NCBI GenBank assembly: GCA_041674405.1
Contig: JBAYVT010000001.1
Location: forward strand, 1-32,000
DNA length: 32,000 bases
Source of the DNA: Patescibacteria group bacterium
GTDB taxonomy: Bacteria; Patescibacteriota; UBA1384; XYA2-FULL-43-10
Reading direction: 5' to 3'
Part shown: positions 1 through 32,000 of the stretch, piece after piece
Position numbering within the stretch: the first letter of the stretch is position 1
Layout: the number at the start of each line of letters is the position of its first letter
Notes under the pieces: model-generated
Seen by the model: only the letters and a program-made list of their open reading frames with translations
What the model was told of the DNA's origin: nothing
Database searches by the model: none
Position numbers and translations under genes: made by a program

Positions 1-89
1 TAATTTAATTATATCGCACTAATCCTTTGAGTTTCCTTAAAGTTATACACAAATTTCAATGATTAAGCAGGCTAAATAAAAATTGTGTT

Positions 90-116
90 AAAAAAAAGGT
101 GCCCATTCGGGTCACC
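90..116 (-). terminator. Rho-independent terminator downstream of the GNAT gene
   Basis: On the minus strand an imperfect hairpin GGTGACCCGAATGGGCACC (98-116) is followed by a T-run (A-run 90-97 on the + strand). Confidence 0.6.
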
Positions 117-195
117 ATAATCCGTAATCAATATAATCTTAATCACGAATATTGTCAATAGAAATGATGTAACTTGACCTAATTTATGGTTTTGA

Positions 196-606
196 CTAGG
201 AAAAATAAAAGACTTCCGAACCTGCGAACTTTTTAAAACCTGCTTTTGTGTAAAATTCAGGTAAATTTGCATCTGCGGGATCGGTATTTATCCAAATGCG
301 ACAAACCTTTAAGTTTGAATAGTAAGCACAAGCCTTTTTTAAAAGACTGGTGCCAATCCCCTGTCCTCTAAATTTCTTACCGACAAAAAGATCTACAAGA
401 TAAACAAATCTTGTTTTGTCTGAGATAGTGCGTATTGCCCCAACGATATTTTTTCCGGCTTTATAGATAAAAATACAATCGGAATTTGATAAAAAATTTT
501 TTACAAATTTTGGATCTCCGTAGTTTTTTGCCACATAAAATTGAATAATCTGTTCAAAATTATCTGAGATATTTAGTTTTCCCTCAGTAATATCGAAGAT
601 AGTCAT
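196..606 (-). CDS. GNAT-family N-acetyltransferase
   Basis: 136-aa ORF with the acetyl-CoA binding motif VGKKFRGQGIGTSLLKKA (Q/RxxGxG/A). Size is typical of single-domain GNATs. Confidence 0.85.
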   Translation of the reverse strand: MTIFDITEGKLNISDNFEQIIQFYVAKNYGDPKFVKNFLSNSDCIFIYKAGKNIVGAIRTISDKTRFVYLVDLFVGKKFRGQGIGTSLLKKACAYYSNLKVCRIWINTDPADANLPEFYTKAGFKKFAGSEVFYFS

Positions 607-609
607 ATG

Positions 610-1248
610 TTATTTCAAAAGTGTATCAATTTGCGAAGGAATAGTACTTGGGTCTTCAACATATTGGCCATTCAAAAATACGCTTGGTGTTCCACCAAGA
701 TTTAATGCCTGGGCATCGGAATTATCTTTGTCAATAATATTCTGGACTTCTGAGCTGTTTAGATCTGAATCGAATTTTGTAATATCAAGCCCGATTGATT
801 TGGCCATAGCATCCATTGTTGTCTGGTCACCGGTTTGATAGCTTTCAAAAATTGCATCGTCTGCTTGATCGAATTTGTCCTGCTTATTTGCAGCCTCAGC
901 AGCTTTTGCCATGATCACGGCCTGTTGGTGAATGATAAAAGTGCGGTGATACATTACTACATCATTCGGATGGGCAGCGACAATAGATTTCAGTGTTTCG
1001 TGTAGGCTTTTGCAATAAGGGCAGAGATAATCAGAAAAAACTACAATTTTCACCTTTGCGTCAACCGATCCTATGTGGGCGGCATCATCACGATAAATTA
1101 AAGATTCATCATTTTTTATGTCACTGCTTTGGGGGCTTTCGTCTGTACTTTCGGGACCTTTGCTCTTGTTTGGAAGTGCAAGAATCACTCCACCGGCGAT
1201 CAAAATTATAATTATTATAAGAATTATCCAATTACCAGCATTTTTCAT
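610..1248 (-). CDS. Membrane-anchored DsbA-like thiol:disulfide oxidoreductase (thioredoxin fold)
   Basis: CPYC active-site motif (FSDYLCPYCKSLHE) and an N-terminal TM helix (WIILIIIIILIAGGVILA). I prefer the ATG at 1248, preceded by AGGAG, over the track start at 1308. Confidence 0.8.
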   Translation of the reverse strand: MKNAGNWIILIIIIILIAGGVILALPNKSKGPESTDESPQSSDIKNDESLIYRDDAAHIGSVDAKVKIVVFSDYLCPYCKSLHETLKSIVAAHPNDVVMYHRTFIIHQQAVIMAKAAEAANKQDKFDQADDAIFESYQTGDQTTMDAMAKSIGLDITKFDSDLNSSEVQNIIDKDNSDAQALNLGGTPSVFLNGQYVEDPSTIPSQIDTLLK

Positions 1249-1434
1249 CTTGCTCCTAAAAATTACTTTTGTAACCAAAAGTTTAACAAAAAATAGAATA
1301 TACTTCAAACATATCTTTACTCTGTTTATTTCTCCTTAAAAAAAATTTCTTGTTTGTTTATATCAAAATATCAAAACGACCCAACTAAAATTCGCGCTGG
1401 ATCATTTTGAAGAGCTCAAAATATTAGAAAAGAG

Positions 1435-1593
1435 CTACATCTCTTTATTCGAACCCGCACCCCAAAATCCTAGAATTGCAATAATGAGGCCGGTAATTAC
1501 CAAAACCCATTTGTTTGCTGCGCTGGACATGTTGAGATATGGTTCGATAATCACCCATATGCCCAGAATACCAATTACCCAAGCTTGCCACAT
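1435..1593 (-). CDS. Small (52 aa) two-TM membrane protein, SPW-repeat-like
   Basis: Hand translation gives MWQAWVIGILGIWVIIEPYLNMSSAANKWVLVITGLIIAILGFWGAGSNKEM. The ATG at 1593 is preceded by GGAAAGGAGC. It falls below the 60-aa cutoff of the ORF track. Two hydrophobic, W-rich segments. Confidence 0.5.
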   Translation of the reverse strand: MWQAWVIGILGIWVIIEPYLNMSSAANKWVLVITGLIIAILGFWGAGSNKEM

Positions 1594-1702
1594 ATTAGCT
1601 CCTTTCCTAAATTATTCGACCTTTTCTCGATCTTATAACAAAGCTAGAGCTAATTCTTCAGTAGATTCTACAATGCACCAACGCTGGGTTATTGATACTT
1701 GC

Positions 1703-2464
1703 TTACGGGCGCAGCGTTCCGGCGAAGACTTGCCAAGCAAGCAAAGATTTGGCGACTAAACTCAGTATTATGTATGCCCTTTCGCCATAAAGATAATCCG
1801 CCCACTTGCCAACTTTTTTGTATTGTAGAATTTGGTTTATCGCAAAGCTGTTGAAGAAAACAAAGATTGAAAAATAAATCCAGTAGACAAAATCTGGTGC
1901 TTTGTTCTCTCCACCGCCGGCACCGAATAAATATATCGCGATAGCCGCCCAAGGAATGATTCCGGCGATACAGCCAAAAACAAACGAAGTCCAATTTGTC
2001 TTTTCTGTTGACTGGTTATGAAGCTCCATCATCCAACCAAAAAGAATCATACTTGCATTGACACCGACAAAGGCAATTAAAGTTGCAATATCATAAATAC
2101 CAACCAACATGGCGATAACGACGATCATCAAAGATGAAGAAATCGAGTATTCAATCCAACGGAAAAAGTTGATGTGCTTCGCTAAATTCTTATTGTAAAT
2201 TGCATTCAAGCCCGGCAGAGTGATTAAAAGGTGAAAAAACGCCGAGAGAAACAAAAATGATGCAACCAAGGGGCCAATTTTCAGATCAGCCAAAGTTTCC
2301 GGCGTTGGCACTAACTTTTTGACTGCGACATCAAATTTCAAAAATGATGCCGTAACCGGCAACGAGAACGTGCTCGAAACAATAAGCATCACAATGCCTT
2401 GTCCAAGATGCAGAAGAAACATAACAAGGTTGAATTTGCGCAGACCCTTAAGTTTTGCTTCCAT
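1703..2464 (-). CDS. Heliorhodopsin (7-TM retinal protein with inverted topology)
   Basis: 253 aa. The blocks LRKFNLVMFLLHLGQGIVMLIVSSTFSLPVTASFLKFD, RWIEYSISSSLMIVVIAML, ILFGWMMELHNQ, NWTSFVFGCIAGIIPW and YIILSLVAKSLLAWQVFAGTLRP match the heliorhodopsin sequences I remember (48C12, TaHeR). This includes the TM7 Schiff-base Lys (VAKS) and the Glu of the EYS counterion position. A GGAGG RBS lies in the 17-nt gap upstream. Confidence 0.85.
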   Translation of the reverse strand: MEAKLKGLRKFNLVMFLLHLGQGIVMLIVSSTFSLPVTASFLKFDVAVKKLVPTPETLADLKIGPLVASFLFLSAFFHLLITLPGLNAIYNKNLAKHINFFRWIEYSISSSLMIVVIAMLVGIYDIATLIAFVGVNASMILFGWMMELHNQSTEKTNWTSFVFGCIAGIIPWAAIAIYLFGAGGGENKAPDFVYWIYFSIFVFFNSFAINQILQYKKVGKWADYLYGERAYIILSLVAKSLLAWQVFAGTLRP

Positions 2465-2481
2465 ACAACCTCCCCATTATT

Positions 2482-3246
2482 TTATCTTTCAATTTCCTGG
2501 CGCTTAAATATGAAAATCGAAATTATCATAAAAAGTATGATGATTGCGATTGTGGTGATCAACGACGGCAAATAATCATGTGGGGAAAGGCCGGTAAAAA
2601 TGTCTTTGTAATTTGTCATTATATTACCTGGCAAAATTTTTTTGATTTCCTTGATAAGAGAAAGAATTATTGTGATTACTATCTGAATGCCGAACGAAAT
2701 AAATGCGGCAACAATTTGATTGCTTGTAAATGCGCTGCATAGAATTGTGGTTGCTGTGATGAAAAGGAGATAAACAAAAAATATTGATGCAAGCAATGAG
2801 AAAAGAGCGAATGAAAATGATCCAAAAATGACAATGGTGTAGGCGTAAAAAATAAGTGACGAAGCGATATAGATCACCGCAAGCACTGAATAAGCGGCAA
2901 AAAATTTAGAAAGAACAAACTTTGCCCTCGAGACCGGTTTGGTGAGAACAACTTCAAGAGTTTTTTTATTCTTTTCCTCGGCGATGATACCAGCAAAGAC
3001 AAACACCAAAACTAATAATGCGATTTGGCTTATATTTTTGACAAACTGATCGATGGAATCTCTCCATGTTGGCTCGGGCAATTGAATTGAAAGACCCGGA
3101 GTTTGTGGAATATTTTTTAAGAGCTCGGGCGTAATTTTAGCTAGTGCTGGTGAGGCAAAAGCAATGAAGAGAAACAAAATTACTAAAATTAGTAACTTCT
3201 TGGTTCTTATTATTTCTAAAATTTCTTTTCCAAATAGTGCATTCAT
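2482..3246 (-). CDS. ABC-2 type exporter permease
   Basis: 254 aa with about 6 predicted TM helices. It overlaps the stop of the upstream ATPase gene by 1 nt, which is a typical ABC-2 layout. Confidence 0.75.
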   Translation of the reverse strand: MNALFGKEILEIIRTKKLLILVILFLFIAFASPALAKITPELLKNIPQTPGLSIQLPEPTWRDSIDQFVKNISQIALLVLVFVFAGIIAEEKNKKTLEVVLTKPVSRAKFVLSKFFAAYSVLAVIYIASSLIFYAYTIVIFGSFSFALFSLLASIFFVYLLFITATTILCSAFTSNQIVAAFISFGIQIVITIILSLIKEIKKILPGNIMTNYKDIFTGLSPHDYLPSLITTIAIIILFMIISIFIFKRQEIER

Positions 3247-4172
3247 TATTTCCCCTTTCTGACCAAATCAAGGAATAAATCTTCGATTTCTGGAAGTTTG
3301 ATGCCATAAGAATAAATACCGACCGACTCATCGGCAAAAAATTTAATCGGTAGATTTTTCCTTACATCATCTTCACTTCTTAGCCAAATTTTAGCAGACG
3401 TAGCATCAACTTCGACCCTGAGTGCCCACGGTACCTTTTTTAGCTTGGGAACGAGTTTAGCCGGATTTTCGGAAAATTCGACGTACAATATCAGCTTGGT
3501 GTATTTTTCTTTAAGTTCCGGTAAGGACGAGGCAGCAGCGATCTTGCCCTCATTTATAATTACGACATCGTCGCAGATTTTATCGACATCAGAGAGAATA
3601 TGGGTGGATAGAAAAATCGTCTTATTGGCTGAAAGTGTTTGAATAACGTTCAAGACTTCTTTGCGTCCGATCGGGTCCAAGGCAGAAACCGGTTCGTCGA
3701 GGATCAAAATTTTCGGGTCATTAATAAGCGCTTGGGCAATGCCGAGGCGCTGTTTCATGCCGCCCGAGTATGCGCCAATACGTTTATTTTGGGCATTTTC
3801 AAGGTTGACGAGTTTTAAAACCTCGGTGATCTTGGTTTTCTGCTGCTTTTTAGAAATGTTGAATGTGTCAGCAATAAATGAAAGATATTCTTTTCCCTTC
3901 ATCCAATTGTAAAATGCCGGAAGTTCTGGCAAGTAGCCGAAAAGATTATTTAGCCCAGAATTACCGAATTCAATTTTATTGTCATTTAGTGATATTTCGC
4001 CGGAGGTTGGCTTTGAAAGTCCGACGATCATCCGAAGCGTTGTCGTCTTTCCTGCCCCGTTCGGCCCGAGAAAACCGACAACACGGTTATTCTCAACATT
4101 AAATGAAATATTATCGACAGCGGTGAAATTGCCAAATTTTTTTGTAAGATTTTTGACAGATATTACGCTCAT
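3246..4172 (-). CDS. ABC transporter ATP-binding protein
   Basis: Walker A GPNGAGKTT, signature YSGGMKQRLGIA, Walker B ILILDEPVSALD and H-loop LSTHIL. Confidence 0.95.
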   Translation of the reverse strand: MSVISVKNLTKKFGNFTAVDNISFNVENNRVVGFLGPNGAGKTTTLRMIVGLSKPTSGEISLNDNKIEFGNSGLNNLFGYLPELPAFYNWMKGKEYLSFIADTFNISKKQQKTKITEVLKLVNLENAQNKRIGAYSGGMKQRLGIAQALINDPKILILDEPVSALDPIGRKEVLNVIQTLSANKTIFLSTHILSDVDKICDDVVIINEGKIAAASSLPELKEKYTKLILYVEFSENPAKLVPKLKKVPWALRVEVDATSAKIWLRSEDDVRKNLPIKFFADESVGIYSYGIKLPEIEDLFLDLVRKGK

Positions 4173-4378
4173 TCTTCATCCGTTCTTCCGATCAATAGAT
4201 ATAGAATCGGGCCGATAATATTGATCAAGATAATTATCAAAAGCCAAGCGACGGGTGATAAGTTTTTTGTTTTCCATTTGCGAGCCAAGTCAACTACGGC
4301 GTAGACCATAAGCCCAAGCTCGATAATGGCTATTGGCAGCGCCAAAAGCAAAATTTGTGAAACATTTGTAGTATCCAT
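4169..4378 (-). CDS. PLDc_N-type small membrane protein
   Basis: 69 aa with two TM helices and the characteristic WLLIIILINIIGPILYLLIGR segment. It overlaps the ABC ATPase start by 4 nt. Confidence 0.7.
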   Translation of the reverse strand: MDTTNVSQILLLALPIAIIELGLMVYAVVDLARKWKTKNLSPVAWLLIIILINIIGPILYLLIGRTDEE

Positions 4379-4415
4379 TTGACTCCTTGATTACAATGAA
4401 ATCATATCAGAGCAA

Positions 4416-4853
4416 TTATGACTTAGTAAAGCCTGTAAATTGACCTAAAGCCAAAATGCAAAAGTCAAGATAATAAGTTAAAATCAATAAAGTTTTTCCT
4501 TCATTTTCCTTGGCACGGGACAGAAGGAGATGAGTAATTAGTTTCTTTGGAATTTTTTGGTTAAATTTTATCTGAATAGTTTTCTTGCCGGTGGCATAGC
4601 CCATAGTTTCTAATTCTTGGCGGGATTTATCATCGAGAACGAATGCTAAACCGAAAGCTATGTGATTTTTGAAAGTGGAGAAACCAGCTAAGAGACCATG
4701 ATACTTATAAAACGGCACTCCCCAGCTGATGGATTCTGAGGCATTGGGCACTGCGGATTTAATAACAGATCTAATTTCTCTCGAGATTGGCTGTGCTTCA
4801 TCTGGAGTATTCTTGATGTATTCATCCACATTTTTTGCTTCATAATTTCTCAT
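4416..4853 (-). CDS. DUF1801 (YdhG-like) domain protein
   Basis: An N-terminal VDEYI...ISREIRSVIKSAVPNASESISWGVPFYKYHG pattern is typical of DUF1801. The C-terminal hydrophobic extension is unusual. Confidence 0.6.
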   Translation of the reverse strand: MRNYEAKNVDEYIKNTPDEAQPISREIRSVIKSAVPNASESISWGVPFYKYHGLLAGFSTFKNHIAFGLAFVLDDKSRQELETMGYATGKKTIQIKFNQKIPKKLITHLLLSRAKENEGKTLLILTYYLDFCILALGQFTGFTKS

Positions 4854-4942
4854 GTACCAATCCGATATTTGATTAATTATTAGCTCGAGAATATAATTAT
4901 ATTGTTTTTATATCAATGTAGATTTTCCTAAGGGAGGGAAAA

Positions 4943-6067
4943 ATGAGAAAGTTCTCAATTGCTATTGTGGCGGCGCTCATGCTGTCGTTATTTGGCTTTT
5001 CAGGTCCGGAGAAGGCAAAGGCCGACACAGTGATTGCACCGCCGTGTAATTTTTCCTCACAGACGCTTCTTGGAAGCAATTATCTGGCTCAGACTTTTGT
5101 GCCTGGTGTGGATAATATTGATAATGTTGGAATTTTGGTCGGAAATTTCAGTGCTAGTTCGGTAAAATTTAATCTGATGCTGACTGGACCGAACGGACAA
5201 GTTCTTGCAACACGACCGACTTCGCTTTCCGGTAATTTCGCTTGGCCATATCGTTATATTGATCCTCAATTTTCGATTCCATCTACAAGGACTGGAACAT
5301 ATGTGATCTGGGTCTACCCATATACCGGATATGAAAATAATGAATTATATGTAAAAGGTTCTGCATTTAGTGATGAGAGCTGTTATCCGAACGGCGGAGC
5401 ATATCAAAATATTTTTACCAATTTACACCGTGATTTTAGCTTCGTAGTTTTTGGGCACAATAATGATGCTTCAGCTCCCGAAGTAGTTGAAGCACCAGCA
5501 GACCAACAACCGCCTGTCGATAATCAGTCTCTGCCAGCTGCTGACCAGCCGTCTGGAACATCTTCTGATACAGCAACGACAAACGCAACAGAAAAGTCGA
5601 GCAATTCACCAAAAGATTTGACTGCCAAATGGGACGAAAACGCAAACGCGGTAAACTTGTCATGGAGTGTGTCGTCACTTTCCGGGCTTAGCGGATATGA
5701 AATTTATAAAACCAATTCGACCGAGAACACATTCTCCAAGCTTGGGACGACAACCAAAGACGTTCTTTCTTACCAGGACAAAGATGTCAAATACGGAGAG
5801 TCGTATTTGTATTATGTTGTTGGGGTGGCGGGAACAGCTGTTTCTGATAGTTCCAACACAGTCTCGTTCCTTGTTGATGATCAAGGCATAAAGCCATCGA
5901 CTCCGCTTCCCGGTGAACAAAATGAGAGTTTTTGGCAAAAGGTTGGAAATAATATCGTAAATAATCAAGTATATTTGCTTGGGGCATCAGCATTGCTCTT
6001 AACTCTTCTCCTTATTCTTGAGGTTATTGAACGAATCCGAAAACGATCTCAAAAGAATCGTCTCTAG
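4943..6067 (+). CDS. Secreted or surface protein with an FN3-like domain and a C-terminal membrane anchor
   Basis: Signal-peptide-like N-terminus (MRKFSIAIVAALMLSLFGFSGPEKAKA) and a P/S/T-rich linker. FN3-like segment (LTAKWDENANAVNLSWS...GYEIYKTNS...YLYYVVGV). C-terminal TM helix plus basic tail (RIRKRSQKNRL). Confidence 0.7.
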   Translation: MRKFSIAIVAALMLSLFGFSGPEKAKADTVIAPPCNFSSQTLLGSNYLAQTFVPGVDNIDNVGILVGNFSASSVKFNLMLTGPNGQVLATRPTSLSGNFAWPYRYIDPQFSIPSTRTGTYVIWVYPYTGYENNELYVKGSAFSDESCYPNGGAYQNIFTNLHRDFSFVVFGHNNDASAPEVVEAPADQQPPVDNQSLPAADQPSGTSSDTATTNATEKSSNSPKDLTAKWDENANAVNLSWSVSSLSGLSGYEIYKTNSTENTFSKLGTTTKDVLSYQDKDVKYGESYLYYVVGVAGTAVSDSSNTVSFLVDDQGIKPSTPLPGEQNESFWQKVGNNIVNNQVYLLGASALLLTLLLILEVIERIRKRSQKNRL

Positions 6068-6084
6068 AAAATTAAGGTTGCTAA

Positions 6085-6126
6085 ATTCAAAGATCCGCCT
6101 AGCTAGGCGGATCTTTGAATTTGTTG
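6085..6126 (+). terminator. Rho-independent terminator of the surface-protein gene
   Basis: Perfect 18-bp inverted repeat ATTCAAAGATCCGCCTAG/CTAGGCGGATCTTTGAAT (6085-6120) followed by TTTGTT. Confidence 0.8.
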
Positions 6127-6148
6127 CCCGTTATATTTTGTATGTAGA

Positions 6149-6177
6149 TTGACACACGATCAATATTGTGTTATTAT
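6149..6177 (+). promoter_or_regulatory. Near-consensus sigma70-type promoter of GC-rich island 1
   Basis: TTGACA (6149-6154), a 17-nt spacer ending in TGTGT, then TATTAT (6172-6177). Confidence 0.6.
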
Positions 6178-6220
6178 TCGCCAGTGTCGGACTACTACTT
6201 CGCAGCCATGGAGGATTATC

Positions 6221-6646
6221 TTGAAACCCGAAGAAGTGAAAGCATTGGCAAGTTGTTTTGTCAATCGGTGTGAGCAAGCGTTCGTCGACAATCCGCAGGG
6301 CCCGCAACTGCGCGTGTTCGAAAGAGGTGGACGATGGTATGCGGGTGTGATCCTGCGTATTTGCCGAGATATCGACACCTCAGTTGTGCTTGTAGTGCTA
6401 AGTGAGCATTTGCAGCTTGAGGTAGTCGAGGAAATCAAGCGAATGCGCCCCGGGGTCGATGTCGTGACGATCGCAAGATCTGTGAGAGTCAGAGTGTCAT
6501 CCTTTGTTGCGCGACTGGAATCCGGCGTATTGCTTTGCTTGACCGGAAGGCAAGCCGGTTTCCTCCAGTCGCTTCTCGTCACACTACCCGTGAGCGCAAT
6601 TCCCCTCGCACTCAGCCGCACAACCGAATCCGCAGCCGGCAACTAG
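6221..6646 (+). CDS. Orphan hypothetical protein (141 aa), GC-rich island 1
   Basis: A TTG start lies 6 nt after GGAGG (6211-6215). Codons are G-rich at position 1 and G/C-rich at position 3. The antisense ORF is S/T/R-rich and shadow-like. I recognise no family. The start codon and coding status are less certain than for the other islands. Confidence 0.45.
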   Translation: MKPEEVKALASCFVNRCEQAFVDNPQGPQLRVFERGGRWYAGVILRICRDIDTSVVLVVLSEHLQLEVVEEIKRMRPGVDVVTIARSVRVRVSSFVARLESGVLLCLTGRQAGFLQSLLVTLPVSAIPLALSRTTESAAGN

Positions 6647-6664
6647 CCGGTACTGAAGTACTGG

Positions 6665-6700
6665 GAGAGCACGGCTTCGCCGTGCTCCTTTCAGTTATTA
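6665..6700 (+). terminator. Hairpin terminator closing island 1
   Basis: GAGCACGG-CTTCG-CCGTGCTC stem-loop (6667-6687) followed by the weak U-tract CTTTCAGTTATT. Confidence 0.5.
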
Positions 6701-6715
6701 GATCGTTTTTAAGAG

Positions 6716-6928
6716 TTACATATGCAAAAGTGTAAAAACCTTGTAAATCAGAAGCGCGGGCCAAACGATTGCTTTCAGAAAGCCTAAGACCCCCCACCAA
6801 AACGTATCTGCTTGCTGAATAAAATACACTGCAGCGCCGATGAATGCCAGTCCGTAAGCACCACCAAATATTCCATTGGCGCTTCCCTTGCCTTTACTAA
6901 CCTTCAATTCACATTTTTCTTTTGCCAT
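6716..6928 (-). CDS. Small conserved two-TM membrane protein
   Basis: 70 aa with GIFGGAYGLAFIGAAVYFIQQADTFWWGVLGFLKAIVWPALLIY, which resembles a widespread small membrane-protein family. Host-like composition. Confidence 0.6.
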   Translation of the reverse strand: MAKEKCELKVSKGKGSANGIFGGAYGLAFIGAAVYFIQQADTFWWGVLGFLKAIVWPALLIYKVFTLLHM

Positions 6929-6988
6929 AATTCTCCCTTATTAATTATATTTAGAATATACATCACAAGTATTGGTGACGAAAATATT

Positions 6989-7171
6989 TTATTCTCCAAT
7001 ATCATCTTTCAATTTCCTTATAGACATTGCTCGGATATCTTTGAGAGCAATCACTCGCCCATCTCCAAGGAGAACCTTACCGCTTTTATGGTCAGCAAAT
7101 TTGCCTGTGGTAACCTCACCGGTCCGATACTTTATCCAGATAGTAGTACCTTTAGGGTAACTTGTATGCAT
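6989..7171 (-). CDS. Small hypothetical protein (60 aa)
   Basis: The ORF starts at the ATG at 7171, 2 nt after the stop of the upstream gene. No family recognised. Confidence 0.4.
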   Translation of the reverse strand: MHTSYPKGTTIWIKYRTGEVTTGKFADHKSGKVLLGDGRVIALKDIRAMSIRKLKDDIGE

Positions 7172-7173
7172 AT

Positions 7174-7884
7174 TTAGGGCTTTTTTGGAGTTATTGTTGC
7201 CAAACAATCTTTTTGGTCAAATGTTCCTATTCCAATCTGGCGTACAGACATGCCTTGATCGTCATTTACATCATGGATTAGGCCCTCATTGGTTGCAATT
7301 GTGCGCAAGCTAGAAACAAGAATGATTGCATTTTCACGTTGCTCTGGTGGTATTTCAGCAGTAAGACCATTTTTGGCTTCGTAATAATCACTCATCCAGT
7401 AATACTCTGGTTTCGGCGATTCAGAGGGTTGTGTAACCCGAAAAAACAACACGAGATCAGGATTTATTTTTTCATCACCAAGCGCTTCGAGGTTAACTTG
7501 ATATCCAGTCTCACTTTGCCTTACTTGTCCATCGTTATGAGGTGTTTCGGGTATAGTGACCTCTTTACCCAAGAAACCGCTTACATCTCCACCCCATCTT
7601 TTTTTACGCGCTTTATAAGCAAAATCTGAAAAAGCCATTGAATGAGCAATCAGTTCTGCCATTCTATTATCGGAAGATCTGATATTCTCGGGCAATGATT
7701 CGTAAAGGTCCGGATCTTCAAAATACTCCGCCACCATGGGGTTTATTATTATTCCTTGAGCTTTCAAAAAATCACAAATCTTTAATACCTGTTCTTCTGC
7801 TTTTTTCTCACGATCAATAGGAGGCAATTCTGCGCTATTGAAAGGAGATTGTTCAACACTACCGTAGTCATTTGCTTTTCTCAT
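7174..7884 (-). CDS. Hypothetical protein (236 aa)
   Basis: Long ORF with host-like composition, tightly coupled to the downstream small ORF. No motif recognised. Confidence 0.55.
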   Translation of the reverse strand: MRKANDYGSVEQSPFNSAELPPIDREKKAEEQVLKICDFLKAQGIIINPMVAEYFEDPDLYESLPENIRSSDNRMAELIAHSMAFSDFAYKARKKRWGGDVSGFLGKEVTIPETPHNDGQVRQSETGYQVNLEALGDEKINPDLVLFFRVTQPSESPKPEYYWMSDYYEAKNGLTAEIPPEQRENAIILVSSLRTIATNEGLIHDVNDDQGMSVRQIGIGTFDQKDCLATITPKKP

Positions 7885-7961
7885 ACTATCCTTTTATTTG
7901 GCTATTAAGACCATGCCGGTAATAATTAAACATATTGCTAAAAATTCCGTTCGCCAGGAAT

Positions 7962-8021
7962 AAAAAAGTAATTCAGTTCACATTTATATTCTCATAATAT
8001 GAAAAATAATTGAACTGGAAT
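7962..8021 (-). terminator. Possible terminator of typA (large-loop hairpin)
   Basis: On the minus strand ATTCCAGTTCA...TGAACTGAAT forms a stem of about 10 bp with one bulge and a loop of about 30 nt, followed by ACTTTTTT. Confidence 0.35.
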
Positions 8022-8029
8022 GCCTGAAT

Positions 8030-9841
8030 TTAGTTCTTTTTTGCCCGGTAGCGTTCTGCAGCGGTGAGGAGTTTTTTGCGCATACGCAGGGATTGTGGGG
8101 TTACCTCAAGTAGTTCATCGTCTTCAAGAAAATCGATGCACTGCTCGAGAGACATTTTTGTATGAGGAGTTAAGATGGTTGCAATATCCGAATTCGAAGC
8201 GCGTACATTGGATAATTTCTTTTCCTTGGTAACGTTGATATCGAGGTCGTCTTCGCGGGAATTTAGCCCCACGATCATCCCAGCGTAAACATCTGTTTGA
8301 GGTGGGATAAAGGTGATTCCTCTCTGCTGGGCGATGTTTAAGCCATAAGTTACGGCTTTGCCAGATTCAAAGGCGATCATTACGCCGTTTCGAAGTTTTG
8401 GAATTGCTGCCCCAACTTTTTCATAGCGCAAAAAGATTGAGTTGATCACTGCTGTTCCTTTAGAAAGTGTCACCAAAGTATTGCGAAGGCCGAGTGTGCC
8501 GCGGGTTGATATCTCAAAAACCAGCCTTGTTGTGGAGTCTGAGTTTTGTGATTGGTGAATTAATATTCCTCGACGTCTGCTGATTTCGCCAATTACCGAA
8601 CTTGCAAATTTATCATCGACGTCGATGGTGAGTTCTTCGATTGGCTCGCAGGTTATTCCGTCAATTTCTCTGGTGATAACTTGGGGTTTGCCGACTTGAA
8701 GCTCGAATCCTTCACGGCGAAGGTTTTCGATAAACACCGATAGGTGGAGTTCACCTCTGCCGGAAATAATATAATTCCCGTCTGCAGCGACATGGAATCG
8801 CATCGCAATATTTGTCTCGAGCTCTTTCATTATTCGCTCGAGTAATTGCCGCAAGGTTACAAACTTGCCTTCGCGTCCGGCGAAAGGTGAAGTATTGGCG
8901 TACATCGAAATTGAAAGCGTAGGCTCCTCGATTGCCATTGAAGGAACGATGTCGATCTCTCCGGGGTCGCAGATTGTGTCGCCGATTGAAACTTTCGAAA
9001 GGCCGGCAATTGAAACAATATCGCCAGATAAGGCTTCCTTGACCTCAATTTTTCTTAGTCCTGCATTTTGAAATATTTTTTCCGCTTTTCCGCTCTGGAC
9101 AGCTCCCTCTTCGTTCGCTAAAACAACATTTTGGCTGGTGGAAATTTTCCCCCGGATTATTTTACCGATTGCGTATTTGCCCAAGAAATTATCGTAGCTG
9201 AGGGCAGAGACCAACATTTGAAACGGCTTGTCGTCGTCTTTTTGCGGCTCTGGTATATACTTAACTATTCCATCCATCACTGGGGTAAGATCTGCGGGAG
9301 AGGTAAAGTCTGCCGGCATTTTTTCCCAAGATTTTCCTTCCCGCCCGATTGCATAATAGATCGGAAAATCGAGCTCGCTATCATCTTTTGCAAGTTCTAG
9401 AAATAGGTCATAAGTTTTATTCAAGGTATTTTCGATATCAGCGTTATTTTTATCGATCTTATTTACGACAACGATAATTTTAAGGCCAATTTCGAGCGCC
9501 TTTTTAAGGACAAACTTGGTCTGGGGCATTGGCCCCTCTTTGGCGTCAATCACCAAGATAGCGCCGTCTGCCATATTCAGCGTTCGCTCGACCTCTCCGG
9601 CGAAATCCGCGTGTCCCGGAGTGTCAATAATATTTATTTTCACTCCCTTGTATTCGATAGAAGTATTTTTGGCAAGAATCGTAATTCCCCGCTCGCGCTC
9701 CTGATCGTTCGAATCTAAAATCAGAGTTTCCGACATTAAGGCCTCATTCTCACGGAATGTTTTTGACTGCTTCAAAAATCCATCAACAAGGGTGGTTTTG
9801 CCATGGTCAACGTGAGCGATTATTGCGACATTTTTTATCAT
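8030..9841 (-). CDS. typA: Translational GTPase TypA/BipA
   Basis: G1 AHVDHGKTTL, G3 DTPGHADF, G4 NKID, and EF-G-like domain order with the TypA C-terminal domain. The start is set at MIKNVAIIAHVDHGKT. The 13 upstream codons of the track ORF lie in a dispersed repeat. Confidence 0.95.
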   Translation of the reverse strand: MIKNVAIIAHVDHGKTTLVDGFLKQSKTFRENEALMSETLILDSNDQERERGITILAKNTSIEYKGVKINIIDTPGHADFAGEVERTLNMADGAILVIDAKEGPMPQTKFVLKKALEIGLKIIVVVNKIDKNNADIENTLNKTYDLFLELAKDDSELDFPIYYAIGREGKSWEKMPADFTSPADLTPVMDGIVKYIPEPQKDDDKPFQMLVSALSYDNFLGKYAIGKIIRGKISTSQNVVLANEEGAVQSGKAEKIFQNAGLRKIEVKEALSGDIVSIAGLSKVSIGDTICDPGEIDIVPSMAIEEPTLSISMYANTSPFAGREGKFVTLRQLLERIMKELETNIAMRFHVAADGNYIISGRGELHLSVFIENLRREGFELQVGKPQVITREIDGITCEPIEELTIDVDDKFASSVIGEISRRRGILIHQSQNSDSTTRLVFEISTRGTLGLRNTLVTLSKGTAVINSIFLRYEKVGAAIPKLRNGVMIAFESGKAVTYGLNIAQQRGITFIPPQTDVYAGMIVGLNSREDDLDINVTKEKKLSNVRASNSDIATILTPHTKMSLEQCIDFLEDDELLEVTPQSLRMRKKLLTAAERYRAKKN

Positions 9842-9853
9842 ATCAATCCTCTT

Positions 9854-9874
9854 GCCCTGAGCGAGGTCGAAGGG
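9854..9874 (+). repeat. 21-nt dispersed repeat, copy A
   Basis: GCCCTGAGCGAGGTCGAAGGG matches the reverse complement of 13053-13073 at 20 of 21 positions. Confidence 0.7.
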
Positions 9875-9898
9875 CAACATTTCTTAATTTCATATTAT

Positions 9899-11155
9899 CT
9901 AGTTTGCTTCGACAAAAGTGAGCGCAAATCCCTTATTATTCCCTCTTCCAGTGCGGCCGATCCGGTGAATATAGTCATTATAGGTCTGGGGAATTGTGTA
10001 ATTGATAACATGCGAGACATTACTGATGTCAAGTCCGCGCGCGGCGACATCTGTGGCAACAAGAATTTGAATTTGGTCATCGCGAAATTTTGATAGCGCC
10101 TTCTGGCGTTGGTTTTGGCGCTTGTCTCCGTGGATAGAATCGGCTCGAAATCCACTCTCTGCGAGATTTTTAGTGAGTTTTTCCACATCGCGCTTGGTCT
10201 CTGAGAAAATAAGGACCTTTTTGGAGCCTTCTTTTGATAAAATATCTGTCAATCGATTGAACTTATTATCAGCGTGCACTTTTACAATATCTTGGTCGAC
10301 ATTTGCCGCTGTCTCACCAGTGATGGTTTTTACAATGACAGGGTTAATTAAAAATTCACGGACAAGAGTCTCGATTTTTATCGGTAGCGTTGCAGAGAAA
10401 AACAGCGATTGACGTTTGTCTGGAAGCTCGGCCAGAATTCGTTTAATTTCATCGACAAAGCCCATATCGAGCATCCGATCGATTTCATCGAGAACAATAT
10501 TTTGAAAAAATGAAAAATTAATATTGGCCCGGTCTTTTAGATCCTTGAGACGTCCGGGAGTACCAATGACGAAATTGGGATGGCTGCGGAGATCTGATAT
10601 CTGGCGGTAGATAGGTACGCCGCCGACGCAAATTGCCGAATATATTCCCATGCCTTTGGCAAATTTGCGAAATTCGACATTTATCTGCTGGGCAAGTTCG
10701 CGAGTTGGCGCAATGATAAGAACTTTTTGATTCTTGTCGCGAAAGCATTTATCGATTAAAGGTAGCAAAAATGCCGCTGTCTTCCCAGTCCCCGTATTGG
10801 CAAGTCCTAGAATATCGCGACCGGACATAACATGCCCGATCGATTGGTCTTGAATTGGAGTTGGAGTTTCGTAACCGATTTCCTTCAAGTTCATATTAAT
10901 TTTTTGTGAGAAAGAAAAATCAGCAAAATTGTGAATAATTTTTACGTGATTCGTGGCGGTGTTTGGAACTGCCTTTTTTACAAAGCGCTGAATATCAATC
11001 ACTTCACCCCTGTTGTGTCGACGAGAATTTTGTGAGTTTGAGTAGCGCGGACGTGAACTGAATTTTCCGTGAGCAGGCTTACTAAAATTTGGTTTTCCGA
11101 ACCGGGAAAATCCACGATCAAAAGAACGTTTTTGGTGAGATCTAAAATTTTGCAT
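9899..11155 (-). CDS. DEAD-box ATP-dependent RNA helicase
   Basis: Motif I ANTGTGKTAAF, Ia PTRELA, II VLDEIDRM (a DEID variant), III SAT and VI HRIGRTGR. There is a basic N-terminal extension. Confidence 0.95.
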   Translation of the reverse strand: MQNFRSHQKRSFDRGFSRFGKPNFSKPAHGKFSSRPRYSNSQNSRRHNRGEVIDIQRFVKKAVPNTATNHVKIIHNFADFSFSQKINMNLKEIGYETPTPIQDQSIGHVMSGRDILGLANTGTGKTAAFLLPLIDKCFRDKNQKVLIIAPTRELAQQINVEFRKFAKGMGIYSAICVGGVPIYRQISDLRSHPNFVIGTPGRLKDLKDRANINFSFFQNIVLDEIDRMLDMGFVDEIKRILAELPDKRQSLFFSATLPIKIETLVREFLINPVIVKTITGETAANVDQDIVKVHADNKFNRLTDILSKEGSKKVLIFSETKRDVEKLTKNLAESGFRADSIHGDKRQNQRQKALSKFRDDQIQILVATDVAARGLDISNVSHVINYTIPQTYNDYIHRIGRTGRGNNKGFALTFVEAN

Positions 11156-11416
11156 ACAATTTCCTACGCGAGATTTCGCGTTAATATTAAAACTTCGAAT
11201 AGCTCTTTAAGAACGTCGAAGTTTTAATTCGGAAATCTAAAGAACGATTTCGAGACTTCGAAAGTATATCATTAATTAGTATTTAAGTCAAGGATTGTAT
11301 CTCGATGAATTAAGAGGTTGTAAGCTTGATGATTGCTCAAGTTGTACCAGTATGAATTGAAAATAATCAATTTCTAAAGGTTAAAACCAATGCGGGCCAA
11401 TTAAAACACAAATAAA

Positions 11417-11483
11417 AAGACCAGAGGAATTAAATAAATTAATTGCTCTGGTCTTGCTCCGACAAACGTCGTCGGAGCACCAG
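11417..11483 (-). terminator. Tandem hairpins terminating the island-2 gene at 11513-11983
   Basis: On the minus strand GCTCCGAC-gacgttt-GTCGGAGC is followed by AAGACCAGAG-(19-nt loop)-CTCTGGTCTT and then TTTTATTTG. Confidence 0.55.
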
Positions 11484-11512
11484 TACCACCTCCAGTTCAC
11501 CAAGACTTGACG

Positions 11513-11983
11513 CTACAGCGCCGGCGGCTGCGGCATGCCGCAGCCAATCATTACGATACCCACGCTGCCTGCGGGTGCAGCCTCCATGATGCGCTCGACG
11601 GTGCACTGCGGGCAGGTGCATGTGGACTTGTCCCTCGTCCAGACCTTCCAACCTGCCGCGACTCCGTAGTGCCGCTCGCCGAAAAGGCCGAAGACAGCCT
11701 TCATCTCGTAGTCGTAGATGTCCGTGATGAGCTTCACCCGCGCTGCATGCTCGAGGCACTGGCGCAGGAAGTCCTTGTTGTCGTCTGTGTCCTGTTCCTC
11801 GATCTCATCGAGTTTCTTCAAGATGCCCTCGGCCTCCGGCCGGAAGCTCTCGATGAGGCTGTACAGGCGCTTCAGCTCCTCGGGCAGGTCCCCGATCACA
11901 TTGGCGTTCTCCGGGATCGGACCCTCGGGCTCGATTAGCTCAACTACTCCCATGCCAGCCAGTACGTCCTGAATCTTTAACAT
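11513..11983 (-). CDS. Orphan hypothetical protein (156 aa) with a CxCxxC motif, GC-rich island 2
   Basis: The ATG at 11983 lies 5 nt after AAGGTGA. Codon third positions are very G/C-rich. Acidic helical N-terminal half. C-terminal CTCPQC plus GCGMPQPP. No family recognised. Confidence 0.7.
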   Translation of the reverse strand: MLKIQDVLAGMGVVELIEPEGPIPENANVIGDLPEELKRLYSLIESFRPEAEGILKKLDEIEEQDTDDNKDFLRQCLEHAARVKLITDIYDYEMKAVFGLFGERHYGVAAGWKVWTRDKSTCTCPQCTVERIMEAAPAGSVGIVMIGCGMPQPPAL

Positions 11984-12038
11984 CGACATCACCTTTATTT
12001 TCACTGCCGATCGTTATCAGTCAGTGCCCCCTTGCCAC

Positions 12039-12088
12039 CTTTCGGGAGCAAATAATCGGAAATAATTCCAAACATTTGCTCCCGAAAG
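12039..12088 (-). promoter_or_regulatory. Strong 5'-UTR hairpin between promoter and RBS of the 11513-11983 gene
   Basis: Perfect 15-bp arms CTTTCGGGAGCAAAT (12039-12053) and ATTTGCTCCCGAAAG (12074-12088). The 20-nt loop contains a nested GGAA-ATAA-TTCC mini-hairpin. No U-tract follows on either strand. Confidence 0.6.
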
Positions 12089-12096
12089 ATTGAATA

Positions 12097-12125
12097 ATAT
12101 TAACATATTAATTCTGATCTGTCAA
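12097..12125 (-). promoter_or_regulatory. Near-consensus sigma70-type promoter for the 11513-11983 gene
   Basis: On the minus strand TTGACA (12125-12120), a 17-nt spacer ending in ATGT, then TAATAT (12102-12097). Confidence 0.6.
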
Positions 12126-12208
12126 CGATCGTGAATTGTAGTGTTTCTTGCCTTCGGTTGGCATAATCACACAATATACTTAAATTACAACCCTCTTAAT
12201 CAAAGAAC

Positions 12209-12226
12209 GAACCGGCACGCCGATTC
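12209..12226 (-). terminator. Possible terminator of the 12256-12891 gene
   Basis: On the minus strand GAATCGG-CGTG-CCGGTTC (one G-U pair) is followed by GTTCTTTGATT. Confidence 0.35.
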
Positions 12227-12255
12227 GCTCAATGATCATCCCCTCTTTTCCAGTT

Positions 12256-12891
12256 CTAGTGGCTCCTGCCCCCTCGGCCTCGGTCCTTTGCGCCGCGCGT
12301 ATCCTTGCCCTGAAGAGCAAGGCGCTTCTGCTTGTCGGCGCGCCTCTTCTTTTGCTCGTCGGTCGGCGATTTCTTCTTGCCCAAGATTCGCTCCTGGGTC
12401 GGCGATTTCCTCGCTTTCTCCTTGGCAAGAAGCGCGCGAACTTCGCGCTTAACCCAGCCATCAAGGCGGTCCAGGTGGACATCCCGTTCCTCCACGCAGA
12501 CGACCTGGAAGAGAAGCGGATCGGTCTTCTGGATGGAAACGCATACCTGCGTGTAGCATCCGTTCCGGTGGTAGATGACGCGGCCGGCGGTGATGAAGCA
12601 CACCGACTGCGGCTCCTTGTCCGGGTTGGTTGCGGTTGTGCTCGAGGCAATTCCCTCCTTCTGGTCGTCCAGGTGGATGCGGTCCGTATTTGTGGGTACG
12701 CTCACATCCATCAGGTTGACGAAGAGTCTCGCCTTGGGGATCCGCGCCATAGCTTGAGGAATCCGATACATCCCGTTGCCCTGGTCGGCAAGCTTGACGA
12801 AGAGCCGCTGCCCGACTACCAAGCAGGCAAGCCTGTGATTGTGGATAATGGCGGCATTGCCATTGTTCCGTGAAACCGCGAAATACAGCAT
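12256..12891 (-). CDS. Orphan hypothetical protein (211 aa) with a K/R-rich C-terminal tail, GC-rich island 2
   Basis: The ATG at 12891 lies 5 nt after GGAGG. A globular N-terminal region of about 150 aa is followed by the tail KEKARKSPTQERILGKKKSPTDEQKKRRADKQKRLALQGKDTRGAKDRGRGGRSH. The tail contains a 12-codon-spaced KSPT repeat, encoded by the 13-nt direct repeat GGTCGGCGATTTC at 12361 and 12397. Confidence 0.7.
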   Translation of the reverse strand: MLYFAVSRNNGNAAIIHNHRLACLVVGQRLFVKLADQGNGMYRIPQAMARIPKARLFVNLMDVSVPTNTDRIHLDDQKEGIASSTTATNPDKEPQSVCFITAGRVIYHRNGCYTQVCVSIQKTDPLLFQVVCVEERDVHLDRLDGWVKREVRALLAKEKARKSPTQERILGKKKSPTDEQKKRRADKQKRLALQGKDTRGAKDRGRGGRSH

Positions 12892-12929
12892 TTTTTCCTC
12901 CTGAGTATTGGTGTGATTGCGGCGATATT

Positions 12930-12958
12930 GTTTTAACATAAATTGTTTAGTTTGTAAA
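12930..12958 (-). promoter_or_regulatory. Sigma70-type promoter for the 12256-12891 gene
   Basis: On the minus strand TTTACA (12958-12953), a 17-nt spacer ending in ATGT, then TAAAAC (12935-12930). Confidence 0.45.
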
Positions 12959-12980
12959 CCTTTAAAAAGGATGTAAACAC

Positions 12981-13012
12981 AAAAACACCGCCGGTGTTCA
13001 GGGCGGTGTTTT
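12981..13012 (-). terminator. Rho-independent (bidirectional-type) terminator downstream of ppdK
   Basis: ACACCGCC...GGCGGTGT stem flanked by an A-run (12981-12985) and a T-run (13009-13012). Confidence 0.7.
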
Positions 13013-13052
13013 AATATAGAATCAGGCTAACTATTTCGATGTATAGGAAATT

Positions 13053-13073
13053 CCCTTCGACTTCGCTCAGGGC
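13053..13073 (-). repeat. 21-nt dispersed repeat, copy B (inverted)
   Basis: CCCTTCGACTTCGCTCAGGGC is the reverse complement of copy A with one mismatch. It lies immediately downstream of the ppdK stop codon. Confidence 0.7.
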
Positions 13074-13077
13074 GAGA

Positions 13078-15726
13078 CTATTTGGAAGTATAGCTGATTC
13101 CGGATTTCGCGGCGATTACGGCTTGTGCAGCGGCAAGTCTGGCGATTGGGACGCGATATGGTGAGCAGGAAACATAATTCATCTTTACTTTGTGGCAGAA
13201 GTGAATTGTGGTAGGATCTCCGCCGTGCTCTCCACAGATGCCGACTTTCAGATTCTTCTTTGATGATCGGCCTTTCTCGATCCCAATCTCAACCATTTTG
13301 CCGACACCGTCTTGGTCGAGAGTTTGGAATGGATCAGCGTCAAAGATGCCAATTTCCTTGTAAACTTTGATGAATTTGCCGGCGTCGTCGCGGGAGAAGC
13401 CCATTGTCATTTGGGTTAAGTCGTTGGTTCCGAAGGAGAAGAATTCAGCTTTCTCAGCGATCTCGTCTGCAGTTACAGCGGCTCGTGGAACTTCGATCAT
13501 TGTGCCAACCTTATAGTCGATCTTGGTTTTGTATTCGGACATGACTCGGGTAGCAGTTTCATCAACAACTTTCTTCTGGTTCTCAAACTCCTTGACATTG
13601 CCTACAAGCGGGATCATGATTTCCGGAACGATCTTAAATCCATCTTTCGCAAGTTCGCAAGCGGCAGAGATGATAGCTTCAGCCTGCATCTCGGTGATTT
13701 CCGGATATGTAATTCCGAGGCGGCAACCGCGGTGGCCAAGCATCGGATTGAATTCGTGCAAATCTTCAGAAACCTGTTTGATCTTGGATTCAGAAATACC
13801 GATTTTTTTCGAAAGAGCTTTGACATCCTCGTTTGTCTTTGGCAAAAACTCATGCAAAGGCGGGTCCAAAAGACGGATGGTTACCGGAAAACCCTTCATT
13901 TCGCGGAAGAGGCCAAGGAAATCTTCTTTCTGGAAAGGTAAGAGCTTTTTCAAGGCTTTTCTTCTTTCGTCTTCGGTATCGGCAAGAATCATCTGTTGCA
14001 TGAATGGAAGGCGCTTCTCGTCGAAAAACATGTGTTCGGTGCGGCAGAGGCCGATGCCTTCGGCGCCAAATTCTCGAGCGGTCTTGGCATCAGTCGGCGT
14101 GTCTGCATTGGTGCGAACTCCGAGGACGCGGGTTTTGTCAGCCCAGCCCATGAGAGTCTTGAATTCGGCTTTGATCTCCGGCTCGATTGTTTTGACCTCG
14201 CCAAGGATGACTTGGCCGGTAGAGCCGTTTAGGGCGATCCATTCCCCTGCTTTGACTGTATATGAACCAACAGTAAATTTCTTCGCTTTTTCATCAATCT
14301 TTATATCACCGCAGCCGGCAACGCATGTTTTGCCCATTCCGCGGGCAACAACTGCGGCGTGGCTGGTCATACCGCCGCGGCAGGTCAAGATTCCCTGTGC
14401 TGCGTACATGCCGTGGATATCATCCGGTGAGGTCTCAGCGCGGACCAGGACGACCTTTTCGTTGTCGCCAAGTTCGGCAGCGGTATCTGCGTCGAAAACG
14501 ACCTTACCGACAGCGGCACCGGGAGAGGCCGGAAGTCCCATTGCGATAACCTCAAGCGTAGCTTTCGGATCGATGACAGGGTGCAAAAGCTGGTCGATAG
14601 TTTCCGGTTCTAGCCGCATTACAGCTTCGTCTTCTCCGATCATTTTCTCTTTGACCAAATCAACAGCGATCTTGACAGCAGCTTGGGCAGTTCTTTTGCC
14701 GGTTCTGGTCTGTAACATGTAGAGCTTGTTTCTTTCGATGGTAAACTCAAAATCCTGAACATCTTTATAATGTTTTTCAAGTTTGTCTGTGATTGCCTTG
14801 AGCTCTGTAAATGCTTTTGGCATCTCCTTCTTGAGATCGGCTATCGGGTGCGGCGTGCGTACGCCGGCTACAACATCTTCGCCCTGTGCATTGGTAAGGA
14901 ATTCACCGTAGAACTCCTTATCACCAGTGGAAGGATTTCTAGTGAATCCGACGCCGGTGGCGCAGTCATCACCCATGTTGCCGAAGACCATTGCCTGGAC
15001 ATTTACGGCTGTTCCCAAATTGTGAGGAATGTTATTCAAGTTTCTGTAAGTATTGGCTCGGTCATTGCCCCAGCTCTCGAATACCGCTTTGTAGGCCATT
15101 TCAAGTTGTTTAGCCGGATCCTCTGGAAATTCTTTGCCGGTCTCTTTCTTGACCAATTTTTTATATCCGTCGATCACATCTAGAAGATCGTCGGCGGTGA
15201 GGTCGGTATCAAGTTTAGCACCGGCTTTGTCTTTGACAAGATCTAGAACATGTTCAAATTTGTCTTTGTCGATAGCAAGTACGACATTTCCGAACATCTG
15301 GATAAATCTTCGGTAGGCGTCGTGAGCAAATCGGGAATTCCCGGTAAGCTCGGCCATGCCTTTGACAGTTTCATCGTTCAAGCCAAGGTTTAGGATCGTA
15401 TCCATCATACCCGGCATCGAGAACTTGGCGCCGGAACGGACGGAGAGAAGGAGCGGATTTTTGGCGTCGCCGAATTTTTTTCCGGTTGACTTTTCAACTT
15501 TTGCAAGCATTGGTGCAAGCTCGGAGTCAAAGTCCTTCGGCAGTTTCTTGCCGTTGTTGTAATAGTAATTGCACATTTCGGTCGTGATAGTAAAACCTGA
15601 TGGGACCGGAACGCCTAAATTCGACATTTCGGCAAGGTTTGCGCCTTTACCGCCCAAGAGAGCTTTCATTTCCGCTTTGCCTTCGGCTTTTCCGTCACCG
15701 AAATAATAGATGTACTTCGTACTCAT
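13078..15726 (-). CDS. ppdK: Pyruvate, phosphate dikinase
   Basis: 882 aa with the N-terminal GGKGANLAEM, the phospho-histidine swivel motif GGMTSHAAVVARGMG and the C-terminal PEP-utilising motif VGICGEHGGDP. Confidence 0.97.
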   Translation of the reverse strand: MSTKYIYYFGDGKAEGKAEMKALLGGKGANLAEMSNLGVPVPSGFTITTEMCNYYYNNGKKLPKDFDSELAPMLAKVEKSTGKKFGDAKNPLLLSVRSGAKFSMPGMMDTILNLGLNDETVKGMAELTGNSRFAHDAYRRFIQMFGNVVLAIDKDKFEHVLDLVKDKAGAKLDTDLTADDLLDVIDGYKKLVKKETGKEFPEDPAKQLEMAYKAVFESWGNDRANTYRNLNNIPHNLGTAVNVQAMVFGNMGDDCATGVGFTRNPSTGDKEFYGEFLTNAQGEDVVAGVRTPHPIADLKKEMPKAFTELKAITDKLEKHYKDVQDFEFTIERNKLYMLQTRTGKRTAQAAVKIAVDLVKEKMIGEDEAVMRLEPETIDQLLHPVIDPKATLEVIAMGLPASPGAAVGKVVFDADTAAELGDNEKVVLVRAETSPDDIHGMYAAQGILTCRGGMTSHAAVVARGMGKTCVAGCGDIKIDEKAKKFTVGSYTVKAGEWIALNGSTGQVILGEVKTIEPEIKAEFKTLMGWADKTRVLGVRTNADTPTDAKTAREFGAEGIGLCRTEHMFFDEKRLPFMQQMILADTEDERRKALKKLLPFQKEDFLGLFREMKGFPVTIRLLDPPLHEFLPKTNEDVKALSKKIGISESKIKQVSEDLHEFNPMLGHRGCRLGITYPEITEMQAEAIISAACELAKDGFKIVPEIMIPLVGNVKEFENQKKVVDETATRVMSEYKTKIDYKVGTMIEVPRAAVTADEIAEKAEFFSFGTNDLTQMTMGFSRDDAGKFIKVYKEIGIFDADPFQTLDQDGVGKMVEIGIEKGRSSKKNLKVGICGEHGGDPTTIHFCHKVKMNYVSCSPYRVPIARLAAAQAVIAAKSGISYTSK

Positions 15727-15836
15727 AGTAGATTCCTATTTAATAATGACGAAATTATATTAGCAAAAAATTATTTTAAGATCAAATATCCTTTATTTAT
15801 AACATTCCCAAATATTTGAGATATCTGATCAAATGA

Positions 15837-15865
15837 TAGACAAATCCGGTAAAATATGTTAAAAA
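15837..15865 (+). promoter_or_regulatory. Candidate sigma70-type promoter of GC-rich island 3
   Basis: TAGACA (15837-15842), a 17-nt spacer ending in ATGT, then TAAAAA (15860-15865). Weaker than the other island promoters. Confidence 0.35.
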
Positions 15866-15904
15866 AGATTGCGCACATCATCCAGCACCCAACAGGAGAA
15901 AACC

Positions 15905-16690
15905 ATGATCCCGATGTACCTGAAGGATATTCCGATCGGTCCACATGTGGGTAAGGTGGTTGAAGAGTTCGATTCCGACACAGAGACACGCTACAGCATC
16001 CTGTCGGGCGTGTTCAACAACCAGGGATATATCCTCTCCCGCGAGGATGTAGAGGAAGAGTTCGGCAAGAACTCGTGCCTCCTTGACTTCATTTCACACG
16101 TTCATCTGCGCGAGCAGATGGCTGGATTAACCTTGTGGCTCAAGACTTTCGTCGCAGAAGTGAGAGGCGAAGGCGCTGCTCGTGTCATGTTTCCCGAATT
16201 TGAAGAGCACAACGCACGAATACACTTGTTGCGAAGCGAGTGGATTCGCCACGAGGCCATTCGGGAGGCTACCAACGACGCGCTGAAAGCCCTGGCGGAA
16301 TGCATGCGATGGTTCAACATTCAGATGGTGGCGGGATGGATCCAGCGCACCCTGACGGATGTGCTGGAACAGATGGAAATCTGCATGGATTTCGATGCAT
16401 TCGAAGTGCCGCGGCAGTGTTCGTTGCTCGACGATCTGGCGTATCGTATGGGCAGAAGCGAGATGCGGTCGTCATGCGCCCGCGCCTACAACAGCCTGGC
16501 TGTCGCCTGTGAGTCGAGCCCGATCTTCAAAGACGTGGTGCTTCTTCCTCCCGAAAAGATTGTTCGTCTCGGACAGTGGCGCATGGGGCTGATCCAAGAT
16601 CCGGGTCTTGTCCCAGAAGAGAAGCCCGAGGAGGACGAGGACGATTACGCCCTGAACGAATCCGGCATATTCGTGCCGAAGAAGAAGTGA
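15905..16690 (+). CDS. Orphan hypothetical protein (261 aa), GC-rich island 3
   Basis: The ATG at 15905 lies 6 nt after AGGAG (15894-15898). Codons are GC3-rich. The protein is helical-looking and acidic, with the tail PEEKPEEDEDDYALNESGIFVPKKK. No family recognised. Confidence 0.7.
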   Translation: MIPMYLKDIPIGPHVGKVVEEFDSDTETRYSILSGVFNNQGYILSREDVEEEFGKNSCLLDFISHVHLREQMAGLTLWLKTFVAEVRGEGAARVMFPEFEEHNARIHLLRSEWIRHEAIREATNDALKALAECMRWFNIQMVAGWIQRTLTDVLEQMEICMDFDAFEVPRQCSLLDDLAYRMGRSEMRSSCARAYNSLAVACESSPIFKDVVLLPPEKIVRLGQWRMGLIQDPGLVPEEKPEEDEDDYALNESGIFVPKKK

Positions 16691-16708
16691 TAGGAGGTGG
16701 AGAGCCGT

Positions 16709-16741
16709 GAGCGGACCTGTGTGGCCCGCTCTTGGCGTTTT
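16709..16741 (+). terminator. Hairpin terminator closing island 3
   Basis: GAGCGGACC-TGTGT-GGCCCGCTC (9-bp stem with one mismatch) followed by TTGGCGTTTT. Confidence 0.6.
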
Positions 16742-16745
16742 AAAA

Positions 16746-17219
16746 CTAATTAATTATAACCCCGCCGATGAAGTTCTGTGAGAATACGACTTCATCCTTA
16801 TATTCAATATATTCGTTGTCTGCAAAGTCTTCGATATTTCCAGTAAGTGCGCTAAAGTATTCAAAATTGCCATCATGAAAATGCTGGGGCCCACGGAAAG
16901 GTGATTCCGGATCCATCGCAAGAAGAGCCGTTTTTAAAAATTCGATCGTCTTTTTCGTGAGTTCTTTGTCGCCGTGGTGATCAAAAGCCATGCCACCGGC
17001 GTATGCCATTGCCCAAACAGGCTTGCCTTCGAAATAAACGATCTCCTGCCCAGGGGCGAAATAGTGTCCTGTATATGAATCGTGAAACAGCCAATCCCCT
17101 TCTTTGTATTCAATCTCGTCAAAACCTTGGCGCTGCGGTGAGACTTCATTGCCATCACCAGCGTAGCCGTTTTTATTGGCTTCGTATAAAAATTTTTTTA
17201 ATTCATCTAAATTAATCAT
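16746..17219 (-). CDS. DUF5680-like protein
   Basis: 157 aa. The pattern NGYAGDG...EIEYKEGDWLFHDSYTGHYFAPGQEIVYFEGKPVWAMAYAGG matches my recollection of DUF5680. Confidence 0.55.
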   Translation of the reverse strand: MINLDELKKFLYEANKNGYAGDGNEVSPQRQGFDEIEYKEGDWLFHDSYTGHYFAPGQEIVYFEGKPVWAMAYAGGMAFDHHGDKELTKKTIEFLKTALLAMDPESPFRGPQHFHDGNFEYFSALTGNIEDFADNEYIEYKDEVVFSQNFIGGVIIN

Positions 17220-17282
17220 GGCTGTTATTTGATCATTTATGTCGTCAAAAACTGAACGATCGTCGAAATTTCGACGATCAAT

Positions 17283-17561
17283 TTATTTTTTATTTTTTTC
17301 CCAAATAGATCTAAACCATGGCAAAGTTAGCGTCGAGAGCATAAATCCTACCGTCGGTACTATTGCATTTAGAAATGGCTGGTCAATTTTTATTGCTAAA
17401 AGATAAAGCGAAATTGCCAAGTAGGTAAAAACTGCGATAAGGATTCGCCTAGCCCAACTTGTTTCCCAGGCTTTATCGAGCTCTACACTTAAATTGCGAG
17501 ATTTGATCTTCACAATCTCGTCTTCAAGTTTTTGAACACGTTCATCTTTCATTAGTTTCAA
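17283..17561 (-). CDS. Small membrane protein (about 90 aa)
   Basis: An N-terminal coiled-coil-like segment is followed by two TM helices. The start is ambiguous (TTG at 17561 or ATG at 17552). Confidence 0.55.
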   Translation of the reverse strand: MKLMKDERVQKLEDEIVKIKSRNLSVELDKAWETSWARRILIAVFTYLAISLYLLAIKIDQPFLNAIVPTVGFMLSTLTLPWFRSIWEKNKK

Positions 17562-17609
17562 TCTACATTATTTCTAGACTGATATCAATTCGATTGCCAT
17601 TTTATTAGG

Positions 17610-17818
17610 GATATGAGGAGCTAGTTGCGAGGCGCCCCTCCTACCCCTAAAACCCCACCACCCGCACGCTAAAATTTGAATGATTTTCTGGCCGAAGCTC
17701 TTCGGGTATTTCAGTACCCGCTTTCAGCCCTAGAAATCCTACTATTTGAAAAATAGCCGTGTTTAATCTGTGGGCTGTACGTCGGTGTGGTTGAGGGCTC
17801 TTGTATGGCCGAAGCAGA
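17610..17818. ncRNA. Candidate structured non-coding element (class and strand unknown)
   Basis: A stretch of about 210 nt in a 292-nt intergenic region is more GC-rich than its flanks and has no ORF of 60 aa or more. Local hairpins include GGGTA-tttcag-TACCC, CTATTT-gaa-AAATAG and AGGAG...CTCCT. A long-range imperfect pairing joins 17645-17668 (CCCTAAAACCCCACCACCCGCACG) with 17781-17797. GGCCGAAGC occurs twice. Confidence 0.25.
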
Positions 17819-17853
17819 CTATTATTATTTATTAATTTATCTATAATTAAAAT

Positions 17854-19578
17854 ATGAAAAAGTATTTATTGAGTTTTGTGTTTGCACTAATCGTTATTTT
17901 TCCGATCAAGGCGTTGGCTCGGGACAATGTTGACTATTGGTATATCAAGAATTTTGATAGCAATATTACTATCAACAAGGATTCATCTTTAAGTATTGAT
18001 GAAAAAATCACTGCTGATTGCGGAGATTGCGTGGGGAAACATGGAATATTTAGAATGTTGCCTACTGTTTATTCGCCTGAATTAAATAAGACAAACAATC
18101 TGCATATCGAGCTTATTAGCATTACTAATTTTCAAGGACAACCATACAAATATCAAACCACTAATGATTACCGAGATCACACCATTACTTGGAAAATTGG
18201 TGATCCTAACACAACGGTATCTGGAATTAACGAATACGAGATTAAATATAAAGTATTGAATGGGATCAGAAGTGGAAATTCCGATTTTGACGAATTCTAT
18301 TGGAATCTCAACGGTAATTTTTGGGATCTACAGACTGATAAATTTACCGCTTATATTAAATTTCCTGATGGTGCGAATAAGGGCAATACTACGACCAATT
18401 TATATAGTGGCAAATATGGCATGAGCACAAATAACACTGCTTCGATGTCATGGATCGATAATCAGAATTTAATGGTCGAAAGTCCAAATGATAGGATACT
18501 GGTCGAAAAGGAAGGAATTACTCTGTCAGCAACATTTCCGAAAAACATCATTGTGCCCTACAAGCCAACGTTTCTTGACCTTTACGGTGTGTATTTATAT
18601 CTGCTAATTCCTCTTTTGGTGCTAATGTTATGCATATTATTTTGGTCGAAATTTGGCAAGGACCCGAAGATTAATCCAACAGTAGTTCCGGAATTTGAAA
18701 TACCGGAAAAAATGTCGCCAATGTCACTCGGGATGGTTGAAGCAGATGGCCAATTAAAAAGCCAATTCATCTCAGCTACGATTATTAATTTAGCGGTAAA
18801 AGGTGCTCTAAAGATAGAAGAGATTCCCAAAAAAGGAATATTTGGCCATGTGGATTATAAAATGATTAAGCTCGAAAAACCGAAAGATGCACTCACGGAC
18901 GATGAAGCCGAACTTCTATCCGACATATTTAATAGCGAAGATACAAAACTTCTTTCGGACATGAAAAATAAATTTTATGTAAATATTCCCGGCCTTACTT
19001 CAAGGGTTCAAGATAATTTGGTCGCAAAAAAATATCTATGGAAGAGTAGCCGCGCAATGCAGGGCGCTTTTATCAGTATCGCGGCAGTACTTACTGGTTT
19101 GGGTATTGGTTTTGGATATTTGGGATGGATGGTAATAATCTCTGGAATATTATCAGGAATAATATTATTTATTTTTTCATTCTTGATGCGAAGGCGAACA
19201 ATCGAGGGGGCAAAATTCAATCTTCGTGTAAAAGGGCTTCGAATGTATATGGAGACAGCCGAAAAATATCGAGCGAAGTTTAATGAGAAAGAAAATATCT
19301 TCGAAAAATTTTTACCCTACGCCATCATGTTTGGCATAACTACGCTCTGGATTGAGAAAATGAAGGCGATTTATGGAGAGAAATATATTACCAGCTACAT
19401 GCCGATTTGGTATGCAGGATCTATCAGCCATTTTGATCCCGATACTTTCAACCAGACTATTTCGAACATGTCATCAAATATGGCATCAACTATTAATTCT
19501 TCACCTTCGAGCTCCGGCTCGGGCGGCGGCGGTTTTTCTGGTGGCGGAGGCGGAGGCGGCGGAGGCGGAGGTTGGTAG
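17854..19578 (+). CDS. DUF2207 domain membrane protein
   Basis: 574 aa with a signal peptide and the N-terminal pattern YWYIKNFDSNITINKDSSLSIDEKI...GKHGIFRMLP. It has multiple TM helices and the Gly-rich C-terminal tail GGGGFSGGGGGGGGGGGW typical of the family. Confidence 0.85.
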   Translation: MKKYLLSFVFALIVIFPIKALARDNVDYWYIKNFDSNITINKDSSLSIDEKITADCGDCVGKHGIFRMLPTVYSPELNKTNNLHIELISITNFQGQPYKYQTTNDYRDHTITWKIGDPNTTVSGINEYEIKYKVLNGIRSGNSDFDEFYWNLNGNFWDLQTDKFTAYIKFPDGANKGNTTTNLYSGKYGMSTNNTASMSWIDNQNLMVESPNDRILVEKEGITLSATFPKNIIVPYKPTFLDLYGVYLYLLIPLLVLMLCILFWSKFGKDPKINPTVVPEFEIPEKMSPMSLGMVEADGQLKSQFISATIINLAVKGALKIEEIPKKGIFGHVDYKMIKLEKPKDALTDDEAELLSDIFNSEDTKLLSDMKNKFYVNIPGLTSRVQDNLVAKKYLWKSSRAMQGAFISIAAVLTGLGIGFGYLGWMVIISGILSGIILFIFSFLMRRRTIEGAKFNLRVKGLRMYMETAEKYRAKFNEKENIFEKFLPYAIMFGITTLWIEKMKAIYGEKYITSYMPIWYAGSISHFDPDTFNQTISNMSSNMASTINSSPSSSGSGGGGFSGGGGGGGGGGGW

Positions 19579-19656
19579 GCCAAATACTTCGCCTAAATCC
19601 TAATTTCTAATTACTAATTTCTAAACATAATCGGAAATTGTTCATTCAATCATATA

Positions 19657-19683
19657 CAAAAAATGCCCCTTGGGCATTTTTTG
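19657..19683. terminator. Bidirectional rho-independent terminator between convergent genes
   Basis: AAAAAATGCCC-CTT-GGGCATTTTTT. Confidence 0.85.
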
Positions 19684-19698
19684 TATATTTAGCGTTGA

Positions 19699-19953
19699 TT
19701 ATGCGGCAAATAATTTGGTTCCTTCTTTGACCTTTTTGCTAACCTTCATTCCAACTTCGTCGCCTTTTTTTACCTCAGCTACATCCTCGTGGTCTTTCTG
19801 CATCGATTCCACTTTTTGGGTAAAGTCGGCACCATGGCCCATAAAATGAACTTCATCGCCATCTTTACAGCTTACCGAAAACTTTATCACCGCCACCCCG
19901 ATGTGGTCAAAATAGTGCGTTACTTCTCCGATCTCCTTTTCATCATTCGCCAT
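19699..19953 (-). CDS. Small translation-elongation-factor-like beta-barrel protein
   Basis: 84 aa. IGEVTHYFDHIGVAVIKF...GDEVHFMGHGADFTQKVESMQKDHEDVAEVKKGDEVGMKV resembles the stand-alone EF-Tu-domain-2-like proteins of archaea and CPR. Confidence 0.6.
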   Translation of the reverse strand: MANDEKEIGEVTHYFDHIGVAVIKFSVSCKDGDEVHFMGHGADFTQKVESMQKDHEDVAEVKKGDEVGMKVSKKVKEGTKLFAA

Positions 19954-20055
19954 ATGACTCCTTAGGTTAGAGACTAAGAATACATAAATATTATAGCATT
20001 GTTGTCAAACAAATCACTGTGCAAGTGAATATATCAATTATATTTTATTGCAGAG

Positions 20056-20084
20056 TTGACTACTATACAGAAATGTGTTAGAAC
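20056..20084 (+). promoter_or_regulatory. Sigma70-type promoter of GC-rich island 4 (plus-strand gene)
   Basis: TTGACT (20056-20061), a 17-nt spacer ending in TGTGT, then TAGAAC (20079-20084). Confidence 0.45.
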
Positions 20085-20125
20085 TGATCAGTGATTGTTA
20101 TCTACACGGAGGGGGTTTTGCTTCG

Positions 20126-20551
20126 ATGGCTGAGACGTACTTGTTTCGTGGCCGTCCGCATTGCCGGATTTCTGGTCTGGGTGTAGCGCACCTTAAGGCA
20201 AATGCCGGCAATACACTGGCGTACGTAAGGCTGGGCATCGTCCTCGAAGACGGACTGACGCAGGAGGGCGTCAGTGCTACAGGGCGGTACTACGACGGTG
20301 AAGGGAAAACAAGGGAACGCGGTCATGCAGACAATGCTAGCGTCATTACAGTTCTCGCGATGCTAAATGACACCTGCAGGAATCTCAGCCGCGAAGCGAA
20401 TGTCAAACATGCCCATTTCAACTTCGACGGTAAGGAAGTTGAGGTCGGCATTGAGTTCCATGCGCGCAGAAATGTCGGTCAGGCATTTTTGTCCAGCGTA
20501 GCGGATCTCTTCGAGGAGTCGTTTGCTGCCGTCAGTGCGGCGGTAGCCTAG
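20126..20551 (+). CDS. Orphan hypothetical protein (141 aa), GC-rich island 4
   Basis: The ATG at 20126 is downstream of GGAGGGGG (20108-20115), a rather long spacing. Composition is coding-like. No family recognised. Confidence 0.6.
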   Translation: MAETYLFRGRPHCRISGLGVAHLKANAGNTLAYVRLGIVLEDGLTQEGVSATGRYYDGEGKTRERGHADNASVITVLAMLNDTCRNLSREANVKHAHFNFDGKEVEVGIEFHARRNVGQAFLSSVADLFEESFAAVSAAVA

Positions 20552-20570
20552 ACGTGTGTGGGGGGAGAAT

Positions 20571-20606
20571 CAGGCGAGTGCTTTCGGGCGCTCGTCTGTT
20601 GGTTTT
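20571..20606 (+). terminator. Hairpin terminator of the 20126-20551 gene
   Basis: An 11-bp stem (CAGGCGAGTGC/GCGCTCGTCTG, two G-U pairs) with loop TTTCGG, followed by TTGGTTTT. Confidence 0.65.
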
Positions 20607-20714
20607 AAGATATTATTTTGTAAACTAAAATTATGATCTCTTGCAAGGAGATTATAGAAATATATAAAAAAATGATTTCGGATGCGCCAGTGCCTGTCGG
20701 GGCAAGACGCATAT

Positions 20715-21077
20715 TCAGCTCTCCTGGTCGAGCTCGAGGTTCTCGACCAGGGCCTGGAAGAGCATATCTCCAGGTGTCTGGGGACCCACATCTTTGCTGG
20801 TTTCGTAGAAGAAGCTATTGCCATCTTCCAGGGAAAGCTCCAGGTCAAGAACTCGTCGAAATTCCCCGTCACCATCGAGGTCAAGAATCTCGTACAAAGT
20901 GGTGATGAGGTCGGAGAGCTCTGATATATCGCAGAGCCGCTCCGGCATGACGAAACGCGAAGCCTGGAGTTGTGCCCGAATCTTGCTGACGAGCGACCGA
21001 TTACACCATGGCGACTCCTTAATGAACTCGTCAATGGCCATGTTGATCTTCACAGAGAGCGGTCTCTCTGGGATCAT
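20715..21077 (-). CDS. Orphan small acidic protein (120 aa) with a DxDxDG-like loop, GC-rich island 4
   Basis: The ATG at 21077 lies 9 nt after GGAGG (21091-21087 on the minus strand). The C-terminal half is strongly acidic (EILDLDGDGEFRRVLDLELSLEDG...ENLELDQES). It is convergent with the 20126-20551 gene. Confidence 0.65.
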   Translation of the reverse strand: MIPERPLSVKINMAIDEFIKESPWCNRSLVSKIRAQLQASRFVMPERLCDISELSDLITTLYEILDLDGDGEFRRVLDLELSLEDGNSFFYETSKDVGPQTPGDMLFQALVENLELDQES

Positions 21078-21154
21078 ACCTCAACACCTCCCTCATTTCA
21101 GGCTAGTACGACAAAAGTAGTATATAACAAAATATCAATTAATAGTACAGGTGA

Positions 21155-21994
21155 TTATTTTATCCTCTCCACTAGAACTTTGAGAGCGATTTTTGGCAGG
21201 GCCATTTGGCGTTTTATGCGTTTTGGGCTACGAATTAAGCGATAAAGCCACTCGATGCCAATTTTACTCATCCAGCGCGGTGCCCTTTTTTGAACACCGG
21301 CGATAAAATCAAACGTACCGCCCACGCCAACACCAACTTTGCATCCGGTTTTAGCTAAATTTTTTGCAAGCCATTTTTCTTGCCTTGGAGAGACAAATCC
21401 GACTAAAAGTATATCAGCAGAAGACTTTTTGACCACTTCAATTATTTTTTTCTCGTCAGCGATGGAATCTGTGCTTGAATACACTCCAGCAACCTTCAGA
21501 TCATTGATATCTGTTTGCAGCTTAAGAGAGGCTTTCTCAACGACATTTGGATCAAGCCCCTTAGAATATCCTAGAAGGAATATTCGGTAATTGTTTTGCG
21601 CTGATATTTTGGCAATGTCCCAGATAAAATCTGATCCTGCAATTGTACCCGGGATAAAATTTCTATAAATAGCGATACTGATTGGAAAAAATAAGTACGC
21701 CAAAAACCACTGAAAAAATACGTAAATTTGTTTTATGACAGGGGTTTTTGGCCGCCATGCATTTACCAATCCGTAGTTTAATATAATACCCGCTCCATCA
21801 ACTGAATTAATTTTAGTTTTTGTATTTAGAACTTGCTTAAAATCCGGATCATGAAGCGCATTCCATACAAATTCCAAATTCACAGTTGCAATAATGCTTG
21901 TTTGTTTGGAATTTTCGACAAGAGATACAAATTTTTCCCTAGCCTCGTCTTGGCTCAAGGGATCAAGTTTAATGCCAAATAAATTAATTTTCAT
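21155..21994 (-). CDS. WecB/TagA/CpsF-family glycosyltransferase
   Basis: 279 aa with VGFVSPRQEKWLAKN and GVGVGGTFDFIAGVQKRAPRWMSKIGIEWLYRLIRSPKRIKRQ, typical of the family. A hydrophobic insertion lies mid-protein. Confidence 0.8.
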   Translation of the reverse strand: MKINLFGIKLDPLSQDEAREKFVSLVENSKQTSIIATVNLEFVWNALHDPDFKQVLNTKTKINSVDGAGIILNYGLVNAWRPKTPVIKQIYVFFQWFLAYLFFPISIAIYRNFIPGTIAGSDFIWDIAKISAQNNYRIFLLGYSKGLDPNVVEKASLKLQTDINDLKVAGVYSSTDSIADEKKIIEVVKKSSADILLVGFVSPRQEKWLAKNLAKTGCKVGVGVGGTFDFIAGVQKRAPRWMSKIGIEWLYRLIRSPKRIKRQMALPKIALKVLVERIK

Positions 21995-23142
21995 ATTTTT
22001 TCCATCATTTTTTGATGTTTTTCATATTCTGCAAAAATTGTTTTCTCAAAATCAGAAGCAAATTTCTCTGTAGAAAAATTTTTAGCTTGTTCCTGGCATG
22101 CGTCCGGTGAAATTTTTTCATAAATCAATTCAAGCCTATTTATGGCATCATTCAACGAATCTGCTGTTGGTTCATCGAAAAATACCCCTGTTTTACCATC
22201 AATCACAGATTCGGTTACCCCGCCTCTTCTATACGCTACGACGGGCCTCCCGGCAGCCATTGATTCAACAGGGGTAAGCCCAAAGTCTTCTTCACCCGGA
22301 AAAACAAAAGCTTTGGCCCTGGCATAGAGTTGTGCAATTGTCTGGTCGCTTTGCCAACCAAGAAGAGAAATGTTATTTTTTGCCGTTGATTTTAGCCTGT
22401 CGAAATCAGAACCTTCGCCAACGATAAATAATTTTTTGCCGTTTTTGTTGAAAGCCTCAATTGCCAAATCGATCTTTTTATATGGCGAAAGCCTTGATAC
22501 TATCAGATAAAAATTTTCAGGCTTCTTGCCGGTGGGCTGTATATTTTTAATGTTTGCCGGAGAGTAGACGACATTTGCGCTGGCGCGATAGTACTTCCGG
22601 ATTCTTAATTCCACAGTCTTAGAAATCGCAATCCAGCTATCTACCCTTTCTGCAGCGCTTTTATCCCAAACTCGAATTTTACTAAGCATGTTTCTGATTA
22701 TAATCCCGACCAAACCAAAGCCTATACTATTTTCGGCAAGATACTCATGGTGCCAGTCCCACACATACCGCATTGGAGAATAACAATAGGATATGTGCAA
22801 GGTGTTTGGCCGAGTAATAACGCCATGAGCAAATGAATTTGAACTTGAAATTACAATGTCATAATCCGATAAATCAAAATCTTCGATTGCTTGAGGAAAT
22901 TTTGTAAGAAGAAGTTTTTGTCTGTTCCGGATAAATTTTGGTAGTTTTTGAAGCCGGGATGTAATTATTTTGAAGCCCTTACCGGAAAATATTCGCTTGG
23001 TTCCCTTTTCATCATAAAGTAGCGTATAAATCGGTGCATTTGGAAAAACTTTGTGCATTTCGAGGAGGACTCTCTCAGCACCACCGATTTTGATTAAATA
23101 ATCATGCACGATTGCAATTTTGATGTCGTTTTTATTTGCCAT
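21991..23142 (-). CDS. GT4-family glycosyltransferase
   Basis: 383 aa with the EX7E region EEDFGLTPVESMAAGRPVVA. There is a 4-nt overlap with the downstream gene. Confidence 0.9.
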   Translation of the reverse strand: MANKNDIKIAIVHDYLIKIGGAERVLLEMHKVFPNAPIYTLLYDEKGTKRIFSGKGFKIITSRLQKLPKFIRNRQKLLLTKFPQAIEDFDLSDYDIVISSSNSFAHGVITRPNTLHISYCYSPMRYVWDWHHEYLAENSIGFGLVGIIIRNMLSKIRVWDKSAAERVDSWIAISKTVELRIRKYYRASANVVYSPANIKNIQPTGKKPENFYLIVSRLSPYKKIDLAIEAFNKNGKKLFIVGEGSDFDRLKSTAKNNISLLGWQSDQTIAQLYARAKAFVFPGEEDFGLTPVESMAAGRPVVAYRRGGVTESVIDGKTGVFFDEPTADSLNDAINRLELIYEKISPDACQEQAKNFSTEKFASDFEKTIFAEYEKHQKMMEKI

Positions 23143-24223
23143 TGTATGTTAGATTAATTATTTTTAATGTTTCTTGTGCGGTTCTTTCCCAGCTAAATTC
23201 TTTTAATCTCTCGGAACCCTTTTGGACCAACTTTTGCCCAAGTTTTTTATCACTGATCAGCTTGTAAATAGCATCAGCAATTTCGTTTTGTTTATGCGGG
23301 TTGAAAAAGACTGCTGCATCACCTGCTGCTTCAGGAATCGAAGATGCATTTGAACATGCAATTGGCGTTTGTGCCGCAAATGATTCAAGTATGGGAATAC
23401 CAAAACCTTCATATAAAGAAGGATAAACAAATACATCAGCGTTTATATATAATCCGGGCAAATCTTTCTCTTGAATAAAACCAGGAATGATAACATCTTT
23501 TGAAAGATTGCCTAGTGCACGAATTTCGCGGTCAATTTCCCCAAAACGAAATCCTCTTTTTCCTGCAATTACCAATTTGTGCGTAATTTCCGGGTGATCT
23601 TTTCTCAAAATTCCATAGGCGGCAACAAGATTTCTAGTATTTTTGCGTTCCTCCAGCCTGCCTACGGACAAAATATAGCTTTGTTTGGTTGGCCTATAAT
23701 TAGAACTTTGTTTAAATTGATTTTTATCGTATCCGAGGTGGATGACCCCCATAATTTGATTATATTTTGGGTAGAAATGCTTAAAATCATTCATAGTCTG
23801 TTGGCTGATAAATATAATTGCATTGGCTTTTGCTGCTGCCCTGCCAAGAGATAATTTTTGTAAAAAACGATCTTTTTGAGAATATGCTTTAGGAAAAAAT
23901 TTTGATCCGAAGTCGTGAATGACGGGAATCATTTTCACTCCATTTACAAGTGGTAACATGTATCCTGGAGAAATAAAAACGTCTGGGTTGGTAGCTTGTA
24001 TCAGCCGCGGCAATTTTAAATTATGCCAAAAACGTGCTTGAGAAGAAATTATAAACTTGGCATTTTTAAATTTTTGCGGAAATTGAATCGGGGCATCACT
24101 ATATAAAATGTAATTATTCTTTTTGTCCAAAATAAGTAAATGATAGATAAGCTCAAAAGCGAAGTTTTCAACTCCTGTTTTTTTCTCTTTCGCTGCTTGT
24201 GATGCATCAATTCCGATCAGCAT
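23132..24223 (-). CDS. GT4-family glycosyltransferase
   Basis: 363 aa with PSLYEGFGIPILESFAAQTPIACS. There is an 11-nt overlap with the next gene. Confidence 0.9.
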   Translation of the reverse strand: MLIGIDASQAAKEKKTGVENFAFELIYHLLILDKKNNYILYSDAPIQFPQKFKNAKFIISSQARFWHNLKLPRLIQATNPDVFISPGYMLPLVNGVKMIPVIHDFGSKFFPKAYSQKDRFLQKLSLGRAAAKANAIIFISQQTMNDFKHFYPKYNQIMGVIHLGYDKNQFKQSSNYRPTKQSYILSVGRLEERKNTRNLVAAYGILRKDHPEITHKLVIAGKRGFRFGEIDREIRALGNLSKDVIIPGFIQEKDLPGLYINADVFVYPSLYEGFGIPILESFAAQTPIACSNASSIPEAAGDAAVFFNPHKQNEIADAIYKLISDKKLGQKLVQKGSERLKEFSWERTAQETLKIINLTYNGK

Positions 24224-24245
24224 TGCACTCCTCAGATGAAATTAC

Positions 24246-24332
24246 CTCACAGAATGATCACACAGAAAGGCACAGAACAAACTGACAACTATGATGCATT
24301 TCTGTGTAAATCTGTGAAAAAATTCTGTGATG
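24246..24332. repeat. 3+3 inverted array of the heptamer CACAGAA/TTCTGTG
   Basis: CACAGAA occurs at 24248, 24261 and 24271. The inverse (T)TCTGTG occurs at 24300, 24311 and 24323. The array fills the 109-nt gap between the mreB stop and the GT4 start and can fold as a three-segment imperfect hairpin. Confidence 0.6.
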
Positions 24333-25343
24333 TTATTGTTCTTTTGCCCATAAAATGGATTTTTTGTACGATTCCAGATTGTCCAGGGCGATTCCGGCGC
24401 CTTTTACACAACATAACTCCGGATCCTCGGCTGTTTCGCATGGAACGCCCGTAACCCGCGTCATGAGTGTGTCTAAATCGCGCAGCTTTGCACCGCCGCC
24501 TGTCAGTATAATTCCTTTATCCATAACATCCGAGGCTAGTTCGGGGGGGGTTTTCTGAAGAACCTCTTTTACAGCATTTATTATTTCCAAAAGAGGAGAC
24601 TTCACAGCCTTAACCATATCTTCCGAAGAAATCATTATGCTTTCCGGTAAACCCGTTACGGCATTTGATCCCGAAATTTCCGTTTTTTGTTCCCTCTTTA
24701 CCGGCATAGCGGAGCCAATTTTCTTTTTTATTTCTTCTGCTGTCTGGTCGCCGATAATCAGATTGAATTTTTTACGAATGTAATTCGCAATAGCGGAATC
24801 AATTTTCATTCCACCAACTCTCGCAGAGGATGAGGCTACGATATCTCCAAGTGCGATTACCGCAACTTCTGATGTCCCACCGCCAATGTCTATAATCATA
24901 TTGCCTGAGGCGGTGGCTATCGGAATTCCTGCGCCAAGCGCGGCGGCGATAGGTTGCTTGATAATATAAGCGTGTTTTGCTCCTGCAGAAATACAAGCAT
25001 CAACAACGGCACGCTTTTCAGTAGAAGTGACCCCTGCCGGGACAGTAATCATGACCTCTGGCTTTGAAAATCGAATCCTACCGAGAATTCTATCTAGAAA
25101 ATTTTTTAGCATTGATTCGGTAACTTTGTAATTTGCAATCACACCATCCTTCAATGGATATGCTGCAATAATACTCTCTGGTGTCCGCCCCAACATTTCT
25201 TTTGCGTTCTGCCCTATCGCCATAATTTTATTGTCTGATGCTTGCAAAGCAACAACAGAAGGCTCGTTTATTACAACGCCTTTTTTGGGCAAATAGACGA
25301 GAACGTTCGTGGTCCCCAGATCGATTGCGACTTTTTTCGACAT
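24333..25343 (-). CDS. mreB: Rod-shape-determining actin homologue MreB
   Basis: IDLGTTNVLVY, DIGGGTSEVAVI and GIILTGGGAKLRDLD. 336 aa. Confidence 0.95.
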   Translation of the reverse strand: MSKKVAIDLGTTNVLVYLPKKGVVINEPSVVALQASDNKIMAIGQNAKEMLGRTPESIIAAYPLKDGVIANYKVTESMLKNFLDRILGRIRFSKPEVMITVPAGVTSTEKRAVVDACISAGAKHAYIIKQPIAAALGAGIPIATASGNMIIDIGGGTSEVAVIALGDIVASSSARVGGMKIDSAIANYIRKKFNLIIGDQTAEEIKKKIGSAMPVKREQKTEISGSNAVTGLPESIMISSEDMVKAVKSPLLEIINAVKEVLQKTPPELASDVMDKGIILTGGGAKLRDLDTLMTRVTGVPCETAEDPELCCVKGAGIALDNLESYKKSILWAKEQ

Positions 25344-26602
25344 TATTTCCTTACAATATTAGTCCCAAGCGAATGAAGTTTCTCGTCGATTTTTTCATAT
25401 CCACGGTCAATTAGTTCAATGTTGTTTATGGTGGTGGTTCCATTAGCGATCAAGGCAGCTGCTACAAGCGCTGCTCCGCCACGAATGTCATTGCTTTCGA
25501 TTTCGCACCCCACAAGTGGCTCTGGCCCATAAACATAGACGATGTGCGGGCTTTCAACAGCAATGTTTGCGCCCATTTTTTTAAGCTCGCTAATGTATGC
25601 AAATCTGCTTTCGAAAAGAGTTTCAAATATCCTGGTTGGCCCGTCTGACTGGGTGGAGAGAGCGGCATAAACTGATTGTAAATCTGTTGGAAAGCCTGGA
25701 TATGTCCGCGGGTCAATATCGATGGATTCTAGTTCACCGCGTTTTTGGGTGATAATATTATATTTCCCATCTTTGTTTTTGATGCTGAAATTAGCACCCA
25801 TGTCAGCAAGCTTTTTAAGCACAATTGCCATATGGTCCGGTATGACATCGTAGATTTCTATACAAGAATTTGTGGCAACTGCCATGCAGAGAAAAGTTCC
25901 TGCCTCAATACGGTCTGGTATAACCCGATGCGTTACCCCATGAAGTTCACTCACACCTTCAATCGTAAGTTTGTGGGTGTCTTTTCCCTGGATTTTTGCG
26001 CCCATTGAATTTAGAAAATCAATCAAATCGCCTATCTCTGGCTCAGCATTGGCAACGGAAATGGTCGTGGTTCCACTGGCCATCACAGCAGTCATAATGG
26101 CGTTTTCTGTTGCTGTTACCGAAAGTTCGGGCAATATAATATCGGCCGCCTTTGGTTTTCCGGTCAAAGAATATGAATCGTCATGCTCTTCAACGCTTAT
26201 TTCGAATTGTTTCATGACGTTTAAATGGCTATCGATAGGCCGTGCCCCTATCAGGCATCCGCCGGGTTGGGCAAATGTAACTTTGCCAAATTTTCCGACC
26301 ATTGGCCCGGCCATTACTATTGATCCCCTCAGTTTCTTGGTTAAATTTCTATCCAAGTTTGTGCTGTTTATTGGCCGAGGGTCTATGGTAACAGAATTTC
26401 CATCGACATCAATTTTGGCACCGATCGATCTGATAATGTCCTCAAGGGTACGAATATCAGCGATATTAGGAACATTGTGAATAGTTGAAGGAGAATCCGC
26501 CATGATTGCTGCGGGAATTATTTTGAGGGCGGCATTTTTAGCCCCGGAAACTTTGACCATTCCCGATAAATCGGCGCTTCCTTCAATTACAAATTTTGCC
26601 AT
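25343..26602 (-). CDS. murA: UDP-N-acetylglucosamine 1-carboxyvinyltransferase
   Basis: 419 aa with VSGAKNAALKIIPAA and the catalytic-Cys loop QPGGCLIGARPID. The stop overlaps the mreB ATG by 1 nt (TAATG). Confidence 0.95.
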   Translation of the reverse strand: MAKFVIEGSADLSGMVKVSGAKNAALKIIPAAIMADSPSTIHNVPNIADIRTLEDIIRSIGAKIDVDGNSVTIDPRPINSTNLDRNLTKKLRGSIVMAGPMVGKFGKVTFAQPGGCLIGARPIDSHLNVMKQFEISVEEHDDSYSLTGKPKAADIILPELSVTATENAIMTAVMASGTTTISVANAEPEIGDLIDFLNSMGAKIQGKDTHKLTIEGVSELHGVTHRVIPDRIEAGTFLCMAVATNSCIEIYDVIPDHMAIVLKKLADMGANFSIKNKDGKYNIITQKRGELESIDIDPRTYPGFPTDLQSVYAALSTQSDGPTRIFETLFESRFAYISELKKMGANIAVESPHIVYVYGPEPLVGCEIESNDIRGGAALVAAALIANGTTTINNIELIDRGYEKIDEKLHSLGTNIVRK

Positions 26603-26744
26603 ATTTTTTCCTTGATAAATTCAGTTACATTCTATTCTAAATAGCTACTAAATTCAAGATGAGTATCATTTGTGGCGCAGAGATTAATGACAGCACAATT
26701 TACAACTTATAGCCATATTCCAGCTATTGTGCTATATTTTTTTC

Positions 26745-27461
26745 ATGACTAATAAAAGAGTTAAGCGGTTACCAAAAATTATTCTAGGGCAACTGGCCGT
26801 AATACTTGTAATTGTGATAATTGCGTCTGGGCTTATTTTTTATGCCCAAGGATATAAGATCAACTTGAAAAATTTTAAGGTTATTCGCACAGGAATGATA
26901 CTGCTGGTTACAGACCCGACTCCGGATCATATTGTTATTAATGGCATAGAAGAAAATAACACGAGCGAGTACTCTAAAACTTTCACATCTGGTTATTATG
27001 ATATCACCATATCAAAAGATAAATACCAGAATTGGCACAGATCTGTTTTTATTGATCCTGGAAAACTTGTAACGTTTAAAGAGATAAAACTATTTCTAAA
27101 AGATCCAGAAGTCTCTGAGCTGACTGATCAGTCAAAAATTAATTTTTTGAATACTCCAAATAGCTATTTGGCCGAAAATTCCACAAACGACCTTACATTT
27201 AATCGGTACGAAATTTGGGTTAATGGATCACTGCTAACGCGATTTTCATCTCAAATAAATTCACCAATGTGGTATCCTGACGACGATCATATCGTATATC
27301 AAATTGGTAACGAGATTCACGTTATTGATAAATCTGGATATAACGACACAAAGCTCGTTACTCTGAGCACCAACAATCCTACTCGATTTACAATCGGCAA
27401 TAAGGGAAGAGAGCTATATTTTCTAGATGGTGAAAGTTATAAGATAGCCGATATCCGATAA
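26745..27461 (+). CDS. Membrane-anchored PEGA-domain-like protein
   Basis: N-terminal TM helix followed by the PEGA-like segment LLVTDPTPDHIVINGIEE...GYYDITISKDKYQNWHRSVFIDPGKLV. The ATG at 26745 is preferred over the TTG at 26727. Confidence 0.55.
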   Translation: MTNKRVKRLPKIILGQLAVILVIVIIASGLIFYAQGYKINLKNFKVIRTGMILLVTDPTPDHIVINGIEENNTSEYSKTFTSGYYDITISKDKYQNWHRSVFIDPGKLVTFKEIKLFLKDPEVSELTDQSKINFLNTPNSYLAENSTNDLTFNRYEIWVNGSLLTRFSSQINSPMWYPDDDHIVYQIGNEIHVIDKSGYNDTKLVTLSTNNPTRFTIGNKGRELYFLDGESYKIADIR

Positions 27462-27462
27462 C

Positions 27463-28230
27463 CTATCTCGCATAAGGCAGAGTCTGGCTGTCAGTTTTGT
27501 TTTTGTTGATGTTGTTCAGGGCTGGGTCGGGATTCGTTTGCGATGCAACAATAACAAGGCGATTTATGCTAGTTCCGACTGGTGTGCATGTGACAAGTGT
27601 AAGAATTGAGTCTTTTCCCTGATTCAAAACAGACAGATCGTCAGGTTTCGTAATGAAAATTTTCGAAACGGTATAAGTGAAAAGCCTGCTTTGATATTTG
27701 ATAAAAATTTTATCACCGACAACAACCCTATTTAATGTTGCAAAAATACTTTTATATTTTCCCGGAGCCCAAAGATAGTTCGAACTATGTCCCGTAATAA
27801 ATATGTTTCCAATTTCTCCCGGGTCGGCAGTTCCTGCCAAATGTATTGTGCCGTTTTCGAGAGCTTTTGATGTGGTATCAGGGCTGTTAACCACGTCCCA
27901 AGTGATTGGAGCATTAATTCCAATTCTTTGCACATAAATTGTGTTGTCTGAAATCGATATTGTTCCGGAGCGCGAGCCCGATGCATTATTGTCGTTGGTA
28001 GTTGTGCCACTACTTGTAACGCCGGGGTTTTCTGAAGTTCCTTGTGAAATGTCGCTTTTATACCAATAATTAATTTTTGTAAGTACCGCTGGACCATTGA
28101 TTAAAAGAAAAACACCAGCAGCCAAAAAAATCGTGAGAATTATATATAAAGCATATAAAGAACGGCGAGGATTTTTATTTTTTTTCCCCGCAAAAATGTT
28201 TTCAAGATCCTGTTCGGTAAATGATTTCAT
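27463..28230 (-). CDS. Sortase-family transpeptidase
   Basis: N-terminal TM anchor, catalytic His (ITGHSS), the TLVTC cysteine motif and a downstream Arg (INRLVIVA). Confidence 0.85.
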   Translation of the reverse strand: MKSFTEQDLENIFAGKKNKNPRRSLYALYIILTIFLAAGVFLLINGPAVLTKINYWYKSDISQGTSENPGVTSSGTTTNDNNASGSRSGTISISDNTIYVQRIGINAPITWDVVNSPDTTSKALENGTIHLAGTADPGEIGNIFITGHSSNYLWAPGKYKSIFATLNRVVVGDKIFIKYQSRLFTYTVSKIFITKPDDLSVLNQGKDSILTLVTCTPVGTSINRLVIVASQTNPDPALNNINKNKTDSQTLPYAR

Positions 28231-28249
28231 ATATGATGTTTATATTTGA

Positions 28250-28334
28250 TGGTGCCGCAGCCCGGACTCGAACCGGGATGGATTTCTCCACACGATTTTG
28301 AGTCGTGCGTGTCTACCAATTCCACCACAGCGGC
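28250..28334 (-). tRNA. tRNA-Leu (anticodon CAA), CCA encoded
   Basis: The minus strand reads GCCGCTGTGGTGGAATTGGTAGACACGCACGACTCAAAATCGTGTGGAGAAATCCATCCCGGTTCGAGTCCGGGCTGCGGCACCA. It has a Leu-type D-loop (GGAATTGGTAGAC), an anticodon stem CACGA/TCGTG with loop CTCAAAA, a long variable arm TGGA-GAAA-TCCA and a T-arm CCCGG-TTCGAGT-CCGGG. There is one T-T mismatch in the acceptor stem. Confidence 0.9.
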
Positions 28335-28423
28335 GCAGTTAATTATCACTCGTTAATTCTAGCAAAAAATCGGTTTAAACTCAATTGTAAATTATTGTAT
28401 AATGGTTCGGGAGGGATTTTTTA

Positions 28424-30025
28424 ATGTTTGAAAATAATCTATTTAAACGTTCCAAAAACAACGGCTTTAAAAAGTCTCCGCTTGTGTTGATTGTTTTAGA
28501 TGGTTGGGGAATCGCCCCGTCTTGGGGAGGAAATGCAATAACATTATCATCTACTCCGGTGTTTGATGGTCTCTTGCGTGAATATCCATCCACCGCCCTA
28601 CAAGCTTCTGGCCTAGCTGTTGGCCTTCCGGACGGCGCGCCTGGCAACTCTGAAGCTGGACATTTAAATATCGGGGCTGGAAGAATTGTACACCAAGATA
28701 TCTCACTTATCGATTCAGCGATAGAAAACGGAGATTTTTTTAAAAACGATATTCTCCGTGAAACATATGAACATGCAGAAAAAAACGAGAGCAACATTCA
28801 CATTATGGGGCTCTTGTCTGATGTTGGCACGCATAGCCACATACGGCATCTGGATGCATTGCTTAAGTATTTTAAAGATAAAAATTTTAATCGGATATAC
28901 ATTCATCTTTTTTCTGATGGCAGAGATTCTGATCCGATGTATGGAATTGAGCTAATTGGCAAGGTTAACAAAATAATTGAAGGCGCTGGTATTGGCAGGA
29001 TCGAATCTATCATGGGCCGTTTTTATGCAATGGACCGCGATAACCGCTGGGGGCGCACAGCCCGTGCTTATAATTGTTTTGTCCGATCTGAGGCAGAATC
29101 GGTAGAAAACGCTAACGAAGTTTTTTCCAGATCATATGCTGCTGGCACAACCGATGAATTTATTGAGCCAAGAATAATTAATAATAAAAATTTTCATTTC
29201 GTTCCCATCCGGGATAATGATTCAATAATAATTTTTAATTTTAGATATGACAGGGTCAACCAACTAATTGATTGTTTCGTTAAAGATTCGATTGATCGCT
29301 TTCCCGACCATAGAAAGCTCCAAAACCTTTTTGTTTCTTCCTTTGCGAACAGCTCTGATATGACAAAATTTAAAACGATTATACAAGCTCCTAAAATAGA
29401 AAATCCGATTGCCAAAGTTTTATCAGAAAACGGCTTGAAGCAATTACATATTGCTGAAACAGAGAAATTTCCTCATGTAACCTATTTTTTTAATGGTGGC
29501 ATTGATGAGGCAAACAAGAATGAAGACCGGTTAAGAATTCCCTCGCCCAAGGTTCGAACATACGACCTTAAGCCTGAAATGAGTGCCGATAAGGTTTTAA
29601 AGTCTGTACTCTCTGCGCTGAATAAAAATATTTATGATTTTTATGTTGTAAATTTTGCCAATCCTGACATGGTGGGCCATACCGGAAATTTAAAGGCTAC
29701 CATGCACGCTGTTTCGTTCGTCGACCAGTGCCTTGGACAGATAATACTTAGTATCCAGAGTAAAAACGGAACCGCGGTAATATGCGCTGACCATGGTAAC
29801 GCCGAACAAATGGTTAATCCGCAAACCGGTGATCCGGATACGGAACACACGACCAATCCTGTTCCGTTTATTGTGGTAAGTGATAATTTGAAAGATAAAA
29901 TTTCACTCAACTCAAACGGCTCGTTATCAAATATTGCCCCGAGTATTTTGGATCTTTTGAATATAGATGTTCCAAATGAAATGAAAACCAAAGAAAGTTT
30001 AATCATAAAACGGGAGATGATTTAG
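28424..30025 (+). CDS. gpmI: 2,3-bisphosphoglycerate-independent phosphoglycerate mutase
   Basis: 533 aa with all the hallmark motifs: LIVLDGWG, GNSEAGHLNIGAGR, DVGTHSH, FSDGRDS, AMDRDNRW, NFANPDMVGHTG, ADHGNAE and TEHT. Confidence 0.95.
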   Translation: MFENNLFKRSKNNGFKKSPLVLIVLDGWGIAPSWGGNAITLSSTPVFDGLLREYPSTALQASGLAVGLPDGAPGNSEAGHLNIGAGRIVHQDISLIDSAIENGDFFKNDILRETYEHAEKNESNIHIMGLLSDVGTHSHIRHLDALLKYFKDKNFNRIYIHLFSDGRDSDPMYGIELIGKVNKIIEGAGIGRIESIMGRFYAMDRDNRWGRTARAYNCFVRSEAESVENANEVFSRSYAAGTTDEFIEPRIINNKNFHFVPIRDNDSIIIFNFRYDRVNQLIDCFVKDSIDRFPDHRKLQNLFVSSFANSSDMTKFKTIIQAPKIENPIAKVLSENGLKQLHIAETEKFPHVTYFFNGGIDEANKNEDRLRIPSPKVRTYDLKPEMSADKVLKSVLSALNKNIYDFYVVNFANPDMVGHTGNLKATMHAVSFVDQCLGQIILSIQSKNGTAVICADHGNAEQMVNPQTGDPDTEHTTNPVPFIVVSDNLKDKISLNSNGSLSNIAPSILDLLNIDVPNEMKTKESLIIKREMI

Positions 30026-31591
30026 TTGGAAAAGATTACTTCGAAAAAAGTTTGTTTGATAATACTGGACGGCTGGGGTTTCTCGCTAAATCGCGCTGGA
30101 AATGCAATTTTTTTAGCTGGCCCAAGGAACTTCGATAATTTATGGCAATCATATGGCCATGCAGTTCTATCGACTCATAGCAATTTACAGAAAAATAACG
30201 ATGATAGTATTAATTCTCAAATTTGTTATACACAAATCTCGGCTGGTCGATTTGTTAAAAGCGAATCTCAAATCATTGCTGATGAATTTACGAGCGGAAA
30301 TTTTTTAGAAAATGAGGTTTTAAACAACACATTTTTAAATGCAATTTCCCATGACTCAAACGTTCATTTTGTTTGTCCAATAGATGAAAGTGAATATTCC
30401 CTGGAATATATATATGGCCTTCTAAAAATGGCATCATCGTATCAGGAGGTTTCTGTATATATCCACTTGGTAATTTCAAAGGATAACTCATACCAGGAAC
30501 TTTACCAAGTCCTGGACAAGATAAAAGATTCTACCTCAAAGACCAGTAATTGCATCATTGCATCAATATTCGGAAGTGATTATTCAGCGTATGACATAAC
30601 GGAATATTCAAAAATTCTTTCGGCCTACAATGCAATCATTTGGGGCGAAGGAAAACAATATTTTGAGATATCGCAAGTCCTAAAGTCCAACGAGGAAAAA
30701 AATGTCAGACCCCACCAAATTGAGCCATCCATTATCGTAAACGATGGTAAAGCCGTAGGAATTTCATCAGATTTCGATAACTTTATATTTAGTTCAGTAA
30801 CAGGTGAACCAGTCAAAATGCTTTTTATATCTCTGGCTAATGGTATAAAAAGCGTAAAATCACGCCGAAAATTTAATCTTAAGCTTATTCCGTTTGCTGA
30901 TTATTTACACACTAAAAGTGTAAGTTGTGATCATGTATTCAAAAGTGTGGCAATATCGCCAAACTTATCGGAGATTATTAGTAAGTCTGGGATTGGTCAA
31001 TTTCACGTTGGGGAAAGCATAAATGAAGATGAAGTAAGTTTTTATTTTAATGGCAGGATATCAAATAATTTTCCTGAAGAAAAAATTATGATTGTCACGT
31101 CTTCTGAAAACTCTGCAAAGAACCATGGTTTGTCTTCGTCTTATATTGCCAAAGTAACGATTGACCAAATGATGAAGAACAAAGAGTGTTTTATTGTCGC
31201 CGGCTTTGCAAATGTTGATTATTTTGCTCATACTAAAGATGTGAGATCTACCGCCTTGGCAGTAGCCGCGCTTGATGATTGTTTAAAATTAATTTATGAC
31301 GCATCGATAAGAACAAACACAACTCTGGTGATTACGGGAAGTCACGGAAACGCGGAAAATATGGCAAGAAGTGCCAATTTAGATACGTTCTCGAAAAGTC
31401 CTGTTCCTTTCATTGTCGTTTCACCGGAAACGAGAAAAAACACAACCTCTCAATTCAGACAGGTAAATTTTTCAAGCATGATTTCTTTGAAACATTCAAT
31501 TTGTGATATTGCCCCAACAATTTTAAACATCATGGATATTAAAATTCCATCAGAGTTTTCCGGGAGAAGTCTTATAAATTATTTAGAATAG
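30026..31591 (+). CDS. Divergent iPGM paralogue with degenerate catalytic motifs (possible pseudoenzyme)
   Basis: A TTG start directly follows the gpmI stop, with GGGAG upstream. It is collinear with iPGM (LIILDGWG, INSQ, FYFNGR, GFANVDYFAHTKD, GSHGNAE). However, GGVHSH, DGRD, MDRD, the D of DHGN and the H of EHT are all replaced. Confidence 0.8.
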   Translation: MEKITSKKVCLIILDGWGFSLNRAGNAIFLAGPRNFDNLWQSYGHAVLSTHSNLQKNNDDSINSQICYTQISAGRFVKSESQIIADEFTSGNFLENEVLNNTFLNAISHDSNVHFVCPIDESEYSLEYIYGLLKMASSYQEVSVYIHLVISKDNSYQELYQVLDKIKDSTSKTSNCIIASIFGSDYSAYDITEYSKILSAYNAIIWGEGKQYFEISQVLKSNEEKNVRPHQIEPSIIVNDGKAVGISSDFDNFIFSSVTGEPVKMLFISLANGIKSVKSRRKFNLKLIPFADYLHTKSVSCDHVFKSVAISPNLSEIISKSGIGQFHVGESINEDEVSFYFNGRISNNFPEEKIMIVTSSENSAKNHGLSSSYIAKVTIDQMMKNKECFIVAGFANVDYFAHTKDVRSTALAVAALDDCLKLIYDASIRTNTTLVITGSHGNAENMARSANLDTFSKSPVPFIVVSPETRKNTTSQFRQVNFSSMISLKHSICDIAPTILNIMDIKIPSEFSGRSLINYLE

Positions 31592-31598
31592 AGGCACA

Positions 31599-32000
31599 AT
31601 GCAAACCACAATCGAAGTATCGGCTCGCCACATTCATCTTACTGCGGAAGATTTTGAAAAATTATTTGGAAAATCTGAAATGTCGATACGAAATAATTTA
31701 AGCCAAAAGGGTGAATTTGCCTCAAATGAAACCCTTGAGGTTGTTGGTCCCAAAAGCAGAATTGTTAAGGTTCGGGTTCTTGGCCCGTTTAGGGAAAAAT
31801 CACAATTGGAAATATCCAGGACTGATAGCGTATCCTTGGGAATAGATGCTCCCTATTTAGAATCTGGCGATGGAAACGGAGCTAGAATTAGAATTATAGG
31901 ATCTAAAGGTGAAATTATCGATAATATAGCTATTGTTGCCATGCGCCATATTCACTTATCTCCCCTAAATGCACAAAAAGCCGGAGTATCCGACGGGGAC
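31599..32000 (+). CDS. pduL: Phosphate propanoyl/acetyl-transferase PduL (5' partial, runs off the window)
   Basis: Hand translation gives MQTTIEVSARHIHLTAEDFEKLFG...IVAMRHIHLSPLNAQKAGVSDGD. The two RHxHL repeats are characteristic of PduL. The frame is open to the window end and the ORF is not in the track. Confidence 0.8.
   Translation, partial: MQTTIEVSARHIHLTAEDFEKLFGKSEMSIRNNLSQKGEFASNETLEVVGPKSRIVKVRVLGPFREKSQLEISRTDSVSLGIDAPYLESGDGNGARIRIIGSKGEIIDNIAIVAMRHIHLSPLNAQKAGVSDGD

Follow-up and report, generated by a model that had tools for sequence, protein, structure and literature searches.

Phage morons, as described in HK97 and HK022 (PMC3594210), are single add-on genes with their own promoter and terminator, inserted between ordinary genes, with a GC content unlike that of their neighbours and a horizontal mode of spread. 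In groundwater Patescibacteria, acquired islands of novel, phylogenetically ambiguous sequence have been described, in which 61.6% of the genes have no assignable function and for which exchange is mainly within Patescibacteria. Individually transferred genes are described there too, and a wealth of horizontally gained genes without a known function is already published for this group (PMC12455944). Integron gene cassettes are small, mostly unannotatable single-ORF units of varied composition that turn over between related genomes. They lack promoters of their own, carry attC sites, lie in arrays beside the intI integrase and depend on Pc for their expression.

Here we describe six single-gene cassettes, P1 to P6, in a stretch of 32,000 nucleotides, rich in housekeeping genes, of the chromosome of an uncultivated, ultra-small Patescibacteria (CPR) bacterium (contig JBAYVT010000001.1, referred to as the window). 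The cassettes share the moron properties listed above; however, their carrier is a housekeeping chromosome segment and not a phage or prophage, and the searches gave no phage link for any family. They resemble the groundwater islands as acquired CPR regions of novel sequence, but they are one-gene units of 0.4-0.9 kb whereas those islands are multi-gene, and PMC12455944, as far as could be found, reports no uniform promoter and terminator anatomy, no ORF-restricted GC excess and no recurrent families of this kind. [quoted passage not shown] The features are as follows, all promoters being predicted.

6149..6695, plus strand: P1 cassette; CDS 6221-6646, TTG start, 141 aa, GC 0.55, GC3 0.57; promoter TTGACA 6149-6154, 17-nt spacer, TG-extended TATTAT 6172-6177; GGAGG 6210-6214; terminator hairpin 6667-6687.
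11410..12125, minus strand: P2 cassette; CDS 11983-11513, 156 aa, GC 0.61, GC3 0.82; promoter TTGACA 12125-12120, 17-nt spacer, TG-extended TAATAT 12102-12097; structured leader; AAGGTG 11995-11990; double terminator hairpin 11479-11457 and 11455-11417, then a T-run.
11984..12090, minus strand: P2 5' leader RNA; two-hairpin fold, conserved at three further P2-family genes.
12205..12958, minus strand: P3 cassette; CDS 12891-12256, 211 aa, pI 10.1, GC 0.59, GC3 0.76; promoter TTTACA 12958-12953, 17-nt spacer, TG-extended TAAAAC 12935-12930; GGAGG 12901-12897; terminator 12230-12205.
15837..16745, plus strand: P4 cassette; CDS 15905-16690, 261 aa, GC 0.55, GC3 0.69; promoter TAGACA 15837-15842, 17-nt spacer, TG-extended TAAAAA 15860-15865; AGGAG 15894-15898; terminator hairpin about 16704-16736, then a T-run.
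20056..20606, plus strand: P5 cassette; CDS 20126-20551, 141 aa, GC 0.55, GC3 0.57; promoter TTGACT 20056-20061, 17-nt spacer, TG-extended TAGAAC 20079-20084; GGAGG 20108-20112; terminator 20571-20598.
20667..21091, minus strand: P6 cassette; CDS 21077-20715, 120 aa, pI 4.2, GC 0.53, GC1/GC2/GC3 0.60/0.34/0.67; GGAGG 21091-21087; imperfect terminator 20712-20682, then a T-run.

Inspection of the sequence bore out the cassette structure proposed in the initial annotation (a ribosome binding site in all six genes, a -35/N17/-10 promoter in five and a clear terminator in five). P1-P5 each have a predicted -35 and a TG-extended -10 with exactly 17 nt between them; a Shine-Dalgarno sequence (GGAGG, AGGAG or AAGGTG) lies 5-9 nt ahead of the start codon in 6/6, and the hairpin terminator is clean in all except P6. 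An evident promoter was also looked for at P6 and none was convincing. As P6 comes immediately after the host WecG-family gene (21155-21994) and is read in the same direction, it may possibly be transcribed by read-through from that gene. The gene call of P5 is identical in the NCBI, JGI, Logan and ENA pipelines. The TTG start of P1 is supported by its sole relative, P0023 (34% identity), which aligns residue 1 to residue 1. In its own locus, L099, this relative has the same promoter type.

All six cassettes were placed in intergenic slots between intact, ordinary host genes, and this was confirmed. The reported lack of mobility functions also held: Pfam on every gene of the window gave no integrase, transposase, phage or plasmid gene, a search for direct or inverted repeats flanking the islands found none, and the sole tRNA is 7 kb distant from the islands. 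The closest relatives of the host (TypA <= 75%, PPDK <= 77%) have no synteny to the window.

GC steps were measured in 100-bp windows and backbone statistics in 300-bp windows (527 backbone windows, mean GC 0.402, SD 0.05). The six CDSs have a GC of 0.53-0.61 and a GC3 of 0.57-0.82, compared to a backbone GC of 0.40; this is 2.7-4.1 SD over the backbone windows, 1.7% of which reach 0.53. At each island edge the GC climbs from 0.27-0.40 to 0.55-0.66 inside about 100 bp, and change-point estimation placed the junctions at 11445, 12050, 12208, 12834, 15871, 16738, 20105, 20603, 20679 and 21095; island 1 is less sharply bounded. The abrupt edges of the four GC-rich islands first reported, and the hand counts of G+C given with them (41/60, 23/60 and 26/60, exact on recount), were reproduced, as were the four islands with their six ORFs. 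In islands 2 and 4, AT-rich host-like spacers (about 12050-12208 and 20603-20679) split the GC-rich sequence into two blocks each, so the real unit is six blocks and not four. The GC excess is limited to CDS and terminator stem; AT-rich sequence makes up the promoters, the leaders and the spacers between cassettes. The island genes use G-ending as well as C-ending codons (CTG 30%, GTG 31%, GCG 28%, AAG 78%, GAG 66%), whereas the host's own GC3-elevated gene has C-ending codons only (ATC 80%, CTG 5%, GTG 2%). The GARP/FYMINK ratio of the island proteins is 0.79-2.1 versus 0.65 for the window backbone. The fifth GC peak, spanning 13941-15020, is internal to the host gene for pyruvate phosphate dikinase; its cause is a different one.

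Relatives of the six proteins were sought by an exhaustive HMMER search of 1.84 billion representative proteins. All relatives are distant: about 30 for P4, about 30 for P2, three for P3 and one for P1, with none for P5 and P6 in this search. The earlier description of the products as orphans is correct in that curated libraries give no match; 4/6 nevertheless belong to real, undescribed families. The full-length P4 relatives are 24-33% identical and share the motifs RSEWL, WFNxQxVA and a C-terminal GGIxVP. AlphaFold2 models P4 (pLDDT 92, pTM 0.85) as a helical bundle with a C-terminal beta-hairpin, for which there was no structural neighbour in PDB or BFVD and no known fold or family. The P2 family has 28-37% identity and the motifs GELPxELKxL, GWxVW and CxCPxC. 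P2 itself is modelled (pLDDT 88, pTM 0.76) as a helical-hairpin protein with a Cys knuckle; neither model nor protein matched a known fold or family. P3 and its three full-length relatives begin alike (MLYF type) and end in a conserved C-terminal tail rich in Lys/Arg, which suggests nucleic-acid binding.

The P2 leader has a 5'-terminal hairpin of about 24 bp, beginning no more than about 2 nt from the predicted transcription start, and a second helix (CACUG...CAGUG) with a variable inner stem. It is kept in register with the P2-family genes of three other loci (L088, L095 and L096), with compensatory changes at four pairs and fold z-scores of -5.3 to -6.8, and the sense strand gives the better fold (-47.9 versus -34.0 kcal/mol). 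A covariance model found these copies and nothing further in 1.0 Mb, and Rfam had no match at E <= 1. A hypervariable protein stands beside a conserved leader RNA. The ompA (E. coli 5' UTR), ermC and aprE leaders are mRNA stabilisers with a 5'-terminal stem-loop, an arrangement that protects against 5'-end-dependent decay, and the P2 leader likewise has its long hairpin at or next to the predicted 5' end. The likeness is positional only, with the P2 transcription start being a predicted one, and the conserved second helix sets the P2 leader apart from these stabilisers.

Where DNA could be recovered, relatives of P4, P2, P3 and P1 are found singly at 11 loci (five for P4, three for P2), each with different housekeeping neighbours and at unrelated positions in other CPR genomes. 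At every AT-rich locus recovered, the relative is a GC-rich single-gene island (gene GC 0.52-0.59, locus medians 0.35-0.48; 0.52 in the 2.3-kb L099 contig, the locus of P0023). L098, a contig of uniform GC 0.557, has a P4 relative aboard, so a GC-rich home exists. All other relatives with recoverable DNA are in AT-rich CPR genomes, which counts against import. Two related genomes (L088 and L095) are 70-96% identical over 11 orthologues, but their P2 genes are 34.8% identical with different neighbours. Both have the P2 cassette inside a variable segment that starts at tRNA-Asp, with repeated modules on either side; the window has none of these repeats. Among the ORFs of GC islands in related genomes, 5/24 code for ordinary enzymes or regulators and 19/24 are unannotatable, in agreement with published Patescibacteria surveys of horizontal transfer (PMC12455944). 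Compositional islands occur there at about 0.5 per 10 kb. Given this rate and the published acquired genes, calling the islands very unusual for a natural genome was an overstatement, although their density within 15 kb is unusual (Poisson P = 0.008 for four islands, 0.00016 for six cassettes).

The textbook appearance of the cassettes (consensus -35, 17-nt spacers, GGAGG, clean terminators), together with homologues missing at first, could point to contamination or, as the initial annotation had considered, to a chimeric assembly or a composite made by engineering or in silico. This reading is refuted, since the junctions are identical in at least four samples and three different pipelines (MEGAHIT/ENA, JGI and Logan). 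Window positions 1-21155 are 100% identical to ENA contig k141_1464549 (395,669 bp), and the Logan contigs from SRR6484325 and SRR22315508 and JGI 3300037067 have 99.98-100% identity to the window. All four span the island junctions, contig breaks fall at island edges in none of these assemblies, the six genes are also in the NCBI MAG (WC080_00050 to WC080_00125), and the composition contrast recurs for the same families in metagenomes unrelated to these. The GC-rich blocks might instead be structured non-coding RNA genes with spurious ORFs, as several long ORFs overlap on both strands of each island; this is the case in any GC-rich DNA. The chance of this is negligible, and for P2, P3 and P4 the reading is already refuted. 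Against it stand a strong three-base periodicity with GC3 far over GC2 (GC1/GC2/GC3 0.62/0.38/0.82 in P2 and 0.60/0.41/0.76 in P3; weakest in P1 and P5), protein-level families with conserved motifs and protein-like indel patterns, confident AlphaFold2 models, and Rfam without a match at the gathering threshold or E <= 1. The clustering in 15 kb and the common promoter style and composition would also suit dispersed parts of one undescribed multi-gene system (defence, anti-defence or toxin-immunity), another of the options raised at the outset. The different families never co-occur (INDEPENDENCE), which argues against one system: relatives of P1-P4, to which this result applies (P5 and P6 having none), stand alone, and neither the surrounding +-10 kb nor 0.92 Mb of related genomes contains a member of another island family. 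PADLOC gave no hit and every gene is separately terminated. One system is very improbable, and largely refuted for P2 and P4.

Morons derived from phage, or remnants of a degraded CPR prophage or other mobile element, would fit the anatomy (own promoter and terminator, deviant GC, add-on gene; PMC3594210) and the tRNA-Asp segment with its repeated modules in L088 and L095. We regard this as unlikely: besides the missing phage, integrase and plasmid genes and repeats in the window, PHROG gave no hits, tblastn no match in either 50,697 phage records or 72,556 plasmid records, IMG/VR motif scans no confirmed relative and BFVD no structural neighbour. A more serious alternative, although still an improbable one, is that these are resident cassette families of the CPR flexible pool, exchanged as promoter-leader-ORF-terminator units, in which GC-rich coding is held by selection (mRNA stability, translation) or by GC-biased gene conversion where loci are prone to recombination, and does not reflect a donor. 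It would account for the confinement of GC-richness to CDS and terminator stem and for the GC-type amino-acid signature in 25/25 P4 relatives and most P2 relatives, and most published transfers are Patescibacteria-to-Patescibacteria (PMC12455944). Between the three AT-rich CPR genomes compared, the AT-rich P2 promoter and leader are 75-84% identical in nucleotides with proteins at about 35%, which suggests long residence in the CPR pool and not fresh import. The GC3 of CPR-resident P4 copies (0.59-0.76) is not below that in GC-rich L098 (0.62), so there is no sign of amelioration. However, G- and C-ending codons and amino-acid usage are both shifted, typical of mutational background and not of translational selection; among the genes in the GC-rich islands of relatives are ordinary enzymes whose GC3 reaches 0.85, most simply imports; no known mechanism holds a GC3 of 0.7-0.8 in a 40% GC genome; and L098 provides a GC-rich contig with a P4 relative.

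Several acquisitions from GC-rich donors, also among the original options, is the one best supported by composition, the GC-rich islands elsewhere and L098. The islands are real CPR chromosome features made of six single-gene units, and we consider it somewhat probable that these units were acquired independently and horizontally from a pool of genes whose mutational background is GC-rich; against this, six cassettes in 15 kb are more clustered than independent insertion at the lineage-average rate. Each unit comprises a predicted near-consensus sigma-70 promoter with an extended -10 (none evident in P6), a Shine-Dalgarno sequence, a GC-rich ORF and an intrinsic terminator, and would have been added to an intergenic slot between housekeeping genes. 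As no mobility machinery is present, we infer that the units most likely entered through uptake of DNA and then illegitimate or short-homology recombination. The units would then be akin to phage morons in anatomy, that is, insulated and constitutively expressed add-on genes, with products predicted to be soluble cytoplasmic proteins. Our best guess for these products, a tentative one, is an accessory role in conflict or regulation, as suggested by the patchy distribution, the extreme divergence between close relatives, the variable-segment location and the strong stand-alone promoters.

The G+C content of the whole window is 41.7%, and the sliding-window profile has four regions at 0.55-0.66 with flanks at 0.27-0.40, the step falling within ~100 bp. 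The four islands of the initial annotation are thus present as compositional jumps, and its three hand counts of G+C were all exact on recount, but two of them, islands 2 and 4, are in fact pairs of GC-rich blocks, split by AT-rich spacers at about 12050-12208 and 20603-20679. Island 1 holds the ORF P1, island 2 P2 and P3, island 3 P4, and island 4 P5 and P6, with the following coding sequences:

6221-6646, plus strand, P1
11513-11983, minus strand, P2
12256-12891, minus strand, P3
15905-16690, plus strand, P4
20126-20551, plus strand, P5
20715-21077, minus strand, P6

The GC of these coding sequences is 0.53-0.61 against 0.40 for the backbone, i.e. 2.7-4.1 SD above the mean of 300-bp backbone windows. 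G+C at third codon positions (GC3) is 0.57-0.82, compared with 0.28-0.47 for backbone genes, and the periodicity is of the coding type. Each GC-rich block covers the coding sequence and the terminator stem, and the composition of the 50-150 nt ahead of it resembles that of the host. The density is above the average rate of the lineage, with a Poisson P of 0.008 for four islands and of 0.00016 for six cassettes in 15 kb. This excess may reflect a genome rich in islands throughout or a permissive hotspot in this stretch. A fifth GC peak, at 13941-15020, falls within the host gene for pyruvate phosphate dikinase (PPDK) and has a different cause, namely a preference for C-ending codons only.

Native contigs were recovered by exact-protein look-ups with the backbone genes on either side of the islands. 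From ENA came a MEGAHIT contig of 395,669 bp that matches window 1-21155 at 100% identity; from SRR6484325, two Logan contigs with 100% identity across 15027-28309 and 6093-14065; from SRR22315508, another Logan contig, with 100% identity across 20286-22734; and from JGI 3300037067, a contig with a single mismatch in 5,105 bp. These assemblies span all junctions, with contig ends never at island edges, and an NCBI MAG labelled 'Patescibacteria group bacterium' has the same six genes (within WC080_00050 to WC080_00125). The earlier option of an in-silico or chimeric composite is therefore refuted, and the suspicion of an artefact is lifted from a public genome of the Patescibacteria (CPR).

The backbone is a CPR chromosome carrying TypA, a DEAD-box helicase, PPDK, DUF5680, DUF2207, WecG, GT4 glycosyltransferases, MreB, MurA, a sortase and heliorhodopsin. 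Relatives were sought via PPDK in a genome collection and via TypA in metagenomes. The closest are related at species level (PPDK 77%, TypA 75% identity) and, at no more than these identities, are not syntenic with the window around the slots that hold the islands. One locus, L092, has no island after WecG. The PPDK gene itself (13078-15726, minus strand; GC 0.49, GC3 0.54) has its nearest non-CPR relatives in Clostridia, at about 61% identity. Cofactor-independent phosphoglycerate mutase is encoded twice in tandem, at 28424-30025 and 30026-31591, by paralogues with Metalloenzyme and iPGM_N domains, the second being much more divergent. The heliorhodopsin gene is at 1703-2464 (minus strand); homologues of 64-71% identity are found near TypA in three related loci (L102, L107, L117), some adjoining the DEAD helicase.

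The initial annotation had described the islands as gene cassettes with their own signals, which holds in full for five cassettes and in part for P6. A -35 hexamer, a spacer of exactly 17 nt and a TG-extended -10 are predicted in 5/6 cassettes, a Shine-Dalgarno site before all six genes, and clean intrinsic terminators in 5/6; for P6 no promoter was identified in the sequence, and its terminator is imperfect. In the loci examined, exact TTGACA-17-TG-extended promoters are almost exclusively located ahead of GC-rich cassette genes. By the same kind of prediction, the genes in the neighbouring pairs P3/P2 and P5/P6 have promoters of their own or converge, unlike the co-transcribed operon of a toxin-antitoxin pair. 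Judged by these signals, the six cassettes are insulated single-gene units, probably expressed strongly and constitutively.

Public annotations differ in start calls: P1 (6221-6646) is given as 110 or 141 aa, P2 (11513-12004) as 156 or 163 aa, and P3 (12256-12939) as 211 or 227 aa. The alignments of the families favour the 141-aa form of P1, with a TTG start, and the 211-aa form of P3, and ribosome-binding-site spacing supports 156 aa for P2.

No repeats flanking the islands were found, and the sole tRNA is 7 kb away from them. The earlier statement that integrase and transposase genes are lacking was borne out for the whole window, which holds no mobility gene. Two other elements were observed. 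A perfect palindrome of 20+20 nt at 6083-6122 (AAATTCAAAGATCCGCCTAG / CTAGGCGGATCTTTGAATTT) lies between the gene for a surface protein of 374 aa, which it directly follows, and cassette P1; it probably terminates transcription in both directions. A GC-rich inverted repeat of 30 nt (87% complementary) has copies at 9845-9874 and 13053-13082, bracketing the DEAD helicase and island 2. The former lies just upstream of TypA and reads as 'PFDLAQGK' in an ORF extended spuriously at its N-terminus, whereas TypA itself probably starts at 9841 (603 aa); the latter overlaps the PPDK 3' end with its stop codon and the sequence just past it.

Searches of Pfam, PADLOC, PHROGs and NCBIfam with the six proteins gave nothing significant (best PADLOC match E = 0.013, 12 bits), and PADLOC, Pfam and NCBIfam gave no match to known anti-phage defence systems or toxin-antitoxin pairs. 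A word-indexed homology search with the six proteins concatenated returned nothing, not even the query proteins, and one with the A1 profile two matches only. Such a search is insensitive for families at ~30% identity, so the resulting 'no homologues' was wrong and was corrected by an exhaustive HMMER search. In this phmmer search of 1.84 billion representative proteins, P4 has about 30 full-length relatives (24-33% identity), P2 about 30 (28-37%), P3 three, and P1 one (34%, E = 6e-13); P5 and P6 have none. The description as orphans thus stands for P5 and P6, and for all six in curated libraries, but not for P1 to P4.

Conservation in the alignments is of a protein-like kind. The P4 alignment has the motifs RSEWL and WFNxQxVA and, after an acidic linker, GGIxVP at the C-terminus, and the P2 alignment GELPxELKxL, GWxVW and CxCPxC. 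P3 relatives share the N-terminus and a Lys/Arg-rich tail, and this conserved basic tail suggests nucleic-acid binding. From shallow alignments, AlphaFold2 gave models with pLDDT 92 and pTM 0.85 for P4, and pLDDT 88 and pTM 0.76 for P2. Foldseek found no neighbour of either model in PDB, nor of P4, the one model searched there, in BFVD (best values E = 0.3-0.7, TM < 0.4). Profile searches of Pfam with all family members, and of PDB sequences, returned coiled-coil noise only, and none of the six proteins has a signal peptide or membrane segment. Family members are rare, nearly all being unnamed singletons on 1-3 contigs from metagenomes only. No family has a phage or plasmid link in PHROGs, phage and plasmid records or IMG/VR, or for P4 in BFVD; the IMG/VR pattern scans, which confirmed no relative, used family sub-alignments, the full alignments being too divergent as patterns. 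The mean GARP/FYMINK ratio is 1.2 across all relatives, compared with 0.55 +- 0.14 for CPR backbone proteins, and is at least 0.83 in 25/25 P4 relatives.

The DNA recovered comprises five P4 loci, three P2 loci and one locus each for P3 and P1. Wherever the locus is AT-rich, the family member forms a compositional island: gene GC is 0.52-0.59 and GC3 0.59-0.76, whereas the locus medians are 0.35-0.48 (0.52 for L099, a contig of 2.3 kb). Each relative stands alone between differing housekeeping genes, e.g. PBP/RadA or S51 peptidase/ABC transporter, with no second island family within +-10 kb in any recovered locus. Searches of 80 related loci anchored on TypA, 0.92 Mb in all, found no family member with tblastn, phmmer or a profile HMM. 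The earlier suggestion that the islands are dispersed parts of one accessory system is accordingly not supported: the island families never occur together in either set of loci, and solitary relatives, absent from the related loci, argue against a single system.

The only home found for any island family that is 'native' in composition is L098 (NCBI GCA_034680565.1, JAXOUH010028519.1, 17931-36859), a contig of uniform GC 0.557 which its P4 relative matches in composition. Its genes lie far apart, are for the most part unannotated, share one strand with few exceptions and are each apparently monocistronic, and PHROGs and plasmid blast gave no phage or plasmid signal. The P4-family gene adjoins a DUF5680 gene both here (7326-7859 and 8087-8929, co-directional) and in the window (15905-16690 and 16746-17219, convergent), an arrangement absent from the four other P4 loci. 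The adjacency could be fortuitous or could reflect a weak connection in function; literature on DUF5680 gave nothing informative.

Further GC-rich, unannotatable genes lie beside family members, namely single genes in L087 (3226-3648, minus strand) and L092 (7633-8232, minus strand) and two genes in L095 (12032-12980 and 13186-13671). None is related to the six proteins of the window, and the L087 gene (140 aa) has an exact TTGACA-17-TG-extended promoter. Related CPR genomes have GC islands at about 0.5 per 10 kb, and 19 of 24 island ORFs are unannotatable. The other five are ordinary genes, an ASCH gene and the following four, candidate cases of metabolic genes imported from GC-rich donors:

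L130 6195-7913, L-fucose isomerase, GC3 0.85
L145 4330-5256, OMP decarboxylase, GC3 0.85
L136 4869-5528, phosphoribosyltransferase
L130 14292-14747, response regulator

The P2 transcript is conserved as a whole across the window and the CPR loci L088 and L095/L096, with an invariant TTGACA and the TG-extended -10 in register. P2-family genes are preceded by a two-hairpin 5' leader RNA with compensatory base changes:

11984-12090, minus strand, window, P2 5' leader RNA
9888-10003, L088, P2 5' leader RNA
9891-10003, L095, P2 5' leader RNA
5558-5670, L096, P2 5' leader RNA

Fold z-scores of the leader are -5.3 to -6.8, the sense strand folding better, and a double 3' hairpin is common to the window and L088. 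The non-coding parts of the cassette are AT-rich, and leader DNA identity is 75-84% compared with about 35% for the protein. Its 5'-terminal hairpin suggests a role in mRNA stabilisation or autoregulation. A covariance model found no additional copies of the leader, Rfam gave nothing at E <= 1 for the islands and leader, and at gathering threshold the window contains tRNA-Leu only. No shared cassette ends were found for P4, P3 and P1.

L088 and L095 are closely related, with 70-96% identity in eleven orthologues and 84% in promoter plus leader, against 34.8% in the P2 proteins. The two loci differ around the P2 cassette, whose genes have differing neighbours in a variable segment starting at tRNA-Asp. 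Within this segment, repeated modules bracket individual cassettes, in the order GTTCTAACATCGTTCG, a variable stem, CTATCTCCCGCCA and then the terminator AAAAAGCTAGTCTAGGACTAGTCTTTTT:

L088 9700-9800, 10585-10630 and 13980-14120, repeated modules
L095 8515-8610, 9670-9800, 10610-10765 and 11911-11939, repeated modules

The modules may serve in recombination or mark boundaries; the window lacks them.

The composition of the islands was compared with that of PPDK. PPDK uses ATC at 80% and GGC at 51%, but CTG at 5%, GTG at 2% and GCG at 6%, a C-ending excess that looks like translational selection. For the islands that explanation was rejected, as their enrichment extends to G-ending codons (CTG 30%, GTG 31%, GCG 28%, AAG 78%, GAG 66%, CAG 82%). 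The island amino acids are shifted too, Arg making up 7.7% (against 3.6%), Lys 4.8% (against 7.9%) and Ile 5.5% (against 9.4%). Going by codon and residue usage, the two features are the signature of a GC-rich mutational background. Atypical codon and amino-acid usage and the patchy distribution of the families support horizontal acquisition, and with it the earlier proposal of several separate acquisitions. With recombinase, att site and repeats all lacking, entry would have been by DNA uptake followed by non-site-specific recombination. An alternative, which we consider improbable, is that the cassettes belong to CPR families of long standing, with a coding composition that is somehow maintained. 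It is kept alive by observations at odds with a simple recent import, namely by the conservation of the P2 transcript, with AT-rich non-coding parts, across the window, L088 and L095/L096, by the divergence of the P2 protein under a conserved promoter and leader in L088/L095, and by CPR-resident P4 copies with GC3 not below that of the L098 copy.

A tentative guess at function, still on the doubtful side, is conflict or accessory regulation, because of the patchy distribution, the hyper-divergence between close relatives, the location in variable regions and the strong promoters. It is also conceivable, if rather unlikely, that AT-rich Patescibacteria share a pool of promoter-leader-ORF-terminator mini-cassettes with ORFs that are GC-rich in any host. 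These would be moved without mobility genes, e.g. by natural transformation and recombination at conserved non-coding ends, and their new-fold proteins, hypervariable between close relatives, would serve conflict or host interaction. The P2 family would then be the exemplar, with its conserved leader and 35% protein identity against 70-96% for housekeeping genes.

Among known systems, a moron, i.e. an add-on phage gene with its own promoter and terminator, resembles the cassettes in these predicted signals (each in 5/6) and in deviant composition. The phage or prophage residence of morons (PMC3594210) is missing, as the backbone consists of housekeeping genes. The cassettes would work like a moron but stand outside that class, so we call them moron-like. 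Integron gene cassettes have attC, a promoterless ORF and an intI-adjacent array. All are absent here, where the units are dispersed, 5/6 have predicted promoters and there is no integrase; no imperfect inverted repeats common to cassette ends were found. Nor does the window have the integrase or transposase, tRNA adjacency, direct repeats or multi-gene extent above 10 kb of classical genomic islands, although the P2 relatives in L088/L095 do lie in a tRNA-Asp-initiated variable segment with repeats.

The general phenomenon is already known in Patescibacteria. A survey of 125 aquifer genomes described hundreds of islands and transferred genes, with 61.6% of acquired-region genes lacking an assignable function and exchange mostly within the phylum (PMC12455944); the GC islands of the related genomes fit this survey. 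New here are the moron-like anatomy on a chromosome, the conserved leader RNA and two undescribed protein families of ~30 members each, with confident models and a fold without known match. The six presumed orphans thereby also yield two smaller families and a candidate cis-regulatory leader. The contrast between a GC-rich ORF and an AT-rich control region recurs in several CPR genomes, which gives a handle for finding more such cassettes and makes it testable whether the composition is imported or maintained. As CPR genomes are tiny and their owners depend on other cells, genes added to them and strongly expressed are good leads on how these bacteria deal with hosts, phages and one another.

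Follow-up and report, generated by a model that had tools for sequence, protein, structure and literature searches.

Two GC-rich and probably separately transcribed genes in an AT-rich Patescibacteria chromosome, one of them a member of a very rare protein family with a basic tail

Analysis of a 32,000-nucleotide stretch of a Patescibacteria (CPR) chromosome, referred to here as the window, indicated that its GC-richest part carries two neighbouring minus-strand genes, gene A (12256..12891, 211 aa, pI 10.1, NCBI hypothetical protein MFA7243688.1) and gene B (11513..11983, 156 aa, pI 4.6, NCBI hypothetical protein MFA7243687.1). With somewhat better than even confidence, we read them as two independent, separately transcribed accessory genes that an AT-rich CPR chromosome acquired horizontally from a GC-richer pool, and not as a conserved two-gene system. 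By sequence comparison, gene A is a member of a very rare and undescribed protein family with four members. Both ORFs were present where the initial annotation had placed them, and its description of the segment as the richest in GC was borne out, the 500-nt bin 11501-12000 exceeding all other bins with a GC content of 0.596.

Both A and B are real coding genes. Coding periodicity was strong in each, with GC1/2/3 values of 0.60/0.41/0.76 for A and 0.62/0.38/0.82 for B, while the long antisense ORFs opposite them showed the mirror pattern, with GC1 highest, as expected of non-coding frames. The locus was 100% identical in three independent assemblies. The segment is flanked by the core genes coding for PPDK, a DEAD helicase and BipA, and the terminator of the upstream PPDK gene (12982..13012, minus strand, inverted repeat I10 supported by folding) separates that gene from A. 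It is very unlikely that one or both ORFs are chance frames in GC-rich, stop-poor DNA that is non-coding or foreign and decaying. Such an origin would fit the long ORFs on both strands, the missing homologue for B, the low confidence of the AlphaFold (AF2) models and the three assemblies, which offer no sequence variation on which selection could be tested; however, only the called frames show strong GC3 > GC1 > GC2 periodicity, the Shine-Dalgarno spacing is correct, each ORF sits exactly between a promoter and a terminator, A has full-length homologues and the segment is without Rfam families. A structured non-coding RNA was likewise rejected as the cause of the GC-rich island, given that no Rfam family reached the gathering score and that the three-base periodicity was strong.

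The initial annotation had assigned to each gene its own promoter and hairpin terminator; both genes do have their own signals, but the promoter of A is the weaker one and its hairpin is followed by a short U run. The candidate promoter of A, TTTACA-17-TAAAAC with a TG extension (12930..12958, minus strand), was read from the sequence and failed the consensus scan; its extended -10 motif TATGTTAA is shared with the B promoter and with the promoter of the orphan at 15905. Translation of A is placed at 12891, a start backed by the Shine-Dalgarno sequence AGGAGG (12897..12902, minus strand, read from the sequence) 5 nt upstream of the ATG and by the MLY/MLF/MVY N-terminus conserved in three homologues, while NCBI and Logan call a longer product of 227 aa from 12939. 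The hairpin after A (12205..12230, minus strand) has an 11-bp stem with a dG of -23.4 kcal/mol (z -3.7) and precedes only three U, as in a weak intrinsic terminator.

Gene B is preceded by a strong promoter-like site, TTGACA-17-TAATAT with a TG extension (12097..12125, minus strand), which matched 10/12 positions in the consensus scan, and by the Shine-Dalgarno-like sequence AAGGTGA (11989..11995, minus strand, read from the sequence) 5 nt upstream of the ATG. A very stable hairpin with 23-nt arms (12037..12090, minus strand, inverted repeat I1, dG -36.4 kcal/mol, z -8.7) lies where the B transcript is predicted to begin; it has no U-tract behind it and may be a 5' stem-loop that stabilises the mRNA, or a binding site. 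No second copy of this hairpin was present in any of the DNA compared or in viral contigs, and its only match in Rfam was a chance-level miRNA. The terminator of B consists of two tandem hairpins followed by a U-tract (11407..11479, minus strand, inverted repeat I2, dG -38.2 kcal/mol, z -4.3).

Codon usage in A and B deviates by 7-10 SD from that of 35 other genes in this genome. The GC3 of these background genes is 0.369 +/- 0.055, from which A, at 0.76, stands apart by z +7.2 and B, at 0.82, by z +8.3, and the fraction of G-ending Lys/Glu/Gln codons rises from 0.28 +/- 0.06 in the background to 0.82 in A and 0.94 in B. This inversion between A- and G-ending codons is far above that of any background gene, the compositional outlier PPDK included, and the amino-acid composition of both proteins is likewise GC-shifted. 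The spacers around the two genes are host-like (GC 0.36-0.40), so that the shift ends at the CDS boundaries. Codon bias driven by expression was rejected as an explanation, since the central-metabolism genes for AckA and PFOR have low GC3, and the shift therefore does not look linked to expression.

In AT-rich CPR loci, GC3 outliers are a rarity, amounting to 9/1189 ORFs, and were confined to the window and four other loci, three of which (L087, L088 and L005) are among the closest relatives. In these three, the outliers comprise not only orphans but also enzymes that can be recognised (FabH, radical SAM, HD). No paralogy was detected among the GC-rich orphans of the window, most of which, A and B aside, are also acidic and stand alone.

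Both genes had been described as orphans, a label that does not hold for A, for which HMMER recovered three remote homologues, and that stands for B, for which no relative was detected in a search made by the word-indexed method only. The exhaustive HMMER search, covering 1.84 billion proteins, returned the three relatives of A over their full length with 27-33% identity and E-values from 3e-11 to 1e-4. A profile built from the alignment of A with them (A1) retrieved no further members in the word-indexed protein search, and the family counts four known members among about 15 billion proteins. Alignment A1 revealed that all four begin with the MLY start and have in common a W-V junction and a basic tail, which carries the motif KKPTxEE..RR..KQKRLA..GKxTRG..G.G.R. 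Every homologue is GC-rich relative to AT-richer flanks. The chromosomal position of the family differs in each genome, and the three homologues are solitary: the first (L084) has the gene for RNase P RNA and a glycosyltransferase as its neighbours, the second (L085) adjoins a convergent DEAD helicase, and the third (L086) sits among other orphans. RNA-related neighbours accompany the family in 3/4 genomes, namely RNase P RNA at L084, a DEAD-box helicase at L085, and a DEAD-box helicase together with BipA in the window.

Gene A encodes an N-terminal domain of ~147 aa followed by a 64-aa basic tail. The K/R-rich C-terminus reported initially was confirmed and begins after W146-V147, with 38% K+R and a net charge of +16. 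The duplicated KSPT unit was also found as described, RKSPTQ and KKSPTD lying 12 codons apart, and so was the exact 13-nt repeat GGTCGGCGATTTC at 12361 and 12397, whose match extends to 22/26 nt (repeat family D1). At the DNA level this is an in-frame 36-nt partial duplication within the tail (12351..12412, minus strand), containing GGTCGGCGATTTC twice. According to alignment A1 the duplication is private to the copy in the window and absent from the three homologues, and of the two KSPT copies only the second aligns with their KKPTxEE. The suggested resemblance to SPKK-type minor-groove tails did not survive this comparison: the units read S-P-T-Q and S-P-T-D, in which S-P is not followed by basic residues, and their counterparts in the homologues are KKPTTEE, KKPETPE and KELTREE, in which neither the Ser nor following basic residues are conserved.

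Judged from the alignment, the basic tail itself is a conserved feature and not a compositional accident, and a nucleic-acid-binding role for A therefore stays plausible. Gene A probably encodes a protein that binds nucleic acid through this tail, as suggested by its charge and conservation, which make up the evidence for such binding. Across the family the net charge of the tail ranges from +12 to +16, and the tail contains a predicted basic helix and is rich in RG at its end; it would most likely bind RNA or DNA non-specifically by electrostatic contacts, while the N-terminal domain, predicted to be beta-rich and about 145 aa long, would carry a specific activity. The single-sequence AF2 model of A was unusable (pLDDT 40), its sole confidently predicted part being a helix at residues 178-194. 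Known DNA- and RNA-binding families gave no match to A in Pfam or when the A1 profile was compared with families and the PDB. Nor did A and its three homologues match the known nucleoid or histone-like families (HU, Hc1/Hc2, H1, Lsr2, H-NS) in Pfam or NCBIfam, even at E <= 10.

Lys/Arg-rich tails are known from actinobacterial HU/Hlp proteins, with their C-terminal PAKK/KAAK repeats, from chlamydial Hc1 and from the SPKK units of eukaryotic H1. Such nucleoid proteins share with A the layout of a folded domain followed by a strongly positive tail of roughly 55-65 aa; however, they show no sequence match to it, and the tail of A is a single conserved mixed-charge motif with a predicted helix, unlike tetrapeptide repeats of low complexity. 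Some DEAD-box helicases and RNase E carry RNA-binding tails of the RGG/RG-box or arginine-rich kind. In common with these, A has an RG-rich end after a basic helix (RGAKDRGRGGR, and GRGRRRR in the homologue P0004) as well as the RNA-related neighbours mentioned above, but it has only one or two RG dipeptide clusters and no recognisable RNA-binding domain or profile support.

The acidic N-terminus reported for B was confirmed, its first 100 residues carrying a net charge of -12 and being helical, and the C-terminus reads CTCPQC...GCGMPQPPAL as noted before, with Cys at positions 122, 124, 127 and 148. The word-indexed protein search returned only self-matches for B, by a method that had also missed the relatives of A, and the single-sequence AlphaFold model was unusable (pLDDT about 37). 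Cys clusters are found as the CxxC of thiol-disulfide oxidoreductases and as the CxC...CxxC zinc centre of the Hsp33 type. The C-x-C-x-x-C of B (CTCPQC), which has a CPxC core and is followed 21 residues later by another Cys, resembles such metal or redox sites, but no thioredoxin-fold or Hsp33 profile matched, and the 30 residues between the motif and the C-terminus are too little sequence for a thioredoxin fold. We consider B to be an acidic protein restricted to its lineage, with a C-terminal cluster of Cys that may bind metal.

Neither A nor B had a significant match in Pfam, PHROGs, PADLOC or NCBIfam, and the four-member A alignment likewise matched no family significantly, PHROGs included. 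In PHROGs nothing was better than E 0.05, and the defence and toxin-antitoxin models of PADLOC returned 0 families for both genes. Sequence and profile searches of the PDB yielded chance or compositional matches only, namely of B to Skp1 (E about 0.6) and of the A tail to mS46 (E 0.05). Phage and plasmid collections searched by tblastn, INPHARED among them, yielded nothing for A or B, and IMG/VR scanned with the A1 profile and with B gave no match. The proposal of a phage-derived pair accordingly found no backing in PHROGs, in INPHARED phages or in IMG/VR. A literature search yielded nothing specific.

The initial annotation had also proposed that A and B form a two-component module, and adjacency of their homologues had been named beforehand as a point on which this idea could be refuted. 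Homologues of A were found, and at all three loci (L084, L085 and L086) no B-like ORF lay beside them, so the module idea fails; the power of this result is limited, as B was searched by the word-indexed method only, the loci number three and only two of the downstream contexts are informative. The spacer between A and B is 272 nt long and contains the hairpin after A, the strong B promoter and the 54-nt leader hairpin, an arrangement other than that of operon-type co-transcription. There is no sign that the genes work as a pair, and we infer that they are functionally independent.

A functional pair, in which the acidic B would neutralise, chaperone or mimic nucleic acid for the A tail in the style of a toxin-antitoxin or a nucleoid protein with its DNA mimic, is in our estimate unlikely. 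The two genes are adjacent, co-oriented and alike in their extreme GC3, which suggests joint acquisition, and their charges are opposite both in pI and between the A tail and the N-terminal 100 aa of B. Against these points stand the separate promoters, the hairpin between the genes, the missing B-like neighbour at the three homologues, the toxin-antitoxin and defence families left unmatched in PADLOC, Pfam and NCBIfam, and the other GC-rich orphans of the window, most of which are acidic too and stand alone.

As to their origin, we infer that both A and B were acquired horizontally. This reading is consistent with the coding status, Shine-Dalgarno sites and foreign composition of both genes, and with the host-like spacers around the GC-shifted CDSs. 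Their accessory status is indicated by the survey of 160 CPR loci anchored on the DEAD helicase (80 from genomes and 80 from metagenomes), in which no homologue of A or B was detected, and by the rarity of the outliers and their clustering in close relatives; the loci surveyed are at most 79% identical, with synteny too low for defining insertion boundaries. The independence of the two genes is in keeping with the hairpin after A, the separate strong promoter of B and the solitary A homologues in three contexts. However, no GC-rich donor or reservoir was seen, 4/4 family members among about 15 billion proteins lying in AT-richer contexts; identities of 27-33% are odd for recent transfers; and the shift in GC does not reach beyond the coding sequences. 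The flanks of A and B contain no integrase, transposase, phage genes or att-like repeats, and when the surroundings of the island were searched for terminal or target-site repeats, and the edges of all the GC-rich orphans for shared motifs, only chance-level 11-12-mers and the common promoter motif emerged.

Alternatively, A and possibly also B might belong natively to a CPR subgroup as lineage-specific genes, with an RNA-, ribosome- or nucleoid-associated product for instance, their GC content being kept by selection or a gene-specific bias and not stemming from recent transfer. Such a history, which we judge rather unlikely, would account for the GC-richness of all four A-family genes against AT-richer flanks despite deep divergence, for the lack of a GC-rich reservoir, for the RNA-related core-gene neighbours in 3/4 cases and for the host-type promoters. 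It is at odds with the absence of the family from the 160 related loci and its mere four known members, with a different position in every genome, with a codon inversion that exceeds that of any background gene, even PPDK, and with the GC-rich genes for ordinary enzymes (FabH, radical SAM, HD) in sister MAGs, the composition of which suggests transfer. Highly improbable in our view is that the A family and the GC-rich orphans scattered over this genome and those closest to it form a CPR-specific class with actively maintained GC, for instance effectors delivered into a GC-richer host cell; the A tail would then be a secretion or host-nucleoid-targeting signal, like bipartite KK-x10-KKRR or positively charged C-terminal export signals, and the missing GC-rich donor among 15 billion proteins would be real and not a sampling gap.

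Horizontally acquired genes of the kind that we favour here have a counterpart in phage morons, or single-gene compositional islets, a concept of Hendrix and Juhala. Like morons, A and B are self-contained transcription units with their own promoter and terminator, unrelated neighbours and a sharply different composition; they differ in lying in a bacterial chromosome among PPDK, DEAD helicase and BipA and not in a prophage, in matching no phage family and in being GC-richer than the host, while the usual foreign DNA is AT-rich. If horizontal acquisition is right, the result is mostly one of annotation, which reveals no new system and resolves no open question: it would add a new, very rare family of four members, with an N-terminal domain of ~145 aa and a conserved basic tail, and would show that one small Patescibacteria clade accumulates single-gene GC-rich insertions among core genes. 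It may be of use in studies of episymbiotic bacteria and of gene flow into their streamlined genomes, and provides a candidate nucleic-acid-binding protein. The curious point is that 4/4 A-family members are GC-rich in AT-richer genomes with no visible GC-rich reservoir. GC-rich genes are also scattered more widely in this Patescibacteria clade, A and B being among them, and at L005 a different GC-rich orphan occupies the same slot upstream of DEAD-BipA.

Analysis of the segment between the PPDK gene (13078-15726, minus strand) and the DEAD helicase gene (9899-11155, minus strand) confirmed the two open reading frames described in the initial annotation, ORF A (12256-12891, minus strand, 211 aa), whose upstream neighbour is PPDK, and ORF B (11513-11983, minus strand, 156 aa), as well as the location of the window's peak GC (0.596, bin 11501-12000) in DNA of an AT-rich Patescibacteria (CPR) bacterium with an overall GC of ~0.40. 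The NCBI entries for A and B read 'hypothetical protein WC080_00085/00080 [Patescibacteria group bacterium]'. Full-length identity of the neighbouring DEAD-box helicase to the copies of other CPR MAGs was at most 66-68%. The A/B DNA was present and 100% identical in three independent assemblies, and the segment is therefore no assembly chimera.

GC contents at the three codon positions were 0.60/0.41/0.76 for A and 0.62/0.38/0.82 for B, a periodicity typical of GC-rich coding sequence, and the long ORFs antisense to both showed its mirror image. AGGAGG, of the Shine-Dalgarno type, lies 5 nt before the ATG of A and AAGGTGA 5 nt before that of B; no Rfam family or tRNA was found in the segment. 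Some gene callers place the start of A at 12939; the MLY-type start common to its relatives sets it at 12891. The claim that both are genes was borne out: three full-length homologues close the case for A, in addition to periodicity and signals, and B is a predicted gene on its periodicity and expression signals.

The comparison set for composition was 35 further genes of this genome, from the window and ~17 kb of flanks (L167 and L169). The GC3 of these genes was 0.369 +/- 0.055, against which A deviated by z +7.2 and B by z +8.3. Lys, Glu and Gln codons ended in G at a frequency of 0.28 +/- 0.06 in the background, 0.82 in A (z +8.4) and 0.94 in B (z +10.3). Since AckA and PFOR, which serve central metabolism, are GC3-poor, this shift seems not to reflect translational selection. 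The amino-acid composition of A and B is shifted too, and the three spacers around them are host-like (GC 0.36-0.40).

A bidirectional terminator (12982-13012) lies 3' of PPDK, followed by a candidate TG-extended promoter of A (TTTACA-17-TAAAAC, 12958-12930), read by eye and under the scan threshold, and, 3' of A, by a hairpin (12230-12205, dG -23.4) with only three U behind it. Upstream of B there is a strong promoter-like site (TTGACA-17-TAATAT, 12125-12097), and the B transcript is predicted to carry at its 5' end a highly stable hairpin of 54 nt (12090-12037, dG -36.4, z -8.7); on the 3' side of B come two hairpins and then a U-tract. Each gene having its own promoter-like site and hairpins, as initially annotated, A and B look like separate transcription units. 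An imperfect inverted repeat of 13 nt (CGATCGTTATCAG / CTGTCAACGATCG) flanks the B promoter and leader hairpin on both sides, and together they form a nested palindromic element of ~124 nt (12008-12131), of which no second copy was found in all fetched DNA.

Three full-length relatives of A with 27-33% identity, P0003 (E 3e-11), P0004 (E 7e-7) and P0005 (E 1e-4), emerged when 1.84 billion representative proteins were scanned exhaustively with HMMER; a profile search of a 5.8-billion-protein collection added none. Alignment of the four proteins indicated an N-terminal region of ~145 aa with alternating hydrophobic strand-like patterns, the invariant residues G103-R104 and W146-V147, and a common tail motif, KKPTxEE..RR..KQKRLA..GKxTRG..G.G.R. 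The basic tail is thus a conserved feature, with a net charge of +16 in A, +12 in P0003 and +13 in P0005, the latter two cut at the same W-V junction. A single-sequence AF2 model of A was confident only for residues 178-194, a helix. The KSPT duplication, likened earlier to SPKK-type tails, is a private, in-frame duplication of 36 nt; the conserved KKPT is aligned with copy two only, and the SPKK motif was rejected. Nor was a phage origin supported, as A had no match in PHROGs, phages or IMG/VR, or in Pfam, NCBIfam, PADLOC or PDB.

All three homologues have a GC of 0.55-0.63 with AT-richer flanks, and each is solitary: P0003 stands between an RNase P RNA gene and a glycosyltransferase (locus L084), a second is convergent with a DEAD helicase ~64% identical to that of the window (L085), and P0005 lies at a contig end behind other GC-rich orphans (L086). 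The RNase P RNA gene is of the bacterial class A (L084, 735-1163, minus strand, 125 bits) and divergent from P0003; the 1-kb stretch that holds it was left empty by the gene caller. Two kilobases upstream of P0005, a 155-aa orphan (L086, 7638-8105, plus strand, GC 0.61) ends in an Arg-rich tail (SPRRRRSRAWRRAG) as well, with no detectable relationship to A.

B is acidic (pI 4.6), with Cys at positions 76, 122, 124, 127 and 148, and its residues 1-100 are predicted, at low confidence, to be helical. No relative was found in a word-indexed search, in PDB, phages, plasmids or IMG/VR, or in ~170 fetched loci; since the word-indexed search also missed the relatives of A, the singleton status of B is provisional.

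A and B are adjacent, identical in codon bias and opposite in charge, as a functional pair might be, but no A homologue has a B-like neighbour and the two genes look like separate transcription units, so that such a pair is improbable. The initial interpretation holds for the real genes and the conserved tail, and fails for the two-gene module, the SPKK analogy and the phage origin. The reading we somewhat favour is that A and B are independent accessory genes gained by horizontal transfer; the tail of A would bind nucleic acid non-specifically, its N-terminal domain would confer the specific function, and B would be an unrelated, acidic and perhaps metal-binding protein. In three of the four genomes the neighbours are RNA-related, the RNase P RNA gene once and a DEAD helicase twice, which hints weakly at RNA. 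The alternative that the GC-rich composition of the A family is maintained within CPR genomes stays alive because the four members, deeply diverged and GC-rich without exception, have no visible GC-rich reservoir among ~15 billion proteins. What the segment adds is a protein family that is new but very small, together with an anomaly of composition; it does not amount to a new system.

On the most parsimonious view, the clade takes up GC-rich genes repeatedly, A and B being two such acquisitions. Four further GC3-rich ORFs (15905-16690, plus; 20715-21077, minus; 20126-20551, plus; 6221-6646, plus) occur singly in the window, scattered among core genes; their GC3 is 0.57-0.69, where the genome averages 0.37, and none has a Pfam or family match or is related to A, B or one another. 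Comparable outliers numbered 9 among 1189 ORFs across 87 AT-rich CPR loci, three in the window and most others in its closest relatives L087, L088 and L005. The GC3-rich genes of these relatives include members of ordinary enzyme families, a radical-SAM enzyme, an HD-domain protein and FabH, in AT-rich contigs (L087, 9550-12058 and 301-1065; L088, 1860-2861), consistent with frequent GC-rich gene uptake in the clade. L005, from a CPR MAG labelled uncultured Saccharibacteria, has the same DEAD-BipA synteny as the window and, directly upstream of the helicase, a different orphan (9014-9688, plus strand, 224 aa, GC3 0.67) that lacks a Pfam match and resembles neither A nor B, which suggests that this slot is an insertion hot spot.

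PPDK has the top GC3 (0.54) among the 35 background genes and, in a search of 80 related loci from genomes, never adjoined the DEAD helicase; it is therefore possibly part of a larger acquired block, which may span ~11.4-16.7 kb and comprise B, A, PPDK and the orphan at 15905. An extended -10 motif, TATGTTAA, is common to the 15905 gene and A, at equal distance from the start. A heliorhodopsin gene (1703-2464, minus strand) and two tandem cofactor-independent phosphoglycerate mutase paralogues (28424-31591, plus strand) were also assigned in the window, from Pfam hits precomputed for its contig.

Follow-up and report, generated by a model that had tools for sequence, protein, structure and literature searches.

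The GC-rich patch at positions 20044–21100 of the window, the 32,000-nucleotide stretch of DNA analysed here, probably consists of two independent transcription units with separate histories, both of which encode a lineage-restricted orphan protein, and not of a working gene pair. Unit B (20683–21100) would be an old resident at the 3′ end of a co-oriented envelope-glycan operon, GT4-GT4-WecG, whose transcripts probably extend into it; translation would start from a strong Shine-Dalgarno sequence, and a conserved stem-loop would mark the 3′ end of the unit. The encoded protein of 120 amino acids is predicted to be soluble, acidic and largely helical. Unit A (20044–20682) would constitute an autonomous, moron-like cassette that comprises a promoter, a Shine-Dalgarno sequence, a 141-aa ORF and an intrinsic terminator. 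The convergent layout and the two terminators would insulate either unit from the other as well as from the promoter of the neighbouring gene, bb84. ORF A and ORF B both have the appearance of real genes, each equipped with predicted expression signals, and the features that an earlier sequence-only reading had listed at the locus are all found in the sequence, offset by no more than 1–2 bases.

The patch and its syntenic counterpart

The patch is characterized by a GC content of 50–56%, whereas the surrounding backbone is at ∼37%; over 20001–21000 the GC fraction is 0.50–0.56, against 0.32–0.38 in the flanks. The same stretch is present in two independent assemblies with an identity of 99.98–100% and is therefore not an assembly artefact. 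The patch is single-copy in the genome. GC-rich patches as such are common, 142 of them making up ∼13% of the 929 kb, and the 'island' is thus unexceptional here. The high-GC3 gene class of this genome consists of auxiliary enzymes, purine-synthesis genes among them, and of orphans. The flanks of the patch are occupied by the WecG glycosyltransferase gene, bb84 and a DUF2207 gene, with no phage genes nearby, and neither the surroundings of A and B nor searches of PADLOC and PHROGs with them point to a phage, a plasmid or a defence system. The sole structured RNA returned by Rfam (gathering threshold) and ARAGORN is a tRNA-Leu at 28250–28334.

One syntenic relative was compared: L029, a diverged metagenome contig of 987 bp. 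Here the B homologue is followed, after a gap of 132 nt, by bb84 (84 aa, beta-barrel; 73% amino acid identity) and a convergent DUF2207 gene (84%). Window positions 20711–20683 correspond to L029 327–355, and window positions 20043–19950 to L029 363–460: the distance between the two conserved blocks is 7 nt in L029 and 639 nt in the window. The second block marks the junction of unit A on its host side and harbours the promoter and 5′ UTR of bb84 (19954–20043, minus strand), including an extended −10 element, TGCTATAAT (19990–19998, minus strand). The intervening 639 bp are unit A: ORF A is absent from the syntenic site in L029, and the spacer at 20607–20682 has no counterpart there. This absence is compatible with an insertion in the window and with a deletion in L029, and a homologue of A may be present elsewhere in that organism. 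As the neighbourhood is kept in L029 without A, B can be regarded as old and syntenic.

B and its homologue are separated by a dN of 0.51 and a pN of 0.37, compared with dN values of 0.17 and 0.13 for the neighbours; B evolves 3–4 times faster than they do. Substitutions between the two B genes are distributed 36/30/61 over the three codon positions, and synonymous sites are saturated in B, bb84 and DUF2207 alike. The comparison indicates that B is under purifying selection despite its fast evolution. GC3 amounts to 0.67 and 0.58 in the two B genes versus 0.47 and 0.42 in the two copies of bb84. B appears to have been inherited and not recently transferred, its GC3 excess having been kept despite saturated synonymous divergence.

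Homologues of bb84 occur in 25 of 60 relatives and at 62 metagenome loci, none of which has neighbours in common with the window, so that no empty site is found among them. Downstream of WecG, the 25 relatives examined are variable and display no recurring small acidic ORF. Look-up of the exact bb84 protein of L029 returned L029 alone, clustering at 90% leaves A, B and each of the flanking proteins as singletons, and no donor or relative could be named for A or B.

An alternative history, which is rather unlikely, holds that A and B entered once in the common ancestor, duplicating a 10-nt target, ATATCAATTA, and that the L029 lineage subsequently lost A by deletion. Direct copies of this sequence are located exactly at both outer edges of the patch (P 0.005 against shuffled flanks), the left one at 20031–20040 (plus strand), upstream of the bb84 promoter, and the right one at 21132–21141 (plus strand), upstream of ORF B; moreover, both genes are GC3-rich. 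A single entry is at odds with the absence of an integrase, a transposase or a terminal inverted repeat at the patch, with a repeat that is not recognisable upstream of bb84 in L029, and with the AT-rich spacer and separate terminators that split the genes. Genome-wide, the repeat is present in 7 copies versus ∼6 expected by our own estimate, which is no enrichment, and at the junctions of ORF A itself direct or inverted repeats are not significant (P 0.2). Whichever history applies, the relative has a working B in the absence of A. The sequence-only reading had raised the possibility of two separate insertions: the part concerning two separate units holds, given B without A in L029, whereas the equation of GC-richness with fresh insertion fails for B.

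Unit A: signals and coding capacity

Two independent units remain the preferred reading. In unit A, a GC-rich core extending from promoter to terminator (20056–20606) lies within the 639-bp segment. A putative sigma-70-like promoter, read directly from the sequence at 20056–20084 (plus strand), comprises TTGACT (20056–20061), a 17-nt spacer ending in TGT (extended −10) and TAGAAC (20079–20084); a consensus promoter scan misses it because the scan accepts only T as the sixth base of the −10 hexamer. The Shine-Dalgarno sequence GGAGGGGG, likewise read directly, is located at 20108–20115 (plus strand), 10–13 nt 5′ of the ATG of ORF A (20126–20551, plus strand; 141 aa, pI 6.3). The ATG at 20126 is preferred as the start since the alternative GTG at 20075 falls inside the predicted promoter. 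An intrinsic terminator follows at 20571–20606 (plus strand), with a 12-bp stem (20571–20598), a 4-nt loop and a T-run, and folds at −20.6 kcal/mol (z −3.4). The AT-rich spacer between the units (20607–20682; 21% GC) contains the T-run that lies 3′ of the B stem-loop on the minus strand. The 141-aa gene, its TTGACT-N17-TAGAAC promoter, the strong terminator and the AT-rich spacer had all been described from the sequence before, and each was recovered here.

That ORF A is a chance or decaying frame, part of what is left of imported GC-rich DNA, is unlikely. Such a frame would account for the lack of a homologue anywhere searched, for a modest codon-model score (+0.16 bits per codon, at the low end) that the antisense register equals (0.21), and for a model in which the first 50 residues stay below a pLDDT of 50. 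It accords poorly with 163 consecutive codons free of stops, a length that dinucleotide shuffles rarely reach (P 0.0095), with the clear and strong three-base periodicity, with a promoter, a Shine-Dalgarno sequence and a strong terminator that are all correctly placed, and with the identical sequence in three assemblies. The antisense register is interrupted by stops, ORF A being the sole open frame of that register, and the GC content by codon position (.63/.44/.59) is gene-like.

As a functional gene, the reading favoured here, ORF A would be an orphan: it has no match in Pfam, NCBIfam, PHROGs, PADLOC or the PDB, no paralogue in its own genome, no match in 60 relatives and no phage relatives among the sequences searched. 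A word-indexed search found no homologue, and a search of the same type missed the 40% homologue of B; the orphan status of A is less secure than that of B because the exhaustive HMMER search covered B alone. The predicted layout is beta-beta-beta-alpha-beta-beta-alpha, at low confidence, and the AlphaFold2 single-sequence model reaches a pLDDT of 49.5. ORF A might be an accessory protein, an attribution that is as doubtful as the functional reading of B.

Unit B and its product

ORF B (20715–21077, minus strand) converges on ORF A and encodes a mostly helical protein of 120 aa with a pI of 4.2. Its Shine-Dalgarno sequence, GGGAGG (21087–21092, minus strand), was read directly 9 nt 5′ of the ATG, in agreement with the minus-strand gene of this length and the GGAGG ribosome-binding site reported earlier. 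The gap between the WecG stop and the B start (21078–21154, minus strand; 77 nt, 35% GC) contains neither a terminator-like site nor a good promoter, and read-through from the GT4-GT4-WecG operon is therefore probable. Directly after the B stop, a stem-loop (20683–20711, minus strand) may act as a terminator or as an mRNA-stabilising hairpin. It folds alike in the two lineages (window −15.9 kcal/mol, z −2.6; L029 −17.6 kcal/mol, z −4.1), and three of its pairs show compensatory changes (A-U to U-A, U-A to G-C, G-C to U-A). The GC content of ORF B by codon position (.60/.34/.67) is gene-like and the codon model yields +0.31 bits per codon, the best of six frames and equal to the Pfam-validated GC-rich genes of the genome. 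The open frame is not longer than in dinucleotide shuffles (P 0.11); despite this figure, B has a conserved homologue.

The B family comprises 2 members among 1.84 billion cluster representatives. The homologue (P0004, on L029) is 39–40% identical and has a pI of 4.9, and neither protein has a match in Pfam, NCBIfam, PHROGs or PADLOC. For B itself, nothing in PHROGs falls below an E of 0.46, sequence comparison with the PDB yields sub-threshold matches only, and there is no paralogue in its own genome, no match in 60 relatives and no relative on viral contigs. The AlphaFold2 single-sequence model has a pLDDT of 47, with a best Foldseek E of 2.7 at a TM below 0.32; across the separate models of A and B, the TM is at most 0.32, and both models (pLDDT 49.5 and 47) are too poor for a fold search to be interpreted.

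Two further candidates were rejected. The N-terminus of B (PLSVKIN...NRSLVSKIRAQL) was considered as a ribbon-helix-helix; neither Pfam nor the PDB supports this assignment, a search with the N-terminal fragment is empty, and the RHH_1 model, run in six frames over the genome with E up to 10, has no match on B. A 775-aa repeat protein (P0003), considered as a relative, shares DGDGxxRRVL alone, which is attributed to chance.

B contains 24 acidic versus 11 basic residues, and 16 versus 3 in the C-terminal half, in keeping with the earlier description of a small, strongly acidic protein whose C-terminal half is acidic. It could bind another macromolecule through a conserved amphipathic helix, ELxDLIxxLYExL, and an ELSLxDGN turn, and would be neither an enzyme nor a calcium sensor; both parts of this functional reading are tentative. 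Composition and conservation form the basis of the binding-protein reading, the structure model being poor at its pLDDT of 47.

The sequence-only reading had likened B to DNA mimics and to anti-restriction or anti-CRISPR proteins, a comparison in favour of which acidity alone speaks. It is true that proteins engaged in genetic conflict are typically small, acidic and fast-evolving. That B is the remnant of a mobile element and acts as a DNA mimic or against restriction or defence is nonetheless very unlikely: in two lineages with saturated synonymous sites its place on the chromosome is stable, with housekeeping genes on both sides, it lies on the same strand as the glycosyltransferase operon, and no phage, plasmid or viral-contig relatives and no defence context were found.

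Calcium binding through an EF-hand or dockerin-like loop, earlier seen in the LDLDGDGEF of residues 65–73, is highly improbable. The core of this motif, DLDGDG (residues 66–71), arises in just 0.3% of shuffles of B, and three weak EF-hand matches in the PDB cover residues 39–75 (E 0.2–0.8). These matches are lost with a two-sequence profile, Pfam EF-hand and dockerin models are unmatched up to E 5, and in the sole homologue the motif reads RLGGHD, with R, G and H in place of D66, D68 and D70. B does not match PROSITE PS00018, a 13-residue pattern that calls for ligands at loop positions 1, 3, 5, 9 and 12 and for hydrophobicity at 8: in DLDGDGEFRRVLD, the F at position 8, the R at 9 and the L at 12 violate it.

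Scarcely tenable, finally, is a two-gene module, toxin/antitoxin-like or inhibitor/target, in which acidic B neutralises A: the genes are adjacent, both GC-rich, enclosed by the 10-nt repeat and encode an acidic (pI 4.2) and a near-neutral product, yet their homologues, whose co-occurrence the sequence-only reading had named as its own test, do not co-occur (in L029, the one relative, the syntenic site carries B but lacks A), the two genes are convergent, share no promoter, read-through source or terminator and hence form no operon, neither matches a toxin–antitoxin or defence family, and A lacks the basic character usual in the toxins of such pairs.

Significance and known systems

Taken as two independent units, the locus is ordinary: it adds two further proteins without assigned function and no new system. 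The case of B suggests that a sharply bounded GC-rich island in a genome of the candidate phyla radiation is not necessarily recent foreign DNA, and that of A that GC-rich units may be gained or lost singly. It is possible, though less likely than not, that B, and perhaps A, belong to an undescribed class of Patescibacteria genes: self-contained, fast-evolving orphans whose GC3-richness is actively maintained over long times in AT-rich genomes, by selection or by a biased process. If so, the GC excess would mark a functional property of the transcript or of its translation, for instance a separate expression regime, and not the fading trace of an import. Should GC-rich orphan units of this kind prove to form a wider pattern, such loci would allow one to ask what keeps genes GC-rich, and would bear on the roles of small fast-evolving proteins in ultra-small symbiotic bacteria.

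With EF-hand and other DxDxDG loops (PS00018), B shares a D-x-D-x-D-G at residues 66–71 that follows a helix; it differs from them in the remainder of the pattern, in having no HMM match and in the loss of the loop in the homologue. Dockerins contain paired Ca-binding repeats, whereas B has a single motif and no Pfam match.

Type II antitoxins and the DNA mimics Ocr and ArdA are small acidic binding proteins, and B is similar to them in size, net negative charge and fast evolution. Unlike them, B has no operon partner, no DNA-binding domain, no mobile-element context and no fold evidence. As a strongly acidic small protein it resembles the Ocr and ArdA type, from which it departs in not being encoded by a mobile element. 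Type II toxin–antitoxin genes are co-directional and co-transcribed, their partners co-occur and the antitoxin binds DNA or belongs to a known family; A and B display none of these traits, co-occurrence being judged from a single relative.

Phage morons, a concept associated with Hendrix and Juhala, are autonomous promoter-ORF-terminator units of deviant composition located between phage genes. Unlike these, unit A lies outside any prophage: its neighbours are housekeeping genes on the chromosome, in a Patescibacteria genome of 0.93 Mb, and it has no phage relatives. In its other attributes unit A follows the moron pattern: it consists of a single ORF with its own predicted promoter and terminator, has a deviant composition and is present in one relative and absent from the other.

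A certain and a probable coding unit within a GC-rich patch

The DNA between about 20044 and 21100 has a GC content of 0.50–0.56, against 0.32–0.38 in the flanks, and accommodates the two small genes placed there by an earlier sequence-only reading. ORF A (20126–20551, plus strand) encodes 141 aa with a pI of 6.3, and the convergent ORF B (20715–21077, minus strand) encodes 120 aa with a pI of 4.2; the spacer between the two units (20607–20682) contains 21% GC. A JGI metagenome contig and a Logan assembly both contain the patch, at 99.98–100% identity, and these near-identical copies show that it is not an assembly chimera.

ORF B is certainly coding, as judged from comparison with a diverged homologue, P0004: substitutions number 36/30/61 at codon positions 1/2/3, and pN is 0.37, far under saturation, against a saturated pS of 0.84. 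The length of its stop-free run does not by itself reach significance (P 0.11), its GC content by codon position (.60/.34/.67) is gene-like and its codon-model score of +0.31 bits/codon is the top of its six frames, level with the genes on which the model was trained (seven Pfam-validated GC-rich genes from the same genome, scoring 0.30–0.47). The sequence GGGAGG lies 9 nt upstream of the ATG. Upstream of B is WecG, the last gene of a tightly packed GT4-GT4-WecG envelope-glycan operon on the same strand, and the 77-nt WecG-B gap lacks both a terminator-like site and a good promoter: read-through from the operon would be the likeliest source of the B transcript. Our best guess at its role, made with low confidence, is that B is an acidic, soluble protein that binds a partner and is expressed together with this operon. 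Unrelated GC-rich small ORFs (57–61% GC) lie just 3′ of WecG in the order-level relatives L127 (G011), L128 (G039) and L144 (G009), and the site downstream of WecG may be a place where GC-rich units repeatedly land or are retained.

ORF A is probably coding, and we hold this with good confidence. It is preceded by a promoter-like signal (20056–20084; TTGACT, 17 nt ending in TGT, TAGAAC) and a Shine-Dalgarno sequence, GGAGGGGG (20108–20115), and is followed by a terminator (20571–20598 plus a T-run) with a 12-bp stem, −20.6 kcal/mol and z −3.4. The ATG at 20126 is the likely start, as the alternative GTG at 20075 falls within the promoter. GC content by codon position (.63/.44/.59) is gene-like, three-base periodicity is strong and the codon-model score is +0.16 bits/codon; the antisense frame in the same register scores 0.21, but stops interrupt it and its longest ORF is 74 aa. 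Of dinucleotide shuffles, 0.95% contain a stop-free run longer than the 163 codons of A.

The locus in a diverged relative

Searches of Pfam, PHROGs, PADLOC and NCBIfam gave no match to either ORF, and neither has a paralogue elsewhere in the genome or a relative among 60 related genomes. An exhaustive phmmer search of 1.84 billion cluster representatives with B returned one true relative, P0004 (E 5e-5; 40% identity by BLASTP across B residues 44–117), and a repeat protein that we take to be a chance match. A profile built from the two sequences found nothing further in a 5.8-billion-protein index, 400 genomes of the phylum, viral contigs and GTDB contigs. Relatives of A were not found by a word-indexed search, nor in GTDB contigs, viral contigs, phages, plasmids, 400 genomes of the phylum or all 44 of the order. 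The word-indexed search had missed the 40% homologue of B; as the exhaustive search covered B only, the orphan status of A is less secure than that of B.

P0004 is encoded on L029, a 987-bp JGI contig which, in the window's minus-strand orientation, carries the B homologue, a 132-nt gap, an 84-aa gene, a hairpin terminator and the C-terminus of a convergent DUF2207 gene. The homologue's frame runs open to the contig end and still aligns with B upstream of the called Met (VSTIRTSLQ with VSKIRAQLQ). The 84-aa product is 73% identical to that of bb84, the neighbouring window gene (19699–19953, minus strand), and the DUF2207 C-terminus is 84% identical to the window's. This shared gene order marks L029 as the syntenic counterpart of the window locus in a relative that has diverged. 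The bb84 product has sub-threshold Pfam matches only (Peptidase_U32_C, EF-Tu domain 2) and homologues in 25 of the 60 relatives as well as at 62 metagenome loci, in neighbourhoods that always differ: it is an unannotated small beta-barrel protein, widespread in Patescibacteria. Between bb84 and the convergent DUF2207 gene, a perfect 17-nt inverted repeat, ATATACAAAAAATGCCC / GGGCATTTTTTGTATAT (19652–19688), looks like a bidirectional terminator; a hairpin occupies the matching position in L029 (728–751).

ORF A is absent from this locus on the 987-bp contig of the one relative. The hairpin after the B stop (window 20711–20683) aligns to L029 327–355, and the bb84 promoter, which includes the extended −10 TGCTATAAT (window 20043–19950), aligns to L029 363–460. 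The two blocks lie 7 nt apart in L029 versus 639 nt in the window, so that A, its promoter, its terminator and its AT-rich tail form a discrete indel, 20044–20682. The functional pairing proposed for A and B fails the co-occurrence test set for it in the sequence-only reading: B's homologue occurs without A in the one relative, and the genes are convergent and separately terminated. The patch consists of two unlinked orphan genes.

In this comparison with one relative and no outgroup, we lean slightly towards an insertion of A in the window's lineage, as A is a complete autonomous cassette without relatives; neither direct nor inverted repeats at its junctions reach significance (P about 0.2). 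The outer patch edges carry an exact 10-nt direct repeat, ATATCAATTA (20031–20040 and 21132–21141; P 0.005). A and B could have entered together by one ancient insertion, A being lost later in the relative, and the repeat is then readable as a target duplication. Its copies lie 78–87 nt 5′ of the bb84 start codon and 55–64 nt 5′ of that of B, and it could instead be a regulatory site that these two genes have in common; genome-wide it is not enriched (7 copies against about 6 expected by our own estimate). Under either reading of the repeat, B is present and conserved without A.

The acidic protein and its loop

Acidic residues outnumber basic ones by 16 to 3 in the C-terminal half of B, which includes LDLDGDGEF, the segment in which an EF-hand or dockerin-like calcium loop had been perceived. 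This loop is not shared by the family: the homologue has R, G and H in place of D66, D68 and D70, the segment has no PROSITE PS00018 match, and B has no Pfam match even at E 5. Weak matches of the single B sequence to EF-hand PDB entries (E 0.2–0.8) are gone with the two-sequence profile. D.D.DG appears in just 0.3% of B shuffles, so that a metal site gained in this lineage alone is conceivable, but nothing supports it. What the two proteins have in common is MPERL, an amphipathic helix ELxDLIxxLYExLxL, EFxRxL, ELSLxDGN, a C-terminal FxAL(I/V)E and a net acidity retained in the homologue (pI 4.9). A candidate ribbon-helix-helix domain at the B N-terminus failed its tests. Structure models are poor (pLDDT 47 and 49.5) and fold searches with them gave no meaningful match. 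B is neither a calcium-binding protein nor a demonstrable anti-defence gene; of the sequence-only reading, the description of the locus holds up and the interpretation stands in part.

Age and composition of ORF B and its genome

B is older than the divergence of the two lineages, between which synonymous sites are saturated. It has a dN of 0.51, compared with 0.17 for bb84 and 0.13 for the tail of DUF2207, and a 17-residue indel separates it from its homologue: B evolves 3–4 times faster than its neighbours and is still constrained. A stem-loop directly 3′ of its stop adopts an identical fold in both lineages (z −2.6 and −4.1), with three pairs altered on both sides, so in B's transcript it is a functional RNA element. 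GC3 in the two lineages is 0.67 and 0.58 for B and 0.47 and 0.42 for bb84; being high in both, it offers no evidence of recent import. The two sequences compared accommodate either a maintained GC excess or one that began far higher and is declining only slowly. That units like B and A form a gene class with actively maintained GC-rich coding is a tentative idea, against which we would incline.

The window is C1:1–32000 of its genome (929 kb, 7 contigs, 98.7% complete), whose small size, many glycosyltransferases and DUF2207 are as expected for Patescibacteria. The genome contains 142 GC-rich patches, about 13% of its length. Its GC3 distribution has a main mode at 0.35–0.40 and a tail, ∼7% of ORFs of at least 100 aa having a GC3 of at least 0.59. 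The 62 ORFs with a GC3 of at least 0.57 are mutually unrelated except for one pair. Among 20 high-GC3 ORFs sampled, 11 match nothing, one weakly matches a zinc ribbon and eight belong to clear Pfam families, which include a SAICAR synthetase-AIR carboxylase fusion, AIR-synthase-like, methyltransferase, M48 peptidase, aminotransferase, NUDIX and HD. Purine-synthesis enzymes and many orphans share this class (G000 C3:109215–110591 and C3:4109–5227, among others; L093–L112), and the high-GC3 genes of this reduced genome look like acquired auxiliary metabolism. Compositional patchiness reaches beyond orphan genes, as a 52% GC patch (13847–14741) lies inside an 882-aa ORF (13078–15726, minus strand). 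As lineage-specific, moron-like accessory units, A and B are of a known kind, A being an example of a unit gained or lost between relatives; these particular proteins are new.
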